DNA of 32,000 nt from contig OY759724.1 of the NCBI GenBank assembly GCA_963662715.1, forward strand, positions 2,400,001 to 2,432,000, given 5' to 3'. Every line of letters starts with the position of its first letter. Positions within the stretch are counted from its first letter, which is position 1. Made by a program: the position numbers and the translations under genes. The notes under the pieces were generated by a model. That model did not search any database and had not been told where the DNA came from. It saw only the letters and a list, made by a program, of their open reading frames with translations. Shown piece after piece: positions 1 to 32,000 of this stretch. This DNA comes from Candidatus Omnitrophota bacterium. GTDB lineage: Bacteria > Omnitrophota > Gorgyraeia > Zapsychrales > JANLHA01.

Positions 1-30
1 CGAAAGAATCATTAAAAGGCAGATTTTAAA

Positions 31-405
31 TTATGTTGTTAGGTTTTTTCTCACCACGCTCAGAATTTCTTCCGCCTTAAATGGTTTAACGACATAGCCG
101 TCAGCACCTAATTTTACAGCTTCCGTAGCTGTCTCCTCAGACGCATAGATGGTCACCATAATAACTCCCACGCCGGGATAATCATTTTTGATGTGTTTAA
201 GTATTTCCAGCCCATTGCTGCTTGGCATTTTGATATCCAGCAGAACCAGGCCAATCTCCTTGTCGTTCGCAAGGCAGTCAAGGCCTTGTCCGGCGTCTTC
301 TGTGACAATCAGTTCATAAAAGTCACTGAGAATCAACTTAAGTGACTCCCGTACTCCTTCTTCGTCATCAATGATTAAAATTTTTTTTGACATTGGGGCC
401 TCCAT
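31..405 (-). CDS. Stand-alone response-regulator receiver (CheY-like) protein
   Basis: 124-aa ORF with the KKILIIDDEE acidic pocket, the LVLLDIKMP phospho-acceptor Asp block and the GADGYVVKPF conserved Lys block. No output domain. Lies 23 nt downstream of the XRE/cupin gene on the same strand. Confidence 0.9.
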   Translation of the reverse strand: MEAPMSKKILIIDDEEGVRESLKLILSDFYELIVTEDAGQGLDCLANDKEIGLVLLDIKMPSSNGLEILKHIKNDYPGVGVIMVTIYASEETATEAVKLGADGYVVKPFKAEEILSVVRKNLTT

Positions 406-428
406 AATTTTAAAAAATAAGGGATAGG

Positions 429-980
429 TTATAATTCTACCGGAGTCGTAACAGAGATCAATTTAGCCGGTCCGCTGCCGGTATTCTCAACAAAATGCTT
501 AAGCGTGGCATTAAAATACAATGTATCATTGGGTTTAAGGGGGTGGCTTCTTTCTCCTACATGCAGGATGAGTTCTCCCTCCAAGATAAAGATGAATTTT
601 TCCGTGCCGGGACGGTTTTGCTCGAGACTTGTCCTGCCGCCTTCCTCGATACGTAAGACAACAGGCAGCATTTTTTTGTTCATGATATTTCCTGTTAGAA
701 TTTCATAGGAAGCTTTGTCGTTGTAAGTGAATGATTCGGGGGCGTCCCCGAGCTCGGCCTGAACCATTGATTTTTGCGTGGTTTCAACCCCTTTATATAG
801 CTCAATCAGGTCAACACCCAGGGCTTGGGCTATCCGCATATGAGATTCCAGCGTGCCGGTCATTTTCATGTGTTCGATCCGGCTTAGGGTTGCAATCTGA
901 ATTCCGCTTTTTTCGGCCAGATCTTTTAATTTTAAATTTTTTGCTTTCCGCAATTCTTTTATTTTCTTTCCTAGTTCCAT
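429..980 (-). CDS. XRE-family HTH transcriptional regulator with C-terminal cupin domain
   Basis: 183-aa ORF. The N-terminus IKELRKAKNLKLKDLAEKSGIQIATLSRIE is a typical HTH_3 motif. The C-terminal half (FIFILEGELILHVG...LYFNATLKHFVENTG) looks like a cupin_2 beta-barrel. Confidence 0.85.
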   Translation of the reverse strand: MELGKKIKELRKAKNLKLKDLAEKSGIQIATLSRIEHMKMTGTLESHMRIAQALGVDLIELYKGVETTQKSMVQAELGDAPESFTYNDKASYEILTGNIMNKKMLPVVLRIEEGGRTSLEQNRPGTEKFIFILEGELILHVGERSHPLKPNDTLYFNATLKHFVENTGSGPAKLISVTTPVEL

Positions 981-1151
981 GGGGTATTACCTCTAATTAA
1001 TACATTTGATAAATGGCCTGAAAGCCAATAACGGCATTCTCTGGTGGTGCGAACCGTATGCCAGTAAATGCATACTACCTTAATAAGTAGTTTCTGTAGA
1101 TACAATATAAGGTTATCATGATTTGATTAAATTGCAATATTTATTTGATGA

Positions 1152-1179
1152 ATAATAAAATATATGTTGTTTCTGTCAA
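1152..1179 (-). promoter_or_regulatory. Candidate sigma70-type promoter (TTGACA-N16-TATTAT on the minus strand)
   Basis: The reverse complement reads TTGACA (1179-1174), a 16-nt spacer, then TATTAT (1157-1152). It faces the XRE/cupin gene but would give a 5' UTR of about 165 nt. Confidence 0.35.
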
Positions 1180-1263
1180 TTGTATTCATACTCGACAGGA
1201 AATGCACCTATTAAACAAATACATGAAGAATAACCATCCGACCTCCCAAATGGAGTTTGGGAA

Positions 1264-1572
1264 ATGTGTCCTGATAGTAATGGTTTAATCCAAACGTCAA
1301 ATACAATATCAGACCTTCAACAATGGGGTACTCATCAAACGACTCAAAAATCACTAGCTTTAGGTGGAGATTACATTGAATCCTTTCAAGTTCGTGTCAA
1401 TAAACAAGGATTAATTGACGCAATTCAACTTTATGAACAAACTTTTTCTGGGCAAATGGATTATAATGCATTAAATCATAATAGTAATTTTGCTGTAAAC
1501 AGTATAATATATGTAGCGGGTGGTGATATCCCTGCGGGCGGTCGGGCTCCCGGATTTCCATCTAATCCATAA
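1264..1572 (+). CDS. Hypothetical protein, possibly a 3' remnant of a longer gene
   Basis: 102-aa ORF in the AT-rich islet. The frame is open upstream to a stop at 1231-1233, with no earlier start, no signal peptide and no clear SD. Only a weak YNALNHNSNFAVNSIIY motif is visible and no family was recognised. Confidence 0.3.
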   Translation: MCPDSNGLIQTSNTISDLQQWGTHQTTQKSLALGGDYIESFQVRVNKQGLIDAIQLYEQTFSGQMDYNALNHNSNFAVNSIIYVAGGDIPAGGRAPGFPSNP

Positions 1573-1587
1573 TTAAGGAATATAAAA

Positions 1588-1977
1588 ATGATAAAGAAAA
1601 TATATGTGATTTTAAGTTTTCTGGTTCTCGCTATGTTTTTATATCCAATGAGAGGAGTTCCGATGGCGATAAACCCTGATAAATCCAACGAAATCATAAA
1701 AAAGTATAACCGAATCAATTTTTCTGATGGTATTAATAAAGATGAGGCAATTATTATTGCCCAACATAGTATTGTTACTGATGAGGAAAATAATTGGAAG
1801 GATAATTTGAAAGTAGCCAGCGCAGAAGTTGACAATAGTGGTCTTGATGAAGGTTGGTGGGCAGTAGGATTTGATGCCACATTAAGTTTTAAATCAAGAA
1901 CAGGGTTAAGATGGTTTACTATTCACATTGATAAAAAGACAGGAGAGATAAAAAGTAAGGGCTGGGGGCCTGCATAA
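1588..1977 (+). CDS. Small secreted protein, paralogue A (possibly PepSY-like fold)
   Basis: 129 aa with an AAGGA SD upstream and an N-terminal hydrophobic signal (IYVILSFLVLAMFLYP). Shares INFSDGINKDEAIIIAQHSIV and HIDKKTGEI blocks with the ORF at 2152-2550. Confidence 0.6.
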   Translation: MIKKIYVILSFLVLAMFLYPMRGVPMAINPDKSNEIIKKYNRINFSDGINKDEAIIIAQHSIVTDEENNWKDNLKVASAEVDNSGLDEGWWAVGFDATLSFKSRTGLRWFTIHIDKKTGEIKSKGWGPA

Positions 1978-2031
1978 TTTTCGACGAGAAGTGCAAAAGA
2001 GGCAGTCGTAGAAATGAAAGGGAAATGAAAG

Positions 2032-2059
2032 GGGACAGTCCCCAAGAAGGGACAGGTCG
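2032..2059 (+). repeat. Copy 1 of a 28-nt intergenic motif (GGGACAGTCCCCAAGAAGGGACAGGTCG)
   Basis: 25 of 28 positions are identical to 29373-29400. Contains a GTCCC-CAAGAA-GGGAC hairpin. Lies between the two paralogous small genes. Confidence 0.6.
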
Positions 2060-2151
2060 AATGAATTCCCTAATGCGCCTGGCTGGAATCCGGCCTTTGA
2101 AAGTGTCCCATCATCGATTCATCATTCATATGGTTATTGGGAGAATTGATT

Positions 2152-2550
2152 ATGAAAAGTCGTCATGGTGTTTTGATATATAGTTTCTCGCTGGTTATGG
2201 TTATATTAATCAATAATCAAGGAATAGCAATGGCTGGAAAACAGAGTGATTATTATCGAGAGAAATTAAAAGAGGTTGACCTGTCTGATGGAGTTACTCA
2301 AGACGAAGCTATCATTATTGCCCAACATAATGTTATTAGTGGCATAGAGAGAGGAGATGTTTTTTATGAAAAACTTGATATTGCTGAAGCAAAAATATTC
2401 GAGGACCCGTGGTATATTAATGAGTTTCCAGAAGATTGGATTATTCTGTTTCCGATAAGGCGAGGATTTTCATCTATAGGTTCTAATGAATATCTTGTGT
2501 TTGTACACAAAGAGAATGGGGAAGTAGTGCATGGCGGTGAAAGAAAATAG
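2152..2550 (+). CDS. Small secreted protein, paralogue B (possibly PepSY-like fold)
   Basis: The ATG at 2152 is preceded by GGGAGA at 2139-2144; the track ORF instead starts at TTG 2137. Has a signal-like VLIYSFSLVMVILINNQGIAMA. Shares VDLSDGVTQDEAIIIAQHNVI and HKENGEV blocks with paralogue A. Confidence 0.6.
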   Translation: MKSRHGVLIYSFSLVMVILINNQGIAMAGKQSDYYREKLKEVDLSDGVTQDEAIIIAQHNVISGIERGDVFYEKLDIAEAKIFEDPWYINEFPEDWIILFPIRRGFSSIGSNEYLVFVHKENGEVVHGGERK

Positions 2551-2835
2551 GCGGTGTCGGTGTTGATTTTCTTGAAAGTAAACTTTGTAAAAGTGTTGGG
2601 ATGGGAAAAGCATAAATTTTCAATATTGTCCCTGATTTTTGTGTTATTTTTCCTGTGCGGCTGCGCAACGATAGCCGATTTAATTTGTTCCAAAATATCC
2701 CGGTAATTTGAAATAAGAAAAAAATGGATTAAGCCTCAATAGCCTTCATTGAGAATAGTTTGAAAAACCCCTCCCTTAACGCAGTTTTCATAACCCCGTA
2801 AACCAAATTATTAATTGCCAACGATAGGAGGGGGT

Positions 2836-3501
2836 ATGTTCAAATTCGGATTGCGGTGTCTGTTGTTATGTTTCTGGTTCTTTTCTTCCTGTCCTTCTGC
2901 CCGGGCTTTGATTATCATTAATGAATTCCTTGCTGATCCTCCCGGCGGTTTGTCCGGAGACGCCAATGCAGACGGGACGGGGTCCACTTCGCAGGATGAA
3001 TTTGTGGAATTATTCAACACGTCCGACACGTCTGTGGACATTTCGGGCTGGACGTTATCGGACGAATACAAGGTCAGGCATGTTTTTCCGGCCGGTTCGG
3101 TGATCCTTGCCCATGAGCTTTTTATTGTTTTCGGGGGCGGGAGCCCGGCCGGTCTGGATTATCTTTGGCAGGTGGCTTCGACCGGTGCTTTGGGGCTCAA
3201 CAATAGCGGAGATGTCCTTGTCCTCAGTGATGATCTGGATCAGGTGATGACCGAAGTGAGTTACGGCGCCGAAGCGAATTCGGATCAGTCCCTGGTTCGC
3301 GACCCGGAAACAGACCCGGATGCCGGGTTTGTTCAGCATACGCAGTTGGCTGATGCTTCGGGGCTGCTATTTTCTCCGGGGTTTTTAGTCTCGGGCTCCT
3401 CAGGCCGGGCCGTTGTCCCGGAACCGTTGTCGCTTTTTTGCCTGGGGTGGGGGATGTCCTTTTCTCTGTGGCAGCGGAGAAAATTGGGGTTGCCCGGATG
3501 A
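2836..3501 (+). CDS. Lamin-tail-domain (LTD) protein with C-terminal PEP-CTERM sorting signal
   Basis: The ATG at 2836 follows a GGAGGGGG SD, whereas the track ORF starts at 2815. It has a signal peptide FGLRCLLLCFWFFSSCPSARA and an LTD-type block LIINEFLADPPG...DEFVELFNTSDTSVDISGWTLSD. The C-terminus has VPEP, a hydrophobic span and then QRRK, which is the PEP-CTERM pattern. Confidence 0.85.
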   Translation: MFKFGLRCLLLCFWFFSSCPSARALIIINEFLADPPGGLSGDANADGTGSTSQDEFVELFNTSDTSVDISGWTLSDEYKVRHVFPAGSVILAHELFIVFGGGSPAGLDYLWQVASTGALGLNNSGDVLVLSDDLDQVMTEVSYGAEANSDQSLVRDPETDPDAGFVQHTQLADASGLLFSPGFLVSGSSGRAVVPEPLSLFCLGWGMSFSLWQRRKLGLPG

Positions 3502-3560
3502 AATATTGAAATTTTTAGTGACTTGCCATTTTATTTTTGATAAAATACTCCGGTTTTGAT

Positions 3561-3591
3561 GGGAATTACAAAGTAGGTAATTCCCATTTTT
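3561..3591 (+). terminator. Rho-independent terminator candidate
   Basis: Perfect 9-bp stem GGGAATTAC (3561-3569) / GTAATTCCC (3577-3585) with a 7-nt loop, followed by ATTTTTAT. Located downstream of the LTD gene. Confidence 0.6.
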
Positions 3592-3646
3592 ATGGGAGAA
3601 AGTGATAATTAATATAAATATATTTTTAAAAAACAGAAAATATGCC

Positions 3647-4102
3647 ATGTTAAAAAGACTATTTGAAAAAATTTTCCCTTGGAACAAAGATTCAAAGGTT
3701 GATTATTCAAACAAAAGGGTTTTGGTGGTTGATGACGGTGAGGTTGAACGGAAGTTTATTGAACATGCCCTGCAGGCGTTCGGCTTTGAAGTTGTCACGA
3801 CTGAAGACGGCTTCCAGGGCTTGAACTATGCCAAGAAGCACAAGTTTGACCTGATCATCCTCGACTATTATATGCCCAAAATAAACGGTAAGGCCGTTTG
3901 TAAAAGCTTAAAGGATGATCCCGAAACCAGGGATGTACCGGTTATTTTTCTAACCGGAAGCGCATCTCCCAAAGATATTATTGAATGTTATGAAGTCGGG
4001 GCGGAATATTTTCTGACCAAGCCCATCAGCGCCGGCCAGCTCACGAAACAGGTTAAAGCCATTTTCCATGATCTGCAGACAGATTTGTCCCCTGCCGATT
4101 AA
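3647..4102 (+). CDS. Stand-alone response-regulator receiver protein
   Basis: Receiver motifs RVLVVDDGEVE, DLIILDYYMPKING and AEYFLTKP. The start is ambiguous between GTG 3602 in the track and ATG 3647; neither has a good SD. Confidence 0.85.
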   Translation: MLKRLFEKIFPWNKDSKVDYSNKRVLVVDDGEVERKFIEHALQAFGFEVVTTEDGFQGLNYAKKHKFDLIILDYYMPKINGKAVCKSLKDDPETRDVPVIFLTGSASPKDIIECYEVGAEYFLTKPISAGQLTKQVKAIFHDLQTDLSPAD

Positions 4103-4120
4103 ATATTTTACGATTTAACT

Positions 4121-5395
4121 ATGCTTGATATCAAATTTATTAGAGATAATGCTGCATTTGTCGAAAAAGGGCTTTCCGCCAAGAATGTCAGGGTGGATCT
4201 GCAGGCGCTGATTGAATTGGACGAGACAAAGCGGAAGCTGTTGACCGAGGTGGACGGGTTGAGAGCTCAGAAAAACGAGGCCAATAATGACATCAGCCGG
4301 TTTATAAAGGAGAAGAAGGACCCTAAAGAGAAAATCGCGGCGATGAAAGAGATCGCGGTACGGATTGACCAGCTTGAGCCGCAGATCAAGCAGCTTGAAT
4401 CTCAAATATATTCCATTCTTATCGCCATTCCCAATATCCCTCATGAAAGTGTTCCGGTGGGCGGGGCGGATCAGAACACCGAGGTCCGGACCTGGGGAGA
4501 ACCTAAAAAGTTGGACTTTACGGCCAAGGATCATATTGCCCTGGCCGAAGCTTTGGACATCATTGATTTTAAACGGGGCGCGAAATTAAGCGGGTCGCAT
4601 TTTATTCTTTATAAAAACGACGGGGCCCTGCTGGAAAGAGCGCTTGTGAATTTTATGCTCGATTTGCACACCCGAGAACACGGTTATCAGGAAATGTTCC
4701 CGCCGATTCTCGTGAACACCGCTTCCATGACCGGCACCGGGCAGCTGCCCAAAATGAAAGATGATATGTATCATCTCGAGACAGATGACCTTTATTTGAT
4801 CCCCACGGCGGAAGTCCCGGTGACAAATATCCACCGGGATGAAATCCTGCCTGAAGAGCAGCTTCCCCTGTCTTATACGGCTTACACGCCCTGTTTCCGC
4901 CGGGAAGCCGGTTCCTACGGGAAGGATACCCGGGGCCTTGTCCGGGTTCATCAATTTGATAAGGTGGAAATGGTGAAGTTCGTTAAGCCGGAAACGTCGT
5001 ATGATGAATTAGAGACCTTAGTCGGTCATGCGGAAAAAATCCTGCAATTATTAGGGTTGCCTTACCGTGTTTTGATGCTGGCGAGCGGGGACCTGAGCTT
5101 TGCCGCCGCGAAATGCTATGATTTGGAGGCTTATGTCCCGGGGCTGGACAAATGGCTTGAAGTGTCGAGCTGTTCAACATTTGAGGATTTTCAGGCCCGC
5201 CGGGCCAACATCCGCTTCAAGGGGAAGGAGACCCCGAAAACCACTTTCGTTCACACCCTTAACGGTTCAGGGGTTGCTTTGGCCCGGACGGTTATCGCAA
5301 TTCTTGAGAACTATCAGACTGCCGACGGAGACGTCATTATCCCGGAAGTATTGCGCCCTTACATGCATGGTAAAGAGAAGTTAACGAGACAATAA
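4121..5395 (+). CDS. serS: Seryl-tRNA synthetase
   Basis: 424 aa with an N-terminal coiled-coil arm and class-II core blocks: [52 protein letters not shown] and [22 protein letters not shown]. Confidence 0.97.
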
Positions 5396-5413
5396 ATTTT
5401 AGAGGCTCAAAAA

Positions 5414-5998
5414 ATGGTGGGAGTTGTCAAATTTACTGTTGCTGTTATTCTTTTACCTTTAATCTATGCCGCGACGCAGGGCTACACTGATGAAATGGCC
5501 CGCAGCAAGTCTTTGGCCGAATTTTTCTGGCGGGGGGTTTTTGCTTATACGTTTTGGCATCTGTTTGTTTTTACCTTTGCCCGTCTTTTCGATTTTATTC
5601 AGAAGATATTCTCCGAGCTTTTTCGTTTTTCAGCGGTTGTCCAGTCGGTCGTCCCGAACAGCATCCCTTTCGGGCCGACGATGCTGCTTATCCTGTATTA
5701 TCTTTGTTCGCATATCTTCCGTTTCAAGGGAGGGGAACCGGTTGTTTTCTTCCTGGCAGGGTTTTCTCTGGCGGTGCATGTTATATTAATGGCGGCCCAG
5801 CTGTATGAGGAAGATCAGACTGTCGTGAAGTCCCATTATTTCTTTTCCCTCGGCCTGTTCTACCTCGCCAACCTGATGCTAGTCTCGATGCTGCTGGATT
5901 TGAATTTCGAGAGCTTTTCATTCATCCGGTTTTGGCAGCAATCGGCTGATCTTACCCTGCATCATTACAAGTACATCCTTCACAAGTTCATCCTTTGA
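5414..5998 (+). CDS. Polytopic membrane protein, unknown function
   Basis: 194 aa with about five hydrophobic spans. Starts 18 nt after serS. No recognisable catalytic motif. Confidence 0.55.
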   Translation: MVGVVKFTVAVILLPLIYAATQGYTDEMARSKSLAEFFWRGVFAYTFWHLFVFTFARLFDFIQKIFSELFRFSAVVQSVVPNSIPFGPTMLLILYYLCSHIFRFKGGEPVVFFLAGFSLAVHVILMAAQLYEEDQTVVKSHYFFSLGLFYLANLMLVSMLLDLNFESFSFIRFWQQSADLTLHHYKYILHKFIL

Positions 5999-6048
5999 GT
6001 TCCGGGAATTTAAAGGCCGGAGCCGGCGGGGAGGACGGGAATTAAGTC

Positions 6049-6077
6049 TTGTCCCCCCGGAGGGGATATACTATAAT
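6049..6077 (+). promoter_or_regulatory. Candidate sigma70-type promoter (TTGTCC-N17-TATAAT)
   Basis: TTGTCC at 6049-6054, a 17-nt spacer, then a consensus TATAAT at 6072-6077. The first ATG of the giant ORF (6088) lies 11 nt after the -10 element. Confidence 0.35.
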
Positions 6078-6087
6078 TATTAGTACT

Positions 6088-9000
6088 ATGATTATAAAGT
6101 ATATCAAGAAAAGTCAGCCCCGGAGACGTTTTTATGCCCTTTTTGCCGTTGTTATGCTGGCGTGCCGTCTTTTTATCCCCGTAAACCTGAGCTATGCCCA
6201 AACAGTCTTAAGCCTGCCTGAACCCGGCTCAAGGGTTTCTCTGTCTTCGGAATATGTCCCGGTGCTTTTAAAAGGGTTGAAGCTTTATCCCAATCCTTTT
6301 CAATTTGATTTTATTATGGATACAGGGCATTCGGAATTGGAAGGGGCAGAGCTTCGTCAGGAATCAACGACGCTGATCAAATATTTCCTCGCGGCTTTAA
6401 CCATCCCGGAGAAAGAGCTCTGGGTGAACCTTTCTCCTTTTGAGAAGGAGCGGATCATCCCGGAATCTTTCGGGGCCACGGAAATGGGGCGGGATCTGCT
6501 GGCCCAGGACTATTTGTTAAAACAATTAACCGCTTCTTTGATGAATCCCGAAGAGGACCTTGGACAAAAGTTCTGGGACAGGATTTATCAGAAAGCCTTT
6601 GAGCTTTACGGCACAACAAGTATTCCGGTGAACACCTTCAATAAGATATGGATCATCCCGGAAGAGGCTTTGGTTTATTCTGAAAATGATGCTGTGTTTA
6701 TCATAAAAGGCCGTCTGAAAGTCCTGCTGGAACAGGATTATCTGGCTATGCAGGAGGTCGTCGACAGTTCTATCGGCATAGCTCTTAAGATTCAGAATAA
6801 ACAGGACCCTGTTACGAAAAAACTGCACGAGGATACGGTCGATATCGTGCGGGATTTAATTGTTCCCGAAATTGAAAAGGAAGTGAATGAGGGGAAAAAT
6901 TTCGCCAAGCTCAGGCAGATTTTTCACGCTGTCATTTTAGCCAAATGGTATAAGCAGAATTTGCAGGAGAATATTCTAAATAAGAAATATGCGGACCAGC
7001 GCAAGACAGACGGCGTCGAAGTCGATGATAAAGAGATCAAGGATAAGATTTATCAGCAGTATCTCGCGGCATTCCGGAAGGGGGTCTATAACCTCATTAA
7101 AGAGGACTACGACCCCAACGAGCGGAAAATGGTCCCCCGCAAGTATTTCCTCGGCGGGTCTTCGATGATCGTTACCCTTAAGGAGACAAAGAACAGCGCC
7201 TCCCTGCAGGAGGCGGAAAACATCCGTTTGATCAGGGTTTCAAGCGCCGTGGGGTTGCCGAACGGGATAGTGGCGGAAGCCGGAAGGTCTTTGGTGTCTT
7301 CTCCTGTGGACGGACCTCCGGCAGAACTTAGGCCGTTCGGGGATAAAGTGTCTGAGGAAGAATTGAAGCTGTCCGCTTTCCTGCGTGATATGTACGGTGT
7401 TTTATCCGGGATGGCGGCTCAGGTGGAAGAGTTTGTCTCGGTCACGCAAAAGGCGGAACTTCTTCCTAAAACATTTGAGGATTTTGATGCCCGGCTGTCT
7501 GATGCCTGGACAAAGATGATGACCCGGATTGGGCAGCTGTTGAATGATGACGGGATCAAATATGATATTTTCATCAAGAATGCCGTAACGCACAGATTTC
7601 AGTATTCCCGGCTTATGGAATCCCTGACCGGGTATAAGGGCCTGTATAAAGACGGAAAAATTTCCGGTGACCGCGCAGCTTTTATACAGGCTCTTGCGGA
7701 TGTTCAGGACACGCTGGCCCTTTTAAAAATACAGGTCCAGAACCTCGGGACGGAGTTGCACGAAGGCCGTTTCAGTAAAACCTCTGCAGGAAGAATTCAG
7801 CAGGTTCAGGTTGTTCTTGACGAACTGCAAAAGGGACAGGCTTATGTCGATGATGTGAAAGCCCTGCTGGCGGCCATGAATAAGAATCTCCGTCTGTTGG
7901 AGAATTTACTCAATCAGCAGACCCCGTTGTGGTCAAGTATCCAGAATCTGAAACAGCAGATTGAAACACAGCAGCATCAGCTGGTTGAGCTGGGGGAAAC
8001 CCTGGATGCTGCGGCGTTGTCGGAGGGCTTCTATATTTACCAGCCGGATGTGGATCTTGCCAGACGGTTTGACCTGCTGGACGGCGCGATGAGGAAACTT
8101 TCGGAAACTTTGGAAAAACGGGAGAGCTTTAACCCGATCTTTGCCAGATATTCTTTGCAGTCTATGCGGGGCACCCTGGTCATTTTAGCCGGGGATAATG
8201 CCGTTTTAGAGCAGAAGATTCAGTCCAGTATGGAATGGTTCCTGAAGAAAGGAGAGGGCTCACCGGTGTCCTCCCCTGTTCCCGAGGAGCCGCCGGCGGC
8301 GGACGCAGCCCGGATAACAGAAACACTGGTTACGTTCTTTATTTCAAAATCGCGGGGTTTTCTGGATATCCTCCGTTCCGAGACCGGCCGCCTCACGCAA
8401 TGGGGCGACACCCGTCCGTTCCCTAAGACCCTGCAGGAGATTTATCAGCGGATCGATATGTACTATGAAGAAATATTCTTGGCGGAAATCGAAATATTGA
8501 GAGATTCAACGGTCGGGGGAAACCGGAAGCTCGTTGACGGCATTAATGAGCTTGAACTGCTGATTTTTTCCGCAAGGGCGCAGCTTGATAAATGGAAAGA
8601 TGAGGCTGTATCTGTGAGAACGGTTGATGCCGGACTCCTGCAGGAACGCCGGACGATTCTTGAGAATGAGATCTCTGGGTTTGAAGAAGCGTTGAGCCAG
8701 TTTGAGGCGGATTTTAAACTGGGCGTTTATACCGCAGATGCCGAGAACCAGGAACGGCCCGCGGCATTGATGACCGGATTTTTGGAACAGGCCAAACAGA
8801 CATTAACGGAATTTGAAACAATTTTAACCCGTTTGCGCCGGGATGTTCAAGAGACCGTTATGCTGGAATCAGCCAAAGTGTCGGAATACCGCAGACTTCA
8901 GACGGCTTATAAGATGCTGGACCGGATGAAAGAAGAGCTCATTGCTCATGACGCGATGAAGTCTTTTGGCGAAGCCAGGGAATTGCTGGGCAGTATAAAT

Positions 9001-10707
9001 TTTGATGCCCTGGCGTTTTATCTCATGGCCATGAACCGGCCGTTTTTTCATCCTCTGACCATGGAGCCTGAGGAACAAAACCGGAAGATCGTGGAAGGGG
9101 CCGGGAGGATACTGGAGGAGATCCCGCCATTGCGCAGGCAGGTTCTGCAGTTGGAACAGGAAGTGCGGGAAGGGCTGCTGGAGAAATCCGGACGGGAACA
9201 GCCGTCGTCTCCCATAGAGCCGCCGGGAACATCTGCCGGACTTTCCGGTGAACGGGATGCCGTGCTGAGCATCATCCCCGAAGCTGCTCAGGGAAGAGCT
9301 GAAATTGCGGATTATATTTTGAAGGAATTCGGCGCTGAGTGGAAGGTGGCTTTCTCCATGATAGGCAAGCATTTGCTTGACCGTTCCCGCTGGCCCTTTA
9401 TCAGCCGGCTGAGAGCGGAAGGGTTTCCCATAGAAGTTATGAGCGACTTATTGTATTCCCGCTCAGATTTGTTTATCGTCCCTCTGGAGAATTTTCCGGA
9501 AGAGTATGTCGATTTTATCCTTCAGCACAGCAAGAGCCGGCGAGGTTTTCACCGGGGGCAGTTCCGGGATATCTGGGCGTTTTACTCTTTGTTGCAGGAG
9601 AGGCAGGGCAACCCGGTTGAAGGTATTTTTGCTAAAATGGCCCAGCAGACTTTAAAAAGGGAGGGGAATATTCACCGGCAGATTATGAAAGAAATTTTGG
9701 GGGAAACGGATCTCCCGGGGCCGGACATGTCTTTAAAGAAATATATCGAAACAGCCCTTACGAGACTCAATCAGTATGTCATGCAGGGGACTGTGGATTA
9801 CGTGTGGGCGTGGCGCTATGTGGGATTCTTCCGGATGGGGCGTATGAAGACACCTCACAGATTCATAACCATCCCCAGCGTCACTTCACTTGATGCCGGA
9901 CAGGCGAAGCAGGTTTCTTTCAGCGTGTCGAATGCCCGGGGTGTTTACGGTCTTGATGAAAGTTTGAACATCTGGGTTTCGGATCAGGAGCTTATCCGTG
10001 CGTTAACTCCTTATATCGGCAAAGATGACCGTCCGAGAGAGCCGGATGACCCGATCCTTCTGGGCTCTATTGGGTACAATTTCGCGGCCGATGAGTCCGG
10101 CGCCCGTGCCGTGAGGGTTAAATTTTCGCAGCCCTGGCTCAGGCTTAATGACAGGATGCCCGCGGAATTGAGAAACAACGGTCTCCTGCGCTCGGCACAG
10201 GCGGTCCTGGAAGAGGCTCTTGAGATATATTTGAAAGAGCAGGGCGTCCGGAAGATACAAAGGGAAATCGGGGCGACTACAATAGACCAGGTTGAGGACG
10301 CGGTTTTAATTCACAGGAATACCGTGCAGAGGCTTAATCAAAATATGATGGACCGCGGTTATCAGTTAACGCTGTCACGGTATGGCCGGAATCCGTTGGC
10401 TTTCGGCAAGCGGTTAGCTTTGTGGGAATTTGAAAAGGACCTGCAGCCGGAAAGTTCCGGAGAAGTCTCATCGCCGGTGACAGCGGCGGATGCCCCCGGC
10501 GGTATCGACCTGAATCCGTCCTATTTGAATCTTAGAACAGAGGGAGGAGTTATTGATATCCCTGTCTTTCAGAATACCGACCAGCTTATGAATATCAATA
10601 TCCAGGGATTAACGCCCTACATTCTTAATATCACTCCCATTCAAAACCTGCCTTTAATTTTAGGCGCCGAGCGGAAGAAGGACAGTGGCCTTTTAAGCCG
10701 TCTTTGA
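6088..10707 (+). CDS. Giant secreted modular protein, mostly helical, with SSP[VI] linkers and a C-terminal GGIDLNP tail
   Basis: One uninterrupted frame of 1539 aa from ATG 6088; the track ORF starts at TTG 6049. It has a signal peptide KKSQPRRRFYALFAVVMLACRLFIPVNLSYA. The N-terminal domain of about 350 aa carries LWVNLSPFEKERIIPESFGATEMGRDLLAQDYLLKQLTASL and EKEVNEGKNFAKLRQIF. Four SSPV/SSPI linkers and a C-terminal APGGIDLNP...ILNITPIQNLPLILG tail are present. No named family was recognised. Confidence 0.85.
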   Translation: MIIKYIKKSQPRRRFYALFAVVMLACRLFIPVNLSYAQTVLSLPEPGSRVSLSSEYVPVLLKGLKLYPNPFQFDFIMDTGHSELEGAELRQESTTLIKYFLAALTIPEKELWVNLSPFEKERIIPESFGATEMGRDLLAQDYLLKQLTASLMNPEEDLGQKFWDRIYQKAFELYGTTSIPVNTFNKIWIIPEEALVYSENDAVFIIKGRLKVLLEQDYLAMQEVVDSSIGIALKIQNKQDPVTKKLHEDTVDIVRDLIVPEIEKEVNEGKNFAKLRQIFHAVILAKWYKQNLQENILNKKYADQRKTDGVEVDDKEIKDKIYQQYLAAFRKGVYNLIKEDYDPNERKMVPRKYFLGGSSMIVTLKETKNSASLQEAENIRLIRVSSAVGLPNGIVAEAGRSLVSSPVDGPPAELRPFGDKVSEEELKLSAFLRDMYGVLSGMAAQVEEFVSVTQKAELLPKTFEDFDARLSDAWTKMMTRIGQLLNDDGIKYDIFIKNAVTHRFQYSRLMESLTGYKGLYKDGKISGDRAAFIQALADVQDTLALLKIQVQNLGTELHEGRFSKTSAGRIQQVQVVLDELQKGQAYVDDVKALLAAMNKNLRLLENLLNQQTPLWSSIQNLKQQIETQQHQLVELGETLDAAALSEGFYIYQPDVDLARRFDLLDGAMRKLSETLEKRESFNPIFARYSLQSMRGTLVILAGDNAVLEQKIQSSMEWFLKKGEGSPVSSPVPEEPPAADAARITETLVTFFISKSRGFLDILRSETGRLTQWGDTRPFPKTLQEIYQRIDMYYEEIFLAEIEILRDSTVGGNRKLVDGINELELLIFSARAQLDKWKDEAVSVRTVDAGLLQERRTILENEISGFEEALSQFEADFKLGVYTADAENQERPAALMTGFLEQAKQTLTEFETILTRLRRDVQETVMLESAKVSEYRRLQTAYKMLDRMKEELIAHDAMKSFGEARELLGSINFDALAFYLMAMNRPFFHPLTMEPEEQNRKIVEGAGRILEEIPPLRRQVLQLEQEVREGLLEKSGREQPSSPIEPPGTSAGLSGERDAVLSIIPEAAQGRAEIADYILKEFGAEWKVAFSMIGKHLLDRSRWPFISRLRAEGFPIEVMSDLLYSRSDLFIVPLENFPEEYVDFILQHSKSRRGFHRGQFRDIWAFYSLLQERQGNPVEGIFAKMAQQTLKREGNIHRQIMKEILGETDLPGPDMSLKKYIETALTRLNQYVMQGTVDYVWAWRYVGFFRMGRMKTPHRFITIPSVTSLDAGQAKQVSFSVSNARGVYGLDESLNIWVSDQELIRALTPYIGKDDRPREPDDPILLGSIGYNFAADESGARAVRVKFSQPWLRLNDRMPAELRNNGLLRSAQAVLEEALEIYLKEQGVRKIQREIGATTIDQVEDAVLIHRNTVQRLNQNMMDRGYQLTLSRYGRNPLAFGKRLALWEFEKDLQPESSGEVSSPVTAADAPGGIDLNPSYLNLRTEGGVIDIPVFQNTDQLMNINIQGLTPYILNITPIQNLPLILGAERKKDSGLLSRL

Positions 10708-10730
10708 ATTTCATCTATAAAGAACCGGAT

Positions 10731-10759
10731 TTGACAAAAACAGGTTGAACAGGCATAAT
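10731..10759 (+). promoter_or_regulatory. Candidate sigma70-type promoter (TTGACA-N17-CATAAT) at the head of the glycan locus
   Basis: TTGACA at 10731-10736, a 17-nt spacer, then CATAAT at 10754-10759, in the 158-nt gap after the giant gene. Confidence 0.5.
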
Positions 10760-10787
10760 ATAACTTCCTTAAGTCTAAGGAAGTTAT
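10760..10787 (+). promoter_or_regulatory. Perfect 12-bp inverted repeat (operator or 5' mRNA stem-loop)
   Basis: ATAACTTCCTTA-AGTC-TAAGGAAGTTAT, starting immediately after the -10 hexamer and therefore spanning the predicted transcription start. Confidence 0.5.
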
Positions 10788-10877
10788 GTGGATACATGTT
10801 TTATGATCCGTCCGGTCTGCCGTCGGATTGGGAAGGTGTTTGTTCCCGGTCCGGTGCCTGTATGAGTGAATAAACTT

Positions 10878-12014
10878 ATGAATCATGGTAACGTAACGGT
10901 TATAAGTTCTTTGCCTCCGATTGTCGGATTAAGTCCGTATACAAAAGCATTCGTTACGGAGTTGTCGAAAAGAATTTCCGTAACTTTTTTGGGGTTTAAA
11001 CATATTTATCCGGCGTTCCTGTATCCCGGGAAAATATATGATGAAAGTGCGGAGATCTTGTCAGAACACCCGCATTTGAGAATCCGCAACGTCCTGAATT
11101 GGTACAATCCTTTCGGGTGGCTGGTTGAGGCTTTTCGGATCAAGACAGATATCATTCATGCCCAGTGGTGGAGCTTTCCTCTGGCTCCGGTTTATATCAC
11201 CATCCTGGGAATAAACAAATTGCGGGGTAAAAAGATTGTTTTGACCATTCACAATGTTCTGCCTCATGAAAAGAGTTTCTTAAAAATTTTTCTGAATAAG
11301 TCCGTCTATTTTTTAGGGGATGAATTTATTGTTCATACGAAGCAGAATAAAGAAGACCTGGCGAAAATCATTAAAACAAAAAAAATTCACGTTATCCCGC
11401 ATGGTTTAGTGCACACCCCGCTTAAAGGGATGAGCAAAGAGCAGGCCCGGGAAGGATTGAAAATCTGTGAAACGGATAAAGTTCTTCTGTGTTTTGGTCA
11501 TATCCGGGACTATAAGGGGCTTGACGTCGCTATAAGGGCGTTGTCTTTGATAAAAGATCCTTCGGTGAAATTGATCATTGCCGGCAGATGCTGGGAAGAC
11601 TGGTCAAAGTATGAACAATTAATAGAACAGCTTGATTTAAAAGAGAGGGTTATTCTTAAAGTCGGTTTTATCCCGACCGATCAGATTGAACCTGTTTTCA
11701 GGGCCTCTGACCTGGTTTTACTGCCTTATAAGCATTTTAATTCTCAAAGCGGGGTCGGGGCGCTGGTTTTGCCGTTTGAAATCCCTCTGATTGTCGCAAG
11801 AACAGGAGGGCTTCCTGAGTATGTCAAGCGTGAGGACTGCGTCATTGAACCCAATCATCACGAGGAGCTTGCCGCCAAGATTCAGAATATATTGTTGAAT
11901 AAAGAATTGTATGAACAGTTAAAAAAGGATATCCTGACGCAGAAAGCAGAATTGAGCTGGGAGGCGATTGCCGAAAAGACTGTTACCGTTTATGGTGAGG
12001 GGCGCCATTCATGA
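10878..12014 (+). CDS. Glycosyltransferase, GT4 family (Glycos_transf_1 type)
   Basis: GT-B features: the C-terminal half has LLCFGHIRDYKGLDVAIRAL, KLIIAGR and SQSGVGALVLPFEIPLIVARTGGLPEYV, an EX7E-like region. The start is ATG 10878 or GTG 10866. Confidence 0.9.
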   Translation: MNHGNVTVISSLPPIVGLSPYTKAFVTELSKRISVTFLGFKHIYPAFLYPGKIYDESAEILSEHPHLRIRNVLNWYNPFGWLVEAFRIKTDIIHAQWWSFPLAPVYITILGINKLRGKKIVLTIHNVLPHEKSFLKIFLNKSVYFLGDEFIVHTKQNKEDLAKIIKTKKIHVIPHGLVHTPLKGMSKEQAREGLKICETDKVLLCFGHIRDYKGLDVAIRALSLIKDPSVKLIIAGRCWEDWSKYEQLIEQLDLKERVILKVGFIPTDQIEPVFRASDLVLLPYKHFNSQSGVGALVLPFEIPLIVARTGGLPEYVKREDCVIEPNHHEELAAKIQNILLNKELYEQLKKDILTQKAELSWEAIAEKTVTVYGEGRHS

Positions 12015-13135
12015 AGTTTATAGATTTGCATAGACAATATAAGCAATATCAGCAGGAGATTGATGCTCAGATTTCGGACGTTATTGAGAATACGGCTTTC
12101 ATCATGGGGCCCAAAATAGCAGAGCTTGAAGAATTGCTTGCTCATAACGCGGGGGTCAAGTATGCCGTCGCGTGCTCTTCCGGAACAGATGCGTTGTTGC
12201 TGGCGTTAATGGCGTATGATATCCGCCCGGGGGATGAAATTATAACAACGACTTTTTCGTTTATAGCAACAGCGGAAGTGGTTGCGTTCTTAAAAGCCAC
12301 TCCGGTTTTTGTTGATGTTGACCCGGAGACTTATAATATTGATCCGGAAAGAATAAAAAATGCTGTGACGGAAAAAACCCGGGGCATTATTGCCGTTGAT
12401 ATCTTCGGGCAGTGTGCGGATTATGACGCCATTAATGCTGTCGCCAAAGAAAATAATTTGTTTGTTATTGAAGATGCTGCGCAGTCTTTCGGCGCAAGAT
12501 ATAAAGACCGGCCGGCCTGCTCCTTAAGCGGTATGGCCTGCACGTCGTTTTTTCCGGCCAAGCCTCTGGGCTGCTACGGAGACGGCGGAATGGTTTTTAC
12601 GGATGACGCAGAAAAGGCCGGCCTTATGAACTCATTCAGAGGGCATGGTCAAGGAACTCATAGATACGACCATGTAAGAATCGGCCTGAATGCCAGATTG
12701 GATGCTTTGCAGGCGGCTGTATTGCTTGCCAAATTTCCTCGTTTTTCTGCGGAAATCACCGCCAGAAACAGATTGGCAGACTATTACAATGAAAACCTGG
12801 ATAAGAAAATAAAAACCCCGGTTGTTTTGGATCATAACCTTTCTACCTATGCCCAGTATTCTATCCGGGTTGCCCTCCGCGATGAACTGCAGGTCTGGTT
12901 GAAAGACAAGGGGATCCCTTCCGCCATCCATTACCCGAAACCTCTTCATCTTCAGCCTGCATTCAGTTATTTGAATTATGCGGCAGGGGATTGTCCTGTT
13001 GCCGAGAATATCTGTGAGAATATTATTTCATTGCCCATGCACCCGTTTTTAACGGATGAAGAGATGGATCTGATTATTCATACCGTTAACGATTTTATTG
13101 AAAAACACCCGCTCTCTGATTCTGTCCCGTCTTGA
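12011..13135 (+). CDS. DegT/DnrJ/EryC1/StrS-family PLP-dependent sugar aminotransferase
   Basis: 374 aa with blocks GPKIAELEE, SGTDALLLAL, FSFIATAE, EDAAQSFGA and SFFPAKPLGCYGDGGMVFT (the PLP lysine). The start overlaps the GT4 stop by 4 nt. Confidence 0.92.
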   Translation: MKFIDLHRQYKQYQQEIDAQISDVIENTAFIMGPKIAELEELLAHNAGVKYAVACSSGTDALLLALMAYDIRPGDEIITTTFSFIATAEVVAFLKATPVFVDVDPETYNIDPERIKNAVTEKTRGIIAVDIFGQCADYDAINAVAKENNLFVIEDAAQSFGARYKDRPACSLSGMACTSFFPAKPLGCYGDGGMVFTDDAEKAGLMNSFRGHGQGTHRYDHVRIGLNARLDALQAAVLLAKFPRFSAEITARNRLADYYNENLDKKIKTPVVLDHNLSTYAQYSIRVALRDELQVWLKDKGIPSAIHYPKPLHLQPAFSYLNYAAGDCPVAENICENIISLPMHPFLTDEEMDLIIHTVNDFIEKHPLSDSVPS

Positions 13136-13160
13136 CAGGACGGGTTTTTACGGGCATAAT
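13126..13160 (+). promoter_or_regulatory. Hairpin with T-tract overlapping a TTGACA-N17-CATAAT promoter-like element
   Basis: CCCGTC (13126-13131) pairs with GACGGG (13139-13144), followed by TTTTT. TTGACA at 13132-13137 contains the aminotransferase stop codon; a 17-nt spacer leads to CATAAT at 13155-13160. Confidence 0.4.
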
Positions 13161-13254
13161 AGAAACTCTTTTAAATGGAAAGGGGATAGTCATCGGAGAT
13201 CCTTCGTCCGGAGAGTATGTCGCGGGGGTGAGGGGGTTCCGGGAGACAGCAGAA

Positions 13255-14244
13255 ATGAATATACTTGTTACCGGCGCGACCGGTTATGTCGGCCGCGCAC
13301 TGATTCCTCAATTATGTCAGGCAGGGCACAGCATCCGTATCCTGGCCCGGAAAACCAGTGATCTCAGCGCTTTTAAGGAATGCCGGAAGGCTCTGGAGGT
13401 CTTTTACGGTGATCTGCTTCAGGAAGAGACCCTCCGCGGCATAGGGGAGAATATCGACTATGTCTGTCATCTCGCAGGAGTGCTTCCCTATAGTCAAACA
13501 AAGGCCGAACATTATTATGACGTCAACAAGACAGGAAGCCTTAATTTGATAAAACAATTCGCCGGCAGCCGCGTAAAGAATTTCCTTTTCACGACCTCAA
13601 CCGCTTCTTTGGGAGCGATATCGAAAGATATCGTTACTGAGAATGATTTCAGTCCTCCGATCGCCGATTACGGGAAATCCAAGTATGCCGCGGAACTCGC
13701 CATAAGAGAATTTGCGGAAAAACAGGCCATCCCGTATACAATGGCCCGTTTAACGCATATTTACGGGCCCGGAGAAACCCGGGACCTTTACCGTATGGTC
13801 AAAATGATGAAAAAGGGCATTTTCCCGCAGATCGGGTTCAAACCGAATCTTTATCCGGCTGTTTATATCGACGATGCCGTTAACGGGATTATCAGGGTGT
13901 TGGAACGCGGCCGGCCAGGGGAAACCTATATTATTACGGATAAAGAGTCGCATGATACGCGTCTGATCCGGAAGTATGTCCTGCAATATCTGAGCCTCAA
14001 GAAATCCTTGTATCCTTTCTTGCCCAAATATTTATCCTTACTCATTTTTTCGATACTCGATATAATATCTGATATGAGCGGGGTCAAGTTTCCGGCCACC
14101 AGGAAAAACATCCAGTTCCTGAGTGCCGGCAGAAGGTTCAGCATTGAAAAGGCCCGGAAGGAACTGGGATATGTCCCGCAAGTCCCGTTAAAAGAAGGCT
14201 TGAGAAAAACCATAGAATATTATCTTCAGGAGGGATTAATATGA
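13255..14244 (+). CDS. NAD-dependent epimerase/dehydratase (extended SDR)
   Basis: The ATG at 13255 gives MNILVTGATGYVGRAL, placing the Rossmann GxxGxxG at the N-terminus. The catalytic YGKSK (YxxxK) motif is present. The track ORF starts at TTG 13132, but those 41 extra residues have no SDR counterpart. Confidence 0.85.
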   Translation: MNILVTGATGYVGRALIPQLCQAGHSIRILARKTSDLSAFKECRKALEVFYGDLLQEETLRGIGENIDYVCHLAGVLPYSQTKAEHYYDVNKTGSLNLIKQFAGSRVKNFLFTTSTASLGAISKDIVTENDFSPPIADYGKSKYAAELAIREFAEKQAIPYTMARLTHIYGPGETRDLYRMVKMMKKGIFPQIGFKPNLYPAVYIDDAVNGIIRVLERGRPGETYIITDKESHDTRLIRKYVLQYLSLKKSLYPFLPKYLSLLIFSILDIISDMSGVKFPATRKNIQFLSAGRRFSIEKARKELGYVPQVPLKEGLRKTIEYYLQEGLI

Positions 14245-15047
14245 GCGACCAGCCGGTAGAGCGTGATGTGGAAGTTGAAGGCTTTGGGGTTTCCTATGAT
14301 CGTCAGGTTGTTTTTTTTCATCAGCATATTTTGACCCGGGAGCTGAATCTGAAAACCATCCTCGAAATGCCTTCCAAGGGGGATAAGGCGGAATCTTCCA
14401 TTTATTCCATTGGCTTTGCCAAGGCGGGGTGCGACGTTACGGTTGCCAATTTTGAGGAAAGGACCAGGAAATACTGGCAGGAACTGGATATCGAGCAGCA
14501 TCTAAAAACCAGGGATGTGGCGGATTATGCGAAGACGGATTTCCCCGATAATGAATTTGATCTGACCTGGAACTACTGCACCTTTGCCGGCCTGCCGGAC
14601 AAAGACGCTTATATTCAAGAGATGATGCGTGTGAGTAAAAAGTATGTTTTGTTGCTCTGCGGCAACAATTTTCAGTTAGGTTATGTGATTCACAAGGCTG
14701 TTCATTTCCTTTACAAATTTCCTTGGACTCACGGAGACACTCATTACACGTTTCTGGGAAATGTCAGGGACCTGCTCACCCGCAACGGCCTTAAGATAAA
14801 AGAATGCGGGACCATTGATTCGCCGCCGTGGCCGTCGCCTGTCGGTTTCAGGGACGTCAGGCTTCATAAAAAAGGCATCAGCAAAACAAATTATCTTTGG
14901 GAGGTCCCGAGCATCCGGTACATGAAGAGCGGACAATTCCCTCTTTGGATGAACCTTATCCGGTTTTATGATATCCCCCTGCGGAAAGGGTACTGGAAAT
15001 TGCCTTTTTCACATATGTTTTATTTAATCGGGGAGAAGCAGGCATAG
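14241..15047 (+). CDS. Class-I methyltransferase-fold-like protein with degenerate SAM loop
   Basis: 268 aa. The order of elements resembles a Rossmann-type methyltransferase: ILEMPSKGD, CDVTVANFEE, FDLTWNYCTF, KYVLLLC. The GxGxG motif is absent. The start overlaps the SDR stop by 4 nt. Confidence 0.5.
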   Translation: MSDQPVERDVEVEGFGVSYDRQVVFFHQHILTRELNLKTILEMPSKGDKAESSIYSIGFAKAGCDVTVANFEERTRKYWQELDIEQHLKTRDVADYAKTDFPDNEFDLTWNYCTFAGLPDKDAYIQEMMRVSKKYVLLLCGNNFQLGYVIHKAVHFLYKFPWTHGDTHYTFLGNVRDLLTRNGLKIKECGTIDSPPWPSPVGFRDVRLHKKGISKTNYLWEVPSIRYMKSGQFPLWMNLIRFYDIPLRKGYWKLPFSHMFYLIGEKQA

Positions 15048-15053
15048 ATTAAA

Positions 15054-16199
15054 ATGAAACTTACGGATTTTCTTACGGAAATATTCCCGAAGACGCTTAA
15101 TTATCGTCTGGCCCGGATGGGCCTTCTCAAGCCCGTCCGCCCGGTCACTCTGACATATTCCGTGACCGGGGCCTGTAATTCGCTCTGTAAAACCTGCGCG
15201 ATCGGGGAAATGTGCCGGAAAGACCCGCAGCGTCTTAAGCAGGACTTGACGTTAGATGAAATTGAAAAAATCTTTAAGTCCATCGGACATGTTTATTTTT
15301 TTAATGTCAGCGGAGGAGAGCCTTTTTTAAGAAAAGACCTGTTTGAGATCGTCGCGTTGGCCTGTAAATATCTGACGCCCCGCATTGTGCATGTCCCCAC
15401 AAATGCTATCCTTTCCCAGCGGATTTATGACGACTCTAAGCGTATCCTGGACTTTCTGAAGCAGGATTTTCCTCAGGTTCAGTTCTCGGTAAAGCCCTCC
15501 ATTGACGGAGTGGGGGATCGGCATGACGAAATCCGCGGCGTGCCGGGCAATTTTAAAAAGCTGGAAAAGACCATTTCCCTGCTCAAAGAGCTTGAGAAAG
15601 ATTATCCTAATTTCCACCTGGAGCTGGGAACTGTTATTTCGCAGTTCAACATTCATCACCTGGATGAAATTGAAAATTATGTCCATTCTGCCGGTATACA
15701 GAGTTACCGTAATGAAATCGCTGAACAGCGGGAAGAATTTTATAATATCGGCGACCCGATTACCCCTTCCGGGGAGGATTATGAGCGGCTGATGAAGAGG
15801 TTTAAAGAGAAAGTTAAGGAGAATATCAAGGGGAAAAAGAGATTGGCCCAGGTCACGGAAGCCCTGCGGCTGACCTATTATGATATCGCCGTTAGGATCA
15901 TGAAAGAAAAAAGACAGGTGATCCCTTGTTATGCCGGTATATCCAATGTCCACCTGAATTATGACGGCCAACTCTGGCCGTGCTGTGTTCTGGGCTATGC
16001 CAAACCGCTGGGGAATCTGCGGGAGACCGGGTATGATTTTGATAGGATCTGGTTTTCCGAAAGGGCCAAGGCCGTAAGAACGTCTATCCGCAACAAAGAG
16101 TGCGCCTGTCCTTTGGCCAATCAGGCCTATTCCAATATCCTCTGTCATGCGCCTTCCATCATCAAATCCCTCAAACATCTGCTGACTTTAAAGAGATAG
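15054..16199 (+). CDS. Radical SAM enzyme with SPASM/twitch-like C-terminal Cys motifs
   Basis: CNSLCKTC (CX3CX2C) near the N-terminus and a VSGGEPFL SAM-binding block. The C-terminal CYAGISNVHLNYDGQLWPC fits CX9-15GX4C, followed by CC and CAC...C. Confidence 0.9.
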   Translation: MKLTDFLTEIFPKTLNYRLARMGLLKPVRPVTLTYSVTGACNSLCKTCAIGEMCRKDPQRLKQDLTLDEIEKIFKSIGHVYFFNVSGGEPFLRKDLFEIVALACKYLTPRIVHVPTNAILSQRIYDDSKRILDFLKQDFPQVQFSVKPSIDGVGDRHDEIRGVPGNFKKLEKTISLLKELEKDYPNFHLELGTVISQFNIHHLDEIENYVHSAGIQSYRNEIAEQREEFYNIGDPITPSGEDYERLMKRFKEKVKENIKGKKRLAQVTEALRLTYYDIAVRIMKEKRQVIPCYAGISNVHLNYDGQLWPCCVLGYAKPLGNLRETGYDFDRIWFSERAKAVRTSIRNKECACPLANQAYSNILCHAPSIIKSLKHLLTLKR

Positions 16200-16284
16200 C
16201 CGACAGCCTGTTTTCGGTAGAAAATTGGCGGAAACGAAAAAAAATGAGCGCTCCTTTGTCATGATTGGGAATAAGGCAGCATGT

Positions 16285-16321
16285 AACCTCTTTTCATTTT
16301 TAGGTTTAAAGGGGTTTTTTT
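16285..16321 (+). terminator. Rho-independent terminator candidate
   Basis: AACCTCTTT (16285-16293) pairs with AAAGGGGTT (16308-16316), giving 9 bp including one G-U pair. The loop is 14 nt and a T-run follows to 16321. Lies 86 nt after the radical SAM stop. Confidence 0.45.
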
Positions 16322-16371
16322 GTCCGGCCGATAACCGGTTCTTTCTCTTCAGTATGTTGTAAATATATTTA

Positions 16372-16400
16372 TTGACAATGGTTTATGAATTTGCTACCAT
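16372..16400 (+). promoter_or_regulatory. Candidate promoter (TTGACA-N17-TACCAT)
   Basis: A consensus -35 at 16372-16377, a 17-nt spacer and a 4/6 match -10 at 16395-16400. It would give a leader of about 210 nt before the GT2 gene. Confidence 0.35.
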
Positions 16401-16613
16401 TATTATTTCGGCTTGTAGCCTGTCTTTAGGGCCATAGAAAGGGGCCAGGTAAGATCACGTGCCGGGAACAAGTCCCTGTATAAAGATTCGATGCCCCTGG
16501 CTTATAAGCATATTTCATGATATACACAATATTATATATAGCCGGCAGGTTGAGCGCGCGCAATGTCCAGGGGAGTCTATTTTTAACATAATCTACGATA
16601 AGGTTTTGGCCAA

Positions 16614-17597
16614 ATGAGTGAAATCATGTTTTCTGTTGTCATCCCGTTATACAATAAAGAGGCTTATATTAAGAGGACGATCGATTCTGTCCTGGAGCAG
16701 TCCTGCCGGAATTTCGAGTTGATTGTTGTTGATGACGGCTCTACGGATAAGAGTCATGAAAAAGTCCGGGAATACACCGATGAACGTATCCGTTTGATCC
16801 GGCGGGAAAACGGGGGGGAATGCGCGGCAAGGAATACAGGGATTGAGTCTGCGAAGTACCCGTATCTCGCTTTCCTGGATGCTGATGATAAATGGACCCC
16901 CGATTTCCTTGCGACGGTCCTGCAGCTTATTGAAAAATATCCGGAGGCGGGCGCTTATGTCACTTCCATGGACAAGGTGAACGTGCGGGGGGAGCGAAAA
17001 AGGCGGAAGATACACGGTGTTCCCACGGAGAAAACCGGGGACGGATTGATCGAAAATTTTTTCAAAAGTATCGCTTATGGGTTGCCGCCTATTATGCCGA
17101 GTTGTGTGTGTATCCCCAAGCGTGTTTTTGATGAAGTCGGGACATTTCCGGCCGGCGTCAAGAGGAACGGTGAGACAGAGGTTTGGTTAAAGGTGGCATT
17201 AAAGTACCCCGTGGCCTATAGCCCGAAGGTATGCGCTGTCTATCACCGGGATGTTGATGACAGCATTTGCAATAAATACCTTCCGGCTAAAATTCCGTTT
17301 GAAAAGATCATCCTTGATGCGATTGCCCAGGGGAAGATCGATAAAGAATCCGAGATTTATGCCCTGGAATTACTGGCCAAGATGAACCATATCTATGCGG
17401 GAAGGTATTTGATGGCCAATAAAACAGAACTGGCCCGCGACTGGCTAGGGAGGGTCAAGACGATCCGTATTTTATTGAAGATCAAAGTCTTCGCGTTATA
17501 CGTTCTGTCATATTTGCCGTATCCTTTCATTAAATGGGTCGGCTTCCATTTCGGGGATATGAAGGCCGAATTTGAGGAAATGGAGACTTTGCCATAA
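16614..17597 (+). CDS. Glycosyltransferase, GT2 family
   Basis: FSVVIPLYNKEAYIKRTIDSVLEQS, ELIVVDDGSTD and AFLDADD (the DXD motif) are typical of the GT-A fold. Confidence 0.9.
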   Translation: MSEIMFSVVIPLYNKEAYIKRTIDSVLEQSCRNFELIVVDDGSTDKSHEKVREYTDERIRLIRRENGGECAARNTGIESAKYPYLAFLDADDKWTPDFLATVLQLIEKYPEAGAYVTSMDKVNVRGERKRRKIHGVPTEKTGDGLIENFFKSIAYGLPPIMPSCVCIPKRVFDEVGTFPAGVKRNGETEVWLKVALKYPVAYSPKVCAVYHRDVDDSICNKYLPAKIPFEKIILDAIAQGKIDKESEIYALELLAKMNHIYAGRYLMANKTELARDWLGRVKTIRILLKIKVFALYVLSYLPYPFIKWVGFHFGDMKAEFEEMETLP

Positions 17598-17679
17598 CGT
17601 TATTTGTTGTCAGTTGCTCGGGACGGGATGTCCTGGTCCGAACACCGGGAGCGGACAGGGGGAAGATACCTGGTCTTTA

Positions 17680-19146
17680 ATGAATAAGAAAATACTAACA
17701 AATACTTTTTTTTATACAATTGTAACTTTTTTACCGCTGACCTTGAACTATTTTGTGTTGCCGTTCTTGACCCGGTATATGTCGGCGGCTGATTTTGGAA
17801 TTGTTTCTTTGGTCGGATCCCTGGTTAGCTTTTTGACGGTCCTTTTCGGGCTGCAAATGCATTCAGGCGTCAATAGGTTGATTTTTGATTATAAAGGAGA
17901 CGATAGAAAAAGTTATTTTTCCTCCCTGTTCTGGGCCATCACCCTGGTTTCCTTCCTTTTTTTGGCCATTTTTTTTGCAAGCGGAAATTTCTTGCGTAAA
18001 ATTCTTTTCTATAAAAACGATCTGGGCTTCTATCCCTACCTTTTCATCGCCGGTTTAAAAATTTTCTTTGCATTGCCCCTTTTGGTGACCCACCGTTTCT
18101 TTCGGGTCCTCGAGAAAGCCAAAATACTGGTCGTCATAACGTTTCTGACATCCACATTCAGTGTCGCGGTCACCCTGCTTTTTGTGATTCATTACAGGTT
18201 AGGGGCGACGGGTGCGTTGTCGGGGATTTTGGCCGGCACGGTCCTGACCTACCTTTGTCATCTGTATCACTTCCGTAAAATGCTGGTTTTGAAGTTCGAT
18301 AAGGATATGTTTCTGGAAAATCTGAAGTTCGGAATTCCTGCCATCCCGCATGGATTGGGAGGCTATTTATTCTTGTTCTCCGATAGAATCATTTTGGAGA
18401 AATTCGTGCCCCTGTCCGTGATTGGCGTCTATTCTATAGCCGATACATTTTCAATATTGTTGAAGCATATCGTCAATTCTTTTGACTTGTCGATACGGCC
18501 GATATTTATGAAGAAATGCCTGGGCTCGATTTCTGACGGGGTTGATTTTGCCCAGAGAATGTCCAGAGTTTGGTTTATTGGGCTGGGAGCGGCATATTTT
18601 GCAATATGTTTTTTCGGTGAGCTGATAATTAAACTCATGACCCCGCAGGAATTCCACGGCGCCGTTAACCTGCTGCCCATCCTGGCGTTGTGCTATGTTT
18701 TAAGAGGCATTTATATTTTTCCCCTCTATACATTTTATTTTCAGAAAAAAACGAAATACCTGTCTGCCATCACATTGCCGAGCGGCTTGCTTAACATCAT
18801 ATTCAATTTCATTCTAATCCCCTTAATCGGGGTCTACGGGGCCGCCCTGACCACTCTGGGGAGTTTTGTCTTTAATCTGACTTTTGCCAGGATCTACAGT
18901 AAGAACACCTTCAGGATCAACTTTTCTCCGCAGTCGATTTTAGCCCTTGTGCTCTTATGCGCTTTTACGATCATTCCGCATTGGATCATCCCGTTTGATA
19001 ATCTCGCTCTCCGCATGGTTCTGAAGCTTGCGATGTTCTTGTCAATAATATTCGTGATGTTGGCGTTAGATATCGGAGGAATAAGAGGGATGTTTAAAAA
19101 AATATTTCTCAAGGGGTCGTTGTTATTTACGGCCAGGGGGTGTTGA
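17680..19146 (+). CDS. wzx: Wzx-like polysaccharide/oligosaccharide flippase (polysaccharide biosynthesis protein family)
   Basis: From ATG 17680 the protein is 488 aa with about 12-14 hydrophobic spans, an architecture typical of Wzx/MOP exporters. The 36 residues upstream in the track ORF are non-hydrophobic and overlap the GT2 end. Confidence 0.75.
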   Translation: MNKKILTNTFFYTIVTFLPLTLNYFVLPFLTRYMSAADFGIVSLVGSLVSFLTVLFGLQMHSGVNRLIFDYKGDDRKSYFSSLFWAITLVSFLFLAIFFASGNFLRKILFYKNDLGFYPYLFIAGLKIFFALPLLVTHRFFRVLEKAKILVVITFLTSTFSVAVTLLFVIHYRLGATGALSGILAGTVLTYLCHLYHFRKMLVLKFDKDMFLENLKFGIPAIPHGLGGYLFLFSDRIILEKFVPLSVIGVYSIADTFSILLKHIVNSFDLSIRPIFMKKCLGSISDGVDFAQRMSRVWFIGLGAAYFAICFFGELIIKLMTPQEFHGAVNLLPILALCYVLRGIYIFPLYTFYFQKKTKYLSAITLPSGLLNIIFNFILIPLIGVYGAALTTLGSFVFNLTFARIYSKNTFRINFSPQSILALVLLCAFTIIPHWIIPFDNLALRMVLKLAMFLSIIFVMLALDIGGIRGMFKKIFLKGSLLFTARGC

Positions 19147-19148
19147 TC

Positions 19149-19898
19149 ATGAGAGACCGTGTTTTTAATAAGAAAAGTAAGATCGGGGATTTTGTGTTTG
19201 ATAAAAAGGTGGCAGATGTTTTTGACGATATGGTCAACCGCAGTGTCCCCAACTACAATGAAATCCAGCGTATGATTATTGAACAGTCTCTGCAATTCAT
19301 AAAACCTAAAACGAAGGTTTATGACTTGGGGTGTTCCACGGCCACAACGTTGTCTCTTTTGGCGAAAAATGTCGATGCGCGGTCTGTGACTTTTGTCGGT
19401 GTGGATAATTCCAGGCAAATGATCGCTAAGGCTGGCGAAAAGCTGCGAAAACACCGGCTGACCAACAGGGTGAAATTGCTCTGTGAGGACATTGTTAAAG
19501 TTAATGTCCAGAACAGTTCTGCCGTCATTATGACATTTACGCTGCAGTTTGTCAGGCCCCTGTACCGCGACGAATTGATCAGAAAAATTTATAATGGACT
19601 GACAGACGGAGGGTGCCTTCTTGTCGTTGAGAAAATTTTAGCGGATAATTCCATGCTTAACCGGCTTTATATTGACTATTACTATAATTATAAGAGAAGA
19701 AGGGCATACTCGGAAATGGAAATCTCGCAGAAAAGAGAGGCTTTGGAGAATGTTCTCGTTCCTTATCGGGCTTCGGAGAATATGGAGCTATTCACCAGGA
19801 ATGGTTTTGAAATTGCTGATATGTTTTACAAATGGTATAATTGGGCTGGCTTTATTGCGATCAAGCACAAAATATCCGGTTCTTCCAATAAGAAATAA
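19149..19898 (+). CDS. cmoA: Carboxy-S-adenosyl-L-methionine synthase (CmoA) orthologue
   Basis: Collinear by eye with E. coli CmoA over the whole length. Matching blocks are GDFVFDKKVADVFDDMVNRSVPNY, KVYDLGCS, VDNSRQMI, MTFTLQFVRP, IYNGLTDGGCLLVVEK, YSEMEISQKREALENV and NWAGFIAIK. The ATG lies 3 nt after the wzx stop, with an AGGGGG SD at 19135-19140. Confidence 0.85.
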   Translation: MRDRVFNKKSKIGDFVFDKKVADVFDDMVNRSVPNYNEIQRMIIEQSLQFIKPKTKVYDLGCSTATTLSLLAKNVDARSVTFVGVDNSRQMIAKAGEKLRKHRLTNRVKLLCEDIVKVNVQNSSAVIMTFTLQFVRPLYRDELIRKIYNGLTDGGCLLVVEKILADNSMLNRLYIDYYYNYKRRRAYSEMEISQKREALENVLVPYRASENMELFTRNGFEIADMFYKWYNWAGFIAIKHKISGSSNKK

Positions 19899-19973
19899 AA
19901 TAGCATGTGATATGTTGGGAGGGTGTTTTATTTTTTGTTTCTAAAATTATAAAGTTTTTAGAGGAGGATTGTC

Positions 19974-20822
19974 ATGTCCTTGAAAAAAAATCTTTTGAAG
20001 TTGAGCGCGCCTTTATGGGGGCTTCTTAAAATCCCGCATACCAATGATAGTATGCAATTTGAGGACTTTTATCATGACCTGAACATGCCGCTCATGGACG
20101 AGAACGAATATATCAGAACAGTCATGAACAGCATGTCTGATGAGGATATCATTTATCAGAAGGGGGAAAACCCCGAACGGGTGTTTAAAGACGGTGATTC
20201 TTTTATCCCGCGTAAGGGTTTAATCCTTATGGGAAAATATTTCATCGCCAAGAGACTGGAGCTCATCAAAAAGTATTCTAGTGATCTGGATCATAAAAGC
20301 CTGCTTGACGTGGGGGCAACGAGCGATGTCTTTTTCCGCTTCCTGAACAAGACCGGGGTGGGAGTCAATATTTCAGAAAGAGCTGTTCAGTACATGAAAG
20401 ACAAAGGAATCGAAGCTTTCGTAGGAAACGCCGAAGATCTCCAGTTCGGGGATAACAGTTTTGATTATTTGTTTTGCTTCGAAACCATAGAGCATTTGGA
20501 GAATCCAGTCCGATCCCTCCGTGAGCTCAAACGGGTTGCCAAAGAGGCGATCTTTATCACTATTCCCAACGTGCGGAAAACCAATTTGTGCACTTTTGAG
20601 TTCAAAGACCGGGGGATGCACCGGTGGCATTTCCTGGAGTTCAATAAAGAAGACTTTAAGAGAATCCTGAGTCGTGTCGGACTAAAGGTCGAATATGAGT
20701 TCGTTATCCGTCCCTTTGGAAAACCCAGGACATGGCGTCAAAAACTCTTTGTATATAGATGGAGAAATCATCCGTGGTTTATGGGTTTTGTTTTTATGAA
20801 AGTGAGTCCTGATGAATCGTAA
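19974..20822 (+). CDS. Class-I methyltransferase-fold protein (Methyltransf_11-like) with non-canonical motif I
   Basis: GAGGAGGA SD upstream. Blocks are LLDVGATSDVFFRFL (in place of GxGxG), NAEDLQFGDNSFDYLFCFETIEHLENP and AIFITIPN. The 3' end overlaps the neuB-like start by 11 nt. Confidence 0.7.
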   Translation: MSLKKNLLKLSAPLWGLLKIPHTNDSMQFEDFYHDLNMPLMDENEYIRTVMNSMSDEDIIYQKGENPERVFKDGDSFIPRKGLILMGKYFIAKRLELIKKYSSDLDHKSLLDVGATSDVFFRFLNKTGVGVNISERAVQYMKDKGIEAFVGNAEDLQFGDNSFDYLFCFETIEHLENPVRSLRELKRVAKEAIFITIPNVRKTNLCTFEFKDRGMHRWHFLEFNKEDFKRILSRVGLKVEYEFVIRPFGKPRTWRQKLFVYRWRNHPWFMGFVFMKVSPDES

Positions 20823-21633
20823 AATTAAAATCATCGCTGATCTCTCATCCAATCACATGGGAGACATTGACCTTGCCGAAAAAATGATAACGCGGGCAGC
20901 TGAAGCCGGGGTTGATTGCGTGAAACTCCAGTCCTGGCAAGCCGATCATCTCAGCAAAAATTTTAAGGGAGATTATGAGGCGACGTATCAGCGTCATAAA
21001 AAAACGGAGTTGTCCAACGACGACCATTATCGTTTGATGGAATTTTGCCGGCGTGCCGGAGTGGAGTTCCTGACGACGTGTTTCGACGTGGATAGAGTGG
21101 ACTTTCTCGCTTCCTTAGGGCTTAAGACCATTAAAGTCGCTTCCCCTGATTGCACGAGCAGGAGGCTTTTAAACAGACTGATGGAGAAATTCGAACAAAT
21201 CATTATTTCGACCGGAATGACGACAGATCAGGAGATAATCGAGACAGTCAAGTTCCTGGGAAATTATAATTATATCATGTTGCATTGCGTCTCCATTTAC
21301 CCGACCCCTCTGGGATCCTGCCACCTGAACCGGATCAATTGGCTCAAATCGCACGGCGCGGCCAGAGTCGGATTCAGTGATCATTCCGTCGGTGTCGAAG
21401 CCAGCATGGCGGCTATGACGATGGGTGTTGAAATTGTTGAGAAACATTTGACTTTGGACAAGTCTCTGCCAGGAAAAGACCAGGCCATGTCAACGACCCC
21501 GGAAGAGTTCCGCGAGATCTGCCGCTGGCGGGACCTCGCGGAGAAAATGCTGGGGGAGGAGAACCCGCCACTTTCTGAGGATGAAAAGGCGCTGAGGGAG
21601 ATATATATCGGGAAATGGGGGGATAATAAATGA
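20812..21633 (+). CDS. neuB: NeuB/LegI/PseI-family nonulosonic acid synthase, TIM-barrel only with no SAF domain
   Basis: IIADLSSNHMGDIDLAEKMITRAAEAGVDCVKLQSW, IKVASPD, LHCVSIYPTP, GFSDHSVG and VEKHLTLDK. At 273 aa it ends where the SAF/AFP-like domain of canonical NeuB would begin. Confidence 0.88.
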   Translation: MNRKIKIIADLSSNHMGDIDLAEKMITRAAEAGVDCVKLQSWQADHLSKNFKGDYEATYQRHKKTELSNDDHYRLMEFCRRAGVEFLTTCFDVDRVDFLASLGLKTIKVASPDCTSRRLLNRLMEKFEQIIISTGMTTDQEIIETVKFLGNYNYIMLHCVSIYPTPLGSCHLNRINWLKSHGAARVGFSDHSVGVEASMAAMTMGVEIVEKHLTLDKSLPGKDQAMSTTPEEFREICRWRDLAEKMLGEENPPLSEDEKALREIYIGKWGDNK

Positions 21634-22784
21634 CAAACATGCGAAAAATTTGTGTTGTGATTACCAGCCGGGCCAGTTACGCAAGAGTCAAATACTTGCT
21701 GAAAGCGATCCAGGCCCACCCGGAACTGGAACTGCAGCTCATCGTCGGAGCCTCAATCATGCTTTTCCGTTTTGGCAAAGCCATCGATATCATTCGTGAG
21801 GATGGGTTCGAGCCCGTTCGTACGATTTATTCTATTGTGGAAGGGGAAAGCCTGAACACCCAGGCCAAGTCAACCGGATTGGGTATCATTGAACTGGCCA
21901 CGGCCTTTGAACATCTCCGGCCCGATGTGGTTGTGACTGTGGCGGACAGATTTGAAACGATGTCAACAGCGCTGACGGCCAGTTATATGAACATCCCCTT
22001 GGCCCATGTCCAGGGGGGAGAGGTGAGCGGAAATATTGATGACTCTGTCCGGCACGCCATCACAAAGCTCGCGCATATTCATTTCCCTTCTACTCAAAAA
22101 AGCGCGGAAAGGGTGCTGCGGATGGGAGAGGAACCCTGGCGTGTGCATATGACGGGTTGCCCCAGCATTGATATCTTGAAACATGAAGATCTGACGGATT
22201 ACGCTTCTGTGTTGCAGAAATATGGCGGGGTTGGCCAATCCCTTGATTTGGGCCAGCCGTACATCCTGATGCTACAGCACCCCGTAACGACATCTTTTGG
22301 CCAGGGCTTTGGACAGATCAACAGCACTTTGGAGGCTTTGAAAAAACGTCCTGAGCAAAAGATTGTTTTATGGCCCAATATTGATGCGGGCAGCGATGAT
22401 GTGGCAAAAGGGATTAGATCATTCCGAGAAAGAAACAGGGACCTTAATTTTCATTACTACCGCAATTTTTCACCCGAAGATTATGCCCGTATCCTGAAAA
22501 ACGCCGTCTGCGCCGTTGGCAACAGCAGCTCCTTTATCCGTGAGGGGGCAGCTTTGGGGACGCCGGTGGTGATCGTCGGAGACCGCCAGGAAGGGCGGGA
22601 GCACGGCCAAAATGTTGTTTATTCGGGATATGATTGTGATGAAATTTTTGCCAAAATCGGGCAACAGGTGTCCCACGGTTCCTATGAGCCTGATTTGATT
22701 TTCGGGGACGGGAAGGCCGGGCAACGCATGGCGGACCTCCTGGCAAGAGTTGAACTGAAAATAAGGAAGTATATCACATTTTAA
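21630..22784 (+). CDS. neuC: UDP-N-acetylglucosamine 2-epimerase, hydrolysing type (NeuC/LegG family)
   Basis: KICVVITSRASYARVKYLL, VVTVADRFETMSTALTASYMNIPLAHVQGGEVSGNIDDSVRHAITKLAHIHF and GNSSSFIREGAALGTPVV. ATGA overlap with the preceding gene. Confidence 0.9.
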   Translation: MTNMRKICVVITSRASYARVKYLLKAIQAHPELELQLIVGASIMLFRFGKAIDIIREDGFEPVRTIYSIVEGESLNTQAKSTGLGIIELATAFEHLRPDVVVTVADRFETMSTALTASYMNIPLAHVQGGEVSGNIDDSVRHAITKLAHIHFPSTQKSAERVLRMGEEPWRVHMTGCPSIDILKHEDLTDYASVLQKYGGVGQSLDLGQPYILMLQHPVTTSFGQGFGQINSTLEALKKRPEQKIVLWPNIDAGSDDVAKGIRSFRERNRDLNFHYYRNFSPEDYARILKNAVCAVGNSSSFIREGAALGTPVVIVGDRQEGREHGQNVVYSGYDCDEIFAKIGQQVSHGSYEPDLIFGDGKAGQRMADLLARVELKIRKYITF

Positions 22785-22817
22785 CTTCGATTTAATTTTA
22801 ACCCGGGAGAATTTTTT

Positions 22818-23621
22818 GTGAAAGGACCAATATTTATCGGGGGATTGATGAAGTCAGGAACGTCTCTTTTAAGAGTGCTCCTGGCCAAACATCCCAATAT
22901 TTTCGGCGGATTGGAAACCCACTGGTTTTCTGATGACATTATCGTGGACTGGAAGGACTCGTCTTCTAAGAGACAACGATATCTCAGGGAATTTTTTGAT
23001 GTCAATGATTCCGAATTCGAAAAGATCAAATCCGAGGCATCCGATGGCGTGGATTTCTTTGACAGGTTTATGTTGTTTTGTGCCCGGCGTGATTCTAAGA
23101 ACCGCTGGGTTGAGAAAACACCGGACAATATTCTGCATATTTCGTCCATCAGGAAAAACTGGCCTGACGCGAAATTTATTCATGTCATGAGAGATCTCCG
23201 CGACATATACGCCAGCTGGAAGTCAAAAAAGAATATGGATATTGAGGCATTTCTTGCCAAAGCCCATGAGGTCTATGCCGGGCTTGAAGGAGTTGTCGGC
23301 AGGCCCGATGATTTTTACTTGGAAATCAACTATAATGACCTTGTTCTTGATACGAGGCGGACCATTGAGCGCGTTTTAAATCACATTGATGAGCCCTGGG
23401 TCGATGGGCTGGATTCAACCAGCGGGGATTCCGGCGAGTTTGAAAAGGTCTTGAAGATTACGGGGAAGGAAAGCGCAACTTTGAGTGCGTTGAAGCAGCC
23501 CATATTCTCCAGTTCTATTGGACAATGGGAAGATATCCTGAGTCAGGAAGAGTCTGATAGGATTGAGCGGGAGCTGGCCCCTTTTTGGGCGGCTGTATGG
23601 CAGTCCCGTATGGCCCATTGA
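22818..23621 (+). CDS. Sulfotransferase-family protein (PAPS-dependent)
   Basis: GTG start with a GGGAGA SD at 22804-22809. GGLMKSGTSLL matches the 5'-phosphosulfate-binding loop, and EKTPDNILH with HVMRDLRDIYASW matches the 3'-phosphate-binding region. Confidence 0.8.
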   Translation: MKGPIFIGGLMKSGTSLLRVLLAKHPNIFGGLETHWFSDDIIVDWKDSSSKRQRYLREFFDVNDSEFEKIKSEASDGVDFFDRFMLFCARRDSKNRWVEKTPDNILHISSIRKNWPDAKFIHVMRDLRDIYASWKSKKNMDIEAFLAKAHEVYAGLEGVVGRPDDFYLEINYNDLVLDTRRTIERVLNHIDEPWVDGLDSTSGDSGEFEKVLKITGKESATLSALKQPIFSSSIGQWEDILSQEESDRIERELAPFWAAVWQSRMAH

Positions 23622-23685
23622 TACTTAGCTGTTCCGGTGATGTTCCGAAATATTAAATCAAAAATCTACTGGCAATTTACTGTAT

Positions 23686-24624
23686 ATGTCTTTTTCCTCT
23701 GAAAGCCCCAAGCTAACCGTTGTCATGTTCCATTATATACGGGATTACAGCCGGACTCCGTTTCCCCGTATTAAGGGTATGGCTATCGAAGATTTCACGC
23801 TTCTGCTTAGAAAACTGAAGGATATTTATGAGATGGCCTCGCTCGAAGCTGCCTTGTCTTTTATCTCCGGAGACTATTCGCCCTCCCGGGATCTCTGTCT
23901 CCTGACTTTTGACGACGGGCTTAAAGACCACTATCACATAACCCCTTTACTCGCTGAAAATAAAGTGGCAGGTCTTTTTTTTGTCACAACGAAATGCATT
24001 GAACAGGGGCATGTTGCCAGTGTTCATAAAAATCATTTCCTGATGGCGAAATTGGATTTCCCTGATTATAAGAAATCCTTTATTGATCGTTTGATGTCTC
24101 TGAACCGGGAACTTGATATGACCGTCAGCAGCGAGGAGGCCCGGAAAACCTACCGGTGGGACTCGCCGGAAGTCGCGGAATTCAAGTATTTTCTAAACTT
24201 CCGCGTTCCGTCCGATTTGTGCCGTCGGGTTATTGATGAGCTTTTTGAGGCTGTCTTCGGCCCGGAAGAAGATTTTGCGAGAGATTTGTATCTCTCGTGG
24301 GACGAGGTCCGCGCCATGCAGGAAGAGGGGATGGTGATCGGGGGACATACGCATAATCATCTGGCCTTGTCTTCTCTGGATTATGCTGTCCAGGAAAAAG
24401 ACCTGCGGACCTGTCACGACCTGTTAAAAAGCCGTTTAAGCCCTCAGGCGTTGTGGCCCTTTTCCTATGCGTACGGCAAAAGAAATTCATTTAATTCTGA
24501 CAGTGTCCGAATACTCAAGGACATCGGCTTCTGCTGTTCTTTTGCAACGGAGGTCGGAATAAATTCCGTAAATACGGACCGGTTCTGTATCGGAAGGATT
24601 GATCCCAAGGATGTAGACTTATGA
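23686..24624 (+). CDS. Polysaccharide deacetylase (CE4 / NodB-homology) family protein
   Basis: LTFDDGLKDHY (CE4 motif 1, with the Asp-Asp pair) and GGHTHNH (the His motif). 312 aa. Confidence 0.8.
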   Translation: MSFSSESPKLTVVMFHYIRDYSRTPFPRIKGMAIEDFTLLLRKLKDIYEMASLEAALSFISGDYSPSRDLCLLTFDDGLKDHYHITPLLAENKVAGLFFVTTKCIEQGHVASVHKNHFLMAKLDFPDYKKSFIDRLMSLNRELDMTVSSEEARKTYRWDSPEVAEFKYFLNFRVPSDLCRRVIDELFEAVFGPEEDFARDLYLSWDEVRAMQEEGMVIGGHTHNHLALSSLDYAVQEKDLRTCHDLLKSRLSPQALWPFSYAYGKRNSFNSDSVRILKDIGFCCSFATEVGINSVNTDRFCIGRIDPKDVDL

Positions 24625-25331
24625 TAAGAGAATGCCTTGCCATTATTCCTGCTCGTGGGGGGTCTAAAGGGATCCCGAAAAAAAATTTAAGAGAATTATG
24701 CGGGAAACCCTTAATCCAATTCACTTTTGATGCCGCTAAGAAAAGCCGTCTTTTGACCCGTATCCTCTTGTCGACGGATTCCGAAGAGATTGCCGGTTTT
24801 GGCCGTTCGGAAGGGATTGACGTCCCGTTTCTTCGCCCGGCAGAGCTGGCGCGGGATGAGACGCCGACTCTGCCGGTTATTCAGCATGCCTTGTCGTATC
24901 TTAAGGATTCGGAAGACTACTCACCCCAAATTGTCGTTATGTTGCAGCCGACGGCCCCTTTGCGAAGTTCACAGAACATCGATGAGGCGGTAGAGCTCCT
25001 GATTTCCTCCCAGGCAGACTCTGTCGTGAGTGTTTGCGAGGTCCCCGGCCACTATAATCCTCATTGGCAGTTTGTTATAGAAGATAATAAGCTGAAAATT
25101 TTTACGGGGGAATCTTTCCCGGAGCTTATCAGCCGCAGGCAAATTCTCCCCAAAACGTTCACCAGAAACGGTGCGATATATGCGTATCACGCAGATAATT
25201 TGAATAAATATGCATCGATTTATGGATGGCATTGTGTGCCTTACATTATGTCCGGCGAACAATCTGTCAATATTGACAGCTGGGAAGACTGGTTGCTGGC
25301 CGAACTGCGATTGAAAGAATCGGACGGTTAA
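24621..25331 (+). CDS. neuA: Acylneuraminate cytidylyltransferase (CMP-nonulosonic acid synthetase, NeuA/LegF family)
   Basis: AIIPARGGSKGIPKKNLRELCGKPLIQ, LQPTAPLR and RRQILPKTFTRNGAIY. ATGA overlap with the CE4 gene. Confidence 0.9.
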   Translation: MIRECLAIIPARGGSKGIPKKNLRELCGKPLIQFTFDAAKKSRLLTRILLSTDSEEIAGFGRSEGIDVPFLRPAELARDETPTLPVIQHALSYLKDSEDYSPQIVVMLQPTAPLRSSQNIDEAVELLISSQADSVVSVCEVPGHYNPHWQFVIEDNKLKIFTGESFPELISRRQILPKTFTRNGAIYAYHADNLNKYASIYGWHCVPYIMSGEQSVNIDSWEDWLLAELRLKESDG

Positions 25332-25339
25332 ATCTGCTT

Positions 25340-26662
25340 ATGAAATCTGTTGACCTTTTGATTTTTATTGAACATATTGCCCGGGAACTGGATGTCGCCT
25401 GTGCTATCAAGTGTTTAATGGAAAAGAATCATCATGTTTCCGTGGAAATCGCGTCGATAGTCTATGACTTGAAATCTACCCTTAAGAAATTCCGTCCGAA
25501 GGTCGTGGTTGTCCCTTTTTGCTATTCGGCCTTTGATTGGGGATTGATTGATGTTATTTCTGCGTGGCGTGATGCGGTTTATGTCAATTTCTGTTACGAG
25601 CAGGTTTATCGAAAAATATACAAGAAGATCAAGGCCCCCAAGGATGATTTTGCCAAACAACACGCTGTTCATCTTGTCTGGACTCAGGCTTTTGCGGATT
25701 ATTTGAAAGAAAACGGCGTGCATGAAAAGAATGTGTTTTGTAACGGGAACCTGAATTTTTCTTTTTATGGTCAGCCTTACTCCGTGGCCTATGTTTCCCG
25801 GGAAGACCTTGCCGCCCGGTATGCCCTTGATCCGGCAAAACGTTGGGTGTTTATCCCGGAGAATTACCGCGCAGCCTTTTATAAAAACAGCGATATCAAA
25901 AAGCTGGCCAAGCGTGGTTTTGGAACGGATCGTGCGCAAATGTATTATGAACTTATGGTCGATTCTTTTCAGGAGGTCGTGCGTTGGTGGTATCAAGCGG
26001 CTGAATCAAAGGACGTGGAACTCATTATTAGGCCGCGGCCGACCAATCCCCGGTCTATATTCCTGAAATCGTTGGTCAAGATCGCCGGGGAAAAACCAGA
26101 ACACCTCCACATCATTAAAGACGGGACTGTTAAGGAATGGATTATGGCCAGTGATGTTGTGATGTCTTCATACAGTACGGTATTGATGGAAGCTGCTTTG
26201 GCAGAAAAACCGGTCTACATCATGCTGCCTTTTCCTTGTCCTGAGTTTTTGTCATCCGATTGGTATGATTTGGTGCCCAAAGTTACGGACTTCGGAGGTT
26301 TCCAGGCTGCCGTTAGCCGTCCTGCTTCAGAGTCTGGCTGGGAACCCCTGCATGCTTATGTTAAAGAGAATATGATGGGGCAGGGTGATCCGATAGCTTT
26401 TGCCGCAAACCTGTTGAATGATGTTGTAGGAAAAAAAAGCGGGATGAGATTGTTGCCTCCCGGGGAGGTCATCGGCCGACAGATCTCGAGCTTTTCCTTA
26501 TGGCAAACTAAGGCTGAATATGCCTGGAGCCGCTTCAAACGGACCCCCCAGGTGAGTGCGCTAAGAGCGCGTCTGGGGAGGATTAACCTGTGGGAAAAAG
26601 ACAGGTTGTCCGGGGACGCGCTTGATCAGCGGCTTCTCCTGTGGAGAAGGATTTTGAAATAA
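25340..26662 (+). CDS. Uncharacterised GT-B-like surface-carbohydrate biosynthesis protein (candidate nonulosonate transferase)
   Basis: A 440-aa ORF starting 8 nt after neuA. It has an N-terminal IFIEHIARELD block and a C-terminal half with WVFIPEN, LIIRPRP and SSYSTVLMEAALAEKPVYIM, resembling the GT-B nucleotide-sugar-binding half. The functional assignment is tentative. Confidence 0.45.
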   Translation: MKSVDLLIFIEHIARELDVACAIKCLMEKNHHVSVEIASIVYDLKSTLKKFRPKVVVVPFCYSAFDWGLIDVISAWRDAVYVNFCYEQVYRKIYKKIKAPKDDFAKQHAVHLVWTQAFADYLKENGVHEKNVFCNGNLNFSFYGQPYSVAYVSREDLAARYALDPAKRWVFIPENYRAAFYKNSDIKKLAKRGFGTDRAQMYYELMVDSFQEVVRWWYQAAESKDVELIIRPRPTNPRSIFLKSLVKIAGEKPEHLHIIKDGTVKEWIMASDVVMSSYSTVLMEAALAEKPVYIMLPFPCPEFLSSDWYDLVPKVTDFGGFQAAVSRPASESGWEPLHAYVKENMMGQGDPIAFAANLLNDVVGKKSGMRLLPPGEVIGRQISSFSLWQTKAEYAWSRFKRTPQVSALRARLGRINLWEKDRLSGDALDQRLLLWRRILK

Positions 26663-26700
26663 TGGAAAAGAATGTTCCTAATTGCTCACAGCCTGTTTGG

Positions 26701-29151
26701 TTAGATGCCTTCGAGATGTTCTTCTTTAATAACCCCGCAGATTAAATAGCTAATAATTATAAGCCAAACCACGGCCATTGTTCCCCAAAAGTTATACAGA
26801 AAGGTTACTTCGGGGGAATGAAACGAAAACAGTATTTTATTGGCTCCGGGTTTTAGCGGGATGGCTTTATAGGCCAAATTGGCTTTATAGACCGGAGCCG
26901 GCTTGCCGTTAACTTCTGCCTTCCAGACGGGGTGCCAGACATCACTATATAATAACCAGCCGGACCGGCTTTTATTCCCAAGAATAGAAATTTCTAAATG
27001 ATTGGAAGCGTATCTGTCGACATGATATTTAAGCTCGTCCCGCTGATCCGCCGATAAATCATTGCTATCCGTCCATGGCTGTGCATGAGAGGGGGTGTCC
27101 TTTTGGGGAGCCAAGAAAAGCACATCTCCTTTGTATCGGGGATCGGTCATGAGGGAGGCCATTTCTTTTTCAGAGCCGACAGTGTAGGCATTGCTGAAAA
27201 ATTGAATTTTGTCTTCGGTGAGGCCGGCTATCTTCCCGGATGCCGGATGGGTCAGCGGGAAAATCAGGCGGTTAAAGGGGATAAGCCCTTTGGGTGTTGC
27301 TGAACTGTCGTTGACAGGTTGTCCCCAATAAGCCCGCATATATCGGTCAAGCGGTTTAAGGCAATGGTCCGTGCGGCCCAGATGGCCGATTTCATCCCGG
27401 AACAGAAAAATATACGTTGACCAGTAAGTCGGGTCATAGGTAAGACTATAGAAGATTTTATCCCGAGGCCTGTCCAGGGAAAAGGCCCGGTCTCTTCTTT
27501 TTATGTAGGGCATTTTTTGAAATCTTGTTGTGGAGTAACTATCCGTGTTAAGAGGGACGGTCTTGCGGTTTATTTCGAATATTTTATATCCGTACAGGTT
27601 GACGGCATGTAAGAAAAGTATCAAATAAATAAGAAGACGGCGATATGGCCGGTCCTTGATATTTATGAACAACGTGAGTAGGATGGAAGTCAGGAAGGAG
27701 AAGACGGCGGAGTTTTTCATGCGGGCTGTAATAAGATTTTTATCGATAATATGAGGCAGTCCCAGTTGAAATCGGGGGGTGTCGGCGTTGACATCTTTTT
27801 GAATCGTTGTGGCTTGCACGATGGTTTTGTATATGTTTTCTGCCAAGTCAGCATCACGGGCGATGGTCCATTGCAGAAGGGCAGCGCCGAAAAGCAGCAG
27901 CGAACACACGGTTAAAATATTTTTAAAATGAGATTCTTTAACGTGTCCGGGAGCAGGATTGAGCAGGACGTCGAGGCCAAAGCCGGACAAAAAACAAATA
28001 AATATCTTTATCAAAGGAGAGATCAACGATAAGTGCCGGTAGTATTTCATCATTGGCCAGATAAAGTAAAAAAGAGCGGCCACGGCGGTTCCTGCACTTG
28101 TGAGAAACAGGACGGCAATGACGGCGAGAAAGTGGCGGTTGCCGCGCCGGGTATTGAATAAAAGGCCGATCAGGATAAGGGGGAGCGGCAAAAGCCCGAT
28201 AAATAAATTTTGATCAAGAAAAGGGGAATAGCCGAAGACAAGCTCCGCCCATTTGGCAGGGCTGAGGTTTTTGCCGTAACTCAAGAATCCTGCTAATGAA
28301 TTTTGCGAGCTGGCCTCCCGGCCGTAATTATACTTGGCTATCTGGTCCGTATGTATGGAAACAGATTGATACGCAAGATAGAATATGAGTATGAGGAGGG
28401 TTAAGGCGCAAAGCATTTGTCCGTTTATCCGGACGTCCGAGAAACGTCTGCGTATGTCATGAAAATTAAACAAAAAGTAGAAGGCAAAGTATAAGAAGAC
28501 TGTTAAGGAAAGGACCGCCAGCAGGTACGGCGCGTTGCCGAAAATCTGGAAGGCAAGCAGATTTCCCGACAAGAACAAATAACGCCATTTCCCTGTATCC
28601 AGAAATTTGTGGCCGAAATGCAAGATCAACGGCAGGGTATAATACAGGTGAAAGTTAAACCAGGGCTGGAGCATCCATATGCAGGAGCCGATGACTGTCA
28701 GTGTCACGAAAAAAACGGTCAGCGGTGATTTGAAAAAACGTTTGGCTAACAGCCAGGAACCCGAAAGCAGGATGAGTTCATCAATGAATATTCCGATATT
28801 AAAAATAATTGCGAAATTAGTGCTTTTCAGCAAAGGCGAGATGAAACCGCTGATTTGTAAAAGAACGTTCTGGAAAATTCCGGCTTGGTGAACATACCAC
28901 CAGGTGGCGACTGTTCCGTGGGTCATATATTGCATCCATTGCGGTGTTTCTCCGGAGAAAATTTTATCGTTCAGAAAATAGTACTGAATAATGAAGTATT
29001 GAAAGCCGTCTAAGCCCCCGGGGATACGGTGTTGTACGATTAGATATAATAAACAGCAGAATTCCAGCAGCAGAAGGGATATGAAAAGCAAATTTATTTT
29101 TTGGTTAGATTTAACTAATGTGTTTTGAATGATTTTTGATTTGCTGAACAT
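26701..29151 (-). CDS. YfhO-like GT-C-fold polytopic membrane protein
   Basis: 816 aa with more than 12 N-terminal TM spans, a large soluble domain and a final C-terminal TM. The tail YSDVWHPVWKAEVNGKPAPVYKANLAYKAIPLKPGANKILFSFHSP matches the YfhO-family C-terminal pattern as I remember it. Confidence 0.65.
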   Translation of the reverse strand: MFSKSKIIQNTLVKSNQKINLLFISLLLLEFCCLLYLIVQHRIPGGLDGFQYFIIQYYFLNDKIFSGETPQWMQYMTHGTVATWWYVHQAGIFQNVLLQISGFISPLLKSTNFAIIFNIGIFIDELILLSGSWLLAKRFFKSPLTVFFVTLTVIGSCIWMLQPWFNFHLYYTLPLILHFGHKFLDTGKWRYLFLSGNLLAFQIFGNAPYLLAVLSLTVFLYFAFYFLFNFHDIRRRFSDVRINGQMLCALTLLILIFYLAYQSVSIHTDQIAKYNYGREASSQNSLAGFLSYGKNLSPAKWAELVFGYSPFLDQNLFIGLLPLPLILIGLLFNTRRGNRHFLAVIAVLFLTSAGTAVAALFYFIWPMMKYYRHLSLISPLIKIFICFLSGFGLDVLLNPAPGHVKESHFKNILTVCSLLLFGAALLQWTIARDADLAENIYKTIVQATTIQKDVNADTPRFQLGLPHIIDKNLITARMKNSAVFSFLTSILLTLFINIKDRPYRRLLIYLILFLHAVNLYGYKIFEINRKTVPLNTDSYSTTRFQKMPYIKRRDRAFSLDRPRDKIFYSLTYDPTYWSTYIFLFRDEIGHLGRTDHCLKPLDRYMRAYWGQPVNDSSATPKGLIPFNRLIFPLTHPASGKIAGLTEDKIQFFSNAYTVGSEKEMASLMTDPRYKGDVLFLAPQKDTPSHAQPWTDSNDLSADQRDELKYHVDRYASNHLEISILGNKSRSGWLLYSDVWHPVWKAEVNGKPAPVYKANLAYKAIPLKPGANKILFSFHSPEVTFLYNFWGTMAVVWLIIISYLICGVIKEEHLEGI

Positions 29152-29328
29152 AATAGAATGGCTTGTGTATATAATACGACAGCATTATAACAGAAGATAG
29201 TTGAAAGCAAAACCTGAGAAAAAGATAAGTGTGGCTTGAATTTTAACGGATTCTCACTGGTATGTTTATTAGCGGATAATTATAATAACTTGTTAGAAAA
29301 CAGCCTTTTATCGCAAAGATATCACAAC

Positions 29329-29357
29329 TTGACAGAATGAGAATTCAAGGGTATATT
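29329..29357 (+). promoter_or_regulatory. Candidate sigma70-type promoter (TTGACA-N17-TATATT) upstream of tRNA-Ser
   Basis: TTGACA at 29329-29334, a 17-nt spacer, then TATATT at 29352-29357, about 150 nt upstream of the tRNA. Confidence 0.5.
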
Positions 29358-29372
29358 AAAAAATCTTCGAAA

Positions 29373-29400
29373 GGGCCAGTCCCCAAAAAGGGACAGGGCG
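29373..29400 (+). repeat. Copy 2 of the 28-nt intergenic motif (GGGCCAGTCCCCAAAAAGGGACAGGGCG)
   Basis: 25 of 28 positions are identical to 2032-2059, with the same GTCCC-CAARAA-GGGAC hairpin. Lies in the predicted leader of tRNA-Ser. Confidence 0.6.
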
Positions 29401-29504
29401 CGGTTGGCCCGCTGATCGGGATGAGTATCTTTAAGGAAGCGGGCACATTCTGGATAATTTTCCTCGCTGATTCAGTGAGCCGTTGTGATATAGTTGAAAT
29501 TTTA

Positions 29505-29593
29505 GGAGAGGTGGCTGAGCGGTTGAAAGCGGCGGTCTTGAAAACCGTTGTGGGTAACTCCCACCCAGAGTTCGAATCTCTGCCTCTCCGCCA
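29505..29593 (+). tRNA. tRNA-Ser (anticodon UGA), with encoded CCA
   Basis: The cloverleaf was folded by hand. Acceptor stem is GGAGAGG/CCTCTCC. The D arm is GCT...AGC around the AGCGGTTGAA loop. The anticodon stem GCGGT/ACCGT carries the loop CTTGAAA. There is a long variable arm GTGGG-TAACT-CCCAC and a T arm CAGAG-TTCGAAT-CTCTG. The discriminator is G, followed by CCA. Confidence 0.93.
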
Positions 29594-29626
29594 TATATGT
29601 TTACAGCAGTATTGAGTGAATGACCT

Positions 29627-30211
29627 ATGCCATCCCATTCTTTGAATAAACAAAAGTTCCCCTTAAAATTCTTCATTATTGTAGGGATTATTCTCGTCCC
29701 CATTCTGGTTACGATTATGGTCTGCCGCCCGATTATCGCGCGGTATATGTCGAGCTCGTACATGTCCGTATATAAATTGCCGGAGGCATTCCGCAAGGAG
29801 GATATCCGTTCGATCATTTTTAACATGATGCGGGAGCCGGAGTATACCTTTTATTTCCGGGCCCTGTCGGAAGAGGACGTTCCGCAAGTCATTGATGAAG
29901 TGTATCATGCCCTGGATACTCATCGGGGCCGCAGTGAACACCAAAAACTTTTACTGGAATGGCAGAAGTCGGTTGAAGATATGGCGACCCTGATCGACAG
30001 CCTCTCTTTCCCGGAAGAAATGACGGCGGAGTCCCACCCTGAACTTGTCGTCATGTTATGGAAATTCTTGCGTAAAGAATTCCAGACAACAATTGTCGGA
30101 CTTTGTTACAAAGCAACCTATGATGAGGAATTCCGCCTGAAATGGAGTGCGAAATCTGTAAAAGCCGCCCAATTATTAAGAGAGGTTTTCCGCCAGCTGG
30201 AACACCCATAA
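29627..30211 (+). CDS. Hypothetical single-pass membrane-anchored protein
   Basis: 194 aa with an N-terminal TM (FFIIVGIILVPILVTIMV); the remainder looks helical and soluble. No motif recognised and the SD is weak. Confidence 0.5.
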   Translation: MPSHSLNKQKFPLKFFIIVGIILVPILVTIMVCRPIIARYMSSSYMSVYKLPEAFRKEDIRSIIFNMMREPEYTFYFRALSEEDVPQVIDEVYHALDTHRGRSEHQKLLLEWQKSVEDMATLIDSLSFPEEMTAESHPELVVMLWKFLRKEFQTTIVGLCYKATYDEEFRLKWSAKSVKAAQLLREVFRQLEHP

Positions 30212-30362
30212 TATACCCACAATATCCCCGCTGAATTCATTTGTCCCTTTCAGAATCTTTCTAAAAAAGTACAGTATATTATCGATTAAAGGCTTTTTCT
30301 ATGTTATCTTTATCTATTAGGATAACAGATTATTAAATATTAACCTTATTTTGAGGTGAAAT

Positions 30363-31796
30363 ATGTCATATAAGATCAAACTCACGTCCTTTGAAAATGC
30401 TTCGCTTCTGCGCAAGTTATCAATTTTATATTTTTTGATGTCCATTATCCCCATCGCCTTTCTGTATTTTTTGTACCTGCAGTTGGTGGATTTCGGCCGG
30501 ATCACTATTGACGAAGAGAGATTCAGCTCAATATTTTTCCTGGTCGTTCTCGGGGTTGCCGTCGGATATATTGCGATGCGTTCTATTATTGTCAGTATTA
30601 TTGATATCACGCGGGAAAACAGAAATGCCTTAAAAGAATTGCTGGGGCCGGATAAGATTAAAGCCCTTTCGGAAGACAGCAGTAACGAAATTGCCATCCT
30701 CGCCAAATCGTTTAATGAAATTACGAACCGGCTGGAAGAGAATATCCGGAATCTGGAATTAGCCAAAAGAACGCTGCATTCGGTTTTAGCTAAAGTCGGG
30801 GAAGGTATTTCATCCATGGATAATATCGACAGTTTTTTAAGCCTGATCCTGGAAACTGTCACCGAAGCTCTTTCCGCCAAGAGGGGGGTGCTGCTCTTAA
30901 GAGATGAAAAGCGGGATGATTTTTATTTGAAGTCCATTTACGGGAAATCCCTTGACAAGACAAAGCAGATCCGTATTGATTTATATGACAGCGTCTTTAA
31001 GGAGGCGGTTACAGCTCATCAGCCCGTTGTTTTGAAGAGTATCCCGAAAGACACGCTGCAAGGCCTTTTGCGCGCTCCGGTCCTTTGCGCTCCGCTGCTT
31101 CTTCACGACCATCCTTTAGGGGTCATAGCCGTTTCGGACAGGGCGACAGAGGAGCCTTTTGATGAGGAGGAAATGAACCTTCTTAACAATCTGGCTTTGC
31201 AGACGGCTGTCGCTGTCGAGAATTCCAGGCTGAACGAAGATGCGGAGAAAACCTATTTTGAGACGATCTCGGCCCTCGCGTTAGCCGTTGAAGCAAAAGA
31301 CCCTTATTCCCGCGGCCATTCTGAGCGCGTTGCGAATTTTTCTGTTATCATTGCTCAGGAAATGGGGTTGACGCAGGAAGATATTATTACTTTGCGTGAT
31401 GCAGCCAAACTGCACGATCTCGGCAAGATCGGGGTCGTTGACAAGATTTTAAAGAAACCCGGGCCGTTGACAGCGCCGGAGATGGAAATGATGAAAAAAC
31501 ATCCGGAAATAGGCGAGGGGATCATTAAGCCGATCCGGTCTTTAAAGAAGCTGTGTGATCTCATTCGTCATCATCACGAAAAACTGGACGGAAGCGGCTA
31601 CCCGGACGGTTTGCTCAGTTCGCAAATTCAGCCGCTTGTTCGTGTCCTTCAGGTTGCGGACATCTACGACGCGTTAACAACGAACCGCCCTTATCGTGAT
31701 CCTTTTACTCCTCAACAGGCGATCGATACATTGAAGTCCATGAAGGACCAGGTGGATATTAAAGTCGTTGAGGTGCTGGAAAGGGTCATTCAATAA
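30363..31796 (+). CDS. Membrane-bound HAMP-GAF-HD-GYP domain protein (putative c-di-GMP phosphodiesterase)
   Basis: GAGGTGA SD upstream and two N-terminal TM spans. A HAMP-like NEIAILAKSFNEITNRLEE is followed by a GAF-like region (RGVLLLRDEK...PLGVIAVSDR). The HD-GYP core is HSERVANF, LHDLGKIGV and HHHEKLDGSGYPDGL. Confidence 0.9.
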   Translation: MSYKIKLTSFENASLLRKLSILYFLMSIIPIAFLYFLYLQLVDFGRITIDEERFSSIFFLVVLGVAVGYIAMRSIIVSIIDITRENRNALKELLGPDKIKALSEDSSNEIAILAKSFNEITNRLEENIRNLELAKRTLHSVLAKVGEGISSMDNIDSFLSLILETVTEALSAKRGVLLLRDEKRDDFYLKSIYGKSLDKTKQIRIDLYDSVFKEAVTAHQPVVLKSIPKDTLQGLLRAPVLCAPLLLHDHPLGVIAVSDRATEEPFDEEEMNLLNNLALQTAVAVENSRLNEDAEKTYFETISALALAVEAKDPYSRGHSERVANFSVIIAQEMGLTQEDIITLRDAAKLHDLGKIGVVDKILKKPGPLTAPEMEMMKKHPEIGEGIIKPIRSLKKLCDLIRHHHEKLDGSGYPDGLLSSQIQPLVRVLQVADIYDALTTNRPYRDPFTPQQAIDTLKSMKDQVDIKVVEVLERVIQ

Positions 31797-32000
31797 TTAA
31801 AAATACTTTAAGCATGTTATCAAGGGGCCTTGGTCGATGAGGGTTCCTTGTTTTTATGCTTTTGAATCCTCCCCAGTGAGGTATAATACCAGAATAAAAA
31901 TGTTTTCATTCAGAAGCGGATTCCACACCGCTTTTCATGACGCTGTATCCTGAAATCCGCAGCGCAGATTATCATGGGTAAGAAAAAAAAGAAACATCCC

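Follow-up and report, generated by a model that had tools for sequence, protein, structure and literature searches.

Homology searching places the gene described here in a protein family that is very large, restricted to Omnitrophota and previously undescribed. As judged from the alignments, its members are built on one fixed frame: a Sec signal peptide, an N-terminal domain (N-domain) of ~320 residues, one to many interchangeable cargo modules and a terminal tail of ~60 residues. The member studied here, hereafter the query, lies in a window of 32,000 nucleotides (the whole stretch of DNA analyzed) and by the same comparisons carries three orphan cargo modules. The motif SSP[VI] marks the junctions between modules in the aligned sequences, and the junction motifs of the family are probably processing sites (Table 1).

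Table 1. Predicted features of the query gene and their positions in the window
Feature	Residues	Position	Strand	Basis or remark
Sec-type signal peptide	1–37	6088..6198	+	Sequence reading; alternative TTG start at 6049
Conserved N-domain	38–357	6199..7158	+	Profile and alignment of relatives
Linker after N-domain, poorly conserved	358–403	7159..7296	+	Coverage by relatives falls sharply; low AF2 confidence
Junction motif 1, V-SSPV-DGPP		7297..7308	+	Kept in P0002 at 546 (ISSPVPG)
Cargo module M1	408–724	7309..8259	+	Rich in Leu, Ala, Gln, Glu
Junction motif 2, doubled SPVSSPV		8260..8280 (SSPV 8269–8280)	+	
Cargo module M2	732–1039	8281..9204	+	Rich in Glu, Leu, Arg
Junction motif 3, P-SSPI-EPPG		9205..9216	+	APAPV instead in P0002; not conserved
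Cargo module M3	1044–1460	9217..10467	+	Orphan; 8 Trp
Junction motif 4, V-SSPV		10468..10479	+	Six residues (TAADAP) ahead of the C-tail
C-tail, GGIDLNPSYLNLRTEGG ... GLTPYILNITPIQNLPLILG	1471–1530	10498..10677	+	Tail HMM
Short charged C-terminal extension, ending LLSRL		10678..10707	+	Followed by the stop codon

Results

Reading Frame and Conserved Ends

The open reading frame lies on the forward strand and ends, with its stop codon, at 10707; it starts with TTG at 6049 or ATG at 6088, giving 1552 or 1539 residues. The choice is ambiguous, with GGAGG found 13 nt 5' of the TTG and GGAGGGG 22 nt 5' of the ATG, and the signal peptide is identical under either start. The initial annotation, made from the sequence alone, had read a single frame of 1539 residues with a cleavable-looking signal peptide, and both readings stand: the frame is intact, has thousands of relatives and lies in conserved synteny, and the peptide consists of an n-region (KKSQPRRR), a hydrophobic core and a predicted cleavage site, S-Y-A|Q (residues 35–38). 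The query's cleavage region, NLSYA|QTVLSLPEPG, fits a layout kept throughout the family, [A/S/V]-x-A|Q followed by (T/S)-V-L-N-L-P-x-P-G, which a strict regular expression recovered in 107 of 120 relatives, the remaining 13 carrying close variants. The query has one hydrophobic segment only, a further one being absent from about half of the family members, and its single cysteine, residue 26, falls within the signal peptide.

The two regions that the initial annotation had singled out as a conserved-looking N-terminal domain and a GGIDLNP terminal motif are real and common to the relatives. The N-domain directly follows the signal peptide and is present in 119 of 119 relatives, with 46–72% identity to the query over the aligned N-terminal fragment (50–77% among complete members) and 43 invariant columns; its HMM matches the window's reading frame over model positions 2–319 (E 2e-152). 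Pfam and NCBIfam searches of the domain gave no meaningful match, and its AF2 model (mean pLDDT 73, pTM 0.74), a mixed alpha/beta structure with long helices, had no Foldseek match in PDB and BFVD at E <= 0.001. The N-domain defines the family and is predicted to have an alpha/beta fold with no recognized relative.

The tail follows the pattern GGID[LF]NP ... G[LF]xP[VI]I[IF]xIxP[VI]xN[LI]PxxLG, which the query fits, and its HMM hits the reading frame at positions 1482–1544 of 1553 (E 2.1e-22). It matched 119 of the first 120 proteins and 168 of 215 overall; it was terminal in all 168 carriers and never duplicated, and none of the 215 proteins had an internal or duplicated N-domain or tail. 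Beyond the tail, the extension runs to a median of 14 residues, and L[ST] occurs within the last seven residues of 61 of the 168 members, compared with 8 of 168 control windows.

The full-length AF2 model of one relative, P0060, gives the tail a pLDDT of 60–91 and the linker ahead of it less than 50. The modeled tail consists of two to three short strands, not a full beta-sandwich; its strand 795–801 is seven residues long and has a sole partner inside the tail of three residues. Compared with a model of the N-domain only, this one also extends the domain's final beta-hairpin and assigns it higher confidence. Going by these models, the tail probably docks by beta-strand addition on an N-domain, either that of the same molecule or, head to tail, that of the next. 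Covariation between N-domain and tail exceeded a re-pairing null; because the top pairs are scattered, it speaks for co-inheritance only.

Family Extent and Cargo

A phmmer search with the N-domain retrieved 7,939 cluster representatives (50% identity) at E <= 1e-3, of which 6,173 were at E <= 1e-30. Among the best 150 of the 7,939, the domain always started at about residue 35–60 or earlier, and the longest member among the matches listed has 5,709 residues. All 51 genome loci come from metagenome-assembled genomes titled Omnitrophota or Omnitrophica or, in some cases, "uncultured Planctomycetales" or "Ca. Elulimicrobium," titles that are probably mislabels. For the family as a whole, no match was found in Pfam, NCBIfam, PDB or the literature; the query itself has no Pfam match at E <= 1 and no relevant NCBIfam match. 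The statement in the initial annotation that similar N-terminal and GGIDLNP segments recur in Omnitrophota was correct, and with about 7,900 clusters it greatly understated the case.

Between the fixed ends, the cargo of complete members spans 270–4,500 residues. Relatives carry many unrelated Pfam domains there, including coiled coils, HEAT repeats, kinases and receiver domains, and several enzymes are full length: a PGK (369 bits, profile positions 3–379 of 379), a GAPDH with GINGFGRIG and SCTTN, and an IDH (260 bits). The middle region of the query, unlike both ends, is common to one relative only, the positional orthologue P0002. M1 (36% identity) and M2 have homology to P0002 alone, and M3 is 37% identical to its residues 1846–2273. 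M1 had no match in Pfam, PDB sequences, PADLOC or PHROGs, and M2 none to a family or structure in Pfam and PDB sequences; for M3, no PDB sequence matched below E 0.5 and a word-index homology search was empty. The composition of M3 suggests a globular domain.

The initial annotation had described three modules, largely helical or coiled-coil, with a hint of internal duplication in a motif shared by the first two. The motif, [LF]PKT[FL][EQ][DE][FI], is present as described, at residues 459 and 778, 55 and 50 residues past the respective linkers. The case for duplicated coiled-coil modules proved marginal: BLAST gave no internal match even at E <= 10, and hhalign aligned only the first ~85 residues of M1 and M2 (probability 5%, E 0.008).

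Mature family proteins are acidic and strongly depleted of cysteine, which makes up 0.03% of the N-domain, 0.06% of the cargo and 0.11% of the tail, compared with 1.28% in neighboring reading frames; 108 of 168 cargo regions have none at all. The mature query has no cysteine in 1,502 residues, against 1.40% in the Pfam-supported genes of the window (P about 7e-10). Since cysteine is nearly absent from the family, real export gains support; together with the signal layout and the exchange of cargo, this upholds the proposal that the protein is exported and modular.

Motifs at the Module Junctions

All four SSP[VI] sites of the initial annotation lie exactly where it had placed them, with the codons that it gave, and its spacers (DGPP, PEEPP, EPPG and TAADAPGG) follow them on the 3' side. 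Its argument that the motif is kept at the protein level and is not a DNA repeat also holds, as the gene contains only short, chance-level repeats; of these, a single pair of 17 nt (82%) lies close to the motifs, immediately 3' of motifs 2 and 3. Three of the four sites are kept in P0002. Motif 2 aligns to SSPV at both 869 and 1534 of P0002, where a segment is duplicated, and motif 4 to SSPL 2274 and the region of SSPV 2507, which flank an extra module absent from the query. The three positional orthologues, of 753, 1539 and 2589 residues, differ in the presence of entire modules flanked by SSP[VIL].

The motif is far more frequent than composition predicts. Shuffles of the query contained a mean of 0.03 SSP[VI], and none of 20,000 reached three; SSP[VIL] was observed 106 times against 8 expected in the first set of relatives; an independent set contained 61 (4.8 expected) and the reading frames from the loci 33 (2.5 expected), with 0.47 occurrences per 1000 residues in family and 0.098 in nonfamily reading frames. 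In an unbiased scan of the cargo for four-residue words, the top ranks went to SSPV (39-fold enriched), SSPI (24-fold) and DAAM (23-fold). The third word belongs to a second motif, DxAM[LMVI], seen 181 times against 7.2 expected. The two are largely exclusive, with 41 proteins having only SSP, 60 only DxAM and 6 both, and SSP and D-x-A-[MVI]-L occupy the same three kinds of position, alternating between lineages. Each of seven testable genomes uses a single dialect; that of the query is SSP, as in the paralogues P0050 and P0084 on the same contig. A motif may stand immediately ahead of a cargo domain, as with the receiver domains of P0068, the PGK of P0079 and the GAPDH of P0043, and SSP[VIL] lies within 35 residues of the tail 28 times among 168 relatives. 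Neither strict motif is found in 61 of the 168 members, many of which have looser D-x-A-[VI]-L variants, and the longest family members have no SSP[VI] at all.

Genomic Setting

All three positional orthologues have SerRS and a 194-residue reading frame upstream. Directly downstream of the query gene lies a glycan cluster of ~16 kb, with NeuB, UDP-GlcNAc 2-epimerase, a CMP-transferase, glycosyltransferases and a flippase, and past it a YfhO-like GT-C protein; the window and locus L052 have in common a downstream cluster of radical-SAM, glycosyltransferase and methyltransferase genes. This adjacency is confined to closely related syntenic genomes, and family genes are generally without it. Across the 51 loci, no dedicated neighbor (protease, transporter or chaperone) recurs beside the family genes.

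Discussion

We put at about even the chance that the two conserved ends serve the whole family as handles for export or assembly, with cargo swapped between them, and that the junction motifs are read by a lineage-specific factor. The protein would cross the inner membrane via Sec, and its two ends would then present common handles to one shared machinery or partner, allowing hundreds of unrelated cargos to be sorted, anchored or assembled in the envelope or on the surface. In the disordered linkers of all junction types, whether between N-domain and cargo, between cargo modules or between cargo and tail, [V/S/T/A]-S-S-P-[V/I] or D-x-A-[M/V/I]-L would be recognized by a trans-acting factor particular to the lineage, most likely an endoprotease that frees the cargo from its handles; with its modules freed in this way, the protein would therefore behave as a polyprotein. 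Export, docking and cleavage are all steps that we infer, and a role in processing, one of two proposed for SSP[VI] in the initial annotation, is probably still its best reading. NAD- and ATP-dependent enzymes are hard to rationalize outside the cytoplasm, which weighs against the handle reading, as do the lack of a recurrent neighbor gene, the members with neither strict motif and the one query site that P0002 does not keep.

A bolder scheme, which we think possible but rather unlikely, is that N-domain and tail form the two halves of an unknown Omnitrophota assembly or secretion system. After Sec export, each tail would donate a strand to the N-domain of the following protein, building heteropolymeric chains or coats on which enzymes, the cysteine-free glycolytic set included, would be displayed or from which they would be released at SSP[VI] or DxA[MVI]L. 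Chaperone-usher pili and the type V pili of Bacteroidia resemble this arrangement in their Sec export, in a terminal peptide of alternating hydrophobic residues (here PVIINITPV) predicted to add a strand and in conserved motifs adjoining both interacting parts; in the type V pili, proteolysis opens the groove that a C-terminal donor strand then occupies. However, Pfam and Foldseek searches gave no match to pilins in sequence or fold, the subunits of this family carry 270–4,500 residues of cargo, and their polymerization is purely hypothetical.

The initial annotation had favored a surface fibril or S-layer-like protein and, as the other role for SSP[VI], O-glycosylation, to which the locus would add the nonulosonic-acid glycan of the adjacent cluster as a possible modification. 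The cluster next to the gene, its counterpart downstream of the L052 orthologue, the Ser-rich motif set in Pro-rich linkers and an acidic, cysteine-free composition typical of S-layer proteins are all in keeping with this; yet most family genes do not adjoin glycan clusters, and O-glycosylation is weakened because D-x-A-[MVI]-L, which takes the same positions elsewhere, need not hold a hydroxyl residue (Ser or Thr). The S-layer part suffers because only the ends are conserved, the middle being exchangeable cargo, for which relatives have intact enzymes and signaling domains in place of a repeated lattice-forming domain, and Pfam detects no SLH or other known S-layer domain. We consider this explanation unlikely.

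Delivery of effectors into prey or host, in the manner of MARTX or AB toxins, with the ends mediating membrane insertion or translocation and the cargo released as effectors by cleavage at the junctions inside the target cell, strikes us as improbable as well. It would suit the predatory or parasitic lifestyles reported for Omnitrophota (PMC10066038; PMC12583861) and the lack of cysteine common in proteins translocated unfolded, and pore-forming toxins of the ClyA superfamily (ClyA, SmhA, NheA, MakA and MakE) ranked high when each of two independent models was run through Foldseek, the N-domain, as a helical bundle with a beta-hairpin, being faintly reminiscent of ClyA. Those fold matches are not significant, though (E 0.2–7.5, probability <= 0.03, TM <= 0.13, rmsd > 20 Å), the beta-hairpin at residues 187–214, read from the family consensus, is amphipathic and not hydrophobic, and HEAT repeats, coiled coils, PGM and receiver domains, which account for much of the cargo, have no obvious toxicity. 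The parallel with MARTX, namely conserved ends, mosaic modules exchanged between orthologues and short recognition sites in linkers, is architectural only: MARTX toxins use a T1SS with no Sec signal and have glycine-rich repeats and an internal CPD protease, whereas the query has a Sec signal peptide and Pfam and NCBIfam searches found no RTX repeats, CPD or T1SS features in it.

Very unlikely, in our view, is a cytoplasmic scaffold, tethered to the membrane by an uncleaved N-terminal anchor, that co-localizes metabolic and signaling enzymes. GAPDH, PGK, IDH, kinases and receiver domains do need cytoplasmic cofactors, and among Omnitrophota proteins of 10,000 residues or more, 46% are predicted to be held by transmembrane helices only, with most of the chain on the cytoplasmic face (doi 10.64898/2026.06.07.730766). 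Against such a tether, positive charges before the core and the conserved A-x-A|Q after it give the orientation of an exported protein, the ~20-fold depletion of cysteine, enzyme cargo included, is unexpected for cytoplasmic proteins, and the obligatorily C-terminal tail would have no role. A last rival, in which chance or composition in a low-complexity frame produced the motifs or the frame is an assembly artefact, has as sole support the lack of annotated relatives for this member's cargo and is refuted by the 20,000 shuffles, by conservation in the 36%-identical P0002 and by the intact frame, thousands of relatives and conserved synteny, which leave it practically no probability.

Several known systems share single elements with the family. 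Cargo of the type IX secretion system (T9SS), a system of Bacteroidota, also combines a Sec signal with highly diverse cargo, enzymes among it, a conserved and obligatorily C-terminal element of 60–90 residues and many paralogues per genome, but lacks a conserved N-terminal domain; the query has no match to the T9SS CTD models in Pfam and NCBIfam, and the family tail, in the P0060 model, falls short of a full beta-sandwich. TpsA proteins likewise place a conserved domain of ~300 residues right after the signal peptide and before a long variable region, the TPS domain (~250–300 residues) being their secretion handle. That domain, however, is a beta-helix where the family N-domain is predicted to be mixed alpha/beta, TpsA has no conserved C-terminal tail, and the query is unlike the TPS (Haemagg_act) model, as it has no Pfam match at all. 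The C-terminal beta-barrel of classical autotransporters is absent, with no Pfam match and a tail of only ~60 residues and two to three short strands.

From the same phylum come the giant and long multi-enzyme proteins of Omnitrophota, in which signal peptides are also common (doi 10.1101/2023.11.21.568195; doi 10.64898/2026.06.07.730766). The cargo of the family draws on the same Pfam domains (methyltransferase, HATPase_c, receiver, PGM, starch-synthase-like, ROK, radical SAM, NUDIX and HEAT). The giants (>= 10,000 residues) are, by contrast, sorted into classes on their Pfam domains, dockerins, C39/S8 peptidase domains and numerous transmembrane helices, and neither the study of 2023 nor that of 2026 describes the N-domain, C-tail, cysteine depletion or junction motifs. 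With 1,539 residues, no Pfam domain, and hence no match to dockerin/TSP3 or CAZyme domains, and one hydrophobic segment, the query lies outside the giant class, whose members run to tens of thousands of residues.

Omnitrophota are widespread, uncultivated, often ultra-small and suspected of predation or parasitism, and it is acknowledged that their long multi-enzyme proteins are puzzling. At about 7,900 clusters and several copies per genome, the family makes up a major unannotated part of their proteomes, and handles for export or assembly that stay fixed while the cargo changes would be a first candidate organizing principle. Cleavage of long Omnitrophota proteins has been proposed before, with no candidate cleavage points given (doi 10.1101/2023.11.21.568195); the two junction motifs are concrete candidates, searchable in existing proteomes, and would allow long proteins to be split into modules for structure prediction, while thousands of "hypothetical" proteins would gain an annotation from HMMs built on the N-domain and tail. 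Cysteine-free GAPDH, PGK and IDH that look catalytically intact behind Sec signals challenge the presumed site of central metabolism or, alternatively, point to an effector-like use of metabolic enzymes. Should the donor-strand scheme be true, the family would be a noncovalent counterpart of the phylum's giant multi-enzyme proteins and would suggest that central metabolism in these nanobacteria runs outside the cytoplasm or is directed at prey.

A protein family conserved at its two ends

The query gene stands as initially annotated, its start codon being ambiguous: GGAGG lies 13 nt 5′ of the TTG and GGAGGGG 22 nt 5′ of the ATG, the database entry of the query (P0001) begins at the TTG, and the signal peptide is identical from either start. 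As a full protein, the query has no meaningful match to any part in Pfam, NCBIfam, PADLOC or PHROGs, and PDB sequences compared with the family profile, with cargo modules M1–M2 and with M3 gave coiled-coil noise or no match. It nevertheless belongs to a huge, phylum-restricted and unannotated family with a fixed order of signal peptide, N-domain, cargo and terminal tail. Its relatives number in the thousands, and the two ends are the only parts in common: the first ~385 residues are common to 119/119 relatives, with 43 invariant columns and 46–72% identity, all but one of the first 120 proteins (119) have the last ~75 residues, and the middle aligns with one protein only, P0002. An exhaustive phmmer search with the N-domain returned 7,939 cluster representatives (clusters at 50% identity), 6,173 of which reach E <= 1e-30; the 150 best hits, which range from about 420 to 5,709 aa, all have the start of the domain close to the N-terminus, in most cases at residue 35–60. 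None of 215 family sequences has an internal or duplicated N-domain or tail, and those without a tail look truncated, one stopping mid-motif at '...KGGID'. Tails without an N-domain are absent from 52 loci, except in genes cut by the locus edge and in one apparently split gene in L017, where an N-domain ORF without a tail is followed immediately by a 280-aa ORF that is tail only; a frameshift, an assembly error or a pseudogene probably accounts for the split.

All of the 51 loci taken from species-representative genomes come from Omnitrophota MAGs by title or by probable mislabel, and many genomes give several loci. The source genomes of several family loci are titled 'uncultured Planctomycetales' (L002, L008, L018, L023, L028, L033, L034, L041, L042, L044, L046, L050 and L051) and one 'Candidatus Elulimicrobium' (L035); either these labels are wrong or the family reaches slightly beyond the named Omnitrophota. 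Tandem family genes are frequent (L003, L007, L009, L017, L040, L002 and L036), with different cargo in each copy and gaps between stop-to-stop ORFs as small as 4–7 bp (L009 and L040). In the literature, including two papers on long Omnitrophota proteins, we found no description of the N-domain or the tail.

Coordinates of the query gene, its neighbors and related features (window positions unless stated; aa counted from the ATG)
Feature	Location	Strand	Remarks
LTD (lamin-tail-domain) protein	2815–3501	+	upstream of SerRS
Stand-alone receiver protein	3602–4102	+	upstream of SerRS
194-aa hydrophobic ORF	5414–5998	+	directly 5′ of family gene; no Pfam match
Query gene	TTG 6049 or ATG 6088 to 10707	+	1539 aa from ATG
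SSP[VI] motifs	aa 404, 728, 1040, 1461		aa 728 within SPVSSPV
[LF]PKT[FL][EQ][DE][FI] pair	aa 459, 778
M1, M2, M3	aa 408–724, 732–1039, 1044–1460
Query C-terminus	10678–10704		...GLLSRL
Glycan-biosynthesis cluster	10866–26662	+	about 16 kb; directly downstream of query
816-aa membrane protein	26701–29151	−	weakly YfhO-like; beyond glycan cluster
tRNA-Ser gene	29505–29593	+	anticodon TGA
194-aa ORF in L001	5206–5790
194-aa ORF in L052	9212–9796
N-domain ORF in L017	5887–8802		no tail
Tail-only ORF in L017	8762–9601		280 aa

Interchangeable cargo and its junctions

Between the two ends, the Pfam domains of relatives differ widely. They include methyltransferases, HATPase_c, receiver domains, DnaJ and HEAT repeats; Ser/Thr kinase with PP2C, UbiB and M48 peptidase; PGM, UGPase, a starch-synthase-like domain, ROK, radical SAM and NUDIX; and GAPDH, PGK, PGI, IDH and Glu/Leu dehydrogenase. 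Hallmark motifs are kept in the enzyme domains, which are full-length, as seen in PGK (369 bits, profile positions 3–379 of 379), in GAPDH, with GINGFGRIG and the catalytic SCTTN present, and in IDH (260 bits). Judged by sequence, then, the cargo is interchangeable and includes intact enzymes. The same repertoire has been reported inside Omnitrophota proteins of at least 10,000 aa (2026 preprint, doi 10.64898/2026.06.07.730766). The query's own M1, M2 and M3 are orphans, common only to P0002.

The nucleotide positions and codons of the four SSP[VI] motifs in the query are those of the initial annotation, and a Pro- or acid-rich spacer follows each motif. Shuffled versions of the protein contain a mean of 0.03 such motifs, with three or more in 0/20,000 shuffles, and no DNA repeats were found at the junctions, those within the gene being short chance matches; it is therefore at the protein level that the motif is kept, as had been proposed. 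The initial annotation also raised an internal duplication of M1 and M2. The PKT pair that hinted at it is present, but self-BLAST found no similarity between the query modules, and in an hhalign profile comparison of M1 with M2 only the first ~85 residues align, at a probability of 5%; such a duplication appears marginal at best, and we did not adopt it.

Across the family, SSP[VIL] is about 13-fold enriched in three samples (106 observed vs 8 expected, 61 vs 4.8 and 33 vs 2.5), and its density in family ORFs is about five times that in neighboring ORFs. When the 4-mers of 168 cargo regions were scanned without bias, SSPV (39×) and SSPI (24×) ranked first, followed by DAAM, DRAM, DQAM, DKAM, DSAM and AMLT; the strict motif D-x-A-M-[LMVI] is observed 181 times vs 7.2 expected. 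Users of D-x-A-[M/V/I]-L, which takes the place of SSP[VI] in other lineages, are found among the relatives P0003–P0215 and at loci L007, L023, L027 and others. Sites of both kinds lie just behind the N-domain, immediately ahead of internal cargo domains (for example the receiver domains of P0068, PGK of P0079 and GAPDH of P0043), and 4–35 residues before the tail. Few proteins combine the two: 41 have SSP[VI] only, 60 DxAM only and 6 both, and many of the remaining proteins have looser D-x-A-[VI]-L forms. Paralogues of one genome share a dialect in 7/7 testable cases, and in the window's genome all three known members use SSP.

We read SSP[VI] and D-x-A-[M/V/I]-L, from this distribution, as two dialects of what would be one junction signal, which a lineage-specific trans-acting factor may recognize. 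For a common function, proteolysis or binding seems likelier than O-glycosylation or phosphorylation, since a hydroxyl residue is not required in the second dialect. Of the two roles initially suggested for SSP[VI], processing is kept as the probable one, and O-glycosylation is weakened.

Module exchange among orthologous loci

P0002 (encoded in L052) and the protein of L001 are positional orthologues of the query gene. All three have SerRS and the conserved 194-aa membrane ORF upstream, the latter being kept in place in L001 and L052 and absent from other family loci; a downstream cluster of radical-SAM, glycosyltransferase and methyltransferase genes is in addition common to the window and L052. 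The LTD and receiver genes further upstream occur in the same order in L052. The products differ greatly in length and content: the L001 protein (753 aa) reads N–moduleX–C, where moduleX is an extra module; the query (1539 aa) N–M1–M2–M3–C; and P0002 (2589 aa) N–extension–M1–partial duplicate–M2–M3–moduleX–C. The points at which modules are present or absent among the three fall at SSP[VIL], and 3/4 of the motif sites of the query are conserved in comparison with an orthologue, at a background identity of about 36%. Across 51 loci, family genes have no recurrent partner gene nearby, so any machinery is encoded elsewhere.

The cluster directly downstream of the query encodes GT4, DegT aminotransferase, epimerase/dehydratase, methyltransferases, a radical SAM-SPASM enzyme and GT2, together with a Wzx-like flippase, NeuB, UDP-GlcNAc 2-epimerase, sulfotransferase, polysaccharide deacetylase and CMP-cytidylyltransferase, and is a nonulosonic-acid-type pathway. 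Its adjacency is the main argument for regarding the query as a glycosylated S-layer or fibril protein, a possibility already raised in the initial annotation, but this adjacency is not general among family loci.

The N-domain and the tail

An AF2 model of the query N-domain (mean pLDDT 73, pTM 0.74) consists of six long helices, smaller strands and a long beta-hairpin (aa 187–214). With Foldseek, neither this model, compared with PDB and BFVD, nor a full-length relative, compared with PDB, had a hit at E <= 0.001. ClyA-superfamily pore-forming toxins recur high in the lists of two independent models at nonsignificant scores (E 0.2–7.5, TM <= 0.13), so that a ClyA-like fold of the N-domain would be a faint lead. 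An effector-delivery system of the MARTX or ClyA type would be a rival reading of the family as a whole.

The tail has the consensus GGID[LF]NP-x2-L-x-L ... G[FL]-x-P-[VI]-I-[IF]-x-I-x-P-[VI]-x-N-[LI]-P-x-x-L-G and is followed by a short charged extension (median 14 aa), often with an L-S-x-x end. L-[S/T]-x(1-3) stands at the extreme C-terminus of 61/168 members vs 8/168 control windows. In a full-length model of P0060, a short relative, the tail has pLDDT 60–91 and the linker before it <50; the tail forms a 7-residue strand, for which the tail itself offers a single partner of 3 residues. Compared with the N-domain-only model, the last N-domain hairpin is longer and predicted with more confidence. 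From these models, the tail may add a beta-strand to an N-domain. Covariation between N-domain and tail (MI-APC) was 0.130 vs a re-pairing null of 0.105 ± 0.004; because the top pairs are scattered, we read this excess as co-inheritance and not as contact.

Signs of export

The family N-terminus is a textbook Sec signal, with a basic n-region, a hydrophobic core and [A/S/V]-x-A|Q, and the conserved (T/S)-V-L-N-L-P-x-P-G follows directly after the cleavage site. Cysteine makes up 0.03% of N-domains, 0.06% of cargo and 0.11% of tails vs 1.28% of neighboring nonfamily ORFs, and 108/168 members have not a single Cys in their cargo, which has a median length of 1,138 aa. The sole cysteine of the query is in the signal peptide, leaving 0 in 1,502 mature residues vs 1.40% in the window's Pfam-supported genes (P about 7e-10). 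The GAPDH, PGK and IDH domains of P0043, P0079 and P0067, which lie between the Sec signal and N-domain and the tail, are almost Cys-free except for the active-site region of GAPDH. The family is also more acidic (Asp+Glu 15% vs 11%), and in about half of the members the signal peptide is the only hydrophobic segment. These compositional signs argue strongly for export; a cytoplasmic scaffold tethered to the membrane is contradicted by both the orientation of the signal peptide and the scarcity of cysteine.

Discussion

In its architecture, the family resembles systems that frame a cargo, such as the T9SS CTD, the TPS domain of TpsA and MARTX, and also strand-exchange pili; none of the membership features of these systems that we tested was found. 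Biologically, it stands nearest to the long multi-enzyme proteins of the same phylum, in the descriptions of which neither these bookend domains nor the junction motifs appear. On these two grounds, we assign the family, whose function is deduced from its sequences, to none of the known kinds. The two conserved ends would be shared handles for sorting, anchoring or assembly, and the junction motifs between the cargo modules may be sites at which the proteins are processed.

Follow-up and report, generated by a model that had tools for sequence, protein, structure and literature searches.

A strain-variable glycan island with a nonulosonate cassette between a secreted giant-family protein and a YfhO-like GT-C gene in an Omnitrophota bacterium

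Layout of the locus

The window, i.e., the whole 32-kb stretch of DNA analyzed, holds 15 co-directional glycan genes on the forward strand (10866-26662), preceded by the gene for a giant secreted protein and met from the opposite strand by the gene for an 816-aa membrane protein (Table 1). This arrangement, as described in a first-pass annotation, was borne out by the ORFs and by a check of the tight junctions. Within the block, neighboring genes overlap by 4 nt at 12011, 14241, 21630, and 24621, and the 282-aa methyltransferase gene overlaps neuB by 11 nt (20812-20822). Short gaps of 6 nt (15047/15054) and 8 nt (25331/25340) occur as well, and the ATG of CmoA (19149) lies just 2 nt past the Wzx stop (19146). 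Longer gaps separate the giant-protein gene from the GT4 gene (158 nt) and the radical-SAM gene from the GT2 gene (414 nt, with no Rfam family detected therein); since each contains a promoter-like site, the sequence predicts that the block probably comprises two operons.

Table 1. Features of the window, with the matches or observations on which each assignment is based
Feature	Position	Strand	Basis or remark
Small membrane protein, 194 aa	5414..5998	+	~3 hydrophobic segments; adjoins giant gene; outside glycan locus
Giant secreted multi-domain protein, 1552 aa	6049..10707	+	TTG start 6049; ATG at 6088
Promoter-like site TTGACA-17-CATAAT	10731-10759	+	Consensus match only; upstream of first sub-operon
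Perfect 12-bp inverted repeat	10760-10787	+	Directly after first promoter-like site, upstream of first sub-operon
GT4 (GT-B) glycosyltransferase	10866..12014	+	PF00534 84 bits
DegT/PseC/LegC-type PLP sugar aminotransferase	12011..13135	+	PF01041 368 bits
Extended SDR (nucleotide-sugar oxidoreductase, epimerase or dehydratase)	13132..14244	+	PF01370 120 bits
Class-I SAM methyltransferase-like protein, weak	14241..15047	+	PF08241 29.7 bits
Radical SAM/SPASM (twitch-like) enzyme	15054..16199	+	PF04055 + PF13186
Promoter-like site in 414-nt gap	16372-16400	+	Consensus match; upstream of second sub-operon
GT2 chain-extending glycosyltransferase	16614..17597	+	PF00535 132 bits
Wzx-type flippase	17572..19146	+	PF01943 76.9 bits; ~10 TM segments (TM scan)
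CmoA, carboxy-SAM synthase	19149..19898	+	TIGR00740 249 bits (cut-off 193)
Class-I methyltransferase (Methyltransf_11), 282 aa	19974..20822	+	PF08241 56.7 bits
SAF-less short NeuB-family nonulosonate synthase	20812..21633	+	PF03102 227 bits
NeuC-type hydrolysing UDP-GlcNAc 2-epimerase	21630..22784	+	TIGR03568 368 bits (cut-off 236)
Sulfotransferase (Sulfotransfer_3)	22818..23621	+	PF13469 104 bits
CE4 polysaccharide/sugar de-N-acetylase	23686..24624	+	PF01522 62 bits
CMP-nonulosonate synthetase, NeuA/PseF-like	24621..25331	+	PF02348 86.5 bits; PseF 168 bits (< 205.7 cut-off)
Candidate nonulosonate transferase, BFO_1060/TIGR04396-related, 440 aa	25340..26662	+	NF046086 E 3e-25, TIGR04396 E 7e-22; both < cut-off
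YfhO-like GT-C membrane glycosyltransferase, 816 aa	26701..29151	-	Convergent; GT-C fold (model)
tRNA-Ser(UGA)	29505..29593	+	Possible right-hand landmark of variable segment

The identities first proposed for the 15 genes held gene by gene in Pfam and NCBIfam searches, some of them below family cut-offs. The same domain searches found no PGT, Wzy, Wzz, WaaL/PglL, STT3/PglB, or N-acetyltransferase domain anywhere in the window, in agreement (within the window) with the earlier report that an initiating PGT, Wzy, Wzz, and an N-acetyltransferase were missing. By TM scan, no protein of the window other than Wzx and the GT-C protein is a polytopic membrane protein.

A widespread cassette with rare additions

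The core of the locus is a widespread cassette of SAF-less NeuB, NeuC, a CMP-synthetase, and a BFO_1060-like nonulosonate transferase. NeuB (273 aa, without the SAF domain) aligns with TIGR03569 over model positions 3-275 of 329, and its SNH, KFQ, SDH, and EKH motifs are invariant; more than 1000 homologues were detected, of ~245-295 aa among the matches listed. Across 80 GTDB reference loci, NeuC lies alongside the NeuB relative in 50, as does NeuA (50/80), and the NeuB-NeuC-NeuA(-CE4)-transferase cassette was found again in unrelated lineages. Three loci (L006, L007, and L008) encode NeuB and NeuC proteins 54-71% and 58-69% identical, respectively, to those of the window; in L006 and L007, transferase homologues (36-39% identity) follow NeuA in the same position, and CE4 genes also occur within the NeuBCA cassettes of L007 and L014. 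That the cassette recurs without an adjoining DegT or dehydratase gene favors a Neu5Ac-type route. By family membership, NeuC converts UDP-GlcNAc to ManNAc, SAF-less NeuB joins ManNAc with PEP to give a sialic-acid-type nonulosonate, and the NeuA/PseF-like enzyme yields the CMP-nonulosonate.

The CE4 deacetylase, the sulfotransferase, and CmoA with its non-CmoB methyltransferase are rare tailoring additions to this widespread cassette. CmoA is, judging from its sequence, a bona fide family member, matching the solved CmoA/YecO structures 1im8 (E 1.9e-50) and 4gek (E 2.3e-48) over its full length. Its 282-aa neighbor was rejected as CmoB or CmoM, with neither model giving a match; the protein is a candidate consumer of carboxy-SAM or SAM, for which a single metagenome-contig scan returned one relative only (27% identity). 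A CmoA-like gene also comes after NeuA in an unrelated NeuBCA locus (L031), the one further case. This association of CmoA with a nonulosonate locus is the most novel lead to come from the region; alternatively, CmoA could here be a housekeeping tRNA-modification gene. Going by position and family, CE4 would take off an N-acetyl group, with the freed amine or hydroxyls re-decorated by the sulfotransferase and the CmoA-adjacent methyltransferase, for which a carboxymethyl from carboxy-SAM is a possible decoration.

A second, amino-type sugar may be produced by the DegT, SDR, methyltransferase-like, and radical SAM proteins of the first sub-operon. In NCBIfam, the aminotransferase matches PseC best (230 bits; LegC, 183 bits), both below the equivalog cut-offs. 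The best matches of the SDR protein include only generic families, and the PDB relatives of the radical SAM/SPASM enzyme, SkfB and MoaA, are both distant. Substrates for CE4, the sulfotransferase, the methyltransferases, radical SAM, DegT, and SDR were assigned by family and position only. Together, CE4, the sulfotransferase, CmoA with the methyltransferase, and radical SAM form a tailoring set that fits no named pathway, as had been remarked at the outset, and family matches upheld the initial reading of a modified-nonulosonate locus that depends on Wzx.

A replaceable island beside a conserved giant-protein block

The giant protein is a member of an Omnitrophota family whose proteins combine a signal peptide, a conserved ~350-aa N-domain, a variable middle, and a conserved C-terminal GGIDLN…NITPxxNLPLLLG domain. 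More than 3600 homologues were detected, sharing the N-terminal ~350 aa only, and at least three family members are encoded on the same 3.36-Mb contig. The giant protein of the window does carry four SSP[V/I] linkers (residues 417, 741, 1053, and 1474), with 0.07 expected and 0/2000 shuffles reaching four. Across the family, SSP is 5-fold enriched irrespective of neighboring genes, and 31 of 104 members have it ≤40 aa upstream of the C-terminal domain.

In the sole syntenic relative found (L009), the giant ortholog (P0002) is kept together with six upstream genes, encoding RR, HTH-cupin, LTD, RR, SerRS (85% identity), and the 194-aa membrane protein. The latter, for which Pfam and NCBIfam searches gave no match, is 59% identical to its L009 counterpart and retains its position; it travels with the giant gene and stands outside the glycan locus. 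Downstream of the L009 ortholog lies a different cluster, with no match to the 15 glycan genes save one weak methyltransferase match. Retention of the upstream block and giant ortholog beside a different downstream cluster indicates that the glycan island is replaceable. The 1552-aa protein, one among many secreted members of this Omnitrophota family, is part of a conserved serS block. One giant-family gene is present in the window, one in L009, and two in the 22-kb L005 locus; with such genes common in these loci, chance adjacency is likely.

Genes 10866-26662 are a real, strain-variable locus that builds and exports a surface glycan with an unusually decorated sialic-acid-like cap. There, GT4, GT2, and the BFO_1060-like transferase would assemble a short nonulosonate-capped oligosaccharide on undecaprenyl-diphosphate at the cytoplasmic face, primed by an initiating transferase encoded elsewhere, after which Wzx would flip the product. 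The final acceptor would be determined outside the window: a ligase would lead to an LPS core, Wzy to a polymer, and an oligosaccharyltransferase to proteins; our guess is that a lipid or polysaccharide is most likely.

Were proteins the acceptor, this could be a general O-glycosylation locus of the Bacteroidota/Tannerella forsythia kind, with an unlinked, unrecognised oligosaccharyltransferase acting on many exported proteins, possibly including the whole SSP-bearing Omnitrophota family. The locus has Wzx and lacks Wzy and Wzz, and, as in T. forsythia, where this family is needed for Pse/Leg addition (PMC5420450), its BFO_1060-like transferase gene comes directly 3′ of the CMP-nonulosonate genes. 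A variable outer glycan at a fixed chromosomal position is likewise seen at LFG loci (PMC12871550), and the family-wide SSP enrichment is also consistent with such targets. However, neither Wzy_C/PglL nor STT3/PglB is encoded in the window, and the short-NeuB cassette of L007 adjoins a Wzm/Wzt ABC transporter, which is typical of polysaccharide export. We consider this reading rather unlikely.

Relationship of the GT-C protein to the island

For the convergent 816-aa protein, the proposed GT-C fold stood (model pLDDT 88.8, pTM 0.91; GT-C enzymes were 16/16 top PDB matches), but its YfhO assignment is sub-threshold (22 bits versus a cut-off of 28.5). Residue D48, immediately past TM1, is invariant. 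Homologues sit in a separate conserved neighborhood of tandem paralogues, a small GT2 (4-nt overlap), a transketolase-like pair, and B12 radical-SAM genes; in the contexts examined, none had NeuBCA or Wzx alongside, and most had the small GT2. The donors of characterized YfhO-type GT-Cs are single sugars carried on undecaprenyl-monophosphate and supplied by GtrB/CsbB/PgfS-type GT2 enzymes (PMC5836110, PMC12041528), rather than Wzx-flipped oligosaccharides. No GT2 of that type was found in the window: the one present has K4CP, GalT1, and PglI as its nearest PDB relatives and DPMS as a distant match, and was rejected as a GtrB/CsbB type on account of these chain-extending relatives.

These findings bear on the central proposal of the first-pass annotation, a self-contained system in which the Wzx-flipped oligosaccharide is moved en bloc by the adjacent GT-C enzyme onto the Ser-Ser-Pro linkers of the giant protein. 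Adjacency of the three parts, the window's lack of Wzy and Wzz, the GT-C fold, and the over-represented linkers all accord with it, as does the fact that Ser/Thr-rich disordered regions are O-glycosylated by streptococcal YfhO-family enzymes (PMC12041528); in L005, moreover, two YfhO-like genes are flanked by two giant-family genes. Against this, flipping by Wzx and transfer by a YfhO-type enzyme are two routes that the proposal conflated, and the frequency of giant-family genes makes chance adjacency likely. YfhO-like or giant-family N-domain genes lie within 10 kb of NeuB relatives in 0/80 GTDB reference loci, and both are absent from L006-L008. Given the cluster swap in L009 and the separate YfhO-like neighborhood, a three-part glycoprotein system is not supported, and we regard it as highly improbable.

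We instead favor, as the probable account, three independently inherited pieces: a variable glycan island, a serS-block giant protein, and a single-sugar YfhO-like GT-C that is probably not dedicated to the glycan locus. The last would most likely modify some periplasmic acceptor with one sugar taken from a polyprenyl-monophosphate donor; the GT2 that usually accompanies it is not adjacent here.

The GT-C protein could also be the island's own periplasmic decorator (GtrC/YfhO-like), which would attach a single additional sugar to the exported glycan; the polyprenyl-phosphate donor would come from a GT2 whose gene lies elsewhere. Against this role, which we deem unlikely, stand the absence of a partner GT2 from the window and the lack of any other locus in which the YfhO-like family is paired with NeuBCA or Wzx. 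Decoration is nonetheless the characterized function of YfhO-type enzymes (PMC5836110, PMC8035078), and a small GT2 is paired with the homologues. The gene converges on the island across a gap of 38 nt, and its location inside the giant gene–tRNA-Ser segment makes joint acquisition with the island possible.

Gene organization of the glycan island

The 15 co-directional genes that follow the giant secreted-protein gene form a compact block, and the open reading frame map and junction sequences together reproduce its description in the first-pass annotation (Table). Neighbouring genes overlap by 4 nt at 12011, 14241, 21630 and 24621 and by 11 nt at 20812-20822, or are separated by short gaps of 6 nt (15047/15054), 2 nt (Wzx stop at 19146, CmoA ATG at 19149) and 8 nt (25331/25340). 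Pfam and NCBIfam scans upheld every gene call; in order, these encode (i) a GT4, a DegT aminotransferase, an extended SDR, a weak methyltransferase-like protein and a radical SAM/SPASM enzyme, (ii) a GT2, Wzx, CmoA and a Methyltransf_11 enzyme, and (iii) NeuB, NeuC, a Sulfotransfer_3 protein, a CE4 deacetylase, a PseF-like CMP-transferase and a 440-aa protein related to the BFO_1060/TIGR04396 "surface carbohydrate" family. Two larger gaps had previously gone unremarked, i.e., 158 nt 5' of the GT4 gene and 414 nt between the radical-SAM and GT2 genes. As each contains a promoter-like site, the block is probably divided into two operons; neither gap contains an RNA element detectable with Rfam. 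A perfect 12-bp inverted repeat (ATAACTTCCTTA / TAAGGAAGTTAT, 4-nt spacer) starts directly after the -10 hexamer upstream of the GT4 gene and may serve as an operator or form a 5' hairpin.

The flippase assignment is backed by a PF01943 match (76.9 bits) and ~10 transmembrane segments, with Wzx and the 816-aa protein being the only polytopic membrane proteins detected across the 32 kb in a hydrophobicity scan. Domain scans of the window proteins detected no initiating phosphoglycosyltransferase, Wzy polymerase, Wzz-type chain-length regulator, ligase or oligosaccharyltransferase domain; a Wzy_C/O-antigen ligase match, as in O-oligosaccharyltransferases of the PglL/PilO type, was likewise absent from every window protein.

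The remainder of the window encodes response regulators, an HTH-cupin protein, an LTD protein, SerRS, a GAF-HD protein and small unknowns. Among the latter, two adjacent ORFs upstream of the LTD-domain gene appear to be paralogues, each with an N-terminal hydrophobic segment and sharing the motif DEAIIIAQH. Just beyond the YfhO-like gene, on its 5' side, is a tRNA-Ser(UGA) gene, 24 kb from the SerRS gene; this tRNA gene and the giant gene may mark the two limits of the variable segment.

Table. Positions of the features discussed, in window coordinates
Feature	Position	Strand	Remarks
Small ORF	1588-1977		129 aa
Small ORF	2137-2550		137 aa
LTD-domain protein	2815-3501		
SerRS	4121-5395		
Membrane protein	5414-5998		194 aa
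Giant secreted protein	6049-10707	+	1552 aa
Sigma-70-like promoter match	10731-10759		In 158-nt gap; good consensus match
Inverted repeat	10760-10787		Upstream of GT4
Glycan island	10866-26662	+	15 genes
Sigma-70-like promoter match	16372-16400		In 414-nt gap; good consensus match
SAF-less NeuB	20812-21633	+	273 aa
BFO_1060-like protein	25340-26662	+	440 aa
YfhO-like GT-C protein	26701-29151	-	816 aa
tRNA-Ser(UGA)	29505-29593		

A NeuB-NeuC-NeuA cassette and its candidate transferase

Judged by sequence, family membership shows the predicted roles of NeuC (UDP-GlcNAc to ManNAc), a NeuB-family synthase (adding PEP), a CMP-synthetase and Wzx. NeuC matches TIGR03568 along the entire model (positions 1-365 of 365) at 367.8 bits, against an equivalog cut-off of 235.9. 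NeuB possesses the TIM-barrel domain (PF03102, 227 bits) and the SNH, KFQ, SDH and EKH motifs, invariant in 36 homologues; it is without a SAF/antifreeze-like domain and aligns to positions 3-275 of the 329 in TIGR03569 at 222 bits, below the 399.65-bit cut-off. More than 1000 homologues of this short NeuB were found in many phyla, those listed measuring ~245-295 aa. SAF-less NeuBs (P0185-P0304) make up a large family that reaches across many phyla of both Bacteria and Archaea, CPR and DPANN lineages among them, and in which a conserved C-terminal YVGKWGDN motif replaces the antifreeze-like domain.

The NeuB-NeuC-NeuA arrangement is common to the closest long contigs, with NeuB identities of 71% (L006), 68% (L007) and 54% (L008, itself from Omnitrophota). 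L006 and L007 also encode, at the same position, a 410-435-aa transferase that is 36-39% identical to the 440-aa island protein, which itself starts 8 nt 3' of NeuA; L007 further carries a CE4, a formyltransferase and a Wzm/Wzt ABC exporter. When GTDB genomes were scanned with a NeuB alignment, 80 NeuB-relative loci (±10 kb) were obtained, a single NeuB query having retrieved nothing. NeuC and NeuA each occur in 50 of these, DegT in 16, an SDR in 14, CE4 in 3, and CmoA and a (weakly matching) sulfotransferase in one each. The 440-aa protein scores below the curated cut-offs of both BFO_1060 models (NF046086, 89 bits versus 200, E 3e-25; TIGR04396, 78 bits versus 125) and, by NCBI criteria, is classed from its sequence as a relative rather than a member of that family; no usable match to it was returned by a PDB sequence search. 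In Tannerella forsythia, BFO_1060-family transferases are also encoded directly after CMP-sugar genes (PMC5420450). Together, the SAF-less NeuB cassette and its BFO_1060-like transferase represent a portable module of wide distribution, the recognition of which aids annotation of many metagenomic loci.

Predicted product of the island

Beyond NeuC, NeuB, NeuA, CmoA and Wzx, substrates are assigned here by position; the SDR, radical SAM, methyltransferase and sulfotransferase proteins retrieved only generic relatives in a PDB sequence search. The nonulosonate would be of the Neu5Ac type rather than legionaminic or pseudaminic acid, because the cassette recurs in L006 and L007 without an adjacent aminotransferase/dehydratase pair and because the window SDR is not PseB/LegB-like. 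A legionaminic/pseudaminic route, in which the island DegT and SDR would feed NeuC and NeuB, is less likely on the same two grounds. The CE4 enzyme would remove an N-acetyl group; CE4 genes recur inside the cassette beside a formyltransferase (L007) or a methyltransferase (L014, another cassette locus). The deacetylated product may then receive new decorations from the adjacent sulfotransferase and from the methyltransferase whose gene overlaps neuB. The 440-aa protein would move the CMP-sugar onto a lipid-linked glycan, as T. forsythia BFO_1060-family enzymes do (PMC5420450). The first operon (GT4, DegT, SDR, methyltransferase-like, radical SAM) would supply and add a second, amino-type sugar. 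We infer that the locus is a Wzx-dependent, nonulosonate-capped surface-glycan island; the glycan part of the first-pass reading, along with its unusual chemistry, holds as an inference. A literature search returned no description of a locus for a sulfated or carboxymethylated bacterial nonulosonate. The Omnitrophota are an uncultured phylum, their cell surface is essentially undescribed, and the present analysis offers a first dissection of one of their surface-glycan islands.

A close parallel is the protein O-glycosylation locus of T. forsythia, in which CMP-Pse or CMP-Leg genes are followed by the BFO_1060-family transferase Tanf_01245/TFUB4_00887, much as CMP-nonulosonate genes are followed here by a related GT-B/TagB-like protein of ~440 aa; both also have a methyltransferase in the cassette, a Wzx-flipped glycan and a strain-variable terminal sugar. 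However, the transferase here falls short of the BFO_1060 and TIGR04396 cut-offs, the sugar route is NeuC/NeuB-type, the tailoring enzymes are different (CE4, sulfotransferase, CmoA), and there is no Bacteroidota-type acceptor motif. Wzx/Wzy O-antigen and capsule clusters with neuBCA likewise combine co-directional nucleotide-sugar genes, GT2/GT4, Wzx and neuB-neuC-neuA, and are replaceable at a fixed chromosomal position; in contrast, the island has no Wzy, Wzz or initiating transferase within it or next to it, its NeuB is SAF-less, and its gene set further includes CE4, sulfotransferase, CmoA and radical-SAM genes. The adjacency of de-N-acetylase and sulfotransferase genes recalls the logic of heparan sulfate NDST and suggests deacetylation followed by sulfation. 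This is an analogy only; the island folds and families are unrelated to NDST, and a nonulosonate is the presumed substrate.

CmoA as a lead for carboxy-SAM in glycan tailoring

CmoA scores 249 bits against TIGR00740 (equivalog cut-off, 193.3) and matches solved CmoA structures along its full length (1im8, E 1.9e-50; 4gek, E 2.3e-48), and is by these sequence measures a bona fide carboxy-SAM synthase. The methyltransferase that follows it is neither CmoB nor CmoM, models of which matched no other window protein either. A housekeeping gene for tRNA modification would be an unlikely passenger on an island that can be replaced. Both the CmoA/CmoB tRNA cmo5U pathway and the phage CmoA/CmoX system for DNA carboxymethylation (PMC12783734) similarly place a bona fide CmoA beside a class-I methyltransferase-fold enzyme; here, however, the neighbour is not CmoB, CmoM or CmoX, the pair sits between wzx and neuB, and the implied substrate would be a sugar.

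A second, independent association of CmoA with nonulosonate genes is found in an unrelated alphaproteobacterial locus (L031, Rhodospirillaceae MAG), where a full-length CmoA-like gene (TIGR00740, 161 bits) follows neuA. The segment (8538-20663) encodes a methyltransferase, short NeuB, NeuC, 2-hydroxyacid dehydrogenase, oxidoreductase, 513-aa NeuB-like protein, HAD enzyme, NeuA, the CmoA-like protein and a 461-aa GT-B-like protein. For the CmoA-adjacent methyltransferase, a metagenome scan returned one relative, 27% identical and in an unrelated context, and thus did not reveal a conserved pairing with CmoA; this lack of conservation elsewhere limits the claim of a sugar-directed CmoA. Carboxy-SAM is used outside tRNA on phage DNA (PMC12783734), and its use can be engineered into ordinary methyltransferases (PMC7496830), while our literature search found no report of its use on sugars. 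On balance, a sugar-directed role for CmoA is about equally likely to prove right or wrong. Its translational packing between wzx and neuB offers a concrete and testable lead, i.e., that carboxy-SAM, so far associated with tRNA and phage DNA, may decorate a sugar.

Placement of the giant protein with the serS block

Homology searches with the giant protein returned >3600 homologues, essentially all from Omnitrophota, at least two of them encoded elsewhere on the same 3.36-Mb contig. For nearly all matches listed, the best local alignment is confined to the N-terminal ~350 aa. Members (P0001-P0120) are built on one fixed frame. It opens with a signal peptide, the end of which reads approximately AYA|Q-x-L-N-L-P-x-P-G, and an N-domain of ~350 aa that is highly conserved; it continues with a middle that varies and closes with a C-terminal domain of ~70 aa (GGIDLN...GLxPVIINITPxxNLPLLLG) that looks like a sorting signal. 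The N-domain has no Pfam, NCBIfam or PDB-fold match, and its structure model is mediocre (pLDDT 61). The middles are very diverse, with domains usual in cytoplasmic proteins (HEAT repeats, receiver, HATPase, methyltransferases, phosphoglucomutase, DnaJ), an odd complement for exported proteins. This Omnitrophota family, in which fixed terminal domains frame cytoplasmic-type enzyme domains, may be of greater interest to specialists than the claim first made.

A true ortholog was found in one relative only (P0002, on the syntenic contig L009), with 69%, 38% and 41% identity over three segments. The six genes 5' of the giant gene are retained there in order (response regulator, HTH-cupin, LTD, response regulator, SerRS at 85% identity, and a 194-aa membrane protein at 59%). 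Downstream, a different cluster (L009 18048-27770) occupies the position of the glycan island and encodes a radical SAM enzyme, GT2, MetW-like methyltransferase, amine oxidase, B12 radical SAM enzyme, methyltransferase, radical SAM/SPASM enzyme and 723-aa protein; save for one weak methyltransferase match, none of these matched the 15 island genes. Since the upstream block and giant ortholog are kept while different genes follow, the giant protein is part of the serS block and the genes of the glycan locus constitute a replaceable island. The terminal 723-aa protein was considered as a hidden YfhO-like relative, and no relation was found. The 194-aa protein matches no family and has about three hydrophobic segments; it is encoded directly upstream of the giant gene in both genomes and may be a partner of the giant protein.

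The YfhO-like GT-C and the proposed one-system link

The 816-aa protein reaches 22.0 bits against PF09586 (YfhO; gathering threshold, 28.5), and then only in a C-terminal stretch, though some of its ~60 full-length homologues (28-48% identity) carry a precomputed PF09586 match. It has no usable sequence relative in the PDB. An AlphaFold model built on 43 homologues is confident (pLDDT 88.8, pTM 0.91) and presents a polytopic N-terminal membrane domain with a periplasmic domain; GT-C enzymes (EmbA/B/C, ArnT, STT3, AftA/D) account for all of its top 16 Foldseek matches in the PDB, with modest TM-scores of 0.07-0.46. D48, directly after TM1 in the first extracytoplasmic loop, is invariant in the 43 homologues, in a GHD context rather than a strict DXD. 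We accept that the protein is a YfhO-like GT-C at the level of fold.

The three-component YfhO/CsbB/GtcA system, like PgtC2/GtrB and PgfM1/PgfS, performs extracytoplasmic glycosylation with a similar GT-C membrane enzyme, in which the first outside loop bears an invariant acidic residue and the C-terminal part is a periplasmic domain; homologues of the 816-aa protein are elsewhere paired with a small GT2. The window protein differs in its sub-threshold Pfam score, in having neither a GT2 partner nor a small flippase partner in the window, and in its host, a diderm candidate phylum; its homologues' neighbourhoods also add transketolase-like and B12 radical-SAM genes absent from the Gram-positive systems. 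No partner GT2 for a polyprenyl-phosphate sugar donor is encoded in the window. The island GT2 was considered for this role and dropped because its best relatives are the chain-extending K4CP, GalT1 and PglI rather than GtrB/DPMS-type synthases.

The first-pass annotation had joined the giant protein, glycan locus and GT-C into one glycoprotein system, and this link fails on three counts. (i) The giant protein is not a dedicated target, its L009 ortholog remaining with the serS block while another cluster follows. (ii) Across six homologue contexts, YfhO-like genes have a conserved neighbourhood of their own, which the annotation had itself named as grounds for rejecting the link. In GCA_011052855.1, a bona fide Omnitrophica genome, the YfhO-like gene overlaps a 232-aa GT2 gene by 4 nt, followed by a split transketolase-like pair, an SDR and another GT2; L001 has these elements plus a second YfhO-like paralogue. 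Tandem paralogues with a 241-aa GT2, CE4 and many B12 radical-SAM genes occur in L002 and L004, three paralogues without that GT2 in L003, and two between citrate synthase and two giant-family genes in L005. NeuBCA and Wzx were found in none of the six. (iii) Neither a YfhO-like gene nor a giant-family N-domain was found in any of the 80 NeuB-relative loci. The linking hypothesis as a whole is therefore not supported, and with it the new dedicated glycoprotein system that it would have described; two leads are worth keeping, namely carboxy-SAM in glycan tailoring and the Omnitrophota secreted protein family.

The pairing of Wzx with a GT-C also merges an Und-P-monosaccharide route with an en-bloc oligosaccharide route. 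Known en-bloc transfer of flipped lipid-linked oligosaccharides is performed by PglB (STT3-type GT-C, N-linked) or PglL/PilO (Wzy_C, O-linked). Characterized YfhO-type GT-Cs, such as those for teichoic-acid glycosylation in Bacillus subtilis and Listeria and streptococcal PgtC2 and PgfM1, move single sugars from undecaprenyl-monophosphate donors made by GtrB/CsbB/PgfS-type GT2s (PMC5836110, PMC8035078, PMC12041528).

SSP is enriched across the giant family (156 observed versus 31 expected), is located within the 40 aa that precede the C-terminal domain in 31 of 104 members, and occurs as SSP[VILM] four times in the window protein (0.07 expected); the enrichment is independent of adjoining genes. 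Since streptococcal YfhO-family enzymes can O-glycosylate Ser/Thr-rich disordered regions (PMC12041528), the notion that these linkers accept glycans is not absurd, if unsupported here. A general Omnitrophota O-glycosylation, with YfhO-like GT-Cs acting on SSP linkers before the C-terminal domain and strain-variable islands providing the glycan, in this case capped with a de-N-acetylated, sulfated sialic acid carboxymethylated from carboxy-SAM, strikes us as highly improbable.

A small GT2 adjoins YfhO-like homologues in L001, L002/L004 and L091/L092. Tandem YfhO-like arrays in L001 (1443-12430), L002 (5087-18070), L091 (6846-13630) and L092 (10001-16785) are accompanied by a conserved module, in which this GT2 (232-241 aa) is joined by a split transketolase/E1-like pair, an SDR and several genes for B12-binding radical-SAM proteins. 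The module looks like an uncharacterized periplasmic glycosylation system using a modified, possibly branched or alkylated, sugar.

Follow-up and report, generated by a model that had tools for sequence, protein, structure and literature searches.

A conserved pairing of a CmoA-family gene with a rare methyltransferase-fold gene in nonulosonate glycan loci: a candidate carboxymethylation module

Carboxy-SAM (Cx-SAM) has few known uses, namely, in tRNA, in one RiPP-like pathway, in one peptidyl-nucleotide antibiotic, and in phage DNA. In the Escherichia coli system CmoA/CmoB (structures 4gek and 4qnu), which serves tRNA cmo5U34, a Cx-SAM synthase feeds a Rossmann-fold transferase. CmoB has been shown by ITC to bind Cx-SAM in preference. 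In CmoA, the carboxylate of the S-carboxymethyl group is held through a salt bridge by Arg199, a residue that ordinary SAM enzymes do not conserve, and Asn132 of the E. coli protein binds the methionine moiety through both its side chain and its main chain (PMC3663124); the prephenate site of CmoA is known from docking only (PMC10491745). In CmoB, the S-carboxymethyl group is held by Lys91, Tyr200, and Arg315 (PMC4482062). Other users of Cx-SAM have been described, including TglF of the 3-thiaglutamate pathway, the microcin C pathway of Bacillus (with MccS), and CmoX of phages (5-carboxymethylcytosine). In the TglE/TglF, MccS, and phage CmoA/CmoX systems, a CmoA works together with a transferase of its own (PMC10491745, PMC12783734). 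The statement of an earlier note on this DNA, that CmoB is the only characterized consumer, is therefore outdated. In TglE/TglF of Pseudomonas syringae and MccS of Bacillus amyloliquefaciens, a CmoA paralogue encoded in the cluster supplies a cluster-encoded transferase acting on a non-tRNA substrate (PMC10491745). In Synechococcus phage S-B43 (CmoA/CmoX, with CmoY), CmoA has been recruited together with a transferase of a normally SAM-using family, in which an Arg contacts the Cx-SAM carboxylate (PMC12783734). Moreover, ordinary class-I methyltransferases can use Cx-SAM, and one introduced Arg or Lys improves their selectivity (PMC7496830).

We analyzed a 32-kb window (the whole stretch of DNA under study) in the 3.36-Mb genome of an Omnitrophota bacterium, where a CmoA-family gene and a downstream methyltransferase-fold gene, termed MT here, lie within a co-directional glycan operon (Table 1). 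The locus shares with CmoA/CmoB the same first enzyme family, with Arg199 retained, and the same layout, in which a Cx-SAM synthase would feed a Rossmann-fold transferase, but its partner belongs to a different class-I family (16 to 18 bits on the CmoB models) and its context is glycan biosynthesis rather than tRNA modification. It resembles TglE/TglF and MccS in pairing an in-cluster CmoA paralogue with a cluster-encoded transferase and a putative non-tRNA substrate; the acceptors of those two systems are a peptide thiol and a peptidyl-nucleotide, whereas the cluster in the window is that of a nonulosonate-containing surface glycan. In addition, TglF is homologous to CmoB and retains Lys91, whereas the partner in the window is unrelated to CmoB. 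The phage system is similar in its recruitment of CmoA with a transferase of a normally SAM-using family; however, CmoX acts on DNA and is homologous to C5-cytosine methyltransferases, while the partner here is a small-molecule methyltransferase of the Methyltransf_11 type in a glycan locus, and the pair in the window has no adjacent ATP-dependent amide ligase.

Table 1. Features of the glycan operon in the window
Feature	Position	Strand	Size or supporting match
Upstream part of co-directional glycan operon	10866..17597	+	Pfam matches
Wzx-type flippase directly 5' of cmoA	17572..19146	+	PF01943, 76.9 bits
CmoA-family carboxy-SAM (Cx-SAM) synthase	19149..19898	+	249 aa; TIGR00740 match
Rare class-I methyltransferase-fold protein (MT), candidate Cx-SAM-dependent carboxymethyltransferase	19974..20822	+	282 aa; PF08241
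Short NeuB-family nonulosonate synthase	20812..21633	+	273 aa, without C-terminal SAF domain
NeuC-type hydrolysing UDP-GlcNAc 2-epimerase	21630..22784	+	TIGR03568, 367.8 bits vs 235.9
Sulfotransferase, variable slot of cassette	22818..23621	+	PF13469, 103.8 bits
Polysaccharide-deacetylase-family protein	23686..24624	+	PF01522, 62.2 bits
CMP-nonulosonate synthetase (cytidylyltransferase)	24621..25331	+	PF02348, 86.5 bits
Surface-carbohydrate biosynthesis protein, putative nonulosonate transferase	25340..26662	+	TIGR04396 match below cut-off

With a NeuC-type 2-epimerase, a NeuB-family synthase, and a CMP-transferase in one operon, the locus contains a nonulosonate cassette of the Neu/Leg type, and its sugar would, judging from the encoded proteins, be of either the Neu or the Leg type. 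The NeuB-family protein matched PF03102 with 227 bits over the full domain and TIGR03569 with 222 bits, under the cut-off of 399.65, and the CMP-nonulosonate synthetase scored 168.4 bits on TIGR03584 (PseF), under the cut-off of 205.7. The putative nonulosonate transferase reached 78 bits on TIGR04396 and 89 bits on NF046086 (BFO_1060 glycosyltransferase), both sub-cut-off, and has a counterpart at the same position in three of the compared loci (L001, L004, and L008; L numbers denote loci found in other genomes). Counterparts of the deacetylase occur in L001, L008, and L165 and not in L004, and the slot of the sulfotransferase is taken by a formyltransferase in L001 and by a 367-aa uncharacterized protein in L165. 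The upstream part of the operon encodes GT4, GT2, DegT aminotransferase, and NAD epimerase/dehydratase proteins, a radical SAM/SPASM protein (15054-16199), and a further methyltransferase (14241-15047). None of these upstream genes recurs alongside the CmoA-MT pair in other loci, and they are context, outside the conserved module. The methyltransferase at 14241-15047, formerly suggested as an alternative partner of CmoA, was dropped as a Cx-SAM user, since no homologue of it accompanies the pair anywhere else.

The protein encoded at 19149-19898 scored 249.1 bits on the equivalog model TIGR00740 (CmoA; curated cut-off, 193.3) across model positions 1 to 239 of 239, and 180.8 bits on the enterobacterial-type CmoA model NF011995, whose cut-off of 285 was not reached; by sequence, it is a CmoA of the non-enterobacterial type. 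Its residues 2 to 240 aligned with the CmoA structures 1im8 (175 bits) and 4gek (168 bits), BLASTP against E. coli CmoA gave 35% identity (83/239) and 61% positives with 1 gap, and the blocks FDKKVADVFDDMVNRSVPNY, DLGCS, and YSEMEISQKREALENV are all present and aligned with CmoA, which bears out the collinearity with E. coli CmoA described in the earlier note. Arg199 and 10 of 12 further cofactor-contact residues (E. coli numbering) are retained, the latter being Tyr39, Asp62, Gly64, Ser66, Asp89, Asn90, Asp117, Ile118, Phe137, and Glu164; Ala70 and Asn132 are each replaced by Thr, and conservation extends to the lid helices. A TGA at 19144-19146 closes the wzx-like ORF, leaving 2 nt to the cmoA ATG at 19149, and within wzx, ∼10 nt 5' of this ATG, there is an AGGGGG, in agreement with the earlier reading of a start just after the wzx stop and a Shine-Dalgarno sequence inside wzx. 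No terminator-like site was found in the 75-nt spacer between cmoA and MT. Identity between the window CmoA and the CmoAs of four other Omnitrophota genomes was 51 to 53%, compared with 58 to 73% among those four; it is an outlier among Omnitrophota CmoAs and therefore does not look like the ordinary vertical copy of the phylum. Its closest homologue, P0002 (63% identity), has an EamA transporter gene next to it and not MT, so that closeness to the window CmoA does not predict pairing, and the best CmoA match among species-representative genomes (a set without the source genome) showed 56% identity. A tRNA-Ser(UGA) gene lies 10 kb from the window cmoA, and tRNA-Ser(UGA) is of the type that is typically a cmo5U substrate in E. 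coli.

Comparison across lineages revealed that a CmoA-family gene directly adjoined MT in all eight lineages with readable flanks (8/8). These lineages come from different phyla and show three gene arrangements: CmoA precedes MT in the window, an Elusimicrobia MAG (L001-3 and L006-7), L004, L005, and L009; MT precedes CmoA in L008 and L166/L167; and the two genes are convergent in L168. L165, whose contig starts 397 nt upstream of MT, is left out of the CmoA count, as is P0130. In L008, a CmoA HMM match on an 1,866-nt frame had the appearance of an MT-CmoA fusion, which was rejected, as the locus has two neighbouring genes that are read in different frames; the long frame is an artefact of high GC content, and the two genes stand next to each other in reversed order. 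The MT family itself is rare, with 12 proteins at an E value of ≤1e-5 in 5.8 billion clusters and only 3 family representatives (50%-identity clusters) above 270 bits among 1.84 billion, and no member was found in 185,579 species-representative genomes (a set without the source genome). No CmoA was found at the loci of MT relatives at a greater distance (≤39% identity; 0/76). Neither this MT nor CmoB occurred within 10 kb of the closest named-genome CmoAs (0/79 loci, searched with a four-sequence CmoA alignment), and CmoAs of this type do not follow the expectation that cmoA is normally located next to cmoB; NeuB/NeuA-like genes were present only in L096 among these 79 loci, 5 to 8 kb from its cmoA.

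Thus, the co-location of CmoA with a transferase-fold gene in a non-tRNA biosynthetic locus is conserved across lineages, and comparative genomics strongly supports the earlier proposal that cmoA is wired into the glycan operon, with the downstream MT as the candidate Cx-SAM user and a sugar or nonulosonate as its target; recurrence of the pair, usually beside neuB, neuC, and neuA, also removes the doubt as to whether the synteny extends to relatives. A housekeeping cmoA for tRNA cmo5U34, placed in the glycan operon by chance next to an unrelated MT, would agree with the bona fide CmoA score and with the tRNA-Ser(UGA) gene 10 kb away; however, chance cannot explain the same very rare MT in 8/8 lineages against 0/79 and 0/76 in the controls, the protein is an outlier among the CmoAs of its phylum, and cmoA is translationally embedded between wzx and MT, all of which makes such an origin very improbable.

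The CmoAs that accompany MT are themselves diverse. On TIGR00740, four of the eight, the window protein among them, scored 239 to 262 bits, over the cut-off, and the other four remained under it (151 to 172 bits), forming a divergent clade with 30 to 35% identity to the window CmoA. Arg199 is retained in seven of the eight, the L005 copy being shifted by one residue, and the window, L003, L004, L008, and L009 proteins have the Arg at the aligned position within SQKR. A monophyletic "glycan CmoA" clade was rejected, given that at least three groups can be told apart among the partner CmoAs (the window protein by itself; L003/L004/L009; and L008/L166/L168/L005), and either repeated recruitment or old divergence fits this pattern. 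The Asn132-to-Thr replacement in the window protein and the four divergent partners could be taken to mean that the CmoA-like protein makes a different SAM derivative or is itself a transferase, its product not being a carboxymethyl group. We consider this quite unlikely, considering that half of the partner proteins exceed the equivalog cut-off, that Arg199, which tells Cx-SAM binders from SAM binders (PMC3663124), is so widely kept, that Glu164, Tyr39, and the lid helices are conserved, and that the known dedicated paralogues TglE, MccS, and phage CmoA all make Cx-SAM (PMC10491745, PMC12783734).

The MT protein belongs to the class-I SAM-dependent methyltransferase superfamily, as indicated by its PF08241 (Methyltransf_11) score of 56.7 bits (gathering score, 21.2) and by an AlphaFold2 model (pLDDT, 85.1) with an alternating strand/helix core. 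Its motif I reads LLDVGATSD, and its gene overlaps the NeuB-family gene by 11 nt, both as previously read from the sequence. Foldseek returned 836 PDB matches to the model at an E value of ≤0.001, those listed being methyltransferase-fold proteins, and the best of them (MitM, 3l8d, YcgJ, AtmM, and RebM, with TM-scores of ∼0.5) are generic small-molecule and sugar O-methyltransferases. The N-terminal domain of ∼100 residues is family-specific. A phmmer search with E. coli CmoB (query identical to 4qnu_A) detected no CmoB homologue in the window, as the earlier note had stated, and no CmoB was found beside any of the eight CmoA-MT pairs. MT scored 16.1 bits on TIGR00452 and 17.9 bits on NF011650 (vs 275 and 209, respectively), and hhalign aligned it with CmoB over the Rossmann core only (91 columns; probability, 75%), placing Glu173 opposite CmoB Tyr200 and giving no aligned counterpart for the regions of Lys91 and Arg315. 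Moreover, the CmoB-specific N-terminal domain is absent, and no CmoB structure was among the 50 best Foldseek PDB matches. A relationship of MT to CmoB was thus ruled out by model scores, hhalign, and Foldseek, all of which were negative.

Paralogues of MT without CmoA (L010 to L085, and the second MT in L004 and L005) share with it the core fold, the motif I variant, NIS, ETxEHLxNP, and His219, which is conserved across the whole family, but their identity to the window MT is 20 to 39%, and CmoA is absent from their vicinity; we presume them to be ordinary SAM methylases. Arg80, Arg94, and Arg217 are specific to the CmoA-linked subfamily, with Asp/Glu/Gln or Ile/Thr at these positions in the CmoA-free paralogues. 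The adjacent MT could itself be an ordinary SAM-dependent sugar methyltransferase, with the Cx-SAM going to some other enzyme encoded in the locus or elsewhere in the genome; in one version, another transferase would add the carboxymethyl group and MT would methyl-esterify it, as CmoM does for cmo5U. Such a role would suit its structural neighbours, which are ordinary SAM methyltransferases, among them two that O-methylate sugars, RebM and AtmM, and the unrecognizable CmoB carboxylate triad, as well as the second, paralogous MT beside the pair in L004 and L005, which implies two MT steps in some loci, and the additional methyltransferase at 14241-15047. We nonetheless regard it as unlikely: MT alone accompanies CmoA in every case, neither the window nor the Elusimicrobia locus has the second paralogue, the 14241-15047 gene is without a counterpart elsewhere, the eight lineages share no other candidate transferase, and the existence of CmoA-free paralogues indicates that an ordinary methylase of this fold needs no CmoA.

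The surroundings of the pair point to the nonulosonate pathway. Six lineages have >4 kb of readable flank, and in five of them neuB and neuC come directly after MT or the pair. In the window, L001, L004, and L008, the genes flanking the pair are neuB, neuC, neuA, and one for a TIGR04396-type transferase, and in L165 a member of the MT family is followed by neuB, neuC, and the deacetylase gene. The overlap between MT and neuB seen in the window recurs in L001, with 4 nt. In the Elusimicrobia locus and L004, the module comes directly after wzm-wzt, with a C-terminal carbohydrate-binding domain in Wzt, and a carboxymethylated sugar, if made, could there serve as a chain-terminating cap recognized by the exporter. 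In L005, as far as it is readable, the pair lies beside GT4 genes and Wzx, with no neuB, and no neuB was found in the readable parts of the short contigs L009, L166, and L168. Together with the family-specific N-terminal domain of MT, these loci would be in keeping with a real CmoA-transferase pair whose acceptor is another repeat-unit sugar, a lipid carrier, a protein, or a small molecule. Against this stand the regular position of neuB and neuC directly after MT or the pair, the translational coupling in the window and L001, and the location of many distant MT relatives near cytidylyltransferase genes, and such an acceptor seems rather improbable to us.

Considering these results, we think it probable, with some reserve, that CmoA and the new, non-CmoB transferase form a dedicated two-gene module that carboxymethylates a sialic-acid-like sugar or its glycan. 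In the first step, the CmoA of the window would convert SAM and prephenate to Cx-SAM, as suggested by its family membership and conserved cofactor-contact residues. In the second step, to which the strictly conserved gene pairing points, the MT protein would use Cx-SAM instead of SAM, and a hydroxyl or amine of the sugar would accept the carboxymethyl group in an SN2 attack, with release of SAH; His219 is a candidate base, and Arg80, Arg94, and Arg217 are candidate carboxylate binders. Because of the gene order of the locus, the most likely acceptor would be the sialic-acid-like nonulosonate from the translationally coupled neuB-neuC, or its precursor or glycan-bound form, after which NeuA would CMP-activate the sugar, the TIGR04396-type transferase would add it to the glycan, and Wzx would export it. 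The cell surface is thus predicted to carry a nonulosonate with an added carboxymethyl group (+58.005 Da). Carboxymethyl is absent from the nonulosonate modifications listed in PMC8157484, and no known product matches; a literature search for links of Cx-SAM or cmoA to glycans, or for O- or N-carboxymethyl nonulosonates, found nothing relevant. There is, in our estimate, about an even chance that the locus encodes an undescribed natural sugar modification, i.e., a carboxymethyl group (glycolic-acid ether or N-carboxymethyl) placed on a sialic-acid-like nonulosonate from Cx-SAM by a further, structurally independent class of transferase, which would have arisen from ordinary glycan methyltransferases via a few charge-switching substitutions.

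If this is true, the use of Cx-SAM would be extended to a further class of biomolecules, glycans being a new target, and a negatively charged, chemically addressable group would be added to the repertoire of nonulosonate modifications. MT appears to be a natural conversion of an ordinary class-I methyltransferase to a Cx-SAM user, which is an engineering goal (PMC7496830), and its CmoA-free paralogues allow a direct comparison with the CmoA-linked proteins. Moreover, the module would provide a first functional handle on the surface glycans of Omnitrophota and Elusimicrobia, both of which are uncultured phyla.

The open reading frame (ORF) that the earlier note had called CmoA, the enzyme making carboxy-SAM (Cx-SAM) from SAM and prephenate, scored 249.1 bits against TIGR00740 (curated cut-off, 193.3) over the full model and aligned along its entire length with two solved structures of CmoA, 1im8 and 4gek, which bears out that call. 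It shares 35% identity with Escherichia coli CmoA over 239 residues with one gap, and on sequence grounds its assignment is solid. Comparison with the cofactor-holding residues listed for E. coli CmoA by Byrne et al. (PMC3663124) revealed that Tyr39, Asp62, Gly64, Ser66, Asp89, Asn90, Asp117, Ile118, Phe137, Glu164, and Arg199 are identical, the last forming the salt bridge to the S-carboxymethyl carboxylate that marks Cx-SAM binders as opposed to ordinary SAM enzymes (PMC3663124), while Asn132 and Ala70 (a main-chain contact) are both replaced by Thr. Given this conservation and these substitutions, we rate Cx-SAM synthesis by the window protein only as likely.

The gene is part of a long run of glycan genes, all on the plus strand (positions 10866 to 26662; see the table). 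Only 2 nt separate the wzx TGA from the cmoA ATG, with a purine-rich stretch inside wzx; the next gene, encoding a 282-residue class I methyltransferase-fold protein (MT), shares 11 nt with neuB, which in turn shares 4 nt with neuC. The 75-nt cmoA-MT spacer contains no terminator-like site. Thus, a bona fide CmoA-family gene is embedded in a nonulosonate glycan operon, and the placement of both genes in this operon proposed earlier holds. The other methyltransferase of the operon and the radical SAM/SPASM protein behind it do not recur in other CmoA-MT loci and may perform a separate sugar-tailoring step. A multipass membrane protein encoded convergent to the operon end matches only YfhO, weakly and at its C terminus (22 bits, under the gathering score), and may be a membrane transferase linked to glycans.

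Coordinates of features in the window and in the compared loci
Locus	Feature	Position (strand)	Remark
Window	Giant ORF	6049-10707 (+)	1552 aa, TTG start
Window	GT4 glycosyltransferase	(+)	operon 5' part, first
Window	DegT aminotransferase	(+)	operon 5' part, second
Window	NAD epimerase/dehydratase	(+)	operon 5' part, third
Window	Methyltransferase	14241-15047 (+)	268 aa, weak PF08241
Window	Radical SAM/SPASM protein	(+)	381 aa, directly after methyltransferase; both genes, 14241-16199
Window	GT2	(+)	between radical SAM/SPASM gene and Wzx
Window	Wzx flippase	ends 19146 (+)
Window	CmoA	19149-19898 (+)	TIGR00740
Window	MT	19974-20822 (+)
Window	Short NeuB	20812-21633 (+)	PF03102 only
Window	NeuC	21630-22784 (+)	367.8 bits (cut-off, 235.9)
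Window	Sulfotransferase	22818-23621 (+)
Window	Polysaccharide deacetylase	23686-24624 (+)
Window	CMP-sugar synthetase	24621-25331 (+)
Window	TIGR04396-type surface-carbohydrate protein	25340-26662 (+)
Window	Membrane protein	26701-29151 (-)	816 aa
Window	tRNA-Ser(UGA)	29505-29593 (+)	ARAGORN
L001	wzm-wzt	7205-9278
L001	Short NeuB	10843-11661
L001	Formyltransferase	12820-13593
L004	wzm-wzt	1237-3366
L004	Extra methyltransferase	3363-4256
L004	Short NeuB	5971-6747
L005	Extra methyltransferase	12179-13078
L008	Extra methyltransferase	~11630-12578
L165	Extra methyltransferase	1-375
L165	Short NeuB	1295-2107
L165	Uncharacterised protein	3263-4366	367 aa, weak GNAT match
L122	CmoA, two copies	6121-6855; 11211-11945
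L171	Giant ORF	12084-19853	2589 aa

MT belongs to a very rare family. When 5.8 billion protein clusters were searched with a word index, 12 proteins were returned at an E value of ≤1e-5, 10 of them full-length homologues (46 to 57% identity). Among 1.84 billion representatives, searched exhaustively with a profile, three clusters exceeded 270 bits, and below them the scores of paralogues tailed off gradually; no member was found in 185,579 species-representative genomes. DNA flanks of the obtainable members were retrieved, and all ORFs were scored with the CmoA HMM and NCBIfam models. Among lineages with readable flanks, a CmoA-family gene directly adjoins MT in all eight, in three arrangements: CmoA then MT in the window, in an Elusimicrobia metagenome-assembled genome (MAG) with its metagenome twins (L001 to L003, L006, and L007; 4-nt gap), and in loci L004 (overlapping), L005 (with a divergent CmoA), and L009; MT then CmoA in L166/L167 and in L008, from a high-GC organism; and convergent genes in L168. 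Two further family members, P0130 and that of L165, whose contig starts 397 nt upstream of MT within another methyltransferase gene, lie outside this count. The CmoAs of the window, L003, L004, and L009 scored 239 to 262 bits against TIGR00740, and those of L005, L008, L166, and L168 scored 151 to 172 bits, under the cut-off, with CmoA as their only strong match.

Moreover, CmoA was absent from the fetched flanks of all 76 metagenome loci carrying distant MT relatives (20 to 39% identity), and MT was absent from the 79 loci in named genomes whose CmoAs are closest (48 to 56% identity; Bacteroidota, Verrucomicrobiota, Omnitrophota, Proteobacteria, and others). Pairing is thus a specific trait of this MT subfamily rather than a general one of either gene family. 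NeuB/NeuA-like genes occurred in a single control locus (L096, 5 to 8 kb from cmoA). The view that cmoA normally neighbours cmoB fails for this type of CmoA, since E. coli CmoB (identical to 4qnu_A) found no homologue within 10 kb in any of the 79 loci; the reported lack of CmoB in the window was confirmed by CmoB models and homologue search. One control locus, from Candidatus Brocadia sapporoensis (L122), carries two equal-scoring CmoA copies ∼5 kb apart on one contig, which could reflect a duplication or an assembly repeat. The co-occurrence of CmoA and MT is strict, specific, and independent of arrangement across at least eight lineages, and the two genes are very probably functionally coupled.

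In a confident AlphaFold2 model of MT built from the family alignment (pLDDT, 85; pTM, 0.85), ∼100 additional N-terminal residues precede a Rossmann core. Foldseek matched it in the PDB, at TM-scores of ∼0.5, to ordinary methyltransferases of small molecules, among them two sugar O-methyltransferases, RebM and AtmM. Membership in the CmoB family was ruled out, since no CmoB appeared among the 50 best PDB matches and a profile comparison aligned the core only, placing Glu173 opposite CmoB Tyr200. When 11 CmoA-linked MTs were compared with 11 CmoA-free paralogues, both sets shared the DVG motif I, Asn132-Ile133, Thr171, Glu173-His174-Leu175, and His219, while Arg80 (Asp/Glu/Gln in paralogues), Arg94 (Ile/Thr), and Arg217 (Glu/Gln/Asp), together with His216 and Cys206, were specific to the linked subfamily. 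The three gained arginines are suggestive of an added carboxylate to be accommodated; a single introduced Arg or Lys raises the Cx-SAM selectivity of an ordinary methyltransferase (Herbert et al., PMC7496830), and an Arg contacts the Cx-SAM carboxylate in phage CmoX (PMC12783734).

Downstream of the pair, the window, the Elusimicrobia locus, L004, and L008 all carry neuB, neuC, and genes for a CMP-sugar synthetase and a TIGR04396-type protein; in L165, neuB, neuC, and a deacetylase gene come after MT up to the contig end. L005 has GT4 genes and Wzx beside the pair, and its contig stops 2.4 kb past MT. Since NeuC lies far over its cut-off, known pathways point to a Neu- or Leg-type rather than a Pse-type nonulosonate. 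The NeuB beside the pair is mostly a short form (258 to 273 aa) with PF03102 as its sole domain; lacking the C-terminal SAF domain, it falls under the TIGR03569 and TIGR03586 cut-offs. The L008 NeuB is longer and has the C-terminal domain. Of these five loci, four encode a polysaccharide deacetylase. The slot separating neuC from the deacetylase is variable: it is occupied by a sulfotransferase (window), a formyltransferase (Elusimicrobia locus), or the uncharacterised protein (L165) and is empty in L004. This variation suggests that a de-N-acetylated sugar carries exchangeable substituents; by analogy, deacetylase plus sulfotransferase would resemble N-deacetylase/N-sulfotransferase logic. 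In addition, wzm-wzt genes directly precede the CmoA-MT-neuB cassette in L001 and L004. In characterised systems, the cap that terminates an O-polysaccharide chain is recognised by the Wzt_C domain. Wzt of the Elusimicrobia locus and of L004 bears this domain at its C terminus, so that a capping role is conceivable for the modified nonulosonate there; the window has the Wzx flippase instead. Extra methyltransferase genes also lie beside the pair in four loci, those of L004 and L005 being paralogues of the partner MT (32 to 36% identity) and those of L008 and L165 sharing a different kind with an N-terminal Cys-rich segment. In some loci, a methylation step may thus exist alongside carboxymethylation, or the new carboxyl group may be turned into a methyl ester.

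The window seryl-tRNA synthetase is 84 to 86% identical to Candidatus Omnitrophota MAG proteins, which places the DNA in an Omnitrophota genome. Four named Omnitrophota genomes carry CmoA without MT; these CmoAs share 58 to 73% identity with each other and 51 to 53% with the window CmoA, which therefore does not look like the ordinary copy of the phylum. Its closest database homologue, P0002 (63% identity; L169, 86-1743), has an EamA-family transporter gene, not the partner MT, next downstream. The partner CmoAs are not monophyletic, fitting repeated recruitment and old divergence alike. Locus L171, whose seryl-tRNA synthetase is 85% identical, keeps the window order (response regulator, HTH-cupin, LTD-domain protein, response regulator, and serS) up to a giant ORF downstream of serS, which in the window also follows a 194-aa ORF. 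The giant ORFs occupy the same position, neither has a Pfam match, and a different gene follows in L171, where the fetched flank stops, a divergence consistent with a variable glycan island. U34 family-box tRNAs are the type bearing cmo5U34 in E. coli. The tRNA-Ser(UGA), which belongs to this type, is encoded 10 kb from cmoA, probably by coincidence; it bears on whether the organism uses Cx-SAM on tRNA too.

Contrary to what had been stated earlier, CmoB (PMC4482062) is not the only characterised Cx-SAM consumer: others are phage CmoX, with its ligase CmoY (PMC12783734), TglF, and the microcin C pathway of Bacillus (both PMC10491745). Literature searches linking Cx-SAM or cmoA with glycans, polysaccharides, glycosyltransferases, or nonulosonates, and searches for O- or N-carboxymethyl nonulosonates, found nothing relevant, and carboxymethyl is absent from the nonulosonate modifications listed in PMC8157484. 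The window module would therefore share the known logic of CmoA plus a dedicated transferase but differ in a new transferase family and a putative new acceptor class. In line with the earlier note, the window CmoA would make Cx-SAM and the partner MT would transfer its carboxymethyl group to a nonulosonate or its glycan. We consider this full model of Cx-SAM-dependent carboxymethylation in a nonulosonate glycan pathway reasonably probable, and its prediction is specific and cheap to test.
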